The notes under the pieces are model-generated. The model saw nothing but the letters and a program-made list of their open reading frames with translations. It made no database searches and was not told the DNA's origin. 51,289 nucleotides of DNA from an uncultured Burkholderiales bacterium (lineage in GTDB: Bacteria > Vulcanimicrobiota > Xenobia > Xenobiales > QWHO01), in NCBI GenBank assembly GCA_964637145.1, contig CAZWUN010000005.1, forward strand, positions 1 through 51,289, read 5' to 3'. The first letter of the stretch is position 1. Each line of letters starts with the position of its first letter. Shown piece by piece: positions 1-51,289 of this stretch. The position numbers and the translations under genes are program-made.

Positions 1-305
1 GGGCGGTGGCCTACCGGGGGATGGCGGCCACGGTGCGGGCCGACTATCTGCTGGCGGCCGAGCTGTTGACCCTGGCTCTGCTCTCGGCCGGGGCCATCGC
101 CACCGGGCTCTTACTGGCCAGCGCCCTGTGGCGGTTGAGGCCGCGCCCGCGGCTCAGCCGAGCAGCTTGCCCAGGAGGATGAGAAATCCCCACGGCCAGT
201 TCGACCGGCGAACTCATTAGCTCATTCCACCTCAGGGCATCACGACCACGGGCAGCAAGACCCCCTGGACCGCAAGCAGCCCGGCCAGAACGACCATTGT
301 GAGTC

Positions 306-566
306 TCAGAACGCCAGCAGACAAAGCAGGTCCGGCACGTGAGCCAGAACGTACAGGATCCACTTGACCACGATCCATATCCCGCGGGCTACGTAAGCGA
401 CGAACTCGAGGCGGGTGCTCGAACCGACCGGATCGGGTCCCAGGCTCAACAGCACCAGGAGAGGCGTGAGCACCAGGGCGAAGAGAAAGCTGAGCTTGAG
501 CCAGGCGACCAGGGCGGCGCATCCAAACAGGGCGCGCAGCAAGGTTTCCACGGGGCGAAACAGCAC
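306..566 (-). CDS. small membrane protein (86 aa), function unknown
   Basis: GTG start with GGAAGGAG Shine-Dalgarno about 8 nt upstream on the minus strand. Strong G/C bias at third codon positions. Two hydrophobic segments (ALVAWLKLSFLFALVLTPLLVLL and IWIVVKWILYVLA). No family recognised. Confidence 0.55.
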   Translation of the reverse strand: MLFRPVETLLRALFGCAALVAWLKLSFLFALVLTPLLVLLSLGPDPVGSSTRLEFVAYVARGIWIVVKWILYVLAHVPDLLCLLAF

Positions 567-684
567 GTTCTTGTCTCTCCTTCCGGGTTCTGTGAGATCC
601 TGCTCATTGTAAGCCGGCGGCTGCCCGCACCGAGCTCAAGCGCCAGAGCGGCGCTTGCCTGGCCAGGTCTCTCGCGGATTGGTT

Positions 685-717
685 GGTCTGTTTCAGACCC
701 GATGGTCTGTTTGGACC
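685..717. promoter_or_regulatory. two adjacent operator-like sites, GGTCTGTTTCAGACC and GGTCTGTTTGGACC, upstream of the Omp85-like gene
   Basis: The first site (685-699) is a perfect 6-3-6 palindrome. The second (704-717) repeats the same left half 19 nt downstream. Both lie in the 189-nt intergenic region before the ATG at 756. Confidence 0.2.
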
Positions 718-755
718 GAAGGGGACCGAGCCCCGGCCTTCGAAAGGGCGCGCCT

Positions 756-1964
756 ATGTGGTTCCTGGTGATTCTGCTCCTGCTGTCGCTACCGGCTCGG
801 GCCCAGTCGGACGATCCCGACATCCCCCGTGACGAGACTCGGCACTCCTCGGGCCGCGTGCGCCTGGGGGGCGAGGAGGGTTTCGGGGCAGGCACGGCCA
901 CCTCCGATCCGACCGCTCTGGAGGGGCCAAGCCGCATCGAGACCGTCCTGTTCAATTCCCGACGCTACACGAACGCCGACATCACGCTGCACTACCTGCA
1001 GGTTCTGGCTCCGGAACAGAGCCTGTTGATGGAGGTGCAGGGCGACCTGCGCTCGCTGGGGGCCGATTTCAGCTACAGCTTCAACGACAATCTGACCGTC
1101 AATCTGTTCGGCTCCTCGGCCCGCAATCCGGCCTTCGAGCAGGGGTTGCGTCGCGTCTACCTGGCCGATGGCGAGGAGCCCTTCGTGCGCGCTTACGGAG
1201 GCGGACTGGAATACTCCGATCAGCTTTCCGAGGAGTTCAGTTTTGCAGCCGCTTTGAACTATCAAAGCCTCACAGTCGGGAACAGCCTGCTCGGTCCGGT
1301 CGTGGTCCCCCCGGTCGATCAGCTTGGCAACCGGCTCACCTTCTCGCCCGGCGGCCGAGATGAGCTCTTGACCCTGAACTTCGTGGGCCAGCTCAACACG
1401 CTTGATCGCATGAATAATGCCACTTCGGGTTCGCGTCTTCGCTTTCAGCTCGAGCAAGCGATTCCGGTTGGGGACAGCCAGATCGGCTCCACCACGCTGG
1501 CTGCCAACTTTTCCCAGCTCATCCCAGCGCCCGGATTCGGCGAGCTGCCGAGCTATTTGCTCTTGAACCTGCAGGCGGGGACCATCGGCGGCGATGTCGC
1601 GCCCTATCGAGCCTTCAACCTGGGCGGCCCCAACTCGGTGCGGGGCTACCAGCTGGGCGGATTGGCCACCGCATCGTCTTTTGCGCTGGCCACGCTGGAG
1701 TACCGCGGCTCGCTGACCACTTTCGACCTGTTCGGCCACGAGTTGGAGATGAAGGGTGTGCTGTTCTTCGATTACGCTTCCGATCTGGGCACGGCCGACC
1801 AGGTGCTGGGCACACCCGGGCTGGCTCGCCAGAAGCCGGGCGAGGGGATCGGCTACGGGGCCGGGATCTACTTCTTCAGCGACGTGGGGCTGATTCGCCT
1901 GGAGACGGGCTGGAACCAGCACGGGCAGAACCAGCTTTTCGTCACGCTGGGGGATCGCTTTTGA
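756..1964 (+). CDS. Omp85/BamA-family outer-membrane beta-barrel protein (bacterial surface antigen D15 domain)
   Basis: In-frame ATG at 756 gives signal peptide MWFLVILLLLSLPARAQS. C-terminal half has LGGPNSVRGYQLG, alternating beta-strand pattern and a terminal aromatic (LGDRF-stop). The upstream part of the 339-1964 ORF overlaps the minus-strand gene 306-566 and is discarded. Confidence 0.8.
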   Translation: MWFLVILLLLSLPARAQSDDPDIPRDETRHSSGRVRLGGEEGFGAGTATSDPTALEGPSRIETVLFNSRRYTNADITLHYLQVLAPEQSLLMEVQGDLRSLGADFSYSFNDNLTVNLFGSSARNPAFEQGLRRVYLADGEEPFVRAYGGGLEYSDQLSEEFSFAAALNYQSLTVGNSLLGPVVVPPVDQLGNRLTFSPGGRDELLTLNFVGQLNTLDRMNNATSGSRLRFQLEQAIPVGDSQIGSTTLAANFSQLIPAPGFGELPSYLLLNLQAGTIGGDVAPYRAFNLGGPNSVRGYQLGGLATASSFALATLEYRGSLTTFDLFGHELEMKGVLFFDYASDLGTADQVLGTPGLARQKPGEGIGYGAGIYFFSDVGLIRLETGWNQHGQNQLFVTLGDRF

Positions 1965-1970
1965 GCAACT

Positions 1971-3752
1971 TTAGAGCTGCGACGAACTGACCGCTTCCGT
2001 TTGGGCCAGGAGCTCGGCCAGGTGCCGCAAGAGGATCTGGTTGTCCTCTTTCGAGCGCATTCCGATGCGCAGGTAGGAACGGCCGTCCGCGAGCTTTTCG
2101 CTCACGTCCTTGACCAGCAGTCCGCGTTCCAGAAGCCTGCCCTGCAGACTGGGTCCGCGCTGTCGGAGCAGGAGAAAGTTGCCGCCTCCCGGATAGACCT
2201 CTTCGACACCCGGAACCTTTGCCAGGGACAGCGCCAGTTCTGAGCGCTCGCGGGCCACCTGCTCGAAGGAGGCCTGCATGGATTCTCGGTGCTTGAGAAG
2301 AAGCTCCAGGAAGTGCTCGGCCAGGCTGCTCGAGTTCCAGATGGGGAGTCGATCAACCACAAACTTGCGCAAACGTGGGCAATCTGTGTAGAGAAAGCCC
2401 AACCGCAGGCCCGGGGCGCCCAGCGATTTGCCCAGGCTCTTGAGCACAGCTACGTTGGCGAGCGGACTCAGCTCAAGGAGCTCCACCATACCTGTCTGGC
2501 CGGAGAAGTCGAGAAACGACTCGTCCACCAGAAAGAAGCGGTCCGGACGTCTTTGACACAGGGCATAGAGCTCGCGGGTGTCGACCTGGCTGCCGGTGGG
2601 ATTGTTCGGGTTCACCACCACCGCCACCGAGGCCTGGTCGAGATCCGCCTCGATGTCATCGAGGTTGTATCCGACGCGGTCAGCGTAGCAAGGCCCCTTG
2701 AACCAGCGCGGGTACTCGCCAAAGGTCGGCCAAGGTTGGAGAACCTTCTTCCCCTTCCAAAATTCGCTCAGCCACGGAAAGGCTTGCGAGGCTCCGTTCA
2801 GCACGATGACCCGGTCCTGGTCGCAGTGCAACAGGTAGGAAAGCTTTCGATTCAGGGTTGTCTGGCTCGAGCCATAATGGCCGAGAATCGTCTGGAGGTG
2901 GGCCTGCAAGGCCGACCACAAGGCCGGGCTGGGAAAGTAGGGGTTGCGCAGGTAGCAAAAATCCAGCACGGGGTAATTCCAAAGCCCTCCGTGATCGCAT
3001 TGCACGGCTCGAGCCAGGCCCCCCGGCTCGAATCTGGCCCGGGCCAGGGTCAGATCGTTGGGATCGTCGATCTCCGCCCAGCACTCCTCGTGGACCACCT
3101 CGGCGTGAATCACCGCCGAACCCCGCTCGACGATCTTGTCGAGCAGGACTTCATAGCAGGAAGCGAGGTCGTGGTCGGAGTCGTCGGCCGCGAGCACCTG
3201 GCACAATTCGGCCGAGAGGCGATAAAGATTGAGGGTCTTGAAATGGGATGAGAGCACGATCTCGGGGAGCTGCTTATGGGAAGGGAGAAAGCGCCGGATC
3301 CGCTCGCCCTCCAGAGCCACGACCGTTCCATCCATTCCCACCCTGTAGGGGGCCACCAGGGCCACATTGGGATGGGGCGAGCGGTGCAACCGCTGAAACA
3401 CCGTCTCCGAGAAGATCAGGTCGGACTCGATCAAAGCCACCGGATGGTCGAGGGGAATCGCCCGCAGAGCCAGGACGAGGGAAGTGAGGTTGCCGGTCTC
3501 CTGGAAGCGGCCATTCTCCACGACTCGCACGCGCGGATGCCCACGTAACAGGCTCTCTACTTGATTGGCCCGGTAGCCGGTCACCACCACGACCTCCTCG
3601 AAGTCGACGAGACTTGCGAGGATGCGCTCGATCAGACTTTGCCCTCCCACCACGAGCTCGGTCTTGTGTTGCCGGTCGGTCAGGGGACGCAAGCGCGTCC
3701 CTCTCCCGGCGGCCAGGATGATGGCCCTCATGCTCCAGGGGTTCACGGCCAC
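1971..3752 (-). CDS. bifunctional LicC/PntC-like nucleotidyltransferase (N-terminal) and class I/II PLP aminotransferase (C-terminal); resembles the phosphonate cytidylyltransferase-AEP transaminase fusion type
   Basis: N-terminus AIILAAGRGTRLRPLT (GxGxR loop) and WAEIDDPNDL, as in LicC-type cytidylyltransferases. C-terminal half has the NPNNPTG substrate loop and a PLP-lysine context LKSLGKSLGAPGLRLGF. Divergent from a LicD gene and close to pepM. Confidence 0.85.
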   Translation of the reverse strand: MAVNPWSMRAIILAAGRGTRLRPLTDRQHKTELVVGGQSLIERILASLVDFEEVVVVTGYRANQVESLLRGHPRVRVVENGRFQETGNLTSLVLALRAIPLDHPVALIESDLIFSETVFQRLHRSPHPNVALVAPYRVGMDGTVVALEGERIRRFLPSHKQLPEIVLSSHFKTLNLYRLSAELCQVLAADDSDHDLASCYEVLLDKIVERGSAVIHAEVVHEECWAEIDDPNDLTLARARFEPGGLARAVQCDHGGLWNYPVLDFCYLRNPYFPSPALWSALQAHLQTILGHYGSSQTTLNRKLSYLLHCDQDRVIVLNGASQAFPWLSEFWKGKKVLQPWPTFGEYPRWFKGPCYADRVGYNLDDIEADLDQASVAVVVNPNNPTGSQVDTRELYALCQRRPDRFFLVDESFLDFSGQTGMVELLELSPLANVAVLKSLGKSLGAPGLRLGFLYTDCPRLRKFVVDRLPIWNSSSLAEHFLELLLKHRESMQASFEQVARERSELALSLAKVPGVEEVYPGGGNFLLLRQRGPSLQGRLLERGLLVKDVSEKLADGRSYLRIGMRSKEDNQILLRHLAELLAQTEAVSSSQL

Positions 3753-3777
3753 GTGTCAGAACTCTTGCTCTCTGAAA

Positions 3778-4485
3778 ATGCTCTGTCCCGTCACCATGCG
3801 ACCGGTTCGGCCCGGCGCTTCCTACCGGGTGGCCGGTTGCGAGCGGCGCGTTCCCGGACACCTGGTTTTTTCCCGCCCGGCCTTTTTCACGCGTGCCCGG
3901 GTCCTGGATGAGCTGGCTCGACTGCTCGAGCTGGCGGGGAGGCGGCTGGACAAGGCCGGGATTTGCTGGTGGGTTACCCAGGGCACGCTGGTCGGGGCCA
4001 TGCGCCACCAGGGATTCATCCCCTGGGACCACGACGCCGACTTGAACCTGAAGCTCGAGCAGCTCCCGATGCTCCTCGAGCTACAGGCTGAGTTCGGACG
4101 CTCCGGGCTCAGGCTGAAGAAGGCCGCCGGGGGCTACAAGCTCGGCTATGACCGATGGCCTCTGTTTCCCTACCTCGACCTGGTGCCCGTGGCCCGCCGC
4201 CAATCCACCTGGCAGCTGGCCTTCCCCCTGGACGAGGCCGGCCTGCCGACCTTCGGCAAGCACCTTCAGTGGCCCCAGGAGGCCATCCGGGAGCAAGACC
4301 TCTTTCCTCTCGAGCTCGTGCCCTTCGAGGGGTTCGAGGTCTGGGTGCCTGCCCGGGCCCGCGAGGTCGCCCGGCAGATGTACGGGCCCGACTGCCTGGA
4401 GGTCGGTCGCTGCGCACGGTTCCCGTGGCTGGTCAACCACTACTGGGACGCTGTGTTGTTTGCTCTGGGGCTGACGGGAGGCTGA
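3778..4485 (+). CDS. LicD-family phospho(no)transferase
   Basis: Motif WWVTQGTLVGAMRHQGFIPWDHDADLNL matches the LicD signature (GTLLGAxRHxGFIPWDDDxD). Start chosen as the first ATG after the divergent gene start (3778); ATG 3796 is an alternative. Confidence 0.8.
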   Translation: MLCPVTMRPVRPGASYRVAGCERRVPGHLVFSRPAFFTRARVLDELARLLELAGRRLDKAGICWWVTQGTLVGAMRHQGFIPWDHDADLNLKLEQLPMLLELQAEFGRSGLRLKKAAGGYKLGYDRWPLFPYLDLVPVARRQSTWQLAFPLDEAGLPTFGKHLQWPQEAIREQDLFPLELVPFEGFEVWVPARAREVARQMYGPDCLEVGRCARFPWLVNHYWDAVLFALGLTGG

Positions 4486-4488
4486 GAA

Positions 4489-5388
4489 GTGCACGAGCTG
4501 GTCTACACCTGGGTGGATGGCACCGCCGAGGGCTACGCAGAACTCTGTCGCCGTTTTGCCACCAGCCCCGACGACCTCAACCCGGAGCGTTTTCGCGATC
4601 CCTACGAGTTGCTGCGTTACAGCCTGCGTTCAGTGGAGCGCTACCTGCCCTGGATTGAAAGGGTCTTGCTCTTCACCTGCCGGCCCCATGTTCCTCGATG
4701 GCTTTCCTCCGAGGTGACCGTCGTCCACCACGATCAGGTGATCGACCCGCGCTTCTTGCCGACCTTCAACCCCAATGCCATCGAGAGCCACCTGCACCTC
4801 CTTCCCTTCCGAGAGCAGGTCTTTCTCTATGCCAACGACGACTTTCTGTTTGCCGGTCCGGTGGCCCGAGAGGACTTTTTGACGGCTGCAGGACGGTTGC
4901 GAGTGTATGGCACCCTTTTCGGGGAGCGACTGGCCGGCCGGGTCCGGGATCGAACCCAGATTCCCTCCTTTGGCTTCCTGGAGCACACCCCCTATCCGAT
5001 CGACCGCCAACTGTGGACCCAGATGCTGGAGCATTTCGCGAGGGAGGTCGAGGCAACTCGACGGAGCCGCTTCCGCTGCGTGGAGGATCTGAGGATGGAT
5101 CGCCTCTGGCGTCACTATCTCCTGAGCCGTCATCGTTCTCGTTGCTCGCTGGTTTCCGGTTGGGAGGTGGTGCGCGGAGCCGCTTTCCTCAAGCTGCACA
5201 ATCGGGCCCTCCGGCTTCGCAGACAACTGGCCGACGTCCGCAAGCGCTTTCTCTGCTTGAACGACGACCAGGGTCCCGAGCCTGAGCCGGAGGCTGCAAT
5301 CGCGGTCAGGGAGTTCCTCGAGAGGGCCTATCCGCATCCTTCGAGATGGGAGAAGACAGCCATCGGCCGCGAAAATGACGGATCATGA
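4489..5388 (+). CDS. Stealth-family hexose-1-phosphotransferase (capsule/glycan phosphotransferase)
   Basis: Stealth conserved regions are visible: CR1 VYTWVDG, CR2 LRYSLRSVERYLPW, CR3 FNPNAIESHLHLLP...FLYANDDFLF. GTG start lies 3 nt after the LicD stop. Confidence 0.8.
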   Translation: MHELVYTWVDGTAEGYAELCRRFATSPDDLNPERFRDPYELLRYSLRSVERYLPWIERVLLFTCRPHVPRWLSSEVTVVHHDQVIDPRFLPTFNPNAIESHLHLLPFREQVFLYANDDFLFAGPVAREDFLTAAGRLRVYGTLFGERLAGRVRDRTQIPSFGFLEHTPYPIDRQLWTQMLEHFAREVEATRRSRFRCVEDLRMDRLWRHYLLSRHRSRCSLVSGWEVVRGAAFLKLHNRALRLRRQLADVRKRFLCLNDDQGPEPEPEAAIAVREFLERAYPHPSRWEKTAIGRENDGS

Positions 5389-6268
5389 TGGTGTTGGAAC
5401 GCCTCTCCGGGTTGCCCTGGCCAGAGTTTACCCTTCCCAGGGAGGTGCGGCGGTAGAGGCCCGTCAGCCCCGGATGCTGGGTCGGAAAGCGCGCGAAGGG
5501 CTCCACCCAGCGCTCCGAGCGACAGTGGGCCGAGAGCCAGACGTCGTCGACAAAGTAGGCAGCGCGGGGAGCCGTGCTGTAGTCGTGCACCTCCGGACCG
5601 AAATAGCCCGGCTCGACTCGATAGCCCGAAAATCCCTGCAATACATCGATCCTGACCGGCCGTCGCAGGCGGCTACACTTGAGCGGTGTGGGCGGAAGGC
5701 CCGCCAGGTTGCTCCACAGCGTGGTGGGCCGGTCGGTCAGGTCGCCAGGGACCCGCCACCCACTCAGCCCGGTGGCTCGAGTCTTGCAGCCCTCCAGATG
5801 GGCCAGAAAACCGGGCGGGTAGAGCCGATCATCGTCCACCACCACCAGCGGCGTACGCTCGGGGAGATCGAGGGCCGGCAGGAGTTTGGTGGCCGGTCCC
5901 AGGTCAGAGCAGCGCACCAGCTCGACCGAGCGCAGGCGGGCCAGCCACTCCGGGATTCGATAGGAGGTTGCTTCGCGGCGGCTGTGCTCGGGCAGGTGCA
6001 GACGAATGCGCGCTGGCAGTGGATGTTGCGTCAGCAGGCTTCGCAAAGTCCAGTGCAGGTGGGGCAGCCGACTGGGGAGGGAGGTGAGGCAGATGGTGAG
6101 GTCGCCTTTACCAGCCTGTGCCCAGTTCCGGTCAAGCTGTTCGAGGTCGCAACGAGCCAGGCGGGCCAGGTCGAGCAGGTCTCGGATCAGGTCGCCTCCG
6201 GAGAGATGATTGCAGGTCGCCAGGCCGGCCCAGCCGGCCAGGGCGAACGCGGCTAAGCTGCGTTCCAT
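5306..6268 (-). CDS. putative GT-A fold glycosyltransferase
   Basis: Internal ATG at 6268 (MERSLAAF...) avoids overlap with pepM. Motifs [23 protein letters not shown] and [13 protein letters not shown] (DxD-type) are typical of small capsule/LPS glycosyltransferases. The 3' tail overlaps the convergent Stealth gene by 83 nt. Confidence 0.65.
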
Positions 6269-6320
6269 CCGCCCGAGCTTCGGGGCCAGGAGATCTGGTC
6301 CTGGCGCCAAACACCCCGCC

Positions 6321-7895
6321 GTGACCAGGGCACGGAGGTTGCGGCAGATGCTGTCCGGGGGGGGACTGGAGTTCCTGCTGGAAGCCCACAACGCCCTCTC
6401 GGCTCGCATTGCCGAGCAAGCCGGATTTTCCGGCATCTGGGCCAGCGGTCTCACCATGTCGGCCCAGTTCGGGGTGCGGGACTCGAACGAGGCCAGTTGG
6501 AGCCAGGTGGTGGACGCGCTCGAGTTCATGACGGACGCGACCAGTGTGCCGATTCTGCTCGATGGCGATACCGGCTACGGCAACTTCAACAACCTGCGCC
6601 GCCTGGTGAAGAAGCTCGAGCAACGCTCCGTGGCAGGTGTGTGCATCGAGGACAAGCTCTTTCCCAAGTGCAACAGCTTTCTGGGCGAGCGCCAGCCGCT
6701 CTGCGATCTGGAAGAGTTTTGCGGCAAGATCAAAGCCGGCAAGGAAAGCCAGAGCGACCCCGACTTCTGCCTGGTGGCGAGGGTGGAAGCGCTGGTGGCC
6801 GGCCACAGCCTGAGCGAGGCATTGCGGCGAGCTGAAGCCTACCGCCAGGCGGGGGCCGATGCCATCTTGATCCATTCGCGCCGCAGCCAGCCCGATGAGG
6901 TGCTTGCTTTTGCCCGCGAGTGGGCCGGCCGCGGGCCGCTGGTGCTCGTGCCCACCAGCTACTTCAGTACCCCCGCGGAAGTGTTTCGCCGGGCGAACGT
7001 GCAGCTGGTGATCTGGGCCAATCACTTGCTGCGGGCCTCCATCGCGGCCATGCAGTCGGTGGCTCGCCGCCTTAAGGAACAGGAGAGTCCCGTCCAGGTG
7101 GAGGATGAGATCGCCCCGCTGGCTGAAGTGTTCCGACTGCAGGGCGCTGACGAGCTGATGGCCGCCGAGCAGCTCTATCAGGGGCGCTCTCTGGGAGCCG
7201 TCGTGCTGGCCGCCACTCGAGGGGACTTGAACGGACTGACCTGCCACCGCCCCAAAGGGATGATCCCGATCGCCGGCAAGCCCCTCCTGAGCTGGACGGT
7301 GGACTCGCTCAAGGCCCTGGGCGTTCATCCCATCACGGTGGTGGCCGGCTGGCAGGCCGAAGCCGTCGATCTCCCCGGAGTCGAGCGGGTGGTGAACGAC
7401 CAGTACGAGTCCTGCGGGGAGCTGGGCTCGTTGGCTAGCGCCGCGGATGCCCTGCAGGGCGACGTCCTGGTTCTCTATGGCGATCTGTTGATGCGTGGCT
7501 ACATTCTGCGCGAGCTGGCCGAGAGCGAGGCCGAGGTGACGGTGGTGGTCGACTCCGACCTGGGGGGACGCCGCAAGACCGGGCAGCAGGACTTCGCCCG
7601 CTGCGATCAGGGCGATGACCGGGCCGTGTTTCAGCCCCGTGTGGCCCTGGTCGGCATTTCCCAGCTCCCTGAGGGTGCCCACGGGCGCTTTATCGGGGCG
7701 GCTCGCTTTCGAGGGGAGGGCGTGAGCTGGCTGCGCCAGGCTCTGGCTGAACTTCCCCACCAGCAGAGCGTGCCCGATCTGTTGAATTATCTGGTCGCTC
7801 GGGGCTACCCCGTGCGAGTTCTCTATATTCACGGCCATTGGGTGGATGTCAATACGGTCGAAGATCTCCCTTCGGCAGGTAGCTTCATCGCGTGA
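6321..7895 (+). CDS. pepM: phosphoenolpyruvate mutase (PepM) fused to a C-terminal nucleotidyltransferase-like domain
   Basis: PepM hallmarks: [35 protein letters not shown] and the diagnostic [11 protein letters not shown]. The C-terminal ~230 aa has a nucleotidyltransferase fold pattern ([30 protein letters not shown]). Start is GTG 6321 or ATG 6348; upstream ORF codons overlap the divergent gene. Confidence 0.9.
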
Positions 7896-8085
7896 AATAG
7901 GCCTTCGGCCAGAGGCGGAAGCCCGTCCGTCCGGTTGGATGAGGCGACGCGGGCCCCAGGTGAAGGTCGCCCTCGAGGCTCATTCAGTAACAGTCGAGGA
8001 GAAACTCTTCCTCTCCCAGAACCGGTTCGTACGGCATGCGAAGTGATCACTCGGTGGCCCGCGACCCGTCTCGCAGACCCAATCC

Positions 8086-8617
8086 ATGAGGTTTTCGATC
8101 CTTATCTGCTCACTCGAGCATCGCCAGGCGCTACTCGAGCGCCTTCTGGCGTGTTTGCCCGCAGAGCCCGGAGTGGAGGTTCTGGTTGGGTGGGAGAGAA
8201 GCGTAACAGGTTGCTCGAGCGCTCGACAGGAGACTGGGTGGCCTTCGTAGACGATGACGACCGTGTGGCCCCGGATTACGTTTCGCGCATCCTGAAAGCT
8301 CTAGAGCAGGCGCCTGACTGTGTGGGAATCGAGGGGGTCAGACCACGAACGGTCGAGGCCCTCGACGTTTTGTGCACTCCATGCAGTACCTGGATTGGTT
8401 TGAGCGCGATGGGGTATATTACCGCTGCCCCAATCACCTCAACCCGGTGCGCCGCTCTCTCGCGATTCGGGCGGGGTTTCCGGCCAGGTCGTTCAGGGAG
8501 GACCTCGACTACTCCCTGGCGCTCCGGCCACTGCTTAGGAGCGAGGTCTTTCTGGAAGGACCGGTCTACTTCTATGAATTCTGCGCCAAGAAGCGCGGAA
8601 TCTTTGGCCTGTGGTGA
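8086..8617 (+). pseudogene. family-2-type glycosyltransferase disrupted by two frameshifts
   Basis: Three consecutive frames each carry one collinear piece of a small GT2. MRFSILICSLEHRQALLERLLACLPAEPGVEVLV starts at ATG 8086 (stop at about 8250). VGEKRNRLLERSTGDWVAFVDDDDRVAPDYVSRILKALEQAPDCVGIEG is in the 7935 frame. QTTNGRGPRRFVHSMQYLDWFERDGVYYRCPNHLNPVRR... runs to stop 8617 in the 8372 frame. Shifts are near 8190-8200 and at the G5 run near 8333-8337. Confidence 0.6.
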
Positions 8618-10146
8618 AGCTCATCAGCTTCAGTCTGTGGGGTAGGCAGCCCCGCTATCTGGTTGGAGCGGTCGAGAACATTCGACTGGCTCGCAAATTC
8701 TACCCTGGCTGGGTCTGCCGCTTCTATTGCTCTGCCGACGTGCCGATCGCTTTGCTTCTCGAGGAGGGGGCCGAGGTTCGTCGCGAGGTGGCCCTGGGAC
8801 CCTATCATGGGCTCTTTTGGCGCTTCTTTCCGGCCAGCGAGCCGGGTGTGAAGCGTTTTCTCGTTCGGGACGCTGATTCGCGGCTCTCACAGCGGGAGGC
8901 TCAGGCCGTCCAGGAATGGGAGGTTTCCGGGAAGCAGTTGCACGTTCTGCGAGACCATCCGTTGCACGACCGTCGGGACTCTCCCATCTTAGCCGGGATG
9001 TGGGGCGGTGTTGGGGGGCTCGTGCCTGACATGCGTGCAATGGTGCGGACCTGGGGGAGATTTGATCACAGGTTCTGTGACCAGGAATTCTTGGCTCGTC
9101 ACCTCTGGCCCCGATTCAAGCGGGAGTGCCTGCAGCACAACGGTTCGCCCTCCTCCTATTGGGGGGGAGGATTTGAGCTCCCTCCCGCCGAGCAGGATCA
9201 CATCGGATTCGCCGTGCTTGATCCCGAGCCCCTCGTAGACCATCCCACCACTACGGCACCCGAGCCGCCGTTCCTTACCCTGCTCGCGATTCCTAAGCCG
9301 TTTGAGGGTCACATCGGAGTGATTCAGGAGAACGCCTTGCAGAGCTGGACGCGTCTTTCCCCCCGCCCAGACATTGTGCTAATCGGTGACGAGCCTGGCA
9401 CCGCCGAGGCTGCCAAGCAATTCGGGGCTATCCACGTGCCCGAAGTGGCTCGTAACGAGTGGGGTACCCCTCTTTATCACGACGTGCTCATGAGGGGACA
9501 GCAAGCCGCCAGAACGGAGCTCGTCTGCCACGTCAACGCTGACATTCTGCTCCTGGACGACCTCTGCCAGGCGGCTCAGAAAGTCCGCTCCTACTTCAGC
9601 CGCTTTCTGATGCTTGGGAAACGGACTGACATCGAGCTTTCGCACCGGCTGGACTTCGATTCACCCGACTGGCGTAAGGAGGTGCACCGAGAGGTTGCCC
9701 GGGGCGACCCGGGCAGCGTTACCGGCGTGGAATTTTTCCTTTTTCCTCGCTGGCTACTGGTGGACCCGCCCGGCTTCGCGATCGGGCGTTTCTTTCACGA
9801 TAGTTGGCCGATCGTCACTTGCCGCGAGCGCGGCATTCCGGTCGTGGATGCCACGGAGGTTGTGACCGTGGCCCACCAGAAGCACGGCTACAGCCATGTA
9901 TCCGCCCCCAATAGAGACTTGCCTTACCTCGAGATCCTCCAACTTCCCGAGGACGGGGCCAATTTCAGGTTGTTGGGAGGGGAGGGTCGCCGATTCTCAA
10001 TCCGTCACTCGACCCATCGTCTAACCGCTCGGGGCCTTGTGAAGGGTTTCAGTCTGCCGTTTGCGATGTCGTGCTGGGCCAACCGGTGGAGGTGCTGGGA
10101 ACGGGAGCTCGAGAGACGGATCACCAGGATCTGGCGCGGACGGTAG
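8611..10146 (+). CDS. two-domain putative glycosyltransferase
   Basis: GTG start overlaps the stop of the upstream pseudogene (GTGGTGA). N-terminal half has SLWG...YPGW and a DxD-like VRDADSR plus ILAGMWGG. C-terminal half (IPKPFEGHIGVIQENALQSW..., NADILLLDD) resembles a second GT-A-like module. Family not named with certainty. Confidence 0.6.
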   Translation: MVKLISFSLWGRQPRYLVGAVENIRLARKFYPGWVCRFYCSADVPIALLLEEGAEVRREVALGPYHGLFWRFFPASEPGVKRFLVRDADSRLSQREAQAVQEWEVSGKQLHVLRDHPLHDRRDSPILAGMWGGVGGLVPDMRAMVRTWGRFDHRFCDQEFLARHLWPRFKRECLQHNGSPSSYWGGGFELPPAEQDHIGFAVLDPEPLVDHPTTTAPEPPFLTLLAIPKPFEGHIGVIQENALQSWTRLSPRPDIVLIGDEPGTAEAAKQFGAIHVPEVARNEWGTPLYHDVLMRGQQAARTELVCHVNADILLLDDLCQAAQKVRSYFSRFLMLGKRTDIELSHRLDFDSPDWRKEVHREVARGDPGSVTGVEFFLFPRWLLVDPPGFAIGRFFHDSWPIVTCRERGIPVVDATEVVTVAHQKHGYSHVSAPNRDLPYLEILQLPEDGANFRLLGGEGRRFSIRHSTHRLTARGLVKGFSLPFAMSCWANRWRCWERELERRITRIWRGR

Positions 10147-10208
10147 ACCTGCCCGGAATTCGGGCCTGCAGAGTGTAAGGCCAGAGGCCTTGCACTTCCA
10201 AATGAAAA

Positions 10209-10234
10209 GGGCCCTCCGCTCGAGCGGAGGGCCC
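10209..10234 (-). terminator. rho-independent terminator (perfect 26-nt palindrome), probably bidirectional
   Basis: GGGCCCTCCGC-TCGA-GCGGAGGGCCC forms an 11-bp stem. On the minus strand it is followed by TTTTCATTT, directly downstream of the minus-strand lipoprotein gene and between convergent genes. Confidence 0.65.
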
Positions 10235-10255
10235 GCGTGCGACGCAGTCCGATGA

Positions 10256-11884
10256 TCAGCGAACGCCGATCATCAGCGCCGTTGGGAACTGCGAGGCGGC
10301 GTTCGGTCGGCCGTCCACGATTCCGTGCATCACGGTGCGGTTGGGACAGAACTGACCGGAGGTCAGGTTGACCTGGACCATGCTGCCGGTCAGAGTACCG
10401 TCGGCGTTCACGCTGAAACTGCCTCCCACGACCGCGCCCATGACCTCGCGGACCAGCGGGAACGGGAAGATAGGGACAAAAGTATCGGCGTACAGTTTGG
10501 TAAACTGGAGGTTCGTGATGACCCCTCCCAAAAGGTCGACGTTGGTGATGTCCATATCGGCGAGCAGCGACCCGTCACCCCCACGCAGGCCCACGAAGCG
10601 GATCTGGTTGGGCAGGTCGTCGTTGCTGGACGTAGCCGTGGGCAGAGGGGCAGCGTAGAAGACGAATTGTTGGAAGCCCGCCACTGCCGGGGTGGCAACG
10701 GCCGTGAGCATGACACTGCCGTCCCCTGCCATGGTCCCCGTCAGGCTAAAGTCCGAGACGCCGGGGATATTGACCGTTCCCGTTACGTCACCGTTAGCGG
10801 CTACGTTGTATGTCCCCGTCGCCGAGTTGCCCAGCACGGTGCCCGTCAAATTTCCGGCTCCGTCGAAGAGGATGTCGGCCGCCTCGGCGCCCGAATTGGC
10901 AGTGAACCCGACCACGCCAGAGCCCGAGACTTTGAAGGGTCCGTTCAAGCTGGCGTTACTGAGGCCAGTTTGGGCCTTTTGCAGCTTGGCCATGCCCACC
11001 ATGTAGTCAAAAGTCGGGGTATTGGCGCCGATGAAGCTCGTGTAGACCGCGTCACCCGCTGGTGTGACCGTGACCCGGCCGTCCCAGTCGATCTCGGCAA
11101 TGCGGTCGGTGATCATGTCTGCGTGGAAGTTCCGAGCGGCATCGATGGTGTAGGTTCCGCCGGTGATGTTGTAGGTGGTGGTCAGGTAGGTGGCGGGCGG
11201 GCCGACCAGAGTGGCAAACGGGTTGGTCTTGACGATCTGGCCCCCGGTGATGTTGCCATTGCCGTCCAGGGTTACGTTGCCATCGATGACCCCGCCGCCA
11301 ACTGCGCCGCTGGCGCCGGTGATGCGATAACTGCCTACGGTAAGACCGTTGGTGCCGGTCAACTGGTCGAAGAAGTCAGGATCGTCGATGGCAAAGGTCT
11401 CATTGGCAACCAGTTGGACAAATTGGGTGAAGGTCCCAATCACCTCTGTGCCCTGGAGAAGTTGCACCACCAGGATGACGATGGTGGGATCGACGTCCTC
11501 GATTAGAATCTGAGCGGCCAGAGGCAGGTCGGCGGTTTGGAGCAACTGAGTGCCGCTGGCGTTGAAGCCGGTAACTCGAATCGCAGTGACGGTGTTGGGA
11601 ACCTGGCGGGGTTGGAGGTCGAGGTTGAGCTGGATGTCTGCCAGGTTGTTGGGGACGTTACCGCCCTGGGCGGCTCCTCCGGCGGCTGCTCCGCCGGCGT
11701 TTCCACCGGCTGCCGCCCCGCCGGCATTGCCCCCGGCGGCGGCACCGCCGTTGTTGCCACCGTTATCGAAGGTGAAGTCGCCCCCGGTACCCCCACCGTT
11801 GACGTCGGAGCCGCTGGTGCACCCGAAGACGATCAACGCAGTGAGGAAGACGAGGAGAACGGCAAGTTGTCTGATTTGAGCCAA
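10256..11884 (-). CDS. secreted lipoprotein with Gly/Ala/Asn tandem repeats, function unknown
   Basis: TTG start with GGGAGGG Shine-Dalgarno about 8 nt upstream. Signal peptide plus lipobox (LTALIVFGC). GGNAGGAAA is repeated three times after the lipobox. The remainder is a Gly/Thr/Asn-rich beta-type sequence. Confidence 0.75.
   Translation of the reverse strand: MAQIRQLAVLLVFLTALIVFGCTSGSDVNGGGTGGDFTFDNGGNNGGAAAGGNAGGAAAGGNAGGAAAGGAAQGGNVPNNLADIQLNLDLQPRQVPNTVTAIRVTGFNASGTQLLQTADLPLAAQILIEDVDPTIVILVVQLLQGTEVIGTFTQFVQLVANETFAIDDPDFFDQLTGTNGLTVGSYRITGASGAVGGGVIDGNVTLDGNGNITGGQIVKTNPFATLVGPPATYLTTTYNITGGTYTIDAARNFHADMITDRIAEIDWDGRVTVTPAGDAVYTSFIGANTPTFDYMVGMAKLQKAQTGLSNASLNGPFKVSGSGVVGFTANSGAEAADILFDGAGNLTGTVLGNSATGTYNVAANGDVTGTVNIPGVSDFSLTGTMAGDGSVMLTAVATPAVAGFQQFVFYAAPLPTATSSNDDLPNQIRFVGLRGGDGSLLADMDITNVDLLGGVITNLQFTKLYADTFVPIFPFPLVREVMGAVVGGSFSVNADGTLTGSMVQVNLTSGQFCPNRTVMHGIVDGRPNAASQFPTALMIGVR
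11660..11760. repeat. 27-bp (9-codon) in-frame tandem repeat inside the lipoprotein gene
   Basis: The DNA encodes AAAGGNAGG in three consecutive copies; boundaries are approximate. Confidence 0.6.
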
Positions 11885-11980
11885 AGTAGAATCCCTCCCT
11901 TACGGTAAAGCGCTGGAGCTTCGGAGAGTGGATGAAAATCCCCTGCAGGGGTCCATTCTGGCGCGACCGAAGCCCGCCCA

Positions 11981-12997
11981 ATGCCCTGGTTGTTCTTCAG
12001 TAAGCTCGGCAATCCGGCTATCGAAGAGTTGACCAGGGCCCTGCGGGGTCTGGGGCTCGCCGTCGAGGCCGTGCATCCAGGTCTGGCCCGGTCGCCCCTT
12101 TCGCGAGGGGTCCCGGTGCTGCCGGCCGGCCCTCGCTGGGTTGATCGGCTGCACGGGCCCCTGCTCGAGCGGCTGTGCCCCGAGGTGGTGGTCTACACGT
12201 ATCCTGAGCAGGCGCCGCTGGCTCGACGATTCCCTGGTGCCAGGAAAGTGTATTATGTGCAGGATGACTTTCGAGCCTACAACTATTCTCCTGGTCGATT
12301 GCGGGATTGGGAGGAGGAGCTCTTGCCCTGCATCGACCTCCTGGTTGTCGTTTCCGAGGCTCTGGCTGATTCGTATCGCGTGAGATACGGCTTTGGCGGG
12401 AAAATTCTGATGGCTCCACTCGCAGTCCCAGAACGTTTCTTGCCGCCCAGCCCTCCCCCGCGCCTCTCTCGAGGCGGAATCGTAGGAATTCTCGGCCGGA
12501 TTTCCAGCCGTTTGCGCCTGGGATGGCTGCGCCAAGTGGTGGAACGATTGGATTGGATTCGGCTCGAGCTGGTGGGAGACGTCGAGGCTTCCGAGTTGAT
12601 GCCTGAGGACCGCTACCACCTGCGTTACCTGAAGCAGAGCCCTCGCTGCCATTTTCTTGGTTGGAGGCCCTTTGACCAACTGTTCATCCAGGCTGCGCGG
12701 CTCGACCTGGCGCTCCTGCCCTACAGTACTCGGAGCGTAAATCCATCGGGGTCGGCCTATCGTTTTTTTGTGCATCTACCCTTTGGGGCTCCGATGCTGG
12801 CCACCCCGGGCGTGGCCCAACTCGAGGAACTGCAACCCCTGGTTCAGATCTGCCGGAGCAGCGAGGCGCTGGTGTCAAGACTGGATGAGCTGGCTGGACT
12901 GGGATTCGATGACGGTCTGCACGAGAAGCGTTGGGAGGCAGCCAGGGCCAACACCTGGAGTCACCGGGCCCGTGCCTTGCTGGAGGCCCTGCAGTGA
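11981..12997 (+). CDS. putative GT-B fold (GT4-like) glycosyltransferase
   Basis: The plus frame has G/C-rich third positions. Pattern VGILGRISSRLRLGW...LELVGD...FLGW...LDLALLPY...NPSGSAYRFFVHLPFGAPMLAT resembles the C-terminal half of GT4-type enzymes. The opposite-strand ORF 11900-12775 is Arg/Pro/Gly-rich shadow. Confidence 0.6.
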   Translation: MPWLFFSKLGNPAIEELTRALRGLGLAVEAVHPGLARSPLSRGVPVLPAGPRWVDRLHGPLLERLCPEVVVYTYPEQAPLARRFPGARKVYYVQDDFRAYNYSPGRLRDWEEELLPCIDLLVVVSEALADSYRVRYGFGGKILMAPLAVPERFLPPSPPPRLSRGGIVGILGRISSRLRLGWLRQVVERLDWIRLELVGDVEASELMPEDRYHLRYLKQSPRCHFLGWRPFDQLFIQAARLDLALLPYSTRSVNPSGSAYRFFVHLPFGAPMLATPGVAQLEELQPLVQICRSSEALVSRLDELAGLGFDDGLHEKRWEAARANTWSHRARALLEALQ

Positions 12998-13077
12998 AGA
13001 TCGTTCAGGTGTCCTTGCGATTTTCCGAGCCCGGGGAGTTTAAACGGGCTTCGTCTTGAGGGCTACGAGCCCGAGGT

Positions 13078-13899
13078 TCACGAGCGGATCGGAAGGTCGC
13101 CCCTGGATTTTGAGCCGCGCAGCCGCCAGGCCAGCACGTCCAGCGCGCGGTGCAAGCAGTAGAATGCCCGCACCAGCGGGTCGGCGGCCAGAGGGATGAG
13201 GTTGCTGACCTTATTGCGCGTGCGCAGGAAGGGCACGGGCCCGGCCGAGCTGATGTCGAGGGCGTCGCGGGTCAGGGTCACCAATCCGCGCTCCTGGGCA
13301 TCGTAGAGCAAGAGGCTCAGCAGGGCCTGCTCGAACTGGTGCACTGCCAGTCGGGCGCCCGGTGGGCTCTGGATGCGCGCATCCAGAGCCCAGTTTTTCC
13401 AACGCGCCGTCAGGGCTCGAACCCATTCGCGCCGGCCGTCGAAGGCGCAGACCCCGCTGGCCCGGGTGCGAAGGCGGGCCAGTTCGGGGTTCACTCCCGT
13501 GAGAGCCAGCGCCGTGGGAAGCACCCGGATGGGGCCGCCGCCTCCAAACGGGGTGTAGAGGCCTGTCCGCTCCAGTTCGTGCTCGATCCGGTCGAGCGGG
13601 CTCAGCACCACAGTGGCTGCGTCCAGCCACAGCACAGGCCCTCGGGTCTGGCTGACCAGGTCGGCCACGATGATGGGTTTCCAGGCGTAGGTGCCCCGTT
13701 CGAGCCGCACGTACGCCGGATAATGTCGGAAGGGAAAATTCCACAACTCGTGGCGTTTCTCGAGCCATTGGCGCTGGTCCGTTGTCAAGCCAAGATCATA
13801 GAGCACAAGAGGGTAGGAGCGGCCAAGCCGCTCCAGGCTGAGCAAGAACTGGCGAAGCGAGCGATAATAGACCCGGTCGGCCCCCGAGACGATCAGCAC
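13078..13899 (-). CDS. nucleotide-diphospho-sugar-transferase-like protein (family uncertain)
   Basis: GTG start overlaps the upstream stop by 7 nt. LIVSGADRVYYRSLRQFLLSL, YAWKPIIVADL and VLWLDAATVV resemble small GT-A-like / DUF1647-type transferases. It is the last gene of the minus-strand operon. Confidence 0.5.
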   Translation of the reverse strand: MLIVSGADRVYYRSLRQFLLSLERLGRSYPLVLYDLGLTTDQRQWLEKRHELWNFPFRHYPAYVRLERGTYAWKPIIVADLVSQTRGPVLWLDAATVVLSPLDRIEHELERTGLYTPFGGGGPIRVLPTALALTGVNPELARLRTRASGVCAFDGRREWVRALTARWKNWALDARIQSPPGARLAVHQFEQALLSLLLYDAQERGLVTLTRDALDISSAGPVPFLRTRNKVSNLIPLAADPLVRAFYCLHRALDVLAWRLRGSKSRGDLPIRS

Positions 13900-14561
13900 A
13901 GGCTGGGATGGAGGCGTTGAGCCCGGGCCAGCTGTTTAGCGTCGTCGATTTCGGCCCACAGCAGGTCCTGCACCAACGGGCAAGCGATGGGGTTGGAAGG
14001 AGCGCAGCCGACCAACCCGTCGCACTCATAGTGCTGGCCCGGCTGGCACAGAAGCTTTCCATAGAGCTCCTGGCTCACGCGCGAGATCCCCACCAGTTCG
14101 CCGGTCACGTTGCTCAATTGGTTCCGGTCTTTGGACATGGATACCAGCCAGCCGTCGCGCGACTCAACCCAGACTTCATCGCCCGCCCCGGTGGGGCCTG
14201 ACAGAAGCACCGCATCGGGATGAGGGTTCGCCAGCAAGACCTCGAGCGCTCGCACTTCGTAGATCAGATCCGACTCGAGCAGCAGGAAGTCGCTGGTCAA
14301 GAGCTCTCGCGCCGCCGCCAGGCTCTGCAGGCTGCCCGTTCTCGCATAGTCGGCATTGTGAACCAGGCGCACCCCCTCCAGCTCCTGGTAAAAGGAGGCA
14401 AGATGTCCCGTGACCACCACCACGTCGCTGATACCGACCGAGCGGAGTCGTTGCAATGATTCCGCCACGATAGGCCGCTCCCCCAGGCGCAAGAATCCCT
14501 TGGGGTGGGGGAGAGGGCCGAGTCGAGTTCCCTGTCCGGCAGCCAGGATGCAGGCCATCAT
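13893..14561 (-). CDS. LicC-like nucleotidyl (cytidylyl) transferase
   Basis: ACILAAGQGTRLGPL (GxGxR loop), VVVTGH, and LWAEIDDAKQL (WxEID motif of LicC/PntC-type enzymes). ATGA overlap with the upstream ABC gene. Confidence 0.8.
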   Translation of the reverse strand: MMACILAAGQGTRLGPLPHPKGFLRLGERPIVAESLQRLRSVGISDVVVVTGHLASFYQELEGVRLVHNADYARTGSLQSLAAARELLTSDFLLLESDLIYEVRALEVLLANPHPDAVLLSGPTGAGDEVWVESRDGWLVSMSKDRNQLSNVTGELVGISRVSQELYGKLLCQPGQHYECDGLVGCAPSNPIACPLVQDLLWAEIDDAKQLARAQRLHPSLC

Positions 14562-16345
14562 GGCAGTCGAGCCAGCTCCTGGAACTGAGGACTGGAGAGG
14601 AGCAGCTCCTGGTAGGTGCCTCGAGCTTCCACCTGGCCCTCGTTGAGCAGGTAGATCTGATCACAGGCCTGCACCGTCGAAAGTCGATGGGCGATGACCA
14701 GCAGTGTCTTGGAATGGGCCAGTTCGGCCAGGGCTTCCAGGAACCAGCGCTCGGTCTGGTTGTCAAGAGCGCTGGTGGCTTCGTCCAGGATCAACAGCTC
14801 GGGCTCGTGGTAGAGGGCGCGGGCGATGCCGATGCGCTGGCGCTCGCCCCCGCTCAGAGCCACTCCGCGCTCACCTACAAGCGTGTCGTAGCCTTCGGGA
14901 CGACTGGCGATGAAGCCGTGCAGGTGGGCTGCCCGTGCAGCCCGCTCGACGGCCTGCTCGTCGATCTCCTCGTCGGGCACCCCGAGAGCAATGTTGCGAC
15001 GAAGCGTATCGTCGGTCAGGTAGATTTCCTGGGGGACATAGCCGATGCTCTGGTGCCAGCGCGTGAGGTCCTGGGGGCTCAGCGGTTGCCCATCGATGAG
15101 CAAGCGGCCCTGTCCCGGCGTCAGCAGCCCGGCCACCAGGTCGGCCACGGTGGTCTTGCCCGAGCCGGTTCGCCCTACCAGCGCTACGGAGCTGTTGCGA
15201 GGGATCGTCAGCTCGAGCCCGCGCACGGCGGGTTCAGTCGCGCCCGGATAGGTGAATTCAACCCGGCGAAGTTCGATGGCTCGGTTGAAGGGCAGGGGGG
15301 GGCCGCCTTCGTCGGGCACCGGAGGCTCGGGGTCGGTCAGTTCCGAATAGATCTCTTCCACCAGGGGCAGCCGGAACTGCAGATCCACCAGGTCCTCGTA
15401 GAGGCACTGCAGACACGGCACGAGCCGCCAGGCGGCCATGACGTAGGCCCCAACCAGGGGCAGGGCGGCTCGACTTGTGTGGGTGATACACAGGTAGACG
15501 AGCACTGTCACGATGGCGGCCAGGGCCAGAATCTCTGTGCAGGGGCGGGAGATCTCGCCAAGCGTCAGTCGCTTCAAGCGCAGCTCGGTCTCACGGTCGA
15601 AGGCGCGTCGGTAGCTCTCCAGGAAGTGACGCCGGCGCGGCAACGCCTTGGCCTCGCGCAGGGCCGATAGGCTTTCCATCGCGATCCTGGTGCGCCGGTG
15701 GCCGGCCTCGTGGCACTCTTTTCCGAGACGTTCCATCTGTCGGTTGAAGAAGCTGTAGATGGCCACGAACAGCAAGCTCAAGGCCACGCCGGTGGTCAGA
15801 GCCACCCGATAGTCGAGCCACAGAAGCCCGGCACAGAGAAAGAGCGAGGTCATCGCCCGCATAGTCATGGTGGCCAGCGTGCGCACCACTCTGTGGACCA
15901 GGTCATCGACCTGGTGCAGCACGATTCGTGTCAGTCGGCTTGTGTTCTGGCCCAGGTGCCAAACGTGAGGGCGGTGCAGGTAACGGCGTAGCAGGCCGAG
16001 CGAGAGGTCGGAGCTGACCTCCGTGGTCAACCGATAGGTGAACCACCAGGTCAGCGTATTGACCAGAGTGGTCAGGGTGAACAGGAGTAAAAACAGGATG
16101 CCGAGCAGGGCAAAGAAGGCCTCGAAACTCGTGCATCCAGACCAGGCATAGAGGCGACTCAGGGTCGGGTTTTGCTGCACCAGGGCGGGATCGGCGGCCA
16201 CGGCCAGCAAGGGCACGAGGCCGGCTACTCCTGACAGCTCGGTAGCAGCGTTGACCAGGGTGCACAGGCAAAGAGCCAGGGCTTTGCGACGCGCGACAGG
16301 CGAAAGGAGGGCCCTTACCTTCCTGAATGCTACAAGCACAGCCAT
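14558..16345 (-). CDS. ABC exporter, fused permease and ATPase (MsbA/type I exporter-like)
   Basis: N-terminal six-TM region. Walker A GRTGSGKTT, signature LSGGERQRIGIARAL, Walker B LLILDEATSALD, H-loop AHRLST. Confidence 0.9.
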   Translation of the reverse strand: MAVLVAFRKVRALLSPVARRKALALCLCTLVNAATELSGVAGLVPLLAVAADPALVQQNPTLSRLYAWSGCTSFEAFFALLGILFLLLFTLTTLVNTLTWWFTYRLTTEVSSDLSLGLLRRYLHRPHVWHLGQNTSRLTRIVLHQVDDLVHRVVRTLATMTMRAMTSLFLCAGLLWLDYRVALTTGVALSLLFVAIYSFFNRQMERLGKECHEAGHRRTRIAMESLSALREAKALPRRRHFLESYRRAFDRETELRLKRLTLGEISRPCTEILALAAIVTVLVYLCITHTSRAALPLVGAYVMAAWRLVPCLQCLYEDLVDLQFRLPLVEEIYSELTDPEPPVPDEGGPPLPFNRAIELRRVEFTYPGATEPAVRGLELTIPRNSSVALVGRTGSGKTTVADLVAGLLTPGQGRLLIDGQPLSPQDLTRWHQSIGYVPQEIYLTDDTLRRNIALGVPDEEIDEQAVERAARAAHLHGFIASRPEGYDTLVGERGVALSGGERQRIGIARALYHEPELLILDEATSALDNQTERWFLEALAELAHSKTLLVIAHRLSTVQACDQIYLLNEGQVEARGTYQELLLSSPQFQELARLP

Positions 16346-16386
16346 GACCGCGCCGGGTTCGACGCGGGCCGTGCGATTCCGCCTCG

Positions 16387-16989
16387 TCAGGCTCGCTGGC
16401 GGACGAAGTAGCCGGTGGCCCGGTCGCGAACCGCGTCCGAGCCGAGGTAGCCATAGTGGTGCTCGAGAAGCTCACGGGGGCGGGCCGGTAGCCAGGTCTG
16501 CTGGCCCAGAAAGCTCGCGCTCTGGAGCGGGAAGACGTATTCGCAAGGAATCTTGGAGCGCTCGCCGGGAAAGGTTCCTCGCTCGAGGGGGAGGAGCCAG
16601 CCCTGCTCGGCTCGGTAGAAGTAGAGGTCCGCCTCCCATCCGTCCCACTCGATGTAGAGCTTGGGGCCGAGGTGTCGGGCGCTGGTATCGTGGAGCCGCC
16701 AGCCCGGAGGAAGGTGAGAGGCAGCGGCTTTCACGCGGTGATAGTCCGATTCGCAAAGCCCGAAGTCGACATCCACGTCGCCTCGAATGATCTGGCCTTC
16801 TCGATGATGGCCGAGTAAGGTGCCGAAGGCCAGCCAGTAGTCCACCCGGACCTCGCTCAGGAAAGCGTTGGTGGTGACGAAAAGCCGGTCCAACCGCCGG
16901 GCCACCACCTCGCGGTGTCTCGTTCCGAGTACAAGGGGGTTGTAGCGGACGTGGCGCCAGAGCAGCCTGGCGGTGCGAGGCAACTGCAT
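16387..16989 (-). CDS. LicD-family transferase (divergent second copy)
   Basis: YWLAFGTLLGHHREGQIIRGDVDVDFGL matches the LicD GTLLG...DxDxD core. The ATG overlaps the upstream stop (TAATG). Confidence 0.75.
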   Translation of the reverse strand: MQLPRTARLLWRHVRYNPLVLGTRHREVVARRLDRLFVTTNAFLSEVRVDYWLAFGTLLGHHREGQIIRGDVDVDFGLCESDYHRVKAAASHLPPGWRLHDTSARHLGPKLYIEWDGWEADLYFYRAEQGWLLPLERGTFPGERSKIPCEYVFPLQSASFLGQQTWLPARPRELLEHHYGYLGSDAVRDRATGYFVRQRA

Positions 16990-17723
16990 TATACCCGGTA
17001 GTGGTAGGTCTTGCCTGGCTCGCGTTCACAGTCCTGGGGATAGCTCTTGCGCTTGGCGGCGAAGTACTCCTCGCGCCGGTCCCCCTCGCGCCTCAGGCCG
17101 TAGGTGATGTAGAGGATTCGCCGGGCCTGGGTGCTGTCATTGGGTCCCGATCGGTGGGGCACGAACGAGTCGAAGAACGTGGTGTCGCCTGGTGCCGCTT
17201 CCAGGGATTGAAAGCGAAGCCCCAATTCTCCCAGGGGCTCGTGCATCGGACCGAGCAATCCTTCGCGGTGGCGGCCCGGGACGACTTCCAGGCACCCATT
17301 GTCCCGCGTGGCCCGGTCGATGGCCACCATGGCCGTCAGGTGGATGGAGCCCCAGGCGTCCCAGCCGGCCTGCACATCCTGGTGAGCCGCAAAGCCATCT
17401 CCGCCGGGCAGCTTGAAGTTCAGCTTGTCTTTGAACAAGACCATGTCTTCACCCATGAGCTGCTCTGCGGTTTGGCGCAGCACCCCCGCGCAGAGATCGT
17501 GCAGGCCGGAGTGATAGGGAAGAAAATTCTCGGCCCGGCAGAGCAGGCGTCGGTCGGGATCGGCTCGATGGGGTTCGTAATAGAGCATCCACTTGCCCGG
17601 GGTCTCGGGCCAGCTCTCCAAATCGCAGACCCATTCTCGCAGAGGCGCGGCGGGCAGAAAGCCCGGCAGGTGGAGGTAGCCGTCCTGTCGGTATCGCTCC
17701 ACTTGCTCAGGTGTCAGGTTCAC
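16989..17723 (-). CDS. PhyH-family Fe(II)/2-oxoglutarate dioxygenase
   Basis: YRQDGYLHLPGFL N-terminal motif. HxD in FAAHQDVQ and distal His in FVPHRSGPN. Start set at in-frame GTG 17723 (VNLTPEQ...), because the upstream codons of the ORF overlap the PAP2 gene in another frame. Confidence 0.8.
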   Translation of the reverse strand: MNLTPEQVERYRQDGYLHLPGFLPAAPLREWVCDLESWPETPGKWMLYYEPHRADPDRRLLCRAENFLPYHSGLHDLCAGVLRQTAEQLMGEDMVLFKDKLNFKLPGGDGFAAHQDVQAGWDAWGSIHLTAMVAIDRATRDNGCLEVVPGRHREGLLGPMHEPLGELGLRFQSLEAAPGDTTFFDSFVPHRSGPNDSTQARRILYITYGLRREGDRREEYFAAKRKSYPQDCEREPGKTYHYRV

Positions 17724-18579
17724 GGCCAGAGATTTTGGGGCCGGCTGTCTTTTCCTGTATACGCTGATAGAGCGTTGGCCCGGCCAGGGCCCAGGCCAGC
17801 GCCACCGCCCAGCCTGCCAGCACGTCCACCATGTAGTGCAGCCGCCCATAGACCGTGGCCAGAGCGATCGACAGGGCCAGAAAACAGTAGAGCCAGCGCC
17901 AACCTGGGTGGTAGCGCCAGGCGGCCAGGGCCGCGGCGCTGGAGAAGGCCACATGCGTTGAGGGGAAGGCCCCTCCGTCCACTGCTCCGTTGCTGGTCAG
18001 GGCATGGCACAGGCTCCAAAAGATGCCCTGGCAGGCGGGGTCGAGCGGGGGCCAGAGCGGGCGAGGGCCCTGAACCGGAAAGAACATCACCACCAGGTAG
18101 CAGCTGTAGATGGTGGCCAGGCCGGTGAAGGTCGCCTGTTCGGCCGCTTGCGTCTGGCCGAGCTGGCGCAGCCGCAAGACCAGGATGGGCATGAACACGT
18201 AGTAGAGCAGATAGCACATGTGCAGCCACTCCGACAACAGTCGGTAGGGGAGAACCTGGCTCAGCCAGGCGGCGGGAGATGGGCCTAGCAGGCGCGTCTC
18301 CCAGGCCAGCACGGTGGCGTCATAGTAGACCCCGGAAAGGATCCGGTTGAGCACCTCCAACTCGCTGTAGATGGGGATCAGCAGAACAAAGGGATAAAGG
18401 CGGGCCAGCCAGCCCGCGCCCAGCCTGGGGATCAGCAGGATGACCGCCACGTGCCAGAGGATGCGGAGAACCAGTTCCCCCGAGGTGTGCCCGGCGGGGG
18501 GATGGGAAAGGCCCAGGACGAGGAACGCGGCCGTCAGCCCCAGGTAGAAACGCACCAGGGTATCGACCGGTCCGGTCAC
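17707..18579 (-). CDS. PAP2_3 (Aur1/inositol-phosphorylceramide-synthase-like) integral membrane enzyme
   Basis: Multi-TM protein with FPSTHVAFS and GRLHYMVDVLAG (PSxH ... RxxHxxxD phosphatase/phosphotransferase motifs). GTG 18579 lies 1 nt after the upstream stop; the ORF-track start 18627 is the alternative. Confidence 0.75.
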   Translation of the reverse strand: MTGPVDTLVRFYLGLTAAFLVLGLSHPPAGHTSGELVLRILWHVAVILLIPRLGAGWLARLYPFVLLIPIYSELEVLNRILSGVYYDATVLAWETRLLGPSPAAWLSQVLPYRLLSEWLHMCYLLYYVFMPILVLRLRQLGQTQAAEQATFTGLATIYSCYLVVMFFPVQGPRPLWPPLDPACQGIFWSLCHALTSNGAVDGGAFPSTHVAFSSAAALAAWRYHPGWRWLYCFLALSIALATVYGRLHYMVDVLAGWAVALAWALAGPTLYQRIQEKTAGPKISGREPDT

Positions 18580-18580
18580 C

Positions 18581-19615
18581 CTACTGCCACACCAGCCAGA
18601 AAGGGTCGTGGTGGATGCGTCGGGCATCGATCAGCACCAGGTCTTCCTCCACCACCAGATGGTGCAATCCGTCCCGGTAGGGGCTGTCCTTGCGTGGCTC
18701 CAGCTTGAGCACCGGCACTTCGTGAAAGGTCTCGGGGGTCAACTCGAGCACCTCCTGGACAATGACCGCATCGCCATAGCTTCTCGAACAGTCCTGGGCG
18801 GGACGATACAGCCGACCGTCCAGGCGGAAAGGCTTGCCGGCGGCCCGAGTGGAGCGAATGTCTTGCTTGAGTGGGTCCAGAGCATGGGCTTCAAATGGCC
18901 CCAGCGGGGAGGGAGCGTGCGCCGCGTGGAGTCGGTAGGCACCGTGCTGACTGGGACCTGTGTAGAGGAGCCACCAGAGTCCCTGGTGCTCGAACAGCAC
19001 CGGGTCCACCACCTCCACGTTCTCCAGCAGCACCCGCTCGAGATGGAGGCCATCGTGCAGGCGGTAAAGCTTGAGTCGCCGCTCGGCCAGGCTCTCGGGC
19101 AGGCAGTAAGTCTGGTCCTGCCAGGTGAACAGGTAGGGAAACGAGTGGTGCGCTCCCTCCAGGCGTGGAATGCGTCCTCCCTGCTCGGTGCTCTCCACCA
19201 GACGCGCGGGTTTGCCGTGACGATGCTCTTCCACCAGGAGGTGCCAGCCGCCGTTGTGGCGGAAGGCGAAGGGGTCAGCCTCGTAAGTGAGCGGGCCGGG
19301 CTCGGGACGCCAGTGCCAGTCGAGCGTGAGCAGCTCGTTCAGCCTCTGCAGACGGTGCCGGGCGTAGCCCACAGCCCAGATGTCACAGGTAAATGCATCG
19401 CGATAGAATTTCTCGAGCCGTCTTCGGACCTGGATGACAGCCGTACGCAGGCGCTGGGGCCAGCTCAGGGTGAGCTGGGGGAGCGGACCTTGAAACTGGC
19501 CGGCCGCCCGACGCAGCGTGCCCCGGTAACTCCAGTCGGGACGAAACCAGGCTTCGAATCCATCCTCGCGCACTACCCGGATGGGCTGGCCCCGCCAGTA
19601 ATCCTGGATGGTCAA
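18581..19615 (-). CDS. conserved hypothetical, probably beta-propeller-like (GH43-like fold suspected)
   Basis: Long aromatic-rich beta-type sequence (WAVGYA, EADPFAF, WHLLVEE, FPYLFTW, GLWWLLYTG, YGDAVIVQEV). A TTG at 19615 overlaps the upstream TGA (TTGA); upstream in-frame starts are possible. Family assignment is from memory only. Confidence 0.55.
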   Translation of the reverse strand: MTIQDYWRGQPIRVVREDGFEAWFRPDWSYRGTLRRAAGQFQGPLPQLTLSWPQRLRTAVIQVRRRLEKFYRDAFTCDIWAVGYARHRLQRLNELLTLDWHWRPEPGPLTYEADPFAFRHNGGWHLLVEEHRHGKPARLVESTEQGGRIPRLEGAHHSFPYLFTWQDQTYCLPESLAERRLKLYRLHDGLHLERVLLENVEVVDPVLFEHQGLWWLLYTGPSQHGAYRLHAAHAPSPLGPFEAHALDPLKQDIRSTRAAGKPFRLDGRLYRPAQDCSRSYGDAVIVQEVLELTPETFHEVPVLKLEPRKDSPYRDGLHHLVVEEDLVLIDARRIHHDPFWLVWQ

Positions 19616-20679
19616 GACCGCTCCAAGAGACGGTAGGTCTTCTCGCGACGGCCGCCCAGGGCGGCGATCATGGCCTGCATGGGGCGGTTGTCCGCCAGCA
19701 CCCAGGAGGCCTCCAGGCGCTCCCACGGGATGCGGGTATCAAGTTGGGTGAGGGCGTGAACGAGGGCACCGGCCACGTCGAGCTGGCGCGCCCGACGTAC
19801 CACCCCGATGGCATAGAGGCGATAGTTGCGAATCCAGCTGCGGCGGGTCAGGTAGTCGTAGAGCAGCCGCAGGGTCAGTCGCCCCTGGCAGCGTTCCAGC
19901 ATCGGGTTGAGGTCGGGCAGGGTAATGAGGGCTCCTACCGTGGAGCCTTCCCGCTGTGCGAACAGCACCGTCTCGGGTCGAATCAAGAGCAGGCTGAGCA
20001 CCACGAACTCGCGCATCATGGGTTCATCGAACTCTTCGAAGCCCCAGTTGTCGGCCAGCGCGTCGTTGAAGACACTGGCCAGCAAGCGGGTATCTCGCAC
20101 TCGATGCCAGGGGTCCATCGAGCGCACTGTCACGCCTTGCTCGGAAGCTCGACGCGCCCGTCCCTGCATCAGATCCTGCCGGAATTGGCCGCGCTGAAAG
20201 CTGTAGGTGTGCATTTCCTGCAGGCTACGAAAGCCGGCCTGCTCGAGCAAGTCGGCGTAGTAGGGCGGATGATAGGCCAGTAGAAAGCTGGGCGGGGTGT
20301 CGAAGCCATCCACCAGGAGGCCCGGGTAAGGGTCTTCCTGACGAAAGTGGTAGGGGCCCCTGAGGGGCAGTCCGGGAAAGGTTCTGCAGGCCTGCTCCAG
20401 GAGCCGCTCCAGAGCCCTGAGCTGGCCGGGCAGGCATTCCAAAAAGCCGAAGTGGAGGGCCTGTCGGTGGCGTTTGACGCCCAGGTGAGCCACCGGCTGA
20501 TCGTCTTGCCAGGCCACGAAGAAGGCACGCTCCGGGTCGTCGAGCCTGCCCATCAGTTGTCGATAGTGCTGCCAGAGCGGGGGCACCCAGGCCGAATGGC
20601 GGGCCGGGTAAATGGCTCGCGCGAGGCTCCAGAAAGCCAGACGCTCTCGTTCGGTGCGCACGCGGGTGATGCGGGTCAA
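19612..20679 (-). CDS. GNAT-family N-acyltransferase with N-terminal accessory domain
   Basis: C-terminal half has a GNAT-like pattern (LYAIGVVRRARQLDVAGALVHAL ... SWVLADNRPMQAMIAALGG). YHPPYYADLLEQAGF is typical of this two-lobed GNAT group. Confidence 0.65.
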   Translation of the reverse strand: MTRITRVRTERERLAFWSLARAIYPARHSAWVPPLWQHYRQLMGRLDDPERAFFVAWQDDQPVAHLGVKRHRQALHFGFLECLPGQLRALERLLEQACRTFPGLPLRGPYHFRQEDPYPGLLVDGFDTPPSFLLAYHPPYYADLLEQAGFRSLQEMHTYSFQRGQFRQDLMQGRARRASEQGVTVRSMDPWHRVRDTRLLASVFNDALADNWGFEEFDEPMMREFVVLSLLLIRPETVLFAQREGSTVGALITLPDLNPMLERCQGRLTLRLLYDYLTRRSWIRNYRLYAIGVVRRARQLDVAGALVHALTQLDTRIPWERLEASWVLADNRPMQAMIAALGGRREKTYRLLERS

Positions 20680-20716
20680 GGCCAGGGTTGTTCTGACCGG
20701 AGCGGGGTTCGCCCTT

Positions 20717-21646
20717 TCAAGCCGACCGGGTCAGTGGCTCCAAGTTGCGCATATAGCGCGCCAGAGTCTGGATGGTGGGACCGTAACCCTTGTGATAGAT
20801 TGCATACTCCAGCTCGTAGCCGAGCTTGCCGGCGCTCTCGAGTCGCTCGTTCGGATCGGGAGCCAGGCAGCGGTCTAAAGTCGCGGCCAGCATCGGGGTC
20901 AGTCCCGGGGGACTGCTCAGTCGGGTGGTCAGAAGCCGGGTGAGGGTTTCGCTCAGGCCCTCACCCTCGACCAGGAAAGGGTTCTTGCCCGTGAGCAGCT
21001 CGTAGTAGACCACGCCCAGGCTGAAGAGGTCGCTCCGGCCATCGGTGACCTGGCAGCTGGCCTGCTCGGGCGCCATGTACTCCACCCGGCCGTAGACCTG
21101 CTCGCCCTCTTGCGACTCGAGGTAGTGGGCGGCCTTGGCCACCCCGAAGTCGGCCAGCTTGACCTCGCCTTCGCTCGAGATCAGGATGTTGTTGGGGGAC
21201 ACGTCGCGATGCACCAGTCCCAGGGGCTGGCCCTGGTCGTCGGTGCGCTCGTGGGCATACTCCAGGGCCCGGGCGAGGCGGCTGACGATGAAGGTGGCCA
21301 GCTCGACCGGCACGGCCTTTCCAGCGTGCAGATCGAGAAAGTGCCGAAGACTCATTCCCTCGATCAGCTCCATGGCGATGTAGGCGCCGAAGGCGGCCCG
21401 GCCCAACTGGTAGATCTGCACGATGTTGGGGTGGATCAGGTTGGCCACCAGGCGGGCCTCGCCCACGAACATCTGGGCGAACTCGCTGGACTCGCTGAGC
21501 CAGGGATGCAAGACCTTGAGGGCCACCCGCTTGGAGAAGCCGTCGGCCCCCAGTTGCTGGGCTTCATAAACCTTGCCCATGCCCCCCGAGGCGAGCTCGC
21601 GGATGACCCGGTAGCGGGTTTCTTGAACAAAATCCTGAGGAGTCAC
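20717..21646 (-). CDS. Hanks-type Ser/Thr protein kinase, catalytic domain only
   Basis: G-loop LASGGMGKVY, VALKVL lysine, HRDVSPNNIL catalytic loop, DFG, APE. No TM or sensor domain follows. Confidence 0.9.
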   Translation of the reverse strand: MTPQDFVQETRYRVIRELASGGMGKVYEAQQLGADGFSKRVALKVLHPWLSESSEFAQMFVGEARLVANLIHPNIVQIYQLGRAAFGAYIAMELIEGMSLRHFLDLHAGKAVPVELATFIVSRLARALEYAHERTDDQGQPLGLVHRDVSPNNILISSEGEVKLADFGVAKAAHYLESQEGEQVYGRVEYMAPEQASCQVTDGRSDLFSLGVVYYELLTGKNPFLVEGEGLSETLTRLLTTRLSSPPGLTPMLAATLDRCLAPDPNERLESAGKLGYELEYAIYHKGYGPTIQTLARYMRNLEPLTRSA

Positions 21647-21727
21647 GCTCGGCTTGATTTCGATTCAAGCGTTCCCGGTCCTTCTTTTCCGGTTTCCTTC
21701 AGGCAGGCCGGTTAGTCTGATGTCAGA

Positions 21728-22855
21728 ATGCGCATTCTGGTCACCCATAGCTCCTGCACCGGTCACGGCCACCGGATGGCCGCCGAGGCCCTGGTCAGCG
21801 CCCTGCGCGAGCACCCGGGCGTGGAGGCCGAGTCGTTCGACATGCTCAGCGTCTGCCCGCCCGAAGTGCGCGAAACCCAGAAAAAGAACGTGCAGGCCTT
21901 CGAGAGTCGCGAAAAGCTGGCCCGCTGGAGCTACGAGCTGGCCCTGGCCGGCAACCCGGTCATCGGCACCGTGCAGTGGGCCATCAACCACTACAAAGCC
22001 TGGATGGCCCCCGAAGCGTTGCAGTACATCAAGGATTACCAGCCCGACCTGATCGTCAGCACCCATGAGCAGGCCAGCGGCCTGGTGGACATCTGGAAGG
22101 ACAGCGGCGAGCTGACCGCCCCCCTGGTGAACGTGCACACCGACCACCTGGCCGACATGCGCTGGGTGCAGCCCCAGGTTCAGCACTACTTCGTGGCCAA
22201 CGAGATGATGCGCGAGGATCTTGCCCGCCTGGGCGTCGAGCCCGACAAGGTTAGCGTCACCGGAATTCCCATCCGTGCGGAGTTTGGCCAGCCGGCTCCG
22301 GCCGATCTCGACCAGAAGCTGGGCCTCGACCCGGCCCTGCCCACCGTGCTCATCATGGGCGGCGGGTTGGGCCAGCAGCCCTTCAATCGCCAGGTCGAGG
22401 CGCTCGAGCGCCAGCCTTACCCGATGCAGATCATCTGCGTCTGCGGCACCAATCAGGCCGCCTACGACGAGCTGAAGGCCCGCCAGGGTGGCAATCACCC
22501 GCTGCACGTGTTGGGCTCGGTCAAGAACATGCCCGAGCTTTTGAAGGCGGCCGACGTGGTGGTCAGCAAGGCGGGGGGACTGACCACCTCGGAGATCCTG
22601 GCTACCGGCAAGCCGATGATCCTCTACAACCCGCGCCTGGGGCTGTCGGTGCACCAGTCCAATCGGCTCGAGTCCATCGGGGTGGCCAGCATCGCCCGAA
22701 GCGGCGATGAGATGGCCGGCCAGGTGGTGGGCTATCTGAGCGACGAGACCCGCAAGAATCAGCTGGCCCAGGCGATGGCCCGGGCCAGCAAGCCCGACTC
22801 CAGCCGCGTGATCGCGGCTGAGCTGGTCAAGATGGCCAGCCGACAGGCTGGTTAG
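21728..22855 (+). CDS. GT28 MGDG-synthase/UgtP-like diacylglycerol glycosyltransferase
   Basis: MRILVTHSSCTGHGHRMAAEAL N-terminus typical of the MGDG_synth domain. C-terminal SKAGGLTTSEILATGKPMILYNP is the GT28 C-terminal motif. Confidence 0.85.
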   Translation: MRILVTHSSCTGHGHRMAAEALVSALREHPGVEAESFDMLSVCPPEVRETQKKNVQAFESREKLARWSYELALAGNPVIGTVQWAINHYKAWMAPEALQYIKDYQPDLIVSTHEQASGLVDIWKDSGELTAPLVNVHTDHLADMRWVQPQVQHYFVANEMMREDLARLGVEPDKVSVTGIPIRAEFGQPAPADLDQKLGLDPALPTVLIMGGGLGQQPFNRQVEALERQPYPMQIICVCGTNQAAYDELKARQGGNHPLHVLGSVKNMPELLKAADVVVSKAGGLTTSEILATGKPMILYNPRLGLSVHQSNRLESIGVASIARSGDEMAGQVVGYLSDETRKNQLAQAMARASKPDSSRVIAAELVKMASRQAG

Positions 22856-22976
22856 CGGGCTGCCACTCCCCCCGAGTCCAGGATCGCAAGTTTCTTTCGA
22901 CCGCTCCTGTCGTCGCTGAATTGCCCGCACTTCGATCTTCCGTGCTGCGAAGAATCGGTCGGGTCGCTCCTGAGGC

Positions 22977-25454
22977 TCAGATCTTGTTCAGCAGGTCGTA
23001 CTTGCGCGCGAAAGGTGCGACCGTAGTCAACCCGGTGTGCAGTCCCTCCACCGCCACCGTCGAGACCCGAGTACGCCAGGGACGAACCGAGTGGATCAGC
23101 CCGCCCCAGCTCTCCATTCCGGTATCCTTCACATACTGACCGGGGAAGAAGATCGGGTCGGGCATCTGGATGGAAAGCCCGCTGGCCGCCCCGAGCGTGG
23201 CGTCGTTGCGACTCACCACCACCGCCTCCTGCAAGAGCGTCTGGCAACGGGCGGCCAGCTGGGCCACCTCGGCATCGGGGCAGCCCTCCTGCAGCTTCTC
23301 CAGGAAGCTGCCAAGATCTCCGTAGCCCGGGAAGTTCACGAAGCGTTTGAGCCCCAGCCACAGGTTCTCCAGCGTTCCTCGCCAGCCCGGAGCGGCTGAT
23401 TTCTCCTCGCGAGGGAAGTGGCGCGTCTGGGCGGCCGCCTGCTGGAAGTGCTCGCCCACCACGGGCAGCTTCTCCTGCACTTTGGCCGCCAGCTCCTCCA
23501 CCGAGGCGGTCAGGGCGGGCAGCTTCTCGAGATCCACCAGCGAGAGCGTGGGCACGACCTCGTTGCCGCCGTGGCGCTTGACCAGCATCTCGCCGAAGGT
23601 CTTGGGATCCTTGTCGATCTCGCCCAGACGGGGCAGGATGTAGGTCCAGGGCAGCCCCGCCTCCCACAGGCTGTCCTGGCTCACCACCGCGTAGCGGGCG
23701 TGCTGGCCCAGGTCCTTGAGGGCCTCCAGGTTGGCCATCTCGCAGGCCTCCATCACCAGCACGTCCACCTTCTTGCCGGTCTGGGCCTGAGTCAGCTCCA
23801 GGGCTTTCTTGACATCAGCCATCTTCATGCCGGCCAGGCGCTTGTAGCCCAGCCCGTGCCCTTCGAGCAGCACGGCCGTGTGCTCGGAGGGGTAGCGCTT
23901 CATCGAGCGCACCCACAGGTTGCTCAGAGCTTCGGGGGTGGGCGCATCGGTACTGGAGCTGCGCTCGACGGTGTGGGTCTGAATGGTATTGCGGCCAGGC
24001 GTGTGCACCCCGCCGGCGGCCAGCTCGTAAGTGCGGGTGCCCGACCAGCTGGCCTCTTCGTGGGCTTCGGCCACCCGGCCGGCGGTGCGGCGATCTTTCA
24101 TCCCCTGGTAGATGGAGAAAGCCGCGCCCTGTGCCAGCTGGCTGCCCACCAGCAGGGCCGGGATTCCAGCCAGCCCGAACAGGCCGAAGGCGGCCGCGCC
24201 CGCGGCCACGGCCAGGGCTGGCAGGCCATAGGTCTTGAAAGCCGCGCTGCGCTTCAATGACTCCACGTCCTTCCCCTCGCGCCGGAGTTGCAGCACGACG
24301 TGGGCGTCCGGGTGGGGGTTGCGCTCGAAGTCGATCACCTGGCGGGTGCGCATGGGCTCGAGCTCGCTGGCGGTGGCGTCCAGGTGTCCCACGATGGTCC
24401 AGGGGCGCGAGGCGGCCATCGGCACCGCCGGCAAGGACGTGTTGACGCTGGTGGGAGTCTCCACCTGGCAACCGCAGCCGCACCCGACCGGGTGGCGGTG
24501 GCTTTCGCCCTGCCCGTCCACCAGATCGCGGGTGAGGTTGCGCCCCAGCAGCCGGCCGCCGTGCCACCCCTCGCTGGCGCCCAGCTTGATTCCCTTGCTC
24601 AGTCCGACTGCCAGTCCGGCCACGAACCCCACCGGGCCCAACACGGCCGAGGCGGCCAGGCTGCCCACGGCCCCGGTGATGGCCTCGTGCCAGCCGGCCA
24701 GGGTCTTGTCCAGCTTCGAGCCTTCCGCCGAGGGCCCGTACTTTTTGGTCCAGCTGGCTTCCAGGCTGGCGTTCTGGCCGACTCCCGAGTTGACCCCCCG
24801 GAAGGCCCCGTAGCTGGCCCCCACCAGGCCAAAGGCGCACAGACCGGTCAGGCCGCCGAGCACTCCGCCCACCACCGAGCCGGTCGCCGTGGCCGCCTGG
24901 GCCAGCGGGCCCAATTCTGTCTTCTCGGGTTGCACCCAGGGCCGGTTGTGGATGATCTTGAAGCGCGGGGGAGCGGTGGGATCGTGATCGGGATGCTCCA
25001 CCACCAGCACCCGCAGCTCGTCCTTGAGGATCTTGACCCACTCTTCATTGAGGGAGCTGGCCTCGCTGGCCCGCCCGGCTTTCAGCTCGGTCTGCATGCG
25101 GGCCAGAATCTGGTGAACGTCGCCCAGACGCTGGAGTGCAGCCTGGTCTTCCACCGCAAAGCGCGTCCCCACCTGGTCGACAGGTGTGGTGGCCAGTTGC
25201 ACCACGAACTGCTTCAAGCGCTCTTCATACTGATCCGACGAGCAGCGTTTGAGGCGCATCAACCCCGAGAAGGCTCCCTGCACCATGCCGTCTTGCTCGA
25301 CCGCTTCTTTCATGTAGGCGCTGCAGGAAGGCGCGTACATGCAGTGGGCGCCCCGCTCGCCGTTGTAGTCGGCCGAGATGTAGTCCTGATAAAGGCTGAC
25401 CACTTTGTGAGCGGCGCCTGCCACGACCTGGCGAGGGATCTGGGTCACCTTCAT
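22977..25454 (-). CDS. multidomain membrane protein: YidD-like domain, Gly-rich TM segments, clostripain-like (C11) cysteine peptidase domain
   Basis: N-terminus LYQDYIS...CMYAPSCSAYMKEAVEQDGMVQGAFSGLMRLKRC matches the YidD/DUF37 cysteine motif. Three Gly/Ala-zipper hydrophobic segments occupy the middle. The C-terminal half has VLLEGHGLGY (His) and VDVLVMEACEMANLEAL (Cys) with YAVVSQDSLWEAGLPW, as in clostripain-family peptidases. Confidence 0.8.
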   Translation of the reverse strand: MKVTQIPRQVVAGAAHKVVSLYQDYISADYNGERGAHCMYAPSCSAYMKEAVEQDGMVQGAFSGLMRLKRCSSDQYEERLKQFVVQLATTPVDQVGTRFAVEDQAALQRLGDVHQILARMQTELKAGRASEASSLNEEWVKILKDELRVLVVEHPDHDPTAPPRFKIIHNRPWVQPEKTELGPLAQAATATGSVVGGVLGGLTGLCAFGLVGASYGAFRGVNSGVGQNASLEASWTKKYGPSAEGSKLDKTLAGWHEAITGAVGSLAASAVLGPVGFVAGLAVGLSKGIKLGASEGWHGGRLLGRNLTRDLVDGQGESHRHPVGCGCGCQVETPTSVNTSLPAVPMAASRPWTIVGHLDATASELEPMRTRQVIDFERNPHPDAHVVLQLRREGKDVESLKRSAAFKTYGLPALAVAAGAAAFGLFGLAGIPALLVGSQLAQGAAFSIYQGMKDRRTAGRVAEAHEEASWSGTRTYELAAGGVHTPGRNTIQTHTVERSSSTDAPTPEALSNLWVRSMKRYPSEHTAVLLEGHGLGYKRLAGMKMADVKKALELTQAQTGKKVDVLVMEACEMANLEALKDLGQHARYAVVSQDSLWEAGLPWTYILPRLGEIDKDPKTFGEMLVKRHGGNEVVPTLSLVDLEKLPALTASVEELAAKVQEKLPVVGEHFQQAAAQTRHFPREEKSAAPGWRGTLENLWLGLKRFVNFPGYGDLGSFLEKLQEGCPDAEVAQLAARCQTLLQEAVVVSRNDATLGAASGLSIQMPDPIFFPGQYVKDTGMESWGGLIHSVRPWRTRVSTVAVEGLHTGLTTVAPFARKYDLLNKI

Positions 25455-25533
25455 AGCCTGATTATCCCGTCAGGAACTGAAAGAAGCCTGACGAGCGTGC
25501 TCGCCAGGCTTCTCGGTCGCGTTCGAGCGAAGA

Positions 25534-25809
25534 TCAGCCGCGCTGGTTCTGACCGTTGGAGCAGCAAACGCTGAAGACCACCAGGGCGCAGACGCCGGCG
25601 GCTACCAGGGTGAGAAAGTCGGTTTCCATGTTGGCGGCCTTGCCGTTGGGCGCCGCGGTCTCGGCATAGGCGACTTTGGGGGAGACGGCTTCCTCTGAGA
25701 CGCTCCCGGCGTAGCCGTCCTGGCTGCCGGAAGCGGCCTGCGGCTGGGAGCCGGAGGCGCGGGTCGCCTGGGTGTAGCCGGCGACGGCGGGGTTGATGGT
25801 GCTGATCAT
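25534..25809 (-). CDS. small tail-anchored protein (91 aa), function unknown
   Basis: GGGAGGA Shine-Dalgarno upstream of the ATG. Ser/Gly/Ala/Gln-rich N-terminal region followed by one C-terminal TM (FLTLVAAGVCALVVFSVCC). Same strand as, and directly upstream of, the YidD-clostripain gene. Confidence 0.5.
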   Translation of the reverse strand: MISTINPAVAGYTQATRASGSQPQAASGSQDGYAGSVSEEAVSPKVAYAETAAPNGKAANMETDFLTLVAAGVCALVVFSVCCSNGQNQRG

Positions 25810-25932
25810 GGTGGTCCTCCCGTTTGCTTGAGTTTCCTGGGTCGTGACGATTTGCGTCGAGATTACCCACGTGCCCTGAAAATCTCCTGAAGCGGCAGGA
25901 ACCGACCGGCCGGCCGCACAGAATCAGACCGC

Positions 25933-26838
25933 ATGGCACGCTATGCTCGCAAAGGGCGCGACGGGGCGCTCTATATCGGCTACCGAGAGGAAGACGGCGG
26001 AATCCTCATCCCCGACGAGCGCATGAAGGGGCCGGCCGGCAGCACGCGCACCGGGGACATCGTGGGCCACGAGTTTCGCTCCGAGATACTCGAGGATGAC
26101 CGCATCGTCATGGTCTACCGACCGCCCGGCTATTCGCCCATGAATCCCTGGCGCTACCCGGTGCTCTACCTCAACGATGGTCAGAACATGTTCGACGCGG
26201 CCACCTCGGCCTTCGGGGTCGAATGGCAGGTGGATGAGACCCTGGAGCACTTGATCGCCGAGCGGGCCATTCAGCCGATTCTGGCGGTGGCGGTCTACAA
26301 TTCCCCGGAGCGATTCGAGGAGTACACTCCCGCGCCCGATCCCAAGCATGGGGGAGGCGGAGCTGACCGCTACGGGATGTTCCTGGCCAACGAATTGCAG
26401 CCGTTCATCAACCGGGAGTATCGCACCAATACCGACCAGACTGCCCTGATGGGCTCGAGCCTGGGTGGTCTGTGCTCTTTGTATCTGGGCTGGCAGTATC
26501 CGCGCTGCTTCAACCTGGTGGCCGCCCTGTCGCCTTCCCTCTGGTGGGCGGGTCGGGAGCTGACCAGGGCCATTGCCGAGTCTCCTCAAACCTGTGCCGA
26601 CGGGCCGGAGAAGATCTGGCTCGACATGGGCACGGAGGAAGACAAAGATGACGACCTGATCGCCGACATTCGCGCCCTGCGCAAGGTGCTGGTGAGCAAG
26701 GGATACGTGGTGGGGGAGAACCTCTTCTATCGCGAGGTCAAGGGGGCCTATCACACGGAATCGTCCTGGGCCAAGCGGGTGGGCGATGTCCTGCAGGCCT
26801 TGTTTCCTCCCGGTCGAGGCTTCTTTACGGCCGACTGA
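25933..26838 (+). CDS. alpha/beta hydrolase, putative esterase family (enterochelin-esterase-like)
   Basis: YPVLYLNDGQNMF, nucleophile elbow GSSLGG, LSPSLWW; typical of the PF00756-type esterases. Confidence 0.8.
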   Translation: MARYARKGRDGALYIGYREEDGGILIPDERMKGPAGSTRTGDIVGHEFRSEILEDDRIVMVYRPPGYSPMNPWRYPVLYLNDGQNMFDAATSAFGVEWQVDETLEHLIAERAIQPILAVAVYNSPERFEEYTPAPDPKHGGGGADRYGMFLANELQPFINREYRTNTDQTALMGSSLGGLCSLYLGWQYPRCFNLVAALSPSLWWAGRELTRAIAESPQTCADGPEKIWLDMGTEEDKDDDLIADIRALRKVLVSKGYVVGENLFYREVKGAYHTESSWAKRVGDVLQALFPPGRGFFTAD

Positions 26839-26913
26839 GAGCGGGTGGTTGGTCGGCAGGAGTTTGCCTTGAATGCCGAATCATGGAGCTGGATTTTTAT
26901 TCAAGGAGCTTCG

Positions 26914-28872
26914 ATGCGTTCAAGAACTAGCCTTTATTTGCTCGCTTTGCTCTTCCTGTTCGGCTGTTCCGGCGGGGGGTCGAGTTCTGTCGGTGGTGGC
27001 ATACCCGCCCCGCCTCCAGGCCCTCAGCTCGTGAGCATGAAAATTGATGTCGAGGTCCCTGAACAGGCCCAGAGGGCCATTCAGGGACGCTCGCAGATTC
27101 TCGAAGTGGTTGCCGAAGTGGTGGACCGCAACACTCCTGACCCGGGCGCCCTCAGCGGTCGAAGGATTGTCTCGCGTGGGTCGGCTTCGGTGGGCGAGGA
27201 AGACCGCACGGTCAGGATCCTGCTGGACATCATTCCAGGAATCTGGGACATCTACATCTTCGGGTTGGATGCTGAGGGAAAGGTCGTGGCGGTTTCCACC
27301 ATCGACCAACTGGCTATCACGCCGGGCGTGGTGCTCGAGCAGAAGGTAAATCTCCAGTTCCAGAGCCAGTCTGTCGTCGTCAATCCGCCTAACCAGACGA
27401 TCCTGGTCGGAGAGCAGCAGCAGTTTTCCGCGCTGGTTTTCTTGCCCAGCGGCACCAGCACCAGCGTGACCTGGATATCTGACGACCCGGCCATCGCCAG
27501 CGTCGATGCCAACGGATTGGCTACCGGTATGGCCCCGGGAACGACCAATATTCGCGCCATTTCCACGGTGGACAACTCGCTTCAAGGTTTTGCCCAGCTG
27601 ACCGTGCTGGCCGCAACGGTACAAAGTCTCGACCTGGTGTTCTCCGACGCCACCAATACTGTTCAGGTCGGGCAGGTCGGAACCAGCTTCTTGACGACGG
27701 CCAACTTGAGCAATGGTACAACCCAGGACGTGACCGGACAGGCCACCTACACAATCGGCGATCCCACGATCCTGGCGGTCGATTCGGCCGGGGTGGTGAC
27801 GGCCCTGGCGGCCGGAACCACCACCGTGCAGGCAAGTTTGCCTGGAGTCGCGGTACTCAGCAACATCGTAACCATCACCGTGCTTCCGAACCTTGCTCGC
27901 GTGGTGGTGGTGGAGTCGAATGGAGCCGCCAGCCAGTTGCACAGCTTCTCGATGGATCAGGCGACCGGTACTCTCACGCCGGTGGATACCCTGGGGTTGG
28001 GCGGCAACCCGAGCAGAATGGCTGCTGACCAGCTGAACAACCTCTTTTCCGTGATCGTGAGCGGAGTCATTTCGCCGTTCACAATCGATCCGGCGGGGAA
28101 CCTCACCGCTCTCACGCAACTGGGCCTGGCCGATGGGATCGACTTTCCCCAAGCCCTGGCTTGTGATAATCAGCGGCTCTATGTGTCGAACAATCCCGCC
28201 GCTGGGAACGACCCGGTCCTGACCTTCCTCTTCAACGGAACCCAGTACGCTCCGCTTGCAGGTGCCTTCCTGGTGCCCGACAACATTGTGACTTTGTTCG
28301 TCAGCCAGGCTATCAGTTCGCTCTATACTGGCTCGAACAACCCCATTCCGAACTTCCCTGTGGATCAGGTGAATCTGGACGCTTCCGGGGCACCTGTTAG
28401 CCTCGGAGGCCAGCTGCAGTTCACCAACACTCCCAGGCAGATTGCCTTGAGCGCAAACAATGACTTCGCGTTCGTGGCAACCTCGACCGGCTTGCACACT
28501 GTGGATATCGACGCGAACGGCACGTTGCTGGGAGTCGTCGACGCCCAACCCCCGACCTTTGCCAACCCGACGGGCATCGCGGTGCACCCGAACGGAAACT
28601 TCGTTTATCTCATGTCGACCGCAGGCAACAGCGCAATCGACGTGTTCGCCGTGGATGCCTCCGGGCTGTTGACGCCTGTTCAGACGTTGCCGATCGCCGA
28701 CCAGGTGTTTGATCTGGCGATCGATCCGAGTGGGGCCTTCCTGATTTTTCCGGGACTCGCGGGTGACCTCGTGGCCGTTCATTCCATCGACCCCGCCACT
28801 GGAAATGTAAGTCTTGCGCCGGTTACGACAGCGACGGTCAATGCTCCCTTCGTACTCGACCTGTTTCCCTGA
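26914..28872 (+). CDS. lipoprotein with Big_2 Ig-like domains and a C-terminal lactonase-type beta-propeller
   Basis: ATG 26914 is preceded by AAGGAG (26903-26908). Signal peptide plus lipobox LLFLFGC. Two Big_2-like units (e.g. ILVGEQQQFSALV...VTWISDDPAIASVDANGLATGMAPGTTNIRA). Repeated propeller blades (FVYLMS, AIDVFAVD, LIFPG) at the C-terminus. Confidence 0.8.
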   Translation: MRSRTSLYLLALLFLFGCSGGGSSSVGGGIPAPPPGPQLVSMKIDVEVPEQAQRAIQGRSQILEVVAEVVDRNTPDPGALSGRRIVSRGSASVGEEDRTVRILLDIIPGIWDIYIFGLDAEGKVVAVSTIDQLAITPGVVLEQKVNLQFQSQSVVVNPPNQTILVGEQQQFSALVFLPSGTSTSVTWISDDPAIASVDANGLATGMAPGTTNIRAISTVDNSLQGFAQLTVLAATVQSLDLVFSDATNTVQVGQVGTSFLTTANLSNGTTQDVTGQATYTIGDPTILAVDSAGVVTALAAGTTTVQASLPGVAVLSNIVTITVLPNLARVVVVESNGAASQLHSFSMDQATGTLTPVDTLGLGGNPSRMAADQLNNLFSVIVSGVISPFTIDPAGNLTALTQLGLADGIDFPQALACDNQRLYVSNNPAAGNDPVLTFLFNGTQYAPLAGAFLVPDNIVTLFVSQAISSLYTGSNNPIPNFPVDQVNLDASGAPVSLGGQLQFTNTPRQIALSANNDFAFVATSTGLHTVDIDANGTLLGVVDAQPPTFANPTGIAVHPNGNFVYLMSTAGNSAIDVFAVDASGLLTPVQTLPIADQVFDLAIDPSGAFLIFPGLAGDLVAVHSIDPATGNVSLAPVTTATVNAPFVLDLFP

Positions 28873-28897
28873 ACCAGGCCGGTAAGAACAGAGAAAA

Positions 28898-28931
28898 GTG
28901 GGGGGGGGGCACCCCCCCCCTTTTTTTTTTT
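28898..28931 (+). terminator. rho-independent terminator made of homopolymers (G10-CA-C9 hairpin followed by T11)
   Basis: Read directly: G run 28900-28909, c a, C run 28912-20, T run 28921-28931. It starts 26 nt after the lipoprotein stop and has an A-rich tract on the 5' side. Confidence 0.7.
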
Positions 28932-28995
28932 ATTGATGGCGAACAGACATTTTTAAGGGATTAAATCCTGATCTGACGTATTTGAGGGGAGTTCT

Positions 28996-30711
28996 ATGCT
29001 CTCCACATCCACCAGTGCCGAGTTCCGACTCGCCGCGGCCGCTGATCTGCCGGCCGAGCTGGCTCGACTGCCTGAAGGGGCCACCGCAGTTCTCTCCCCG
29101 GGTCGTTATGTTGTTGGGGAGCTGAGGCTCAAGCGCAGCCTGCGGTTGGTGGGCGCCGGGCTCGAGCGCACGGTACTTGAGGGCTCGCTGCGCGTCGAGC
29201 AGGGGCAGTTCGCCCTGCTCGACCTCACTCTGGGAAATCTCCAGGCTCTCGACTGCCAGCTCGAGGTCGAGCGCTGTCGTCTCCCAGGGATCGCTCTCGA
29301 GGGCGAGACCAGCGCTCGGGTGCGCTTTTGCCAGTGCGAAGGAGAAGAGGTTGGCATCCGGGTGGGCGGCACGGCTCGGGCCGAGCTAGAGGGCAATCGC
29401 TGTTGTCAATGCCCTCTCTACGGCATTCTTTTCCAGGATGAAAGCAGCGGGCGGGCCGTTCAGAACGACTGCTCGGGCAACCAGGTGGGTATCGGAGTTG
29501 CGGGCCAGGCCGTGCCCGAGCTCTTGGGCAATCACTGCAGCCAGAACGAGTCGGCCGGGATCGCCTACCATCAGGAGGGCGGTGGCTTGGCCCGCAATAA
29601 TGACTGCGAGGATAACGGCCATCACGGCATCTCCGTGGGCGGTCATGCGGCTCCCCGGTTGCAGGGCAACTCATGTTGTCATAACGGCTTCTGCGGGATC
29701 GACTATAGCGGCCAGGCCTCCGGCAGTGCCGAAAGCAATACCTGCTATGGCAACCAGGCCTACGGGATTCAGGTGGGCGAGGTTTCGGAGCCACGTTTGC
29801 TGGCCAATACTTGCTCTGAGAACGCCCAGGCCGGCCTGGCTTATTTCGGACAGGGGCAGGGGTCGGCCAGCCGAAATCAATGCACCCGCAACCAATTGCA
29901 CGGCATCCAGGTAGGCGAGGAGGCGGCTCCCGCTCTGCGGAGCAACATCTGCAGCCACAACCTGCTCTCCGGGCTGGCTTACTACGGCAAGAGCTGCGGC
30001 CAGGCCGGACACAACGAGCTGCACGACAACCAGTACCACGGCCTGCAGGTTTGCGAGCAGGCCCGCCCCGTGCTTTGCGACAATGTGTGCCGGGCCAACG
30101 CCAAGTCCGGGATCGCCTGTTTTGGCGAATCGCAGCCCGTGATGGTGCGCAATCACTGCTTGCAAAATCAGCTCCATGGCCTCTATGTGGGAGAAAAGGC
30201 CGTTCCGGTGGCCCATGCCAACCTGGCCCACGAAAACCAGGGCAACGGCCTGCTGTTCACCGAGGAGGCGGCTGGTCTGGTCACTCATAATCAGGCCGAT
30301 GCCAACGCTCGCCACGGGCTCTACCTGGGCCATCGGGCCACCCCCTTCGCGCGTGAGAACCTGTGTCGGCGTAACCTGCTTTCCGACGTTGTCACTCTGG
30401 GCGAGGTCGACCCGGTGGTCAGCGTGACCGCGGTGCGTCGCCATCGGCTGACCCTCGAGAGCGAGGGTGGCGCCTTCGAGCTGGCCCTTCCTTTTGAGCT
30501 GAAGCCCACCGAGCGGGCTGTGCTCGAGCACCTGGCCCGCTATGGCCGCATGAGCGAGGCGGCTCTGGGCAAGGCGGTCGGCACCCGGCGCATCGGGGGG
30601 CTGCTGGAAAGCCTGGTGGAGCGCCTGAATCGGGCTGGATTTCTGGCTCTGGGCCGCGAGGGGGACGGTCCGGAGGGCAATGTCTATGAGCTGAGGAGAG
30701 ACCGACTGTGA
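28996..30711 (+). CDS. cytoplasmic right-handed parallel beta-helix (PbH1/NosD-like) repeat protein with C-terminal wHTH-like domain
   Basis: No signal peptide. About 16 consecutive ~23-aa repeats of the form N-x-C-x2-N-x3-G-I-x-V (e.g. GNHCSQNESAGIAY, NNDCEDNGHHGISV, GNSCCHNGFCGIDY). The last ~100 aa (LKPTERAVLEHLARYGRMSEAALGKAVG...LVERLNRAGFLAL) look like a winged helix. GAGGGGAG ribosome site before the ATG. Confidence 0.85.
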   Translation: MLSTSTSAEFRLAAAADLPAELARLPEGATAVLSPGRYVVGELRLKRSLRLVGAGLERTVLEGSLRVEQGQFALLDLTLGNLQALDCQLEVERCRLPGIALEGETSARVRFCQCEGEEVGIRVGGTARAELEGNRCCQCPLYGILFQDESSGRAVQNDCSGNQVGIGVAGQAVPELLGNHCSQNESAGIAYHQEGGGLARNNDCEDNGHHGISVGGHAAPRLQGNSCCHNGFCGIDYSGQASGSAESNTCYGNQAYGIQVGEVSEPRLLANTCSENAQAGLAYFGQGQGSASRNQCTRNQLHGIQVGEEAAPALRSNICSHNLLSGLAYYGKSCGQAGHNELHDNQYHGLQVCEQARPVLCDNVCRANAKSGIACFGESQPVMVRNHCLQNQLHGLYVGEKAVPVAHANLAHENQGNGLLFTEEAAGLVTHNQADANARHGLYLGHRATPFARENLCRRNLLSDVVTLGEVDPVVSVTAVRRHRLTLESEGGAFELALPFELKPTERAVLEHLARYGRMSEAALGKAVGTRRIGGLLESLVERLNRAGFLALGREGDGPEGNVYELRRDRL

Positions 30712-32027
30712 ATCAAGCACCCCCGGCCCTCGATCGGGCCGTCGCCCTGGGAATCGTCAACGCCCTGCGCTCGGGAACCGTTCCCCCTGAAGGGCTCGAG
30801 CACTTCGCCGTAGGGCTGGACGCCCCCATGAAGGCCCTGTCCGAGCAAAGAGCCTACGTCAAGCAGGGCAAGAGCGCCTACAAGTTCATCCGGGGAAGCT
30901 ACGGCTCGGGAAAGACCTTCCTGACCAGCCTGGCCGGCGCGGAAGCCCTGCAGGACGGCTTTCTTACCAGCAAAGTGGTCATTTCGGTGGCGGACACGCC
31001 CATGTACCGGCTCAGCGAGGTCTACCGCCGCCTGTGTCAGAACCTGACCCTGCCGGGTCGACGCGGGGGAGCCCTGCAGAGCCTGCTCGACCGCTGGCTC
31101 TACAGCCTGGAGGAGCAGGTCATCGAAGTGGACGGGGTGGACGAGAACGCTCCCGAGTTCGAGGCCGCCGTGGGCCAGAAGGTGGAGCAGCACCTGGTGG
31201 CCGTGGGCCAGAGGGCGGGCCGGCTGGCGGCCTGTCTGAAGGCTTACCACGAGGCCAAATTCCGCCAGGACTTCGAGGAGGCCAGGGGCATTCTCGACTG
31301 GATGGCGGGGGAGGCCAAGGTGGGCGCGGCCATCAAGCGGGTGGCCGGAGTGACCGGACAGATCGACAACACGGATGCCCTGGTGTTTCTGCGCGGCTGG
31401 CTCGAGCTGGTGCGGGCCGCCGGCCATGCCGGCATTCTGGTCATTCTGGACGAGGTGGAGACAGTGCTGCGCCTGCGCCGTCCCGAGCGGCTCAAGAGCC
31501 TGGAGGTGCTGCGCCAGTTGGTGGATGCTCAAGACAACCAGGAGTTCCCCGGTCTGCATCTGCTCATTACCGGCACGCCTGACTTCTTTGAGAGCCCGCA
31601 AGGCGTGCTCGAGCTCGAGCCTCTGCACGAGCGCATCAAAGTGCTCAAAGCCGACGACCAGCACGAGAACCTTCGCCAGCCTCAAATCCCCCTGAGGCCT
31701 TTCGACACCGGGCGTCTCTTGCTGGCCGCCCGGCGCATTCGCGATCTGTATCCGGCCGATCATCCTGACCGCCTGAAGACCCGGGTGACCGACGACGTCT
31801 TCGAGGCCATGGTCGAGCGGGTCACCCGCGGCTTCGGCGGACGGGTCGAGGTGGTGCCTCGCCTCTTCCTGCGCGAGGTGGTCAATTTGCTCGACCTGGT
31901 GGACCAGCACGAGAGCTACGTTCCAGTGCGCGACTACAGCTTCGACGAGAGCGCGGTCAAGGCTCTGGCCCTGGCGCCCGAGGAAGAGGAGGCCCTCAGC
32001 GGCGCCGCGCGCGAAGTGCTGCTGTGA
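30708..32027 (+). CDS. BrxD-like (DUF2791-type) P-loop ATPase
   Basis: GTGA start/stop overlap with the upstream gene; GAGGAG 9 nt upstream. N-terminal GTVPPEGLEHFAVG, Walker A GSYGSGKT, Walker B ILVILDEVE, then LLITGTPDFFE and RLFLREVVNLLD. Overall layout as in BREX type 2 BrxD. Confidence 0.75.
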   Translation: MNQAPPALDRAVALGIVNALRSGTVPPEGLEHFAVGLDAPMKALSEQRAYVKQGKSAYKFIRGSYGSGKTFLTSLAGAEALQDGFLTSKVVISVADTPMYRLSEVYRRLCQNLTLPGRRGGALQSLLDRWLYSLEEQVIEVDGVDENAPEFEAAVGQKVEQHLVAVGQRAGRLAACLKAYHEAKFRQDFEEARGILDWMAGEAKVGAAIKRVAGVTGQIDNTDALVFLRGWLELVRAAGHAGILVILDEVETVLRLRRPERLKSLEVLRQLVDAQDNQEFPGLHLLITGTPDFFESPQGVLELEPLHERIKVLKADDQHENLRQPQIPLRPFDTGRLLLAARRIRDLYPADHPDRLKTRVTDDVFEAMVERVTRGFGGRVEVVPRLFLREVVNLLDLVDQHESYVPVRDYSFDESAVKALALAPEEEEALSGAAREVLL

Positions 32028-34126
32028 CCTCAGCGCCCACCAGCGCTTTCTTTCAGCTCTCCGAGCGGATGCGCCACGGCCTGGTGCACCGGCTGGGCTG
32101 GCGGTCCCTGCGTCCGGTGCAAGAGGTCAGCTTTCCTCCCATCCTGGCCGGTGAGAATGTGCTGGTGCTGGCCCCCACCGCCGGGGGCAAGACCGAGGCC
32201 GCTGTCCTGCCCGTGCTGGATCGGCTGGGACCCGGGCTGGGCGCCCTGTTTCTCTCGCCTCTGCGAGCCCTCTTGAACAACCAGGAGCCGCGCCTGAAGG
32301 AGCTGGCTTCCCTGGTTGGCCTCGAGGTCTTCAAGTGGCACGGGGACGTGTCGGCTCACCTCAAGAAGCGGGTGCAGGCCCAGCTCTTGATGATCACGCC
32401 CGAGTCGCTGGAGGTCATCCTGACTTCGGGCCGGGGCGAGATGCTGCGCGCTCTCTCTTGCGTCATCGTGGACGAGATCCACGCTTTCGCGGGGGACGAC
32501 CGGGGAGACCACCTGCTGTGCCTGCTCGAGCGCCTGCGCGCATACACTTCGCACGACTTTCAGCGCATCGGCCTGTCGGCCACGGTGGGCAACCCCGAGA
32601 CGCTGTGTGAGTGGTTGCAGGGCTCGAGCCAGCGCTCGCGCCGGGTCGTGTCGCCCGCTCGCGAGCCAGGTCGCCGCCTGATCGAGATCCACCCTCACGA
32701 GGAGTTCCAGGACCCGATTCGCACTGCGGCCCGCCTGGCCCGGGGCAAGAAGTCCCTTTTTTTCGCCGAGTCGCGGGGCAAGGTGGAGCGGGTTCGCGGC
32801 CAACTCCAGGAACTGGGGGTGCAGGCCCTGGTGCACCATTCGTCCCTGTCGCGCGAGGTGCGCGAGGCCACCGAGCTGGCCTTTCGCTCGAGCAGCAACT
32901 GCGCCATCGTGTGCACCCGCACTCTGGAGCTGGGACTGGACGTGGGCGACCTCGACCTCGTGCTGCAACTCGATGCTCCCACCACGGTCTCGGGCTTTCT
33001 GCAGCGACTGGGGCGCACCGGGCGACGTGACGGCGCCCGTGGTCACATGGCTTTTTGCACCGATGACCGTTGGAGCTTCCTCAGAGCCATTTCCCTGATC
33101 TCCCTGGCTGCCCGCGGGGCGGTCGAGCCGGTGCGCCCCTCGCGCTTCTCGCCCCACCTGTTCGTCCATCAGGTGTTGACCCGCGTGCTCGAGCATCGCG
33201 GGCTCTCGCGCTCGGCTCTGCTGGCCACCGAGGGCTACTGCTTCGCCGACCTGAGTAAGCCGCAGCGCGAGCGCATCCTCGATCACCTGCTCGAGAAGGA
33301 CATCCTGGCCCGGGCCGACGGGCGGTTGGTGGTGGGCCGCCAGGGCGAGAAAGAGTTTGGACGGGGGTACTTCCGCGAGCTCTATTCGGTTTTCGAGGCC
33401 CCCCGCGAACTGGCCGTGGAGACTCCCGATGGCAAGCGCATCGGGGCGGTGGAGTGCTGGTTCGCCCAGGTGAGCGGTGACAAGCCATTTTGTTTCCTGC
33501 TGGCGGGTCGCGCCTGGCGGGCCGTTGGTTGTCTCTGGGATCGCTCCGTGCTGCTCGTCGAGCCGGCCGGCCAGGGGGCCATTCCCTCTTGGAGCGGCGA
33601 TCTCTTACTGCTTCAGCGCGACCTCTGCCGCGAGATGCGGTCTCACCTGGTGGAGGAGGCGCCGGTTGGGTTTCTCTCCGACCTGGCCCAGGCTCTGCTC
33701 GACCGGCTGAGGTCGGAGTGGCGGCCGCTCCTGACTCACGCCCCGGTGATCCTGGAACGCCGGGGCGAGAAGGCAACCCTGTTCACCTTCGCCGGGGGGC
33801 GCATCAACAACGTCGTGGGAAGGCTTTATACCTATCGGACCGGGCTGGAGGCCCGGGCTGACAACCTGCGCGTGCGCTTCGAACTGCCCCCGGATGAGGT
33901 CTGGTCTCGGCCCATGGAGCGGGTGCTGGAGGAACTGGCCAGCCCGCTCTCGGGCGAAACCCTCCAGGCTCTGGTGAAAAGCATCCCCCGCTCGCGAGCC
34001 TCCAAATTCCAGCCCTTTCTACCGCCCGACCTGGAGGCCGCTTTCGTGGCCGGGCGATTGCTGGACCTGGAGGGAGCCATGAGTCTGGCAGGCGAAGACC
34101 TGGGGGTGGTGACGTGGGATGTCTGA
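32024..34126 (+). CDS. Lhr-like SF2 DEAD/DEAH helicase (BrxHI-like)
   Basis: GTGA overlap with the upstream gene. Motifs: Q-region LRPVQE, motif I APTAGGKTEAA, motif II VDEIH, motif III SAT, motif VI QRLGRTGRR. A ~300-aa C-terminal extension as in Lhr-core proteins. Confidence 0.9.
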   Translation: MTSAPTSAFFQLSERMRHGLVHRLGWRSLRPVQEVSFPPILAGENVLVLAPTAGGKTEAAVLPVLDRLGPGLGALFLSPLRALLNNQEPRLKELASLVGLEVFKWHGDVSAHLKKRVQAQLLMITPESLEVILTSGRGEMLRALSCVIVDEIHAFAGDDRGDHLLCLLERLRAYTSHDFQRIGLSATVGNPETLCEWLQGSSQRSRRVVSPAREPGRRLIEIHPHEEFQDPIRTAARLARGKKSLFFAESRGKVERVRGQLQELGVQALVHHSSLSREVREATELAFRSSSNCAIVCTRTLELGLDVGDLDLVLQLDAPTTVSGFLQRLGRTGRRDGARGHMAFCTDDRWSFLRAISLISLAARGAVEPVRPSRFSPHLFVHQVLTRVLEHRGLSRSALLATEGYCFADLSKPQRERILDHLLEKDILARADGRLVVGRQGEKEFGRGYFRELYSVFEAPRELAVETPDGKRIGAVECWFAQVSGDKPFCFLLAGRAWRAVGCLWDRSVLLVEPAGQGAIPSWSGDLLLLQRDLCREMRSHLVEEAPVGFLSDLAQALLDRLRSEWRPLLTHAPVILERRGEKATLFTFAGGRINNVVGRLYTYRTGLEARADNLRVRFELPPDEVWSRPMERVLEELASPLSGETLQALVKSIPRSRASKFQPFLPPDLEAAFVAGRLLDLEGAMSLAGEDLGVVTWDV

Positions 34127-34472
34127 GCCGAAAAAGTTTGCCCTGAGCGCTGAGGAGATCCGCCCTCTGGTCCCGGGACGGGGAGCCTGTTTTGCCAGCG
34201 ATCGAATCACCGTGGATGGCAGTCGAGTCAACTACTGTTACCGAGAAGAGCCTGATAACGAGGTGGACAGCGGCTGGAGGTTCTTGGCAGGGGATGAGAC
34301 GGATGCCTATATGCAGGAGGTTTCCAATCACGGTATTTACGACGTGAACACGATCGCCAACTACGACCCCGACATCATCAGCTTGCTCGATTCTCCCATC
34401 GGCTCTGAGTTTGCGCGGGATCGGGCCAGTGGGGACTTCAGGGCCCTACCGGGCAAACCTCCCACGCATTGA
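34119..34472 (+). CDS. DUF2185 / Imm33-like small protein
   Basis: The ATG overlaps the helicase stop (ATGTCTGA). CFASDRITVDG..VNYCYREEPDNEVDSGWRFLAGDETDAYM....YDVNTIANYDPDI matches the DSGW-containing DUF2185 pattern as I recall it. Confidence 0.6.
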   Translation: MSEPKKFALSAEEIRPLVPGRGACFASDRITVDGSRVNYCYREEPDNEVDSGWRFLAGDETDAYMQEVSNHGIYDVNTIANYDPDIISLLDSPIGSEFARDRASGDFRALPGKPPTH

Positions 34473-34479
34473 CATTGCG

Positions 34480-34974
34480 TTAAAGGAGCCGACCGAGCAG
34501 GGCGGGCTCGTCGGATGGCTTGTGGAAGATCGAGTCGACCTCCAGTACGCCGTAGGTATCGAAGGCCTTCACGTCGTTGGGCCGCCGGGCGCTGTAGAGG
34601 ATGCCTTCGATGTCTTGCTGCTGGAATTCGTCGAGCAGGCGCTCGGCCCGGTCACTGGTGCAAAAGTTCGGGTCGCAGCCCTCGAGAATGGTGTCCAATA
34701 GTTGCTTGCGATAGTCGCTCGGGGGGCGCTGGCTCAACAGCTCCAGGAAGTTCAAGCCGTTGATGCGTTCCTGCAGGTCGGCCAGATCGAGGTCGAAGTC
34801 CGAGACGATGGCTCGCAGACGCGAGAGCTTACCGTCTTCGTGGGCTGCCAGGAGCGTCTGCAACGCTTCGCACGGGCTATCCACGACCCGGCAGCGTAGC
34901 TTCTTCGAGCGCAAACGTAAGACGGCGCGCTCGATCAGTTCAGGCTCATTTTCTATCCACAGTACCCAGGCCAT
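34480..34974 (-). CDS. receiver (REC)-like domain protein with incomplete acidic pocket
   Basis: VLWIENEPELIE...ALQTLL...AIVSDFDL follows the beta-alpha layout of response-regulator receivers, but with EN in place of the DD pair. No output domain. Confidence 0.45.
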   Translation of the reverse strand: MAWVLWIENEPELIERAVLRLRSKKLRCRVVDSPCEALQTLLAAHEDGKLSRLRAIVSDFDLDLADLQERINGLNFLELLSQRPPSDYRKQLLDTILEGCDPNFCTSDRAERLLDEFQQQDIEGILYSARRPNDVKAFDTYGVLEVDSIFHKPSDEPALLGRLL

Positions 34975-35013
34975 GACTCCCCGGATATCTACACCTGCCC
35001 CGGATCTCCTGCT

Positions 35014-35505
35014 TCAGACGTTATGCTCGCTGCGGGCCGCTCGCCTCTGGTAGTCGATCTCGGTCAGGATTTCTTCGAACTTTGGGAAGAAGAACTGCTC
35101 AATTCGGGCGAACGAGGTGCCATCGCTGACGGTGGCCACCATGAAGCTGCCCTTTATCCGCTGGGGCTTGAGCAGAGTGACATTTCGCCAGCGGATGGCC
35201 AGCTCTTGCTTTCCATTCTCGTAAAGCAGGCAGTCGGGCCGGAGGGTAAAGCGCTTCCCGCGGTAGGCATTGAAGGCCAGAACGGGCATCAGAAGCAAGA
35301 GCAGGGACATTCCGATGGGGAGGTAGCCGGCCACGAACCGCAGACCGGGCTCATTCAATGCCTTGGGGATTCCGATGTTCAACTCGTAGAGCCCGGCGGC
35401 GATTCCCAGCAGGCTTACCACCACGGCTGCGATGGCAAAGGGCCAGAAGCGCTTCATGCTGGCTTGATAGACTTTAAATTGTGGCTCTTGCTTCTTGGGA
35501 GGCAC
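35014..35505 (-). CDS. membrane protein with two TM segments and a PH-like C-terminal region, function unknown
   Basis: Two hydrophobic helices (FWPFAIAAVVVSLLGIAAGLY; YLPIGMSLLLLLMPVLAF) followed by a soluble ~80-aa domain. G/C-rich third positions. Confidence 0.5.
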   Translation of the reverse strand: MPPKKQEPQFKVYQASMKRFWPFAIAAVVVSLLGIAAGLYELNIGIPKALNEPGLRFVAGYLPIGMSLLLLLMPVLAFNAYRGKRFTLRPDCLLYENGKQELAIRWRNVTLLKPQRIKGSFMVATVSDGTSFARIEQFFFPKFEEILTEIDYQRRAARSEHNV

Positions 35506-35613
35506 ACCCTCTCTTTCTTGGCAAAGCAGGGTCTTCCCTACCCTTAAAGGGAAACTGCGACAGGATTCGCCTCCTCAGACGAGAAAATTCCTCCAGGGAG
35601 GACTGGAGTGAGA

Positions 35614-36027
35614 ATGCAGGTTCGCCACCGGCGGGGGTTCACGCTGATCGAGCTCATGATCGTGCTGATGCTCTTCGTCATCCTGCTGACCTTGATGATG
35701 CCCAGCCTGATCAGGGCCCGCTATCGGGCCCAGTTGACCGCCTGCATGGATACCGTGAAGCACATCGCTACCGCTCTCGAGCAATATTCGGTAGACAATA
35801 AGGTCTACCCCAATGCTCTCGATCCCACCTTCACTCAGGCCTATCTCAGCCGCCCCAAGGTGGTCTGTCCAAGCTCGCAGCAAGATTATACCTACCAGGT
35901 CGACAACGTGGAGCATAGCTTCACCATTTACTGCGGGACCGGCATGCACGTAGTGGCCCTGCCGGGAGTGGTCCTCAACGGTTTCCCCCAGTTCTCACAT
36001 CATCTCGGCTCGGTCATGCTCAAGTAG
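35614..36027 (+). CDS. prepilin-type (type IV pilin / T2SS pseudopilin-like) protein
   Basis: Class III signal: RRG-FTLIELMIVLMLFVILL, with Gly at -1, Phe at +1 and Glu at +5. GGAG lies 6 nt upstream of ATG 35614. Confidence 0.8.
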   Translation: MQVRHRRGFTLIELMIVLMLFVILLTLMMPSLIRARYRAQLTACMDTVKHIATALEQYSVDNKVYPNALDPTFTQAYLSRPKVVCPSSQQDYTYQVDNVEHSFTIYCGTGMHVVALPGVVLNGFPQFSHHLGSVMLK

Positions 36028-36112
36028 AACTGTTCACGCCGTTTTCACAAAAGTCAGGGCCGGCTCGCTTATGCTCCCGCCAGACGGACAGACAGCAAGC
36101 AGGAGGAACCCC

Positions 36113-36808
36113 GTGCAAACCGCAGCCCTGGCATTTCGGCCCGCTCTGGCGCTTGGAACCGCGGGCACGCAGACCTGGAAGAACGGTGTCGTGCACACCG
36201 ACGGCTCGGCCGATGTGTACGAGCTTCCCAGCCAGACTCCGGGCGTGCCCCGGCGCATCGAAGTTCGGCCTGTTCTGTGGGGGCTGTTGGGCAAGGAGGT
36301 GACGGCCACCGACTGTCAGGGCAAGCCGCTGCAGGCTACGCGGGACTGGAGTGGACTGGTGACCCGTGATCCGCGCTCGGGCTTGGAGACGGTGCTCGAC
36401 CCGAAGGCCCGGACGATCACTGTTTCAACTCCGATGGTGCGCGAGAAGCTCGAAGACAAGAATAACTTCCAGCGCGACAGCTATCATCGGGAGGCCCGTC
36501 AGGAGGTCGATGGCGAGGGCAACTGCCGCTATGTGAGCAATCTGCACGGTGAGAGCGAGGCTGTGATGATCTCCATGGTGCGCGAGATGCCTCCCAACCA
36601 GCGCTGCGTGACCCGCGACAGCAAGAGCTGGGAGGAGACCACGCTGGCTCCGGGGCAAGCGCCGGAGACCCGGAGGCTGAGCTCGGAGCAGCACACCGGA
36701 CCTCGCCAGGAAGCGACCCTCTCCAGCTCGCTCTCACTCGATGGCAAGCTGGTCGTGGTGGGCGACGACGGAGTTACCCGAACCTACGAGATGTTTCTGA
36801 AGGTCTGA
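36113..36808 (+). CDS. hypothetical protein
   Basis: GTG 36113 is preceded by AGGAGG (36101-36106). Good third-position G/C bias. No family recognised. Confidence 0.5.
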   Translation: MQTAALAFRPALALGTAGTQTWKNGVVHTDGSADVYELPSQTPGVPRRIEVRPVLWGLLGKEVTATDCQGKPLQATRDWSGLVTRDPRSGLETVLDPKARTITVSTPMVREKLEDKNNFQRDSYHREARQEVDGEGNCRYVSNLHGESEAVMISMVREMPPNQRCVTRDSKSWEETTLAPGQAPETRRLSSEQHTGPRQEATLSSSLSLDGKLVVVGDDGVTRTYEMFLKV

Positions 36809-36812
36809 AGCC

Positions 36813-37442
36813 ATGGCAGTGCTCACTCTGATCGCGACCTGTCTGGGAATTTTCCTTTCCATCTTGAATCTGATCGTCTTCCTGCGCGAGAAAGACCGAA
36901 GCTACCTCAAGCTGGCCCTGTCGGTGGTCTTCCTGGGTGGCGCGCTGGTGACCTGTTTGACCCTGCCCGGATTTGCGCCCGATCTGGCCCGGCGCTTCGC
37001 CCGGGAGCTCCCCGACCACCATCTGGTGCGCCTCTGGCTCTCCCAGGCTGGCTCCAGTGAGCAGCCGGGCTCGGCCGTTCCCTTGCGCGGATCCTTCACG
37101 CCGGAGTTGCAGCACAATCTGTTCGGGGGAATCTCAGGGCTCAAGCTCAAGTTTCAGTTTGTCTCCTTGCATCCGGTTCGGGCCCGGGTGCTGGGCTATC
37201 GACTGCGGATCGAGCCCGAGCAGGGTCAGGGGGAGCAGAGCTATGAGCGTCTCCTGTCGGAGCCTCTGGTGATCGAGCCGCACGAAACAGGCCTGGCCGA
37301 AGTGGAAGTGGACCGAGAGATTCTGGAAGCCTACTTTCGCCGAATGGACGCGGCCCATCCCGGGAGGATCTCCATCACCTGGCAGGCGGCCGACGAGCGG
37401 GGTCAGAGTTTCGACTGTTCTGCCGAGGGAGGCACGACCTGA
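36813..37442 (+). CDS. hypothetical membrane protein
   Basis: Starts 4 nt after the previous stop. Two N-terminal TM helices (LTLIATCLGIFLSILNLIVFL; LALSVVFLGGALVTCLTL) and a soluble C-terminal domain. Confidence 0.5.
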   Translation: MAVLTLIATCLGIFLSILNLIVFLREKDRSYLKLALSVVFLGGALVTCLTLPGFAPDLARRFARELPDHHLVRLWLSQAGSSEQPGSAVPLRGSFTPELQHNLFGGISGLKLKFQFVSLHPVRARVLGYRLRIEPEQGQGEQSYERLLSEPLVIEPHETGLAEVEVDREILEAYFRRMDAAHPGRISITWQAADERGQSFDCSAEGGTT

Positions 37443-37443
37443 C

Positions 37444-37959
37444 TCAGACGTTGAGTTGCTCCATGTAGACCATCCGCTTGCGCTGCTCGCGAACCAGGCC
37501 CCAGATCGTCTCCTTCATCTTTTCCGGGTAGGGGATTCCCCGCACGGCAAGGTCGGGCTCGGTCTTGTCGGTACTGATGAGATGCAGATCGCCCACCTTG
37601 AAGAGCCGATTCCAGAAAGTCTGGTTGAAGTTGATGTCCTCGACCCTGACCAGCTTGAGGTCTTCGGAGCTGCGGCCGAAGACGCCTGAGGTTACCGTCA
37701 AGCGCTCGCTGGTCAGTCGATAGTGCCGATTGGCCTTGCGATACCAGGCTACTCCGAGAAAGATCAAAATCGGGACCAACAACAGGAACCCCAGGAACCA
37801 CCAGAGGTTCAAGAGCGAGCTGGCGGCGCAGGTTCCCTCCCAGACGAGTCGCTCGGGCTCATCCGTGGGAGTCGGAGCGTGAGCCTGCATCGACTTGCCG
37901 CAATGATTGCAGAACTGTGAGCCGTCGGGATTGTCCTTGAGACAGGCCGGGCAGTTCAA
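37444..37959 (-). CDS. zinc-ribbon plus bPH_2 (YdbS/YdbT-like PH domain) membrane protein
   Basis: A TTG at 37959 gives the classic MNCPACL...FCNHCG zinc ribbon at the N-terminus. It is followed by a TM hairpin, then HYRLTSERLTVTSGVFGRSSEDLKLVRVEDINFNQTFWNRLFKVGDLHL, the bPH_2 signature. The ORF-track start 38007 would overlap the upstream gene by 47 nt. Confidence 0.7.
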   Translation of the reverse strand: MNCPACLKDNPDGSQFCNHCGKSMQAHAPTPTDEPERLVWEGTCAASSLLNLWWFLGFLLLVPILIFLGVAWYRKANRHYRLTSERLTVTSGVFGRSSEDLKLVRVEDINFNQTFWNRLFKVGDLHLISTDKTEPDLAVRGIPYPEKMKETIWGLVREQRKRMVYMEQLNV

Positions 37960-37960
37960 G

Positions 37961-40474
37961 CTAGCTTCCCATGCTGCGCCACTGGTCGATCCAGTTCTGC
38001 AGCCCATCGATCACGGCCGGGTTGGCGTTCAGGAGGGCCCGATAGAGATCCTGGCCCGATTGGAGCATGGGCTCGAGGTTGGGGTAGGTCTTGCACGCCT
38101 CCTCCAGCACTCCGAGCGAATAGTAGAGCTCTTCCGCCAGCGGCTCGGCGTGGGCCCGACTGGGCTGGCGCCGAAGTCGGTCGAGCTTCTGCTCGACCCC
38201 GTCGAGTCGCTCCAGGAACTGTTGGCGAAGGTTCTTCGGCTCGGGCGCACCGGCGACCGTGGTGCGCCCCGGCACGTGCCCCACGGCCGCTGCCTCGGCT
38301 CCAAAGGTCCAGACGGACTCAAAGGCGGGATCGATCTCACCGGTGACGCGGGTCATGCTGTCGTCCTGGATCAGGCGGCGGACCTCAGGGGTCTCCTTGT
38401 TGATGGTCTCGAGCTTGTCCTTGTGCTTGTCCCGGATCTTGGCGGCCTGCTCGCCTTCGATCTTAGCTCGATCGCTTCCGGGAGGTTTCTGGCGGGTAAA
38501 CTGGGCCTTGGCTCCCTCGGCAATCTTCTTGCCGCCCCCCTGGTATTTGGCCGTCAAACGATTGGAGGTATTGACCCCGGTCTTGGCGGTCAGACCCCGG
38601 TCCTTGCGGACCTCTGGGGATTTGGGCGCCGGGGGAGCCGGAGCGGGTTCGGCCGGGGGCTTTTGCTCGAGCGGCGGCAGTGGCGGAAGTTTGGAGGATG
38701 ATGTTTCAACGACTGGCTGTGGGGGCTGCTGCTTGGGAGGCGGAGGCGGAGGCGTCGGGGGCAGGGACGGCGCGACGGTCGCGGCGCCGGCCTCGGCCAG
38801 CACATGAAGGTGGGCCACGTTCTGCAGATCGAGCAGAACCAGGGCGGTGGCCTGGCTGAGAATGCCGCTCTGGATCGAGAGCTCGCTGATTTCCTGTGTC
38901 AGTGGCGCCTGGTCGGATGGACCGGCCAAGGCGCGCTGTTCTTCCAGGCAAGCCATTCGCAGGCTGGCCCAACCGGCGGCCAGAGCCGGGTTCTTGCTGG
39001 GAAAAGGAGCGATCTTGGCGGTGCGGACCGCGGTTTCGTGCGGGAGTTTGAGCTGCAAAGCCAGGGCACCCTGGCCCGTTTTGCGGCCTGCCGCCGAAAC
39101 CGGTCGCTGGGCCAGGAGGTCGCTCAGATGGGTCGGAACCAGAGAGTCGGGCACAAGACCCAGCCCCTGGTCCTGGAGTTCGAGTTCGAAGGCCACCGGT
39201 TGGCGAAGACTGCCGATGATCCGCTCGACCCCCTCCTTGAGTTGATCGGCTTGGACCTGGAAGGCATGACCGCGGCACTGATCGGAGAGTCGACTCAAGA
39301 CGACCTGGTTTTCGCCTGAAAGGCTGAAAGCATAGAGCCGGCCGGGGAGAGGACGAGTCCGGGCGGCTTTGATGAGTTCGCCACCCTGGGGCAGGCTCGA
39401 ACCGGTGATGAGCACGAGCCAGAGGGTGCGGCCCGTTCCCGGCACCGCCCGCAGTTGGTCGAGAACCTTGGGCAGATCGGCTGTCCCGGCTGGAGCCAGG
39501 GTCTTCAGCCACTCAAGCGCGGCCGGACGCTCGGCCGGTCCGGTCAGGCGCCCCCCGGATGGCCCGGCAAGTTGCTCGTTGTAGGCCCAGATCGCGAACC
39601 GGTCGCGTTCACCCAGCATTCCCAGGGCCTGGGTCAGGGCCGCGCGAGCACCCTCGAGGTTGGCCCCGGCCATCGCCTGAGAGCGGTCGAGCAGGAACAC
39701 CACGTCCACCCCGGCCGGGCTGGGGACCGTATTCTTGGGGGGCAGAATTCCGACATGGAAGTGCTGGTCGCCGGCAAAGAGTTGAACTCTGGGCTGCTCG
39801 GCCCCAAGCCGGAACCGGAGGGTGAAATCGCGAGGCTTCAGCTCCGCCGGGCGGGCCAGTTCGATGCGCAGATCCCCCCTCTGGCTCGATTGCGTGGCGG
39901 TGGGCTGGCTGGCTGCCAGCCGGGCCGGTGGCACCCCGGCTGTTTCGAGCACGGTCACCATCTGGAAATTGGCCGGCACGCTCCCAGCCTGGTCCAGCAT
40001 AGGAAAATGGAACACCAGGTCGCCACCGGCTTGCGGCTCGAGGGTCTCGACATAGGCCAGGTTGATGGCTACCTCGGAACCGGGGGGCACGGCTCCGAGA
40101 CTGATCTGAAGGGTATCGATCGATTGCTGGGTGAGGGTGGCTGGTTGGCCCTTGGCCAGCACGGCTTGATAGGCTTGCATGGCCCGCGCCCGGTCCTGCA
40201 GCCGCCCTTCCAGGACTTTACCCGCAACCTGAGCCCGAAAACGACTGAGCCTGGCACCGGGGGGGAAGGCGAGCTGGTAGGTCAGCGGAGCTGTTCCGGA
40301 CCCGGCGGTATAGCGCGCCGTGCTCTCCACCCAGGCAAGCGTTCCAGAGATCCAGACTCGAACGGATGCGTCCAAAAGCTGACCGCCCGAGAGCATGCCA
40401 GGGCCAAGACCCCGCGAAATCGAGGGGCACTCGGCATCGCCAAGTAGCTCCAGGGCCCGGGCAGCTGCCTCCAT
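37961..40474 (-). CDS. VIT plus von Willebrand A domain protein with Pro-rich linker and helical C-terminal region
   Basis: N-terminal VIT-like region (VRVWISGTLAWVESTARY...FRAQVAGKVLEGRL...). vWA with VDVVFLLDRSQAM (MIDAS-like DxSxA) and RFAIWAYN. A PPTPPPPPPKQQPPQP linker. The ATG shares one base with the upstream stop. Confidence 0.85.
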   Translation of the reverse strand: MEAAARALELLGDAECPSISRGLGPGMLSGGQLLDASVRVWISGTLAWVESTARYTAGSGTAPLTYQLAFPPGARLSRFRAQVAGKVLEGRLQDRARAMQAYQAVLAKGQPATLTQQSIDTLQISLGAVPPGSEVAINLAYVETLEPQAGGDLVFHFPMLDQAGSVPANFQMVTVLETAGVPPARLAASQPTATQSSQRGDLRIELARPAELKPRDFTLRFRLGAEQPRVQLFAGDQHFHVGILPPKNTVPSPAGVDVVFLLDRSQAMAGANLEGARAALTQALGMLGERDRFAIWAYNEQLAGPSGGRLTGPAERPAALEWLKTLAPAGTADLPKVLDQLRAVPGTGRTLWLVLITGSSLPQGGELIKAARTRPLPGRLYAFSLSGENQVVLSRLSDQCRGHAFQVQADQLKEGVERIIGSLRQPVAFELELQDQGLGLVPDSLVPTHLSDLLAQRPVSAAGRKTGQGALALQLKLPHETAVRTAKIAPFPSKNPALAAGWASLRMACLEEQRALAGPSDQAPLTQEISELSIQSGILSQATALVLLDLQNVAHLHVLAEAGAATVAPSLPPTPPPPPPKQQPPQPVVETSSSKLPPLPPLEQKPPAEPAPAPPAPKSPEVRKDRGLTAKTGVNTSNRLTAKYQGGGKKIAEGAKAQFTRQKPPGSDRAKIEGEQAAKIRDKHKDKLETINKETPEVRRLIQDDSMTRVTGEIDPAFESVWTFGAEAAAVGHVPGRTTVAGAPEPKNLRQQFLERLDGVEQKLDRLRRQPSRAHAEPLAEELYYSLGVLEEACKTYPNLEPMLQSGQDLYRALLNANPAVIDGLQNWIDQWRSMGS

Positions 40475-40947
40475 CAGTTCCTTTCCCTCAGTTTTGTAGT
40501 CCCAGGTTCGCTCCCGGGGGCTTCCGCCCCTACTGCGCTCCGGGTCAAGTCCCGGGTGAGCAGGGTGCGGACCTCGGCTCGTATGGGTCGAGTCTGGCCG
40601 GTCACATAGTCATAGCCTACCTGGACGGTGCGCCCGATGGCGGCCACCTGTCCATCGCCCCGTCGGGCTTCGTACTCGAGGTCAAAGCTCTTGTTTCCCA
40701 GTTTGGAGCAGCGCACGCCCACCCGGAGGGTTTCAGGAAAGGAAACGCTGCTGCGGTAATCGCATTCGACCCGGGCCAGGATGAAGTCCAGCGCGGCCAC
40801 CGATGAAACCCCGGTCAACTGCATCCAGTAGGCTGTGCGCGCGATTTCGAAGTAAGTGAGAAAACTGGCGTGGTTTACGTGGCCGAGAGCGTCCAGGTCG
40901 CGAAAGCGTACCTCAACCGGATGCTCGAAGCCAAACTCCCCGTCCAT
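40474..40947 (-). CDS. 4HBT/YbgC-like acyl-CoA thioesterase (hotdog fold)
   Basis: VRFRDLDALGHVNHASFLTYFEIART is the characteristic 4HBT motif. Internal ATG 40947 is chosen because the upstream ORF codons overlap the preceding gene's stop region. Confidence 0.8.
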   Translation of the reverse strand: MDGEFGFEHPVEVRFRDLDALGHVNHASFLTYFEIARTAYWMQLTGVSSVAALDFILARVECDYRSSVSFPETLRVGVRCSKLGNKSFDLEYEARRGDGQVAAIGRTVQVGYDYVTGQTRPIRAEVRTLLTRDLTRSAVGAEAPGSEPGTTKLRERN

Positions 40948-40994
40948 GCTGGCTCGCCCATTCGCCCAGTATGGGAAGGCAACCTGCCCTCTGC

Positions 40995-42791
40995 TCACCG
41001 ATAGACCAGATAGAGGCTGGTGGCGACAAATCCGGCAGTGAGGACAACCGGGAGCAGCAGACGCATGATTCCATTGCTGATGAAACGATCCAGAATTCCA
41101 GTAACCGACAGGAAGAGATAGATGCTGGCCCCGAGATTGAAGGCGGCAAACCAGACGAACTGGTGGGAGTAGCTCATCACGGCCAGCTCGGGGTGCAGGA
41201 AAAGCCGGCTCGACAGGGCTGGCCCGGTCAGGATCACGGACAGGATGATCAGCGGCAGCGTCATCCCCAGCAGGTAAATCATCCCGAATTCGCTCTGCTG
41301 GCGGTTGGGCAGGCGCTGGTAGAGCTTGGTGGTGATGAGCGGGGCCAGCACGGCCAGCAGGAAGTAGAAGAGAGCCGTGGTTTCGACCATCGGCAAGACG
41401 TCCACCTCCAGGGCGGAGATGCCCGAGCCCTGAAGCGAGACTGGTTGTCGGCCCAGGTAGGACTCCTGAAAGGCCGTGCTGGTATAGCTCAGAAGGTAAT
41501 GCTTGATGCGCCCCAACGAGTAGTAGAAGCGGAACAGGATGTAAGCGGTGCCGATCAAGCTGGGGGCAAGCAACAGCAGAATGGCTCGAGCCGGTGTCAG
41601 GTTGGGGATCTTCGAGCTGGGCAGCAGCATGGTGAGCGGGATCTTCCTGACCTCATGCGGCGTCTGGATGATCAGATACTCGGGTTCGTCAGCCAGGGCT
41701 GCCGGATCGATCCAGTAGTCAATCCGGGCATAGCTGCCTTGAAAGACAGTCGGCTTCACGGTCACCTTGGGGTGGGTCGCGCGGATCTGACCGGTGACCG
41801 GGCTGTCGTCGGGCAGGATGATTTCCACGCGCCCCCTGTAGGAGTATCGCCCCTCCTGACTGCGGTCGGGACCGACATAGGTGATCTGGTGGTGTAATCT
41901 CGGGGCGGGGGGGGGCTCTGGCGGCTTCTCCTCGACCACCTCTTCCTTCTTCTTGATCGGGCCGGTATGCTCACGCTGGAGCATGCTCACGATCAGCCGG
42001 GTCAATTCCTCGGCTTCCTGCGGAGCCGGCCCGCCCGGGGCGGGTCGTGAGGTGGCCCCGGAAACCGGGGGCGGGGAGACTGCTCCCGACTTTCGGCCCT
42101 CTCGCAAGCGTAGCGTGAAGCCGGTGCGAAGCAGACGGTCTCGCCAGCGAACGACCATCTCCATCTGTCCGAACTTCGAGCCGGTCTCGAAGCGATGGTC
42201 GCAATCTTGGAGAAAGCGGCGCGAAGCCAGCACCCAATCATGCAAGACCGGAAGAAAGACTTTGAGCTGTTGCTCGCACACCTCCACCGGGGGCGTTTCC
42301 TGGGTAGAGGCAAACCAGGTAGTCAGCTGTTCCTTCCCCTCCATCGGCTCGCCCGCGCCCAGCAGGCGGGTGAAGGTGCGGGGGCCCCAGCCCGGCTCCA
42401 CGAAGACCTCCAGCAGCACGCGGGCCAGCGGGTCTTCGGTCATGTCGGCCAGGGCATTCAAAGAGAGCACGATCAGCTCGACTCGCTCGGTTGTGCTGCG
42501 GGCCTCGCGCCAGAGGGTGAGCACTTCGGGAGGAGGTGCGGCCAGGCTGCGCCATGCAGCCGGCAGGACGCCCGCATAGTATCGGGTCAGCAGGCCCAGG
42601 GCGTCGCGGGTGGCTGCCCAGCAGCGAACCGGGTCCCCCTGAGCCAGCTTGCGCTCGAGCTCTCGCAATAAGACGACCAGATGGTCAGGGGCGCCGACCG
42701 GCACCAGGGGCGCGTCCAAGCCCTCCAGGGCATTGCTGGCCGGCGGTGTGCCTGAAGAGGCGGGCGGGTTATGCCCTGCAAGCTCGGACAT
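40995..42791 (-). CDS. large membrane protein (helical N-domain, beta-rich middle, about six C-terminal TM helices), function unknown
   Basis: ATG 42791 (MSELAGHN...) is the first start clear of the upstream gene. The C-terminal third is strongly hydrophobic (ILLLLAPSLIGTAYILF, LFYFLLAVLAPLITT, MIYLLGMTLPLIILSVIL, FVWFAAFNLGASIYLFL, LLLPVVLTAGFVATSLYL). Confidence 0.6.
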   Translation of the reverse strand: MSELAGHNPPASSGTPPASNALEGLDAPLVPVGAPDHLVVLLRELERKLAQGDPVRCWAATRDALGLLTRYYAGVLPAAWRSLAAPPPEVLTLWREARSTTERVELIVLSLNALADMTEDPLARVLLEVFVEPGWGPRTFTRLLGAGEPMEGKEQLTTWFASTQETPPVEVCEQQLKVFLPVLHDWVLASRRFLQDCDHRFETGSKFGQMEMVVRWRDRLLRTGFTLRLREGRKSGAVSPPPVSGATSRPAPGGPAPQEAEELTRLIVSMLQREHTGPIKKKEEVVEEKPPEPPPAPRLHHQITYVGPDRSQEGRYSYRGRVEIILPDDSPVTGQIRATHPKVTVKPTVFQGSYARIDYWIDPAALADEPEYLIIQTPHEVRKIPLTMLLPSSKIPNLTPARAILLLLAPSLIGTAYILFRFYYSLGRIKHYLLSYTSTAFQESYLGRQPVSLQGSGISALEVDVLPMVETTALFYFLLAVLAPLITTKLYQRLPNRQQSEFGMIYLLGMTLPLIILSVILTGPALSSRLFLHPELAVMSYSHQFVWFAAFNLGASIYLFLSVTGILDRFISNGIMRLLLPVVLTAGFVATSLYLVYR

Positions 42792-42837
42792 CGATCTGAG
42801 GCTACTTCGCCCCCGCGGCAGCTCAGCCTTCCGCCGG

Positions 42838-43926
42838 CTACCTCTCGGTGAGCTCGGTCCACACCTGACCCAGGCGTGACTGGCAGTGCCGGGCCAGGTT
42901 GAGAAGCTTTTGCAGGTCGCCGATGCGCTCGTCCATCGCCAGTTCGACCACGGCCGCCCGATCGGGGAAATAGGATACCAGAACCAGCATGGAGGGCCCG
43001 CTCGGCGGCGGCGCAGCGGACTCCTCCTCGACCTCATTTTGAGTGGTCTGGGAGGGCGTGAGGGCGGCTTGATCGATGCGGGTAGGTACCCCTCGGAAAC
43101 TGGGCGCCTGCGAGCTGGCTGCCATTCCGGCGTCGAGGTAATCGGGCCTTGCCGGGCCGGTGGGGGTGATGTCGCCAAACGCGACCGAAGGGGATGGAGA
43201 CGCTTGAGGGGCAGGGGGGGCTGGCTCGCCGGCCTGCTTGGGAGCCGCCGGCTCGGGCTCGGCTGGCAGTGGCAGGCGGGCAAGAAAACTCTCGCTGCCG
43301 ATTCCAAAGACTTCCTCCCGCTTGAGCGCGGCTGCCTTGAGGGTATGATAGATCTGCTCGGCCTTGATGCTGGTTGTGCCCCCGTAGACCGCCACCTGAA
43401 CGAATCCGAGGCTCTCGGTGTTGTAGCGCCTCAGGCTGAAGGGCACGGGAGCCTCGCTGCCCCGGGTGCGGAGCATGTTGTTCGGCCGAGAGGTGCGCGG
43501 ACGAAGGCCCGCGCTGGGAGCATAACTGTAGGGAGCAACTTCCCCGAACACTTCGGGCTGGGGTCCGGTGGGCCGGGCCTGTAGCTCAGCCAGGACCTCG
43601 GGAGGCAGATCTTTGGGCAGCGCGGGCTCGAGGGTGGGGAAGGGAGGGACGTCCCACTGTTTTGGGGGCGGAAGAGAGCGTCCCGGGCGCTCCTCGGCCA
43701 CGGGGACGTCGCTCAGAGGCACGACCGGAGGGCCGAGCAGCGAGGGAGCAGACTCTTCGATGCTCTTGAATCGCTGTCCAAGGACGATCTCTTCCTCGAC
43801 GTCGCGCTGGCTCATCAGCGTCACAGCGAGGTCACGGGGGTAGATGGTCGAGTTCTGGGCCTGGCAAAACAGCAGCGAGCCCAGAAACAAGGCCAGCCCA
43901 ACCAATGTGCCCGGCAATCGCCGCAT
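42838..43926 (-). CDS. secreted Pro-rich protein, function unknown
   Basis: Signal peptide MRRLPGTLVGLALFLGSLLFCQAQ. Pro/Ala-rich linkers. It is the first gene of the minus-strand operon. Confidence 0.6.
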   Translation of the reverse strand: MRRLPGTLVGLALFLGSLLFCQAQNSTIYPRDLAVTLMSQRDVEEEIVLGQRFKSIEESAPSLLGPPVVPLSDVPVAEERPGRSLPPPKQWDVPPFPTLEPALPKDLPPEVLAELQARPTGPQPEVFGEVAPYSYAPSAGLRPRTSRPNNMLRTRGSEAPVPFSLRRYNTESLGFVQVAVYGGTTSIKAEQIYHTLKAAALKREEVFGIGSESFLARLPLPAEPEPAAPKQAGEPAPPAPQASPSPSVAFGDITPTGPARPDYLDAGMAASSQAPSFRGVPTRIDQAALTPSQTTQNEVEEESAAPPPSGPSMLVLVSYFPDRAAVVELAMDERIGDLQKLLNLARHCQSRLGQVWTELTER

Positions 43927-43946
43927 CCTAGAACTCCTCTATCCCT

Positions 43947-44058
43947 CTCGCAGGCTCGCTGCGCGCTTCGCTTGCCGTTTGACTACGCTCGCAGGCTCGC
44001 TGCGCGCTTCGCTTGCCCTTTTGACTACGCTCGCAGGCTCGCTGCGCGCTTCGCTTGC
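43947..44058. repeat. 41/42-bp direct tandem repeat, about 2.7 copies, intergenic
   Basis: CTCGCAGGCTCGCTGCGCGCTTCGCTTGCC(G/CT)TTTGACTACG at 43947-43987 and 43988-44029, plus a partial third copy from 44030. It lies between two divergent operons. Confidence 0.85.
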
Positions 44059-44130
44059 TTGTTGGGCTTTGGCGGCTCGAATCCTGCTCACAGGATCTTT
44101 CTTGCGGCCGCGCGAACCGCGTGCTCTGTC

Positions 44131-45537
44131 ATGTTGAGCTTGCAGTTTCTAGGCGCCGCCGGCACGGTCACCGGCTCGAAGTATCTCCTGACCTACAAAG
44201 GCCGTCAAATTCTCATCGATTGCGGACTCTTCCAGGGCCTCAAAGAGATCCGCTCACGCAACTGGGAGGATCTACCCGTCGATCCGGCCACAATCGAGGC
44301 TCTGGTGCTCACGCACGCCCACATCGATCACACCGGGTTCATTCCCCGCCTGGTGCGGGACGGCTTCAAAGGCAAGATTCACTGCACTCCGGCCACCCGT
44401 GACCTTTGCACGCTGCTCTTGCCCGACTCAGCCCACCTGCAAGAAGAGCAGGCCTTCTACATGAATAAGGAGCGGCTCAGCCGCCACAAGCCGGCCCTGC
44501 CGCTCTACACCATCTACGACGCCGAGGCCAGCTTGAGGCGGTTTGTCACCCACGACTACCACGAGACCTTCGAGCCCCTCCCGGGGATCTCGATCGTCTA
44601 CCACGACGCCGGCCACATCCTGGGCTCGGCCTGGATCGAGCTGACGGTGGAGGGCAAGAAGATCGTCTTCTCGGGCGACCTGGGTCGCAAAGATGCCCCA
44701 ATCCTTCGTGATCCGGAGGCTCTGGTCGGCTGCGAATACCTGGTGTGCGAAGCCACCTATGGCGACCGCTTGCACGGTAACCACCCCGTTCAGGAGAACA
44801 TGCGCGAGATCTTGTGGGAGACCATGAAGCGTTTTGGCGTGCTGGTCATCCCGGCCTTCGCGGTGGAGCGCTCCCAGGAGATCGTCTACCTTCTGCAAGA
44901 GATCCGCCGAGACGGCGGTCTTCCCGATGTGCCGGTCTTCATCGACTCTCCGATGGCGGCGCGGGCCACCCGCATTTTTGCCAATTACCCTCAATACTTC
45001 GACAATGATGCCCTGGAGCAGCTGCGCACCCAGGGCGCGCTGCCGGGTCTCAAGCTGTGCGAGAGCGTGGCCGACTCGAAGGCCATCGCCAGCGTGCGCC
45101 CGCCCTTCGTGGTCATTTCGGCCAGCGGGATGGCCACCGGAGGCCGTATCCTCCACCACCTGAAGCAGTATCTGCCGGATGCTCGCAATACAGTGCTGCT
45201 GGTGGGCTATCAGTCGATCGGTACCCGGGGCTGGCAGTTGCAGCAGGGTGAGGACCGCATCAAGATCTTCGGGCAATTCGTGCCTGTTCACGCTCGGGTT
45301 CGAAAGTTGGATGGATTCTCGGGTCATGCCGACTACGAGCAGATCAACGAGTGGCTGAAAGCCTGTCCGCAACCGCCCAGGCGGGTCTTCTTGACTCACG
45401 GTGAGGAGGCCGCCCTGGAAGCTCAGCGCGCTCGCATTTCGGCCTGGCAGGGATGGCAGGCCCACGTGCCCGAGCACCTCGAGGAGGTGCAACTCACTTT
45501 CCAGACCAGGGAGGCCGCCGGTGGAGCTGTGGTTTGA
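44131..45537 (+). CDS. MBL-fold beta-CASP family hydrolase (RNA-metabolising type)
   Basis: ATG 44131 (MLSLQFLGAAGTVTGSKYLL). HAHIDHTG, GHILGSA, SGDLGR, CEATYGDR and GFSGHAD motifs. The upstream part of the 43972 ORF merely reads through the tandem repeat. Confidence 0.85.
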   Translation: MLSLQFLGAAGTVTGSKYLLTYKGRQILIDCGLFQGLKEIRSRNWEDLPVDPATIEALVLTHAHIDHTGFIPRLVRDGFKGKIHCTPATRDLCTLLLPDSAHLQEEQAFYMNKERLSRHKPALPLYTIYDAEASLRRFVTHDYHETFEPLPGISIVYHDAGHILGSAWIELTVEGKKIVFSGDLGRKDAPILRDPEALVGCEYLVCEATYGDRLHGNHPVQENMREILWETMKRFGVLVIPAFAVERSQEIVYLLQEIRRDGGLPDVPVFIDSPMAARATRIFANYPQYFDNDALEQLRTQGALPGLKLCESVADSKAIASVRPPFVVISASGMATGGRILHHLKQYLPDARNTVLLVGYQSIGTRGWQLQQGEDRIKIFGQFVPVHARVRKLDGFSGHADYEQINEWLKACPQPPRRVFLTHGEEAALEAQRARISAWQGWQAHVPEHLEEVQLTFQTREAAGGAVV

Positions 45538-46357
45538 GGAGAACACGCCCGAGGGCTGGGGCTTGAAGGTGCGCCTGGAGCGCACGCTCGAGTCGGTCCA
45601 GAGCCAGTTTCAGCGCATCGACCTCTACCAGACTTCGGGGATGGGCAAGCTGCTGGTCATCGACGGCAAGGTCCAACTGTGCGAGTTGGACGAGTTTACC
45701 TATCACGAGATGCTGGCCCACGTCCCGCTGCTCTGTCACCCTGCGCCTCGCCGGGTCATGGTGGTGGGCGGGGGCGACGGTGGCACCATGCGCGAGGTGC
45801 TTGCTCACCCCAGCGTGGAGCGAGCCGTGCTCGTCGAGATCGACTCCGAGGTGGTGCGCGTCTGCCGCGAGCATCTCCCGGCGCTGTCGGGGCGTCTGAG
45901 CGACCCGCGGGTAGAGATCGTGGCCGCCGACGCGGCCGAGTACATGCGCACGGCCCGCGACTTTGACGCCATCCTGGTGGATTCGAGCGACCCGGTGGGC
46001 CCTTCCGAGGTGCTCTTCAGCGGAGGCTTCTATGGCGACCTGCGCCAGGCGCTCACCCCGCAGGGCGTGATGGCCATGCAGTCCGGCTCCCCCTTCTTCT
46101 ACCTCGACCAGATCGTGGGTGCCGTGCGTGGATTGAAGGAGCAATTTCGGCATGTGCGTCCGCTGATCGTGCCGGTGCCGACCTATCCCAGCGGCACCTG
46201 GTCTCTGGTGGCCGCCTCCCTGGGCGAGGATCTCGGCCTGACTGCCGACGAGCTGACTCGCCGCTACCGCGAGCGCGGCCTGCAAACCCGGTGGTACAGC
46301 CCCCAGATGCACCTGGCCAGCCTGGCTCTCCCCCCCTTCCTGGAGCAGGCCTTGTAG
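45521..46357 (+). CDS. speE: spermidine synthase (polyamine aminopropyltransferase)
   Basis: GTG 45521 (VELWFEE) with GGGAGG upstream. VVGGGDGGTMREVL, LVEIDSEVV, ILVDSSDPVGP. Confidence 0.85.
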   Translation: MELWFEENTPEGWGLKVRLERTLESVQSQFQRIDLYQTSGMGKLLVIDGKVQLCELDEFTYHEMLAHVPLLCHPAPRRVMVVGGGDGGTMREVLAHPSVERAVLVEIDSEVVRVCREHLPALSGRLSDPRVEIVAADAAEYMRTARDFDAILVDSSDPVGPSEVLFSGGFYGDLRQALTPQGVMAMQSGSPFFYLDQIVGAVRGLKEQFRHVRPLIVPVPTYPSGTWSLVAASLGEDLGLTADELTRRYRERGLQTRWYSPQMHLASLALPPFLEQAL

Positions 46358-46360
46358 ACG

Positions 46361-47722
46361 ATGGAGATCGTCCATCTCCCGCCGGCCATGGTCGGACTGC
46401 TCAATGCGTTGCGGGACGGGGAGGCCGATGTTGAGAGCCGGCTGGAAGAGTTTGGCTCTGAGCGCCAGGCGGCGGGGCGCTGGCTGGAGTTCCACGGGGC
46501 CTTCAGTCTGGACGCGGAGGACGAGAAAGATCTCGAGAACATCGCCTACCTCTTCGAGCAAGTGGATGAGGCGCTGGATGATCTCGATCTGGGCCGTCTG
46601 CTTCCCCCTCTCTACCAGGCCATGGCCTTGATGGAGCGGGTCAACAAGCGCCGCGAGCAGCCCCACTTCTCCCCCCAACCGGCCGTGAATGACTTCCTCA
46701 TGGCCGCGGCCGCCTACCTCCAGGGTCGGGGCCAGAAGCGGGGCGTGGTCGAGCGCCTGCCGATACTGGAGCAATCCTATCAGAACCTCCGCCAGCTCTA
46801 CCGCCGGCGCAAGGATGAACTGAAGAGCGAAGTGCGACCCGAGCTCGAGACCGGCCTGCGCCATCTCAAGGGGGGCCTGGAAGAGGCCCGGGCAGCCCTG
46901 GAGGCTGATGATCGCGATGGATTGCACGATTCCCTGGCGCGTTTGTCGGGTGGCGCCAGGATTCTGGACCACCTGCTGGAGTGGGATCGCCAGGATCGGC
47001 AACGCTATCAGGCTCGCTATCGCCGTTACAACATCCCGCTGGTGGGACCGGATCTGGAGCTGGCCCTGGAGACCGGCCGCCAGGTGGCCCGTGAAGACTG
47101 GCGGCGGGGAATTCGCAATCTGGAGGATAGCGTGCTGCCCCGCCTCTTCGGGTTCTGGAACCAGGTGCGCTGGCTGCTGGTTTTGCCGATGGAGCTGCGC
47201 GGCTTGCTCGAGGAGATCGACCTGGGCCTGGAAAGGCTGGAGGACGCCGTCGGCCACTTGATGGAGAGCGAAATCACGGCCGAGGAAGCTCTGGGCGAGT
47301 ATGCCGCGGCTTGCGAGAGCCTTCACCATCTCTTCTCGAGCCTCGAGAGCACGGCTCTGCGAGGAGATCGCTTCGTCGGCACTTCCGCTGGCGCCTACTG
47401 GCAGGTTGGCACCGGGCTGCTGGCCGGGAGCGTGCCGCTGGTGGCTCTGGAGGAGCTGCTTCAGAGGTCGCCCCCTTCGGCTGAATGGGGTGAGGTGGGC
47501 CAGCTGATGTCTCAATTCCTGCAACGACCCGACCTCGAGCTCATCAAAGAGGCTCTCTGCCTGTTGAGCGAGCTGGTCCCCGAGTCGGGGCCGGAAGGCC
47601 CCGTGCCTGACAGTTGGAGCTGCGGGTTCTGCGGTTTTGTGAACCCGCTCGGTCAGCACCCCTGCCGGCGCTGCGGGGCCAGCCCGTCGGCCTCCTCCTT
47701 CGAGCAGGCCTGGGAGGCCTGA
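46361..47722 (+). CDS. helical hypothetical protein with C-terminal RanBP2-type zinc finger
   Basis: Starts 4 nt after the speE stop. Mostly predicted helical and rich in Glu/Leu/Arg. The C-terminus WSCGFCGFVNPLGQHPCRRCG fits W-x-C-x2-C-x3-N-x6-C-x2-C. Confidence 0.6.
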   Translation: MEIVHLPPAMVGLLNALRDGEADVESRLEEFGSERQAAGRWLEFHGAFSLDAEDEKDLENIAYLFEQVDEALDDLDLGRLLPPLYQAMALMERVNKRREQPHFSPQPAVNDFLMAAAAYLQGRGQKRGVVERLPILEQSYQNLRQLYRRRKDELKSEVRPELETGLRHLKGGLEEARAALEADDRDGLHDSLARLSGGARILDHLLEWDRQDRQRYQARYRRYNIPLVGPDLELALETGRQVAREDWRRGIRNLEDSVLPRLFGFWNQVRWLLVLPMELRGLLEEIDLGLERLEDAVGHLMESEITAEEALGEYAAACESLHHLFSSLESTALRGDRFVGTSAGAYWQVGTGLLAGSVPLVALEELLQRSPPSAEWGEVGQLMSQFLQRPDLELIKEALCLLSELVPESGPEGPVPDSWSCGFCGFVNPLGQHPCRRCGASPSASSFEQAWEA

Positions 47723-47731
47723 AAAAAAATC

Positions 47732-47750
47732 GGGCTGTGTCGGACAGCCC
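47732..47750. terminator. hairpin GGGCTGT-GTCGG-ACAGCCC flanked by an A8 run on the 5' side (plus strand)
   Basis: Lies 10 nt after the stop at 47722. There is no T-run on the plus strand; the T8 run follows the hairpin only when read on the minus strand, so orientation is ambiguous. Confidence 0.35.
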
Positions 47751-47938
47751 GTCAAGGGGAAGGAGGCCTGGGGACTTGTGCGACCGGGTGTCGCACGAAA
47801 CCATCGTTGAGCTTCTCATCAGGGCGTGGCGCACCCCTGACCAGGGGGGAAAGGTTACCCTTTCGTTTCCGGCCTGTTACAAGATTGTGAAGCCGGCCTT
47901 TCATGGGACTTTCAGGCTCTCCGGATAGACTGGTCAGG

Positions 47939-48958
47939 ATGCAGATTCATGCCCTCAGCAGCTCTCTCTCCTCTCTGGGCTCGCCTCGTCCGGCGGCCTC
48001 CCAGCCGGCCTCGGGTGATCGGGTCAGCCTGTCTCATCCGGCCGGCTGCGCTTGCTGCCAGCCGGCAAGCGGGCCCGCGCCGGCCGGCCAGCCGGCTTTG
48101 CGCCAGCGACTCGACGCCCTGGCGCTCAAGCCCGAGGAGGTAACTCACGTCCTCTACCACGACCCGTGCTTTGACGGCTACGGGGCGGCCTGGGCGGCTT
48201 ATCGGGCCCTGGGAGACCGGGCTCAGTACATCGGGGTTAACTACGACGAGCCGGTGCCCGAACTGCCCAGGGACGCGAAGGTTGCCATCGTGGACTTCAG
48301 TTACCCCCGCGAGAAGCTTCTGGCCCTGAAAGAGCAGGTGGCCGACCTGGTGGTGCTCGATCACCACAAGACCGCCGAAGAGGGCCTTCAGGGCCTCCCT
48401 TTCGCCGTCTTCGAGAAGACGCGGGCGGGCGCCGGTATCGCCTGGGAGTACTTTCATCCCAATAAAGCGGTACCGGGCCTGGTTTCCTACGTCGAGGATC
48501 GGGATCTTTGGAAGTGGGAGCTGCCCCAGAGCCGCGAAGTGTCCGCCGCCCTGGCCAGCTACCCGCGCGACTTCTCGGTCTGGAGCCAGCTCGATTCCGA
48601 CCTGGAGAGGCTCAAAACCGAAGGGGGGGCCATCCGCCGTTACAAGGACCAGTTGGTGGAGGCCACCTTGGAGCGGGTGCGCACGGGCAATATCCGAGGC
48701 TATCAGGTGCCCATCGTGAACACTCCCGCCGAACTGCGCTCGGAAGTGGGCGATGCCCTGTGCCAGAAGTTTCCCGAGGCCCCTTTCGTGGCTCTTTATT
48801 TCGACGACGCGCAGGGCGATCGCAAGTGGTCGCTGCGCTCGCGGGGCGAGTTCGACGCCACCACGGTGGCCCGGACCTTTCCGGGGGGAGGGGGGCACCC
48901 TCAGGCGTGCGGCTTCGAGCAGCCCCGGGCCAACCTGGGTGAGGAGTGGCTGGCCTGA
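47939..48958 (+). CDS. DHH/DHHA1-family phosphoesterase
   Basis: YHDPCFDGYGAAWAA (DHH motif I region), VVLDHHKT, and GGGGHPQACGF (DHHA1 GGGH motif). Start uncertain (GTG/ATG 47903 or ATG 47939). N-terminal ~70 aa are low complexity. Confidence 0.8.
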   Translation: MQIHALSSSLSSLGSPRPAASQPASGDRVSLSHPAGCACCQPASGPAPAGQPALRQRLDALALKPEEVTHVLYHDPCFDGYGAAWAAYRALGDRAQYIGVNYDEPVPELPRDAKVAIVDFSYPREKLLALKEQVADLVVLDHHKTAEEGLQGLPFAVFEKTRAGAGIAWEYFHPNKAVPGLVSYVEDRDLWKWELPQSREVSAALASYPRDFSVWSQLDSDLERLKTEGGAIRRYKDQLVEATLERVRTGNIRGYQVPIVNTPAELRSEVGDALCQKFPEAPFVALYFDDAQGDRKWSLRSRGEFDATTVARTFPGGGGHPQACGFEQPRANLGEEWLA

Positions 48959-48960
48959 CT

Positions 48961-49018
48961 CCTCAGTGACGACAGGAGCGGTCGAAATTCCTCAGCGACG
49001 ACAGGAGCGGTCGACCGT
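48961..49018. repeat. 29-bp direct duplication spanning the trmB stop codon
   Basis: CCTCAGTGACGACAGGAGCGGTCGAAATT (48961-48989) and CCTCAGCGACGACAGGAGCGGTCGACCGT (48990-49018). There is 1 mismatch in the first 25 nt. Confidence 0.75.
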
Positions 49019-49927
49019 TTCGAGCAGGGCGTCCAGGGCACGCTGCACCCCGCGGGTGGGGTAGAAGACGCACCCCGGAGCCGGCCGCAGGTGCCAGGCG
49101 CCTTCCGAGGGAGTGAGCTCGATCCAAAGGTCCTGGTGGAGGGGCTCTTCCACCACGAACACCCGGACCATCGCTTTTCGACGCTCGCGGTCGAAGACCA
49201 GGTCACGGAACTGTACCCGGAAGGCCCCCTCAGCCACCGTTTCGGGCAGATTCCAGCGGTCGGGGAAGTCCTTGACTACGTAAGTGCGCACGGGAACCTC
49301 CGCAGGATGGGGAGCGGGCGGGGCCGGTCCCTCGGGATAGAGCCACGATTCAAAGAACTCTTGCTGTCCTTCGGAGGTCCAGCGCCGCTCATACTTGGTG
49401 TTCAGCGAGGCCGGCACCACCCGGGTCTCGATGCGATAGCCGGCCTGAGCCGCATTGGCCTGGATCTGTCCGAACAGAGGCTCGAAGTCGGTCACGATCC
49501 AGATCCCCGCATCAGGCTTCAAGCGATGTCGCAGCAGACCCAGAAAGTCGACCGAGAAGAGGCGGTGACGCTCGTGGCGTCGCTTCGGCCAGGGGCAGGG
49601 GAAGAGGATGGTGACCTGGCTCAGGCAGTCGGGCGGAAGGCTCCATTCGACCATCTGGCGGGCGTCGCCCTGCATCACCCGCAGGTTGGTCAGTCCTTCC
49701 TGGGCGGCGCGGCGCAGGGCCCGGCGCACCGACTTCCACTCCAGGTCGATGCCCAGGAAGTCCTTCTCACGCTCCGCGCTGGCCGTGCGGACCAGAAACT
49801 CGCCGTTGCCAAAGCCGATCTCCAGCACCACCGGCGATCGCCGTCCGAACAGCGATTCCATGTCCAGCGGGCGGGGGCTCGAGCGCCAGCAGACCAGGGG
49901 CGCCAGGGAGAGATACTTGCCCTGCAT
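48992..49927 (-). CDS. trmB: tRNA (guanine-N7)-methyltransferase with C-terminal extension
   Basis: VVLEIGFGNGEFL SAM-binding motif, FLGIDLEW, ILFPCPWPKRRHERHRL. An extra ~110-aa C-terminal domain is present. Confidence 0.85.
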   Translation of the reverse strand: MQGKYLSLAPLVCWRSSPRPLDMESLFGRRSPVVLEIGFGNGEFLVRTASAEREKDFLGIDLEWKSVRRALRRAAQEGLTNLRVMQGDARQMVEWSLPPDCLSQVTILFPCPWPKRRHERHRLFSVDFLGLLRHRLKPDAGIWIVTDFEPLFGQIQANAAQAGYRIETRVVPASLNTKYERRWTSEGQQEFFESWLYPEGPAPPAPHPAEVPVRTYVVKDFPDRWNLPETVAEGAFRVQFRDLVFDRERRKAMVRVFVVEEPLHQDLWIELTPSEGAWHLRPAPGCVFYPTRGVQRALDALLETVDRSCRR

Positions 49928-49961
49928 GGGCGGCCTTGTTCTGGGCCGGACTGAAATTGCC

Positions 49962-50555
49962 CTAGTTCCGAGGAGCGGCTGAGAACACGTTGGTCTGGAC
50001 TTCCATCTGCACCGTGTTGGGACGGCGACGCTGAGCCACCATGTTCAGCCGCAAGACCCCCCCCAGGTCCTGGACCTGGAAACTGGTGACCGAGCGGGCC
50101 AGCACCCGTCCGCCCACCAGGCTGTTGGCCAGGGGCTGTCCGGTGTACTGCTCGATGGGCAGCACCGCGCTGGTGGTGGCACCAATGGGAACCTCCAGGT
50201 AACGCACCTCCCCCGAGGGGCCGTCGAAATAGTAAAGCTGATAGCTCTGCCAGATGAGCTCGCTGGTAGCGGGATCGAGGGCGAAGACGCCGGCCGGTGT
50301 GATGGCCGAAGGCAGGCTGCAGGCATCCCCGGTGGCGCTCAGGGTGATGGCAGCCAGGCAGGTGGTCTCGGTCTCGCGCACCCAGCGTCCCCCGACGGCC
50401 TGGCCCTGCTGCTGCAACTCGGCCAGACCATCGGCCTTGAACCAGGCCGAGATGCCCATCTTGAAGACGGCAAAGACGGCCGTGGTCAAAATGGCCATGA
50501 TGGAGGCTCCAACCATGGTCTCGAGCAAAGTCGCCCCGCGTCGTTCAGGGCGCAT
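49962..50555 (-). CDS. prepilin-type N-terminal domain protein (minor pseudopilin-like)
   Basis: RRG-ATLLETMVGASIMAILTTAVFAVF, with Gly at -1 and Glu at +5. Confidence 0.7.
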   Translation of the reverse strand: MRPERRGATLLETMVGASIMAILTTAVFAVFKMGISAWFKADGLAELQQQGQAVGGRWVRETETTCLAAITLSATGDACSLPSAITPAGVFALDPATSELIWQSYQLYYFDGPSGEVRYLEVPIGATTSAVLPIEQYTGQPLANSLVGGRVLARSVTSFQVQDLGGVLRLNMVAQRRRPNTVQMEVQTNVFSAAPRN

Positions 50556-50964
50556 AGAAGCAGCTTTCCGTCATCACCCGATGCTGTTGCTGCCAGCGAA
50601 CCTCGACGCGCACGGCTACGAAGTCAGGGCGGATCGGTTGGGTGGTCACGAGCAGAGTGAAGGGGAGATTGGCGACGGTGGCGGTGGGGTAGGGGGCGGG
50701 CGGGAATCCGGTGACCGGTGGCGTCGGAATGGAGCCATCGAAGCTCAGGGCGTTGTGGGGGACGTTGCCCGAGGCACGCACCTGCTCGAGCAACTGGCGA
50801 GCGAGTTGGGTGGCCGTCTGGGCATCGCGCGACTGGGCCAGCAAGCGCAGGCCCGAGGTGAACACCCCGATCAGGGCCAGCATGGCCACGGCCAGGATGC
50901 CCACGGCCAGCATGATCTCGGCCAGGTTGATGCCGCGGCGCCAGTTCTGGCGACAGGAATTCAA
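50545..50964 (-). CDS. prepilin-type N-terminal domain protein (minor pseudopilin-like)
   Basis: RRG-INLAEIMLAVGILAVAMLALIGVF, with Glu at +5. Overlaps both neighbouring genes by a few nt. Confidence 0.7.
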   Translation of the reverse strand: MNSCRQNWRRGINLAEIMLAVGILAVAMLALIGVFTSGLRLLAQSRDAQTATQLARQLLEQVRASGNVPHNALSFDGSIPTPPVTGFPPAPYPTATVANLPFTLLVTTQPIRPDFVAVRVEVRWQQQHRVMTESCFYAP

Positions 50965-51289
50965 CGGCTCATCCAGACGCTGACCTGGAAGGTGCCGATG
51001 GTGGAGCCGGATTGCTCGAGCAGATCGCGCACGAAGGTGACTCGCACTCCCCGGTTGAGGTAGATGTCGCCCGGATTGACCTGTAAGCCAGGGTTGGTGG
51101 GGTCGGGGAAGCCTGGGGGCTGGCTACCATCGTCGGCAGCGATCAGCCCGCCCCGGATATTGACCTCGTTCTCCGAGTAGAAGTAGCCGTTGGTATAGAT
51201 CAGGCCGTTGAAGTGGGCCGCGCCCAGCTTGTCGTAGTCGAGCTGGCTCATGGTGGAGCTGATCAGGTTGTAGATCAGGGCCTGCTGAG
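50961..51289 (-). CDS. 3' end of a larger pilus/secretion-associated hypothetical gene (5' end outside the window)
   Basis: The reading frame stays open to the window edge upstream of the listed Met. 4-nt overlap with the downstream pseudopilin gene. Confidence 0.5.
   Translation of the reverse strand, partial: QQALIYNLISSTMSQLDYDKLGAAHFNGLIYTNGYFYSENEVNIRGGLIAADDGSQPPGFPDPTNPGLQVNPGDIYLNRGVRVTFVRDLLEQSGSTIGTFQVSVWMSR

Follow-up and report, generated by a model that had tools for sequence, protein, structure and literature searches.

In a Candidatus Xenobia MAG, an island for phosphonates and surface glycans raises the question of which enzyme consumes the phosphonopyruvate (PnPy) formed by its PEP mutase (PepM). 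The window analyzed here, a stretch of 51,289 nucleotides corresponding to contig C5 of the 66% complete MAG, contains no ThDP enzyme, as an earlier note on this DNA had observed. That note offered two explanations: either the phosphonopyruvate decarboxylase gene (ppd) lies elsewhere, or an aminotransferase fused to a nucleotidyltransferase pulls phosphonopyruvate directly to phosphonoalanine (PnAla), such that the surface phosphonate would not be 2-aminoethylphosphonate (AEP).

The island and its PEP mutase

The island (1971-20679) lies between genes for Omp85 (339-1964) and a Ser/Thr kinase (20717-21646) and is a variable cell-envelope decoration locus. Pfam and NCBIfam searches recovered all of the components that the earlier note had named, PepM amid LicD and Stealth transferases, glycosyltransferases (GTs) and an ABC exporter, at the places it gave, and its reading of the region as a locus for phosphonate-tailored glycan or lipid synthesis is supported in the form of a phosphonate-tailoring surface-glycan or lipid locus. 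The EDKxFPKxNS-bearing PEP mutase (6210-7895, plus strand) is the sole PepM detected in the assembly and was confirmed by a TIGR02320 match of 373.4 bits (cut-off 319.55), a match of 394 bits to the Mytilus PEP mutase (1M1B), and the PEP mutase motif at residue 147; the EDKxxxxxNS motif tells Ppm (TIGR02320 / PF13714) apart from other isocitrate-lyase-family enzymes. One correction to the earlier description is that the protein carries its own C-terminal NTP_transf_3 nucleotidyltransferase (NT) domain. Such PepM-nucleotidyltransferase fusions are common, representing 33% of Ppm proteins (PMC6697681).

Preceding pepM on the plus strand are genes for a LicD-family phospho-head-group transferase, LicD 1 (3622-4485; PF04991, 72 bits), and a Stealth-family hexose-1-phosphate transferase (4489-5388; Stealth CR2, CR3 and CR4 all above cut-offs). 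LicD 1 is 74-82% identical in the congeneric genomes G002 and G003 and probably has its true start near 3796; its homologue on the closest metagenomic contig, L036, is 229 aa long. Following pepM on the same strand are a GT2 glycosyltransferase (7935-8645; PF00535), which is absent from G003 by synteny, a 511-aa protein with no family assignment (8611-10146; no Pfam match, GC3 0.71), which is likewise absent from G003 and has no homologue in locus L033, and a weakly matched GT4-like glycosyltransferase (11981-12997; PF13579 and PF13439, both below cut-offs), which is 83% identical in G003.

On the minus strand, a GT2-like (GT-A) glycosyltransferase (5306-6268) has no Pfam match, but atlas GT2 clusters score 0.97-0.98 and its sequence shows a DDD motif; it is 81% identical to its G003 counterpart over residues 88-403 only, and the portion of the listed ORF that extends upstream beyond 6268 runs antisense to pepM and is spurious. 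A Gly/Ala-rich protein without a Pfam match (10256-11884) is 83% identical in G003, versus 62% for the opposite-strand ORF, and its hydrophobic N-terminus is a possible signal peptide. The last gene of the minus-strand operon encodes a DUF1647-like protein (13078-13899; PF07801, 25.9 bits), which is conserved in G003 and on L036. Also on this strand are an ABC exporter or flippase of fused TMD-NBD type (14558-16345; PF00664 and PF00005), a second LicD-family transferase (16387-16989; PF04991, 43 bits) that is 81-88% identical in G002 and G003, a PAP2-superfamily membrane protein (17707-18627; PAP2_3 and PAP2_C, four hydrophobic segments), a GINT1_N-domain protein (18581-19726; PF24793, 99.6 bits), and a GNAT-like N-acyltransferase (19612-20679; weak PF00583 match, atlas GNAT clusters 0.97), which is 88% identical in G003. 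A PhyH-family Fe/2-oxoglutarate dioxygenase (16989-17954, minus strand; PF05721, 85 bits), the true start of which is probably internal, resembles PhnY*: it matches the methylphosphonate hydroxylase model of PhnY* type (NF052437) at 189 bits, below the cut-off of 500, and probably hydroxylates the phosphonate at C1.

A phosphonopyruvate decarboxylase outside the island

Searching all six reading frames of the entire assembly with PF02775 returned three matches, none of them on C5, and a loose GDG...N regular expression gave four matches, none in a ThDP-type protein. Neither a 2-Hacid_dh, an HMGL-like nor an Fe-ADH match was found on C5, leaving the window with no rival phosphonopyruvate-consuming enzyme. 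The genome search did reveal an intact Ppd on another contig, C455 (locus L006, about 2092-3129, plus strand), which is only 3.9 kb long. This protein matches TIGR03297 at 290-295 bits (294.6 versus a cut-off of 312.5, just below) over model positions 3-358 of 360, while the next best models, those for sulfopyruvate decarboxylase, gave 126 bits (beta) and 55 bits (alpha). The ThDP motif GDGALLMR...LLDN and the sequence AANEG, with the catalytic NEG glutamate of the PYR domain, are kept in four genus members; on the negative side, little sequence precedes GVPCS at the N-terminus, and a low-complexity linker insert is present. Outside the genus, the closest homologues share 47-53% identity, with all named ones annotated as phosphonopyruvate decarboxylase, and dN/dS within the genus is 0.16-0.34. 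Because ppd is present elsewhere in the genome, a finding that the earlier note had itself named as marking an ordinary split pathway, its first alternative is borne out: on sequence grounds, the pathway is an ordinary split one, with an intact decarboxylase gene located on a separate contig of this genome.

Each of the four members of the genus with pepM (the MAG, G002, G003, and G004) has ppd in the same position, adjacent to crtI and unlinked from pepM; crtI and ppd are divergent in G002, G003, and G004 as well, where crtI is 85-97% identical. In the sister genera g4, g2, and g10, ppd adjoins pepM, and the genomes in which the two are adjacent include G005, G007, G019, G023, G031, G033, G035, and G040. 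Among 41 relatives searched, every one of the 12 genomes with a strong PepM match (E 1e-88 or better) also has Ppd. Genome G001 (90% complete), the one congener that lacks the island, has undergone a clean deletion of approximately 1,060 bp of the ppd body; the flanks of this locus are 92% identical at the nucleotide level. The conserved crtI-ppd arrangement in G002-G004 and the shared flanks in G001 indicate that Ppd belongs to this genome, while its co-occurrence with PepM, adjacency in sister genera, co-loss in G001, and dN/dS indicate that it is functionally coupled to pepM.

The nucleotidyltransferase-PLP fusion and the amination step

The fusion protein that the earlier note described as a PntC-like nucleotidyltransferase-aminotransferase (1971-3752, minus strand) indeed combines an NTP_transf_3 domain (PF12804) with an Aminotran_1_2 domain (PF00155), but the latter is a class I/II, CobD/HisC-like PLP domain rather than the class-V, AGXT/PhnW-like AEP transaminase (AEPT) of Tde1415. 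The PntC-like label belongs far better to a stand-alone nucleotidyltransferase (13893-14561, minus strand), which matches Tde1415 (6PD1) at 117 bits versus 38 bits for the fusion, the latter through its NT domain only. The PLP domain of the fusion scored 177.5 bits with TIGR01140 (CobD), below the equivalog cut-off of 290, and 129.5 bits with hisC. Its best solved structures are 6OUX (the serine-phosphate decarboxylase SMUL_1544), 3FKD, and 1LC5, all of the Thr/Ser-phosphate decarboxylase type, and the Schiff-base lysine, K442, is invariant in 24 members of the family. Matches to aspartate-aminotransferase-type models and structures were weak (about E 1e-5 to 1e-8). A PalB/PnaA-type phosphonopyruvate aminotransferase was considered for the fusion and rejected, as the best models are CobD and HisC and the genome has a Ppd.

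The fusion family is large, with more than 1,100 proteins from many phyla, and its genes usually have a SAM methyltransferase gene and a LicD gene as neighbors but no pepM, which was near only 3 of 80 loci within the flanks examined. The fusion is absent from G003, where a 49-residue remnant persists, and from G004, both of which are 97% complete and have pepM-NT and ppd; in G002 approximately 236 codons have been deleted internally, while pepM and ppd are kept. In genus g4 it accompanies a LicD gene, and pepM and ppd are on a different contig. At locus L055 it lies beside a complete PepM-Ppd-class-V-aminotransferase triad and, therefore, replaces neither Ppd nor the transaminase there.

These observations bear on the second alternative, namely that the fused aminotransferase would convert phosphonopyruvate to phosphonoalanine by a route that does not need Ppd. 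Such a route would agree with the lack of a ThDP enzyme in the window and with the PF00155 domain, as a published rule that takes PF00155 without nearby Ppd as PalB-like, yielding PnAla, would class the window in this way (PMC8942020). Nevertheless, we consider it extremely improbable, because the genome has an intact, selected Ppd that was lost together with pepM in G001, the PLP domain is CobD-like and not aspartate-aminotransferase (PalB) like, and the fusion, nearly always independent of pepM, is dispensable in congeners that keep pepM.

How phosphonoacetaldehyde might be aminated is a separate matter. No match at E 1e-5 or better to TIGR02326, the model for the class-V AEP transaminase PhnW, was found in the MAG, which is only 66% complete, and G002-G004 gave only weak ones (E 3e-5 or worse), while PF00266 had no matches on the pepM or ppd contigs of the MAG, G003, G004, G007, and G033. 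The fusion itself might supply the missing enzyme, its PLP domain forming AEP by transamination of phosphonoacetaldehyde or decarboxylation of phosphonoalanine and its NT domain forming CMP-AEP, as a functional analogue of Tde1415 from another PLP class. The substrates of HisC and CobD enzymes are phosphorylated, and phosphonoalanine resembles phosphoserine minus the bridging oxygen; the failure to find a class-V AEPT in the genus, the location of the fusion within the island both here and on L036, and its position directly after PepM at locus L073 would also fit. However, this role appears unlikely given the deletion in G002, the separate location in g4, the class-V aminotransferase alongside at L055, the 77 of 80 family loci without pepM in the flanks examined, and the absence of the fusion from G003 and G004, the former of which also keeps the PntC-like gene. 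We infer instead that the fusion is probably a separate, pepM-independent head-group module working with the adjacent LicD; most likely, it would decarboxylate a phospho-amino acid, e.g., phosphoserine, and CDP-activate the resulting amino-alcohol phosphate for this transferase. The 48-bit lead of CobD over HisC is only suggestive of an enzyme that decarboxylates and cytidylylates an amino-phosph(on)o acid.

The stand-alone nucleotidyltransferase is the best candidate in the island for PntC (CTP:AEP cytidylyltransferase), based on its match to Tde1415 (E 7e-33), which covers the whole PntC domain (residues 3-215). In G007 its homologue is flanked by ppd and pepM, and in G040 it sits immediately upstream of pepM. 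Glu104 and Glu196 of Tde1415, which contact the AEP amine (PMC6697681), both have conserved equivalents. Because no class-V AEP transaminase was found, the PntC-like and PhnY*-like enzymes are the only ones that point to AEP as the product. A pathway without amination, in which phosphonoacetaldehyde is reduced, oxidized or used directly (e.g., to give hydroxyethylphosphonate) and the non-amino phosphonate is CMP-activated and transferred, would account for the failure to find a dedicated AEPT in four genomes of the genus and for a conserved core across the order that consists only of ppd, an NT, and pepM-NT, and hydroxyethylphosphonate conjugates on exopolysaccharide are known (PMC8942020). 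We regard it as very unlikely, as the window has no Fe-ADH of PhpC or FomC type, the PntC-like enzyme keeps both amine-contacting glutamates, and PhnY*-like dioxygenases are typical of AEP or hydroxy-AEP pathways (PMC8942020).

A proposed pathway and its relation to known systems

An envelope-decoration island served by an off-island Ppd through an AEP-type route, with the fusion as a separate module, is a likely explanation for the data as a whole. The sequence data establish what PepM and Ppd are, that both are intact, that they occur and are lost together, and which domain families are involved; AEP as the product, every substrate assignment, and the target polymer are inferred. The PepM domain would form phosphonopyruvate, and the ThDP-dependent Ppd encoded on C455 would provide the thermodynamic pull by converting it to phosphonoacetaldehyde, which some enzyme would aminate to AEP. 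The PhnY*-like dioxygenase probably hydroxylates AEP, and the CMP conjugate would be made by the PntC-like enzyme, perhaps also by the PepM-fused nucleotidyltransferase. The GTs and the Stealth enzyme would build a glycan or glycolipid onto which a LicD enzyme would transfer the CMP-activated head group, with the ABC transporter flipping or exporting the finished product. A more tentative, joint proposal, to which we give somewhat less than even weight, is that the NT-CobD-like family may lead from phosphoserine to CDP-ethanolamine (CDP-choline where a methyltransferase is present) without a kinase, thereby supplying surface head groups, and that the Xenobia lineage appears to make an AEP-type phosphonate without a class-V AEPT, thus implying a non-canonical amination enzyme.

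The threonine/serine O-phosphate decarboxylases of cobamide biosynthesis (CobD and 6OUX) provide the best-scoring model and structures for the PLP domain of the fusion, which differs in being fused to a nucleotidyltransferase and in belonging to a glycan island, not to a cobamide operon. FrbH of FR-900098 biosynthesis has an N-terminal cytidylyltransferase and a C-terminal PLP decarboxylase domain. The fusion shares this two-domain architecture: its PF12804 domain precedes a class I/II PLP domain that is CobD-like and has the catalytic Schiff-base lysine. Nevertheless, none of the other genes of the FR-900098 cluster is in the window, including that for an FrbC-type HMGL-like enzyme, and the widespread occurrence of the fusion family beside methyltransferase and LicD genes, usually without pepM, means that its substrate is probably a phosphate ester (phosphoserine/phosphothreonine) rather than 2-amino-4-phosphonobutyrate. 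A cytidylyltransferase role for FrbH is cited in PMC6697681. The PntC-AEPT fusion Tde1415 likewise joins an N-terminal PF12804 domain to a PLP domain; its PntC half is a clear homologue of the stand-alone enzyme and only distantly similar to the NT half of the fusion, whereas its PLP half is of class V.

The phosphonyl-tailoring (Pnt) clusters of Treponema denticola, Olsenella uli, and Atopobium rimae (Rice et al., 2019, PMC6697681) share with the island a PepM-PF12804 fusion, a further PntC-like cytidylyltransferase, LicD-type transferases, and glycosyltransferases, as well as the logic by which PEP is converted via PnPy, PnAA, and AEP to CMP-AEP for the surface. The island differs from these clusters in that its ppd is not linked to pepM but lies beside carotenoid genes on another contig, and in that its PntC is stand-alone instead of AEPT-fused, with no class-V AEPT detected; it also encodes a Stealth enzyme, a dioxygenase of PhnY*-like type, PAP2 and GINT1_N proteins, and an additional head-group module.

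Phosphonopyruvate decarboxylase on a separate contig

The only PEP mutase (PepM) found in an assembly-wide search is encoded in the window (6210-7895, + strand), fused to an NTP_transf_3 domain. Its identity is judged unambiguous at the sequence level, with 373 bits against TIGR02320 (cut-off 319.55), 394 bits against structure 1M1B and the ten-residue PepM motif at residue 147. The window is an entire contig (C5) of a metagenome-assembled genome (MAG) of 5.63 Mb in 567 contigs (completeness 66%, contamination 2.4%). When the whole assembly was searched in six frames with PF02775, three matches were returned, none of them on C5; a loose ThDP-motif regular expression run over the six frames of the window returned four, none in a ThDP-type protein. 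Searches for the enzymes of other branches, 2-Hacid_dh (VlpB type), HMGL-like (FrbC/RhiG type) and Fe-ADH (PhpC/FomC type), gave matches exclusively on other contigs. The earlier note's observation that the window lacks a ThDP enzyme is therefore correct.

The phosphonopyruvate decarboxylase (Ppd) was instead located by a genome-wide TIGR03297 search, which gave one strong match, on the 3,886-bp contig C455 (290-295 bits over model positions 3-358 of 360; cut-off 312.5). Sulfopyruvate decarboxylase models scored only 126 and 55 bits against this protein, which carries the NEG glutamate and the ThDP motif GDGALLMR...LLDN. The reading frame spans positions 1927-3129 of the fetched C455 locus (L006), with a called gene of 345 aa from M56 and a GC3 of 0.85. 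Its best homologues outside the genus share 47-53% identity, and all named ones are annotated as phosphonopyruvate decarboxylase. Within the genus, dN/dS values of 0.16-0.34 indicate purifying selection. No aminotransferase was found around ppd in the genus; its neighbours are a methyltransferase, a K+ transporter, two crtI-family genes and unknowns. Between crtI and ppd, and divergent from the latter, lies a 349-aa gene (L006:975-2024, - strand, equivalent to L031:5722-6771; GC3 0.90) that is kept at this site in every genus member examined and had no match in Pfam and NCBIfam scans.

Synteny, phyletic pattern and co-loss agree that C455 is part of this genome and that its Ppd is tied to the PepM of the window. 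In each of three congeners (G002, G003 and G004), a Ppd of 61-87% identity is encoded divergently from the same crtI-family gene (85-97% identical), while pepM, with its fused nucleotidyltransferase (NT) domain (73-79% identical), lies on another contig. Because all three show this arrangement, the separation of pepM and ppd is a trait of the genus and not a binning artefact. In a survey of 41 genomes (the MAG and 40 relatives), a Ppd homologue was found in all 12 with a strong PepM (E 1e-88 or better). The two genes are no more than ~2 kb apart in three sister genera (g4, g2 and g10), and in one relative (G007) the order is ppd, stand-alone NT, pepM-NT. A fourth congener, G001, is 90% complete and has no pepM. 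Its Omp85 gene adjoins a GINT1-like gene and a kinase; therefore, the island is gone there. At its crtI locus the flanks align with L006 at 92% nucleotide identity, while positions 2141-3200, the ppd body of ~1,060 bp, are missing. In G001, genes that are unlinked yet functionally coupled have thus been cleanly lost together; the two sites lie at ~7600-8030 of L119 (contig C32) and at 12699-16364 of L120 (contig C111).

The earlier note had offered two explanations for the missing decarboxylase. The first, that ppd lies elsewhere in the genome, is borne out, and the pathway is therefore an ordinary split one with the canonical thermodynamic pull. The second, a pathway in which the fused aminotransferase itself draws phosphonopyruvate to phosphonoalanine, is not supported.

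Gene content of the island and the predicted head group

Candidate reading frames of the window were classified by Pfam and NCBIfam scans. The island follows an Omp85 gene (339-1964, +) and begins with an NT-PLP fusion (1971-3752, -), LicD (3622-4485, +), Stealth (4489-5388, +) and a GT2-like gene (5306-6268, -) recognized by atlas search and congener comparison. Downstream of pepM are GT2 (7935-8645, +), a gene without assigned family (8611-10146, +), a Gly/Ala-rich protein with a hydrophobic N-terminus (10256-11884, -) and a weak GT4 match (11981-12997, +). The remainder is a minus-strand operon (13078-20679) in which the ends of neighbouring genes overlap, encoding a GNAT-like protein (19612-20679), GINT1_N (18581-19726), PAP2 (17707-18627), a PhyH dioxygenase (16989-17954), a second LicD (16387-16989), an ABC exporter (14558-16345), a stand-alone NT (13893-14561) and DUF1647 (13078-13899). 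The PhyH and PAP2 frames as listed overlap by ~250 nt on the same strand. Since the PhyH family match begins only at residue 77-88, the true start of that gene is probably internal. An atlas search of island frames without a family yielded GT2-like and GNAT-like matches, neither of which is a phosphonate enzyme. For PAP2, GINT1_N and the GNAT-like protein, any role is only putative, as is the acceptor polymer.

Beyond the island, a Ser/Thr kinase (20717-21646) is followed by well-conserved housekeeping-type genes. The protein encoded at 22977-25454 (825 aa, 94% conserved in G003) has a YidD-like domain at its N-terminus and also a clostripain (C11) peptidase domain. The region from 26 to 51 kb holds unrelated genes, including an esterase, a BrxD/helicase module, a VIT protein, an RNase J-like protein and a spermidine synthase.

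The stand-alone NT is the candidate CTP:2-aminoethylphosphonate (AEP) cytidylyltransferase (PntC). It matches the PntC half of Tde1415 across the whole domain (117 bits, E 7e-33), and both Tde1415 residues in contact with the AEP amine, Glu104 and Glu196, have conserved equivalents in it (PMC6697681). The NT domain fused to PepM gave no match to the Tde1415 structure (6PD1) at E 1e-5 or better. In G007, a homologue of the stand-alone NT separates ppd from pepM, and in another relative, G040, the homologue is found immediately upstream of pepM. Taken with the PhyH dioxygenase of the island, which is PhnY*-like, this evidence favours AEP or 1-hydroxy-AEP as the predicted head group.

The NT-PLP fusion and the amination step

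The earlier note had likened the 1971-3752 fusion to PntC joined to an aminotransferase. In the characterized fusion of PntC to an AEP transaminase (AEPT), Tde1415, the transaminase domain is class-V and PhnW-like (PMC6697681). In contrast, the PLP domain of the window protein belongs to PF00155, the family model that fits it best is that of the threonine-phosphate decarboxylase CobD (TIGR01140, 177.5 bits, versus 129.5 for hisC), and its nearest solved structures (6OUX, 3FKD and 1LC5) are all of the Thr/Ser-phosphate decarboxylase type. The match to 6PD1 runs through the NT domain only (38 bits), and the likeness does not hold. Alignments to solved PLP enzymes confirmed homology and the PLP lysine. 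To our knowledge, no reliable residue separates decarboxylases from aminotransferases among such PLP domains. The pairing of NT and CobD-like PLP domains is presumably the architecture of FrbH, from FR-900098 biosynthesis. The second half of FrbH is a decarboxylase. FrbH has a cytidylyltransferase role on a phosphonate (PMC6697681).

More than 1,100 proteins from many phyla belong to this large fusion family at E below 1e-20. Conservation is good: an alignment of 24 members shows no variation at the PLP lysine or at several arginines. In 80 genomic loci examined with up to 10 kb per side, PepM was near the fusion in three (two of the 40 with full flanks), compared with 31 loci for a SAM methyltransferase homologue, 24 for LicD and 16 for a related ABC exporter. 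Fusion homologues usually have a class-I SAM methyltransferase, and often LicD, as a direct neighbour, with no pepM, as at L037:7754-11788, at L038:10001-12603 and at some 31 loci of the set L039-L118. An Abditibacteriota locus runs ABC, GT25, methyltransferase, LicD, fusion and GT2, again with no pepM, and in Microcoleus the fusion is followed by a methyltransferase.

Only one context, in an uncultured bacterium (L073:8012-11866), gives a hint of a phosphonate substrate. There, the fusion is the last of three consecutive genes, after those for a VlpB-like 2-hydroxyacid dehydrogenase and a stand-alone PepM, and no Ppd was detected in the fetched flanks, making this a possible phosphonolactate-branch context. 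At L055, the fusion lies near a full triad of PepM-NT, Ppd and class-V aminotransferase and therefore replaces neither Ppd nor the transaminase. Congeners that retain both pepM-NT and ppd have lost or broken the fusion: G002 lacks residues 191-426, G003 keeps a 49-residue 3' remnant and G004 has none. These losses and the CobD-like domain argue against a fused aminotransferase drawing phosphonopyruvate to phosphonoalanine. In g4, a copy of 42-43% identity adjoins a LicD2-like gene on a contig other than those of pepM and ppd. It was concluded that the fusion and LicD would form a self-contained head-group module, which only happens to be located in this island and most likely decarboxylates a phospho-amino acid and then CDP-activates the product. 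Together with the methyltransferase, such chemistry is compatible with a possible route that needs no kinase, from phosphoserine through phosphoethanolamine to (methylated) phosphocholine and its CDP conjugate, of which no published description was found in the literature. In PDB, the methyltransferases beside fusion homologues match generic class-I enzymes, with phosphoethanolamine N-methyltransferases (PMTs) among the weak matches only.

A class-V AEPT was sought with TIGR02326 and PF00266 in the MAG and four relatives. The MAG, G002, G003 and G004 yielded none, and no relative examined has one close to pepM or ppd; good TIGR02326-like matches (~240 bits) occurred in g4 only, distant from pepM. 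G002, G003 and G004 share a class-III aminotransferase group (~309 bits) of which no member was found in the pepM-less G001 or in the MAG. The G003 copy (L124:6085-7446, contig C19) is an omega-aminotransferase by NF004718 and matches the model of PbfA, the hydroxy-AEP ammonia-lyase, more weakly. It is flanked on one side by a benzoate-CoA-ligase-family gene and on the other by an HMG-CoA-reductase-like gene, and a PEP-synthase-like gene follows two frames on. This cluster looks unrelated, and the group is a weak lead only.

Split pathways and known phosphonyl-tailoring systems

No two of the five genus genomes have the same set of genes between Omp85 and the kinase, and GC3 is 0.71-0.84 for most island genes (1971-20679), compared with 0.85-0.89 for the kinase and two genes beyond (20717-25469), as is typical of variable surface-glycan loci. 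The Ppd of C455 closes the apparent paradox of a PEP mutase without thermodynamic pull. This case illustrates that rules applied to a window or neighbourhood, such as the assignment of PF00155 without nearby Ppd to the phosphonoalanine branch (PMC8942020), can misclassify split pathways. Two modest questions are marked by the missing transaminase and by the function of the large NT-CobD-like fusion family. The case documents phosphonate surface tailoring in an uncultured class, Candidatus Xenobia, and includes the joint loss, unusually clean, of two unlinked genes; the island belongs to an already known, phosphonyl-tailoring kind of system.

Follow-up and report, generated by a model that had tools for sequence, protein, structure and literature searches.

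The cassette at positions 28996-34472 of the window (the whole stretch of 51,289 nucleotides analysed here, from an uncultured Eremiobacterota bacterium) is probably a module of three genes that stands alone and goes back to the PglZ-BrxD-BrxHI block of type-2 BREX (Pgl), and in which the products of genes 1 to 3 would act as one complex; we assign a probability of about 0.6 to this reading. Derivation from the PglZ-BrxD-BrxHI sub-module by exchange of the head is suggested because the first gene ends in the winged helix (wHTH) of PglZ and its BrxD nests with PglZ-linked BrxDs. The same two features speak against the new kind of defence system that had been proposed by the sequence-only reading, although the combination of a beta-helix protein with BrxD and BrxHI was not described in the literature searched. 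A role in defence is suggested by homology only.

Gene organization and flanking regions

The cassette and its upstream region contain the following features:

28900-28932, + strand: intrinsic terminator behind the upstream gene (G10-CA-C9 hairpin and subsequent T12)
28933-28995, + strand: AT-rich spacer and presumed promoter region, as judged from the sequence
28984-28991, + strand: ribosome-binding site GAGGGGAG ahead of gene 1, as judged from the sequence
28996-30711, + strand: gene 1, beta-helix/wHTH protein of 571 aa (ORF; Pfam Beta_helix)
30442-30708, + strand: C-terminal domain (CTD) of gene 1, aa 483-571, a winged-helix domain (sequence identity, AlphaFold2)
30708-32027, + strand: gene 2, BrxD, a DUF2791 ORC/Cdc6-like AAA+ ATPase of 439 aa (PADLOC, NCBIfam, motifs)
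32024-34126, + strand: gene 3, BrxHI, an Lhr/Ski2-like SF2 helicase of 700 aa (PADLOC, Pfam, motifs)
34119-34472, + strand: gene 4, Imm33/DUF2185 protein of 117 aa, end of the operon (Pfam Imm33)

The arrangement as four overlapping genes on the same strand, claimed before from the sequence, is confirmed by the ORF coordinates: the stop codons of gene 1 and BrxD each overlap the following start by 4 nt (GTGA), and the BrxHI stop overlaps the Imm33 start by 8 nt (ATGTCTGA). The terminator, the AT-rich spacer and the short distance to a convergent gene are likewise present in the sequence. The terminator lies directly 3' of the upstream + strand gene, is the top terminator-like site with nine G-C pairs and a T-run, and insulates the cassette from read-through, while the convergent ORF 34480-34974 has its stop codon only 7 nt beyond gene 4. 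Since the spacer (28933-28995) contains no match to the sigma-70 consensus, a promoter in this region is only presumed.

The surroundings do not resemble a defence island, for which the locus was checked: the neighbours identified by Pfam scans are housekeeping genes instead, coding for an esterase, a secreted Ig-like protein, pilin-like proteins and envelope proteins. Housekeeping neighbourhoods are also found at the related loci L001, L002, L028 and L029, and no defence genes or mobile elements adjoin the cassette in this small sample including the window; only the related CTD forms in L015, L017 and L020 adjoin HNH, Uma2, NERD, toxin or restriction genes. The cassette locus is syntenic across five to six Eremiobacterota MAGs. 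A related population carries the same downstream flanking gene (89% identity) with different flanks and without the cassette at that site, and these differing flanks show a rearrangement rather than a clean presence/absence polymorphism.

The beta-helix protein and its PglZ-type winged helix

The identification of gene 1 as coding for a beta-helix protein ending in a wHTH-like domain holds, as indicated by the match to Pfam Beta_helix (1.5e-41) and by an AlphaFold2 model with a pLDDT of 90, in which a regular right-handed parallel beta-helix (aa 9-467) is followed by a flexible linker (aa 470-482) and by a hairpin plus three-stranded wHTH (aa 483-566). Beginning at about aa 179, 23-residue coils bearing an Asn/Cys ladder follow one another until the helix ends, uninterrupted by loops. 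The sequence shows no signal peptide, and from it the product is judged to be cytoplasmic. Beta-helix proteins of the CASH/NosD/AlgG type share the fold, the 23-residue PbH1 repeat and the Asn/Cys ladder with gene 1 (Pfam Beta_helix, NosD), whereas gene 1 lacks their signal peptide, inserted loops and catalytic groove, and instead carries a fused wHTH and occurs together with an ATPase-helicase pair. A function as lyase or epimerase was rejected as the primary reading in view of the loop-free coils, the generic beta-helix folds retrieved by Foldseek (AlgE4, AlgG and PL6 lyases, TM <=0.58) and NCBIfam scores far below the cut-offs (NosD, 40 bits against 300; AlgG, 30 against 700).

When the window was searched by tblastn with the PglZ protein of L020, the sole match was located at 30433-30708 (52% identity, 6e-19) and corresponded to the last 92 aa of that protein; with two type-2 PglZ proteins as queries, only this 92-aa CTD was matched. 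The CTD also shows identities of 56% (L006) and 43% (L008) to PglZ-like genes located directly upstream of BrxD. Type-2 PglZ proteins are described to end in a three-stranded wHTH (PMC12839542). Modelled alone by AlphaFold2, the CTD reaches a pLDDT of 95; its fold is that of a generic winged helix without a significant match in the PDB, and the recognition helix lacks basic character. Except in the closest comparisons, no other part of the gene 1 protein is as well conserved as the CTD, which presumably serves as an adaptor, either for coupling to BrxD or for contacting DNA.

A search with the CTD retrieved 62 clusters among 1.8 billion representative proteins, with the domain in C-terminal position in all except two weak matches. 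One CTD protein, P0075, matched the model of the Shango protein SngA at E = 0.005. A beta-helix head is found in the window and in L001, L002, L004, L005, L007, L009, L012-L014 and L027-L029, while the CTD also ends proteins with TPR (L010, L011), P-loop (L017) or unknown heads (L015, L016) and the PglZ proteins of L006, L008 and L020. Wherever a locus extended past the CTD gene, a BrxD gene either adjoined it or lay no more than three small genes away; the two genes share 4-14 nt in the window, L001, L009, L010 and L027. The order in L020 is PglY-PglZ-(three small genes)-BrxD-BrxHI; genes for a PemK toxin and a restriction enzyme of the BsaWI type adjoin this block.

A relationship of the CTD to the TerB-C end of SngA was considered and dropped as not supported. 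Profile alignment by hhalign gave probabilities of 0.7% against Klebsiella SngA, a weak test in view of the low diversity of the SngA alignment, and 1.2% against TerB-C, and Pfam TerB_C versus the CTD was not significant (E = 0.22).

The ATPase-helicase pair and its relatives

Gene 2 matches the PADLOC model of BrxD with 471 bits (1.3e-141) and the NCBIfam model BREX_BrxD with 467 bits (equivalog cut-off, 350), and its Walker A (GSYGSGKT, aa 63-70) and Walker B (LVILDE, aa 244-249) motifs are intact. Gene 3 matches BrxHI over the full PADLOC model (685 bits, 2.2e-206) as well as Pfam DEAD and Helicase_C, with intact motifs I (APTAGGKT), II (DEIH, aa 150), III (SAT) and VI (QRLGRTGR). The second-best PADLOC matches are the Shango proteins SngB (153 bits, 2.4e-45) and SngC (431 bits, 3.8e-129), respectively. 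The recognition of the pair as BrxD/BrxHI of type-2 BREX with kinship to Shango was therefore correct; as a check for an already named system, PADLOC thus recovers Brx models for genes 2 and 3, while none of its models matches the beta-helix protein. In a neighbour-joining sketch without support values, the beta-helix-linked BrxDs nest among the PglZ-linked ones, with the Aulosira BREX-2 BrxD and Shango SngB outside of this cluster. As judged from their sequences, genes 2 and 3 are homologous to SngB and SngC but seem to belong to the BrxD/BrxHI clade. BrxD and BrxHI occur in about 90% of type-2 BREX loci and are described as system-specific, their role being not known (PMC12839542).

The trio of beta-helix gene, BrxD and BrxHI is present as a unit in L001, L005, L014, L028 and L029, which bears out the co-occurrence that had been put up for checking, and it is conserved in unrelated neighbourhoods (L001, L014, L028, L029) down to a gene 1 identity of 34-42%. 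BrxD is the most conserved gene, with 92% identity to L005 and 69-73% to L001, L002 and L014; the identities of BrxD (69-73%) and the CTD (47-58%) exceed those of the beta-helix (35-46%) and the helicase (44-49%). All genes of the cassette are under purifying selection (dN/dS 0.04-0.23). All close relatives encode the helicase, but the divergent group with beta-helix heads (L009, L027) and the form with a TPR head (L010) do without it, so it is not obligatory for the function of the CTD-BrxD pair. Small genes following BrxD in L009 (139 aa) and L010 (179 aa) are mutually unrelated and without family match, and were not counted as components. Occurrence is rare and very patchy. Small counts were obtained from a metagenome scan with full-length alignment (three loci) and a genome scan with BrxD (five), and viral contigs contained no relatives of gene 1 or BrxD.

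Lhr-family helicases act in DNA repair, and the cassette might accordingly be a housekeeping module for repair or replication restart, composed of an Lhr-type helicase and an AAA+ loader, rather than an immune system. This would agree with its syntenic location among core and envelope genes in the Eremiobacterota MAGs, the strong purifying selection without marks of mobile elements, the position of the CTD-BrxD pair next to MutS2/Smr in L009 and L027, and the best NCBIfam match of the helicase, a ligase-associated DEXH helicase. However, the latter match amounts to 225 bits with a cut-off of 850, compared to 685 bits for BrxHI, and the closest relatives of BrxD reside in BREX-2 loci. A housekeeping function also fits less well with so rare and patchy a gene set (only the 62 CTD clusters mentioned above), with the lack of the cassette next to the same flanking gene in the related population and with the exchange of PglZ, TPR, P-loop and beta-helix heads, as swappable heads are typical of conflict systems. 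We regard this explanation as unlikely.

The module shares with type-2 BREX the gene order, in which a wHTH-bearing gene precedes BrxD and BrxHI, as well as the C-terminal wHTH of PglZ (52% identity), a BrxD above the equivalog cut-off and a BrxHI matching the PADLOC model in full length. Only these features, i.e. the BrxD/BrxHI dyad and the three-stranded wHTH ending the gene upstream of BrxD, are present here. Unlike type-2 BREX, the module lacks the PglZ phosphodiesterase, PglX, PglY/BrxC and PglW, and contains a beta-helix in place of the effector body; therefore, self/non-self discrimination based on methylation is not possible. The absence of PglX, PglZ, PglY, PglW and TerB from the window, as noted before from the sequence, was corroborated by tblastn and by Pfam scans of 37 larger ORFs, with ORFs 7935-8645, 8611-10146, 11900-12775, 16989-20679 and 49962-51251 left out of the latter. 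Thus, neither Pfam nor PADLOC matched an alkaline-phosphatase/phosphodiesterase domain of PglZ in gene 1, and tblastn of the window with the PglY proteins of Aulosira and L020 yielded nothing for PglY/BrxC. Among the 37 scanned ORFs, there was no PglX-like N6-adenine methyltransferase or PglW-like protein, the only methyltransferase-type matches being a TrmB-like protein (Methyltransf_4) and a spermidine synthase. The sole kinase of the window (20717-21646) is a plain Ser/Thr kinase of 309 aa, and PglW proteins are 1400-1600 aa long (PMC12839542).

These data also bear on the view that the trio is an accessory module separated from a type-2 BREX system elsewhere in the genome and works only with distant PglX, PglY and PglW. 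The BrxD score above the equivalog cut-off and the PglZ origin of the CTD would fit, and BREX-2 loci can indeed be split by inserted genes, as seen in L020. We still consider such a dependence very unlikely, as no BREX genes were detected by tblastn and the above Pfam scans on either side of the cassette in the window (about 29 kb upstream, 17 kb downstream) or in the flanks of L001, L002, L014, L028 and L029, the trio recurs in unrelated neighbourhoods free of BREX genes, and the catalytic body of PglZ has been replaced and not merely moved.

The Shango system, composed of SngA (TerB), SngB (ATPase) and SngC (helicase), follows the same grammar as the module, namely a variable first protein, a DUF2791-type ATPase and an Lhr-like helicase, and both are devoid of a nuclease. 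They differ in that the module lacks TerB (neither Pfam nor PADLOC gave a TerB match, and tblastn of the window with Klebsiella SngA found nothing) and in the low identities of its ATPase to Klebsiella SngB (24%) and of its helicase to SngC (29%). Moreover, the phage phenotype of Shango has been tested, whereas the module is known here from its genes alone.

The conserved unit and its possible function

Of the four-gene unit proposed initially, the trio stands as conserved, whereas the membership of gene 4 does not. Its assignment as an Imm33-like (DUF2185) protein is correct (Pfam Imm33, 2.6e-34), but the gene is confined to the window, L004, L007, L012 and L013, which represent five near-identical Xenobia-like genomes, and is missing from L001, L028, L029 and the syntenic Vulcanimicrobiota locus L005, where the same downstream gene directly follows BrxHI. 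Imm33 proteins have been described as immunity proteins for HNH-fold toxins and are common as orphan immunity genes (PMC3482391). Gene 4 is thus a lineage-specific passenger or add-on and not a conserved member of the system; the conserved unit consists of three genes, with the wHTH-bearing gene and BrxD as the tightest core. That Imm33 is a functional partner in a four-gene system, e.g. as an inhibitor of the module or a counter to a phage HNH nuclease, is highly improbable despite its overlap with BrxHI and its low dN/dS in the Xenobia clade (0.07-0.13), given this distribution, the frequent orphan status of the family and the lack of an HNH toxin in the window.

For the three-gene module, we propose the following mode of action. 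Gene 1 would have kept the last approximately 90 residues of a type-2 PglZ, consisting of a beta-hairpin and the three-stranded winged helix, while a long and regular cytoplasmic beta-helix would have taken the place of the phosphodiesterase body. The three genes are probably translationally coupled, and their products may form one physical complex, in which the winged helix would tether the beta-helix head to BrxD, as suggested by the strict gene linkage. This may occur by direct docking or by the winged helix contacting DNA in trans, as ORC/Cdc6-type ATPases normally carry a DNA-contacting winged helix themselves. BrxHI is an Lhr-family enzyme of expected 3'-5' polarity. From what is known of these families, BrxD would load it onto DNA or switch it on there, as also proposed in PMC12839542. 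The beta-helix probably represents a binding or sensing surface rather than an enzyme and would set the target specificity of the module. With no nuclease at hand, interference with foreign DNA, be it of phages or plasmids, would have to proceed by ATP-driven unwinding or stripping by the helicase; the nuclease-less Shango system is presumed to act in this way. Imm33 would be an orphan immunity gene appended to the operon in one lineage.

A more far-reaching reading, which we put forward only tentatively, regards the PglZ winged helix as a transferable adaptor through which different heads (PglZ phosphodiesterase, beta-helix, TPR, P-loop or unknown) can be attached to a BrxD engine with or without BrxHI. 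In that case, the trio would constitute a working immune system independent of methylation and a sister of Shango, with the cytoplasmic beta-helix as sensor. The target of this sensor might be a protein of the phage or, since the fold has carbohydrate-binding ancestors, phage DNA modified with sugars. To our knowledge, no role has been demonstrated for BrxD and BrxHI even in Pgl; if the adaptor reading is true, their first defined role there would be the physical coupling to the effector PglZ by way of the winged helix. The occurrence of this BrxD clade outside of BREX, the proximity of CTD and BrxD genes and the interchangeable head provide a testable hypothesis of how the Pgl effector is wired to the ATPase-helicase pair, and the locus offers a minimal three-gene system for studying BrxD and BrxHI in isolation from the methyltransferase machinery. 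Protection against phages by the trio would add a system that uses neither nuclease nor methylase and has an unusual cytoplasmic beta-helix as sensor; a lack of protection would instead exemplify the recruitment of BREX parts for non-immune DNA transactions.

Layout and identity of the genes

The window has a G+C content of about 64%, and its cassette region shares 93-96% protein identity with contigs of uncultured Eremiobacterota, the matches being Candidatus Xenobia BTUM01000007, 'Eremiobacteraeota' CAUJEN010000111, and two metagenome contigs. The region contains the following features:

28900-28932, terminator hairpin G10-CA-C9 with T12 tail, directly 3' of the upstream plus-strand gene
28996-30711, plus strand, ORF of gene 1, beta-helix/winged helix-turn-helix (wHTH) protein
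30708-32027, plus strand, ORF of gene 2, BrxD
32024-34126, plus strand, ORF of gene 3, BrxHI
34119-34472, plus strand, ORF of gene 4, Imm33

As judged from the ORF coordinates, the four same-strand genes have overlapping stop and start codons, as the sequence-only reading had stated, and the terminator, the spacer and the distance to the convergent gene that it gave were likewise found. The upstream plus-strand gene stops at 28872, the terminator is followed by an AT-rich spacer and a ribosome-binding site (GAGGGGAG), and the cassette's last stop codon lies 7 bases from the stop of the convergent ORF. All four ORFs are rich in G+C at third codon positions, as real genes of the host genome are, and the observation is real and non-random. 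Note that the terminator is a near-pure homopolymer hairpin with a weaker terminator score also on the minus strand, and that such tracts are liable to slippage and assembly error.

The previous gene identifications proved right. Gene 1 matches Beta_helix/NosD (Pfam), gene 2 is a BrxD (PADLOC 1.3e-141; NCBIfam 467 bits versus an equivalog cut-off of 350), gene 3 is a BrxHI (PADLOC 2.2e-206, full model covered), and gene 4 belongs to Imm33 (Pfam 2.6e-34). The second-best PADLOC matches of genes 2 and 3 are the Shango proteins SngB and SngC, respectively. Walker A and B motifs are intact in gene 2, as are helicase motifs I, II (DEIH), III, and VI in gene 3. BrxD is known as an AAA+ ATPase of the ORC/Cdc6-like type that lacks its own DNA-binding domain, and BrxHI as a helicase of the Lhr/Ski2-like type (PMC12839542).

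An AlphaFold2 model of the gene 1 product, built with eight homologues as input (mean pLDDT 90), consists of a right-handed beta-helix (residues 9-467), a low-confidence linker (residues 470-482), and a C-terminal domain (CTD, residues 483-566) comprising a beta-hairpin and a three-stranded wHTH. Between residues 179 and 432, the coil motif recurs with a period of exactly 23 residues in two alternating types, with an Asn/Cys ladder and zero insertions. Because these coils are uninterrupted, the protein lacks the loop-built groove used by beta-helix lyases and epimerases. Foldseek retrieved only generic beta-helix folds (top TM 0.58), and no signal peptide was visible on sequence inspection. 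The CTD alone, modelled with AlphaFold2 on 33 sequences, reached a pLDDT of 95 and resembles many winged helices, both DNA-binding (MarR, SaeR) and protein-binding (ESCRT-II, cullin WHB), with zero structural matches at E < 0.01.

A winged helix shared with type-2 PglZ

In two short contigs found via their BrxD genes (L006 and L008), the gene upstream of BrxD codes for a type-2 PglZ (PADLOC PDLC02565, 1e-115 and 2e-173) instead of a beta-helix protein, and the last ~90 residues of these PglZ proteins match the end of gene 1 with 56% and 43% identity, respectively. Among 1.84 billion representative proteins, a full HMMER search retrieved only 62 clusters carrying the CTD, which forms the C-terminal end of the protein in all except two weak matches. 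The heads preceding it include about 10 beta-helices, about 20 PglZ bodies, TPR repeats, one P-loop/STAND-like domain, and several domains of 350-480 aa with no family assigned, some of which still contain the PglZ region that immediately precedes the CTD. One PglZ carrier, P0024, is encoded in the order PglY-PglZ-(three small genes)-BrxD-BrxHI, adjoined by a PemK toxin and a restriction enzyme; its last 92 residues match window positions 30433-30708 (52% identity, 6e-19) and represent the only part of the tested BREX-2 core proteins with a tblastn match in the window. A recent survey describes the end of type-2 PglZ as a three-stranded wHTH, whereas type-1 PglZ carries a beta-sandwich there; it regards BrxD-BrxHI as a tightly linked, type-2 BREX-specific dyad, and beta-helix partners do not feature in it (PMC12839542).

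Wherever the DNA of a locus continued past the CTD-bearing gene, a BrxD gene was adjacent or at most three small genes away. It directly follows the beta-helix, TPR (L010, L011), and P0075 (L016) heads, except for two beta-helix loci (L028, L029) with two small genes in between; a Uma2 gene intervenes behind the P-loop head (L017), and P0044, with an unassigned head, is placed after BrxD-BrxHI (L015). Overlaps of 4-14 nt join the CTD gene to BrxD in the window and in L001, L009, L010, and L027. Not every form includes the helicase: L009 and L027, which make up a divergent beta-helix group (~26% identity to gene 1), and the TPR form of L010 have BrxD but lack BrxHI, so the CTD-BrxD pair can evidently work, or persist, without it. 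In a neighbour-joining tree without support values, the beta-helix-linked BrxDs sit among PglZ-linked ones (L006, L008, L020), with the BrxD of an Aulosira plasmid BREX-2 and Shango SngB outside this grouping.

The L015 module (3277-8117) stands alone in the order BrxD, BrxHI, and a 446-aa CTD protein, adjoined by HNH and Uma2 genes, and is another use of the module outside BREX. The two-gene pairs of the related metagenome contigs L009 (7802-10890) and L027 (8001-11134) occupy a conserved site beside MutS2/Smr. In L010 (8001-11103; GCA_041653075.1, JBAZFZ010000005.1), the BrxD behind the TPR-CTD protein is a distant one (37% identity), and the neighbours, Nre and an ATP-dependent DNA ligase, have an archaeal or candidate-phyla-like look. 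On the Aulosira laxa plasmid (AP018310.1; L019, 14685-17971), a second ATPase-helicase pair lies downstream of the type-2 BREX PglZ-BrxD-BrxHI block; it resembles the window's BrxD and BrxHI only distantly (22% and 30% identity). This pair could represent a Shango-like module added to BREX.

Conservation and genomic setting

Gene 1 has few full-length relatives (15 matches in 5.8 billion clusters; top identity 42%). The co-occurrence of the beta-helix gene with BrxD and BrxHI, which had been proposed as a check, was seen wherever the contig was long enough, namely in L001, L014, the syntenic Vulcanimicrobiota locus L005, and four Xenobia-like contigs, as well as in L028 and L029 with the two inserted genes; the contigs of L002 and L003 stop after BrxD and gene 1, respectively. 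Since the gene neighbourhoods of these loci are entirely different from one another, the trio moves as a unit. The conserved unit consists of three genes and not of the four originally envisaged: among the loci compared, Imm33 is confined to the Xenobia-like set, and in L005, whose downstream flank is syntenic, the next gene, 20 nt after BrxHI with no Imm33 between, is homologous to the convergent gene of the window. Imm33 genes are immunity genes against HNH-fold toxins and frequently orphans (PMC3482391), and the window's copy is treated here as a probable passenger. Identities to distant relatives amount to 69-73% for BrxD, 47-58% for the CTD, 44-49% for BrxHI, and 35-46% for the beta-helix, which makes BrxD and the CTD the best-conserved parts of the module. 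The dN/dS values are low (0.04-0.13 within the Xenobia set, 0.08-0.23 versus L005), indicating working genes, not remnants.

The defence-island setting that was to be checked is not seen at the window locus, which has housekeeping and envelope neighbours, is syntenic among close relatives, and shows neither mobile-element marks nor relatives in viral contigs in the searches made. These features would fit a housekeeping role in DNA transactions, a reading we consider a serious rival, though an unlikely one. The gene grammar of the cassette is the same as that of Shango, a tested nuclease-free system; a defence role of the cassette itself is putative.

In Pfam scans, 33 further larger ORFs of the window came out as housekeeping genes, including envelope, phosphonate/choline-decoration, and pilin-like ones, with no BREX or TerB genes among them, and tblastn with PglY and PglZ of two type-2 BREX loci and Klebsiella SngA gave no match except at 30433-30708, in agreement with the absence of such genes claimed before. 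A split BREX-2 with its partners elsewhere in the genome, of which the window spans only 51 kb, is quite improbable.

In a related population that shares the downstream gene (89% identity), the site is arranged differently, which shows rearrangement only. In its contigs (L022-L026), the convergent-gene homologue is flanked by bPH_2 and VIT/VWA genes, which in the window (34480-40474) lie 3 kb off in opposite orientation; a local inversion or rearrangement is present at the cassette boundary.

Other parts of the window also deserve mention. Just upstream of the cassette (26845-28872, plus strand), a hypervariable secreted Big_2/Ig-like and lactonase-propeller protein is encoded, which shows 44-61% identity between genomes next to a flanking esterase with 95-96%, and could be a surface protein subject to diversifying pressure. 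L004 and L012 contain an extra partial paralogue, the homologues and paralogues being located as follows:

L004, 4612-5367 and 6148-8166, Big_2/Ig-like protein homologue and paralogue
L012, 4213-4974 and 5853-7823, Big_2/Ig-like protein homologue and paralogue

An 825-aa ORF (22977-25454, minus strand), located where the window is richest in G+C (71%), is an unusual fusion of a YidD-like membrane-insertion-factor domain at the N-terminus and a peptidase domain of the clostripain (C11) type. The cluster at 1971-7895 and 13078-16989, encoding PEP phosphomutase-nucleotidyltransferase and aminotransferase-nucleotidyltransferase fusions, two LicD proteins, and an ABC exporter, suggests that a surface polymer is decorated with phosphonate or phosphocholine.

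A probable re-headed offshoot of type-2 BREX

Our preferred reading derives the cassette from the type-2 BREX PglZ-BrxD-BrxHI block, with the PglZ body replaced and the winged-helix adaptor kept. With the CTD common to type-2 PglZ, the undescribed system envisaged in the sequence-only reading becomes a re-headed offshoot of a known one and is not categorically new. The beta-helix would have taken over the position of that body, and, in view of the strict linkage, the retained winged helix may couple the head to BrxD. The module would most likely work on DNA as a head-adaptor-loader-helicase complex, in which the beta-helix would be the recognition surface and the helicase the effector. Homology of the CTD to the TerB-C end of SngA could not be shown in the comparisons made. 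Of the results, the PglZ-type winged helix, portable and always found with BrxD, is the most useful, as it makes the unexplained BrxD/BrxHI pair of Pgl accessible to testing.
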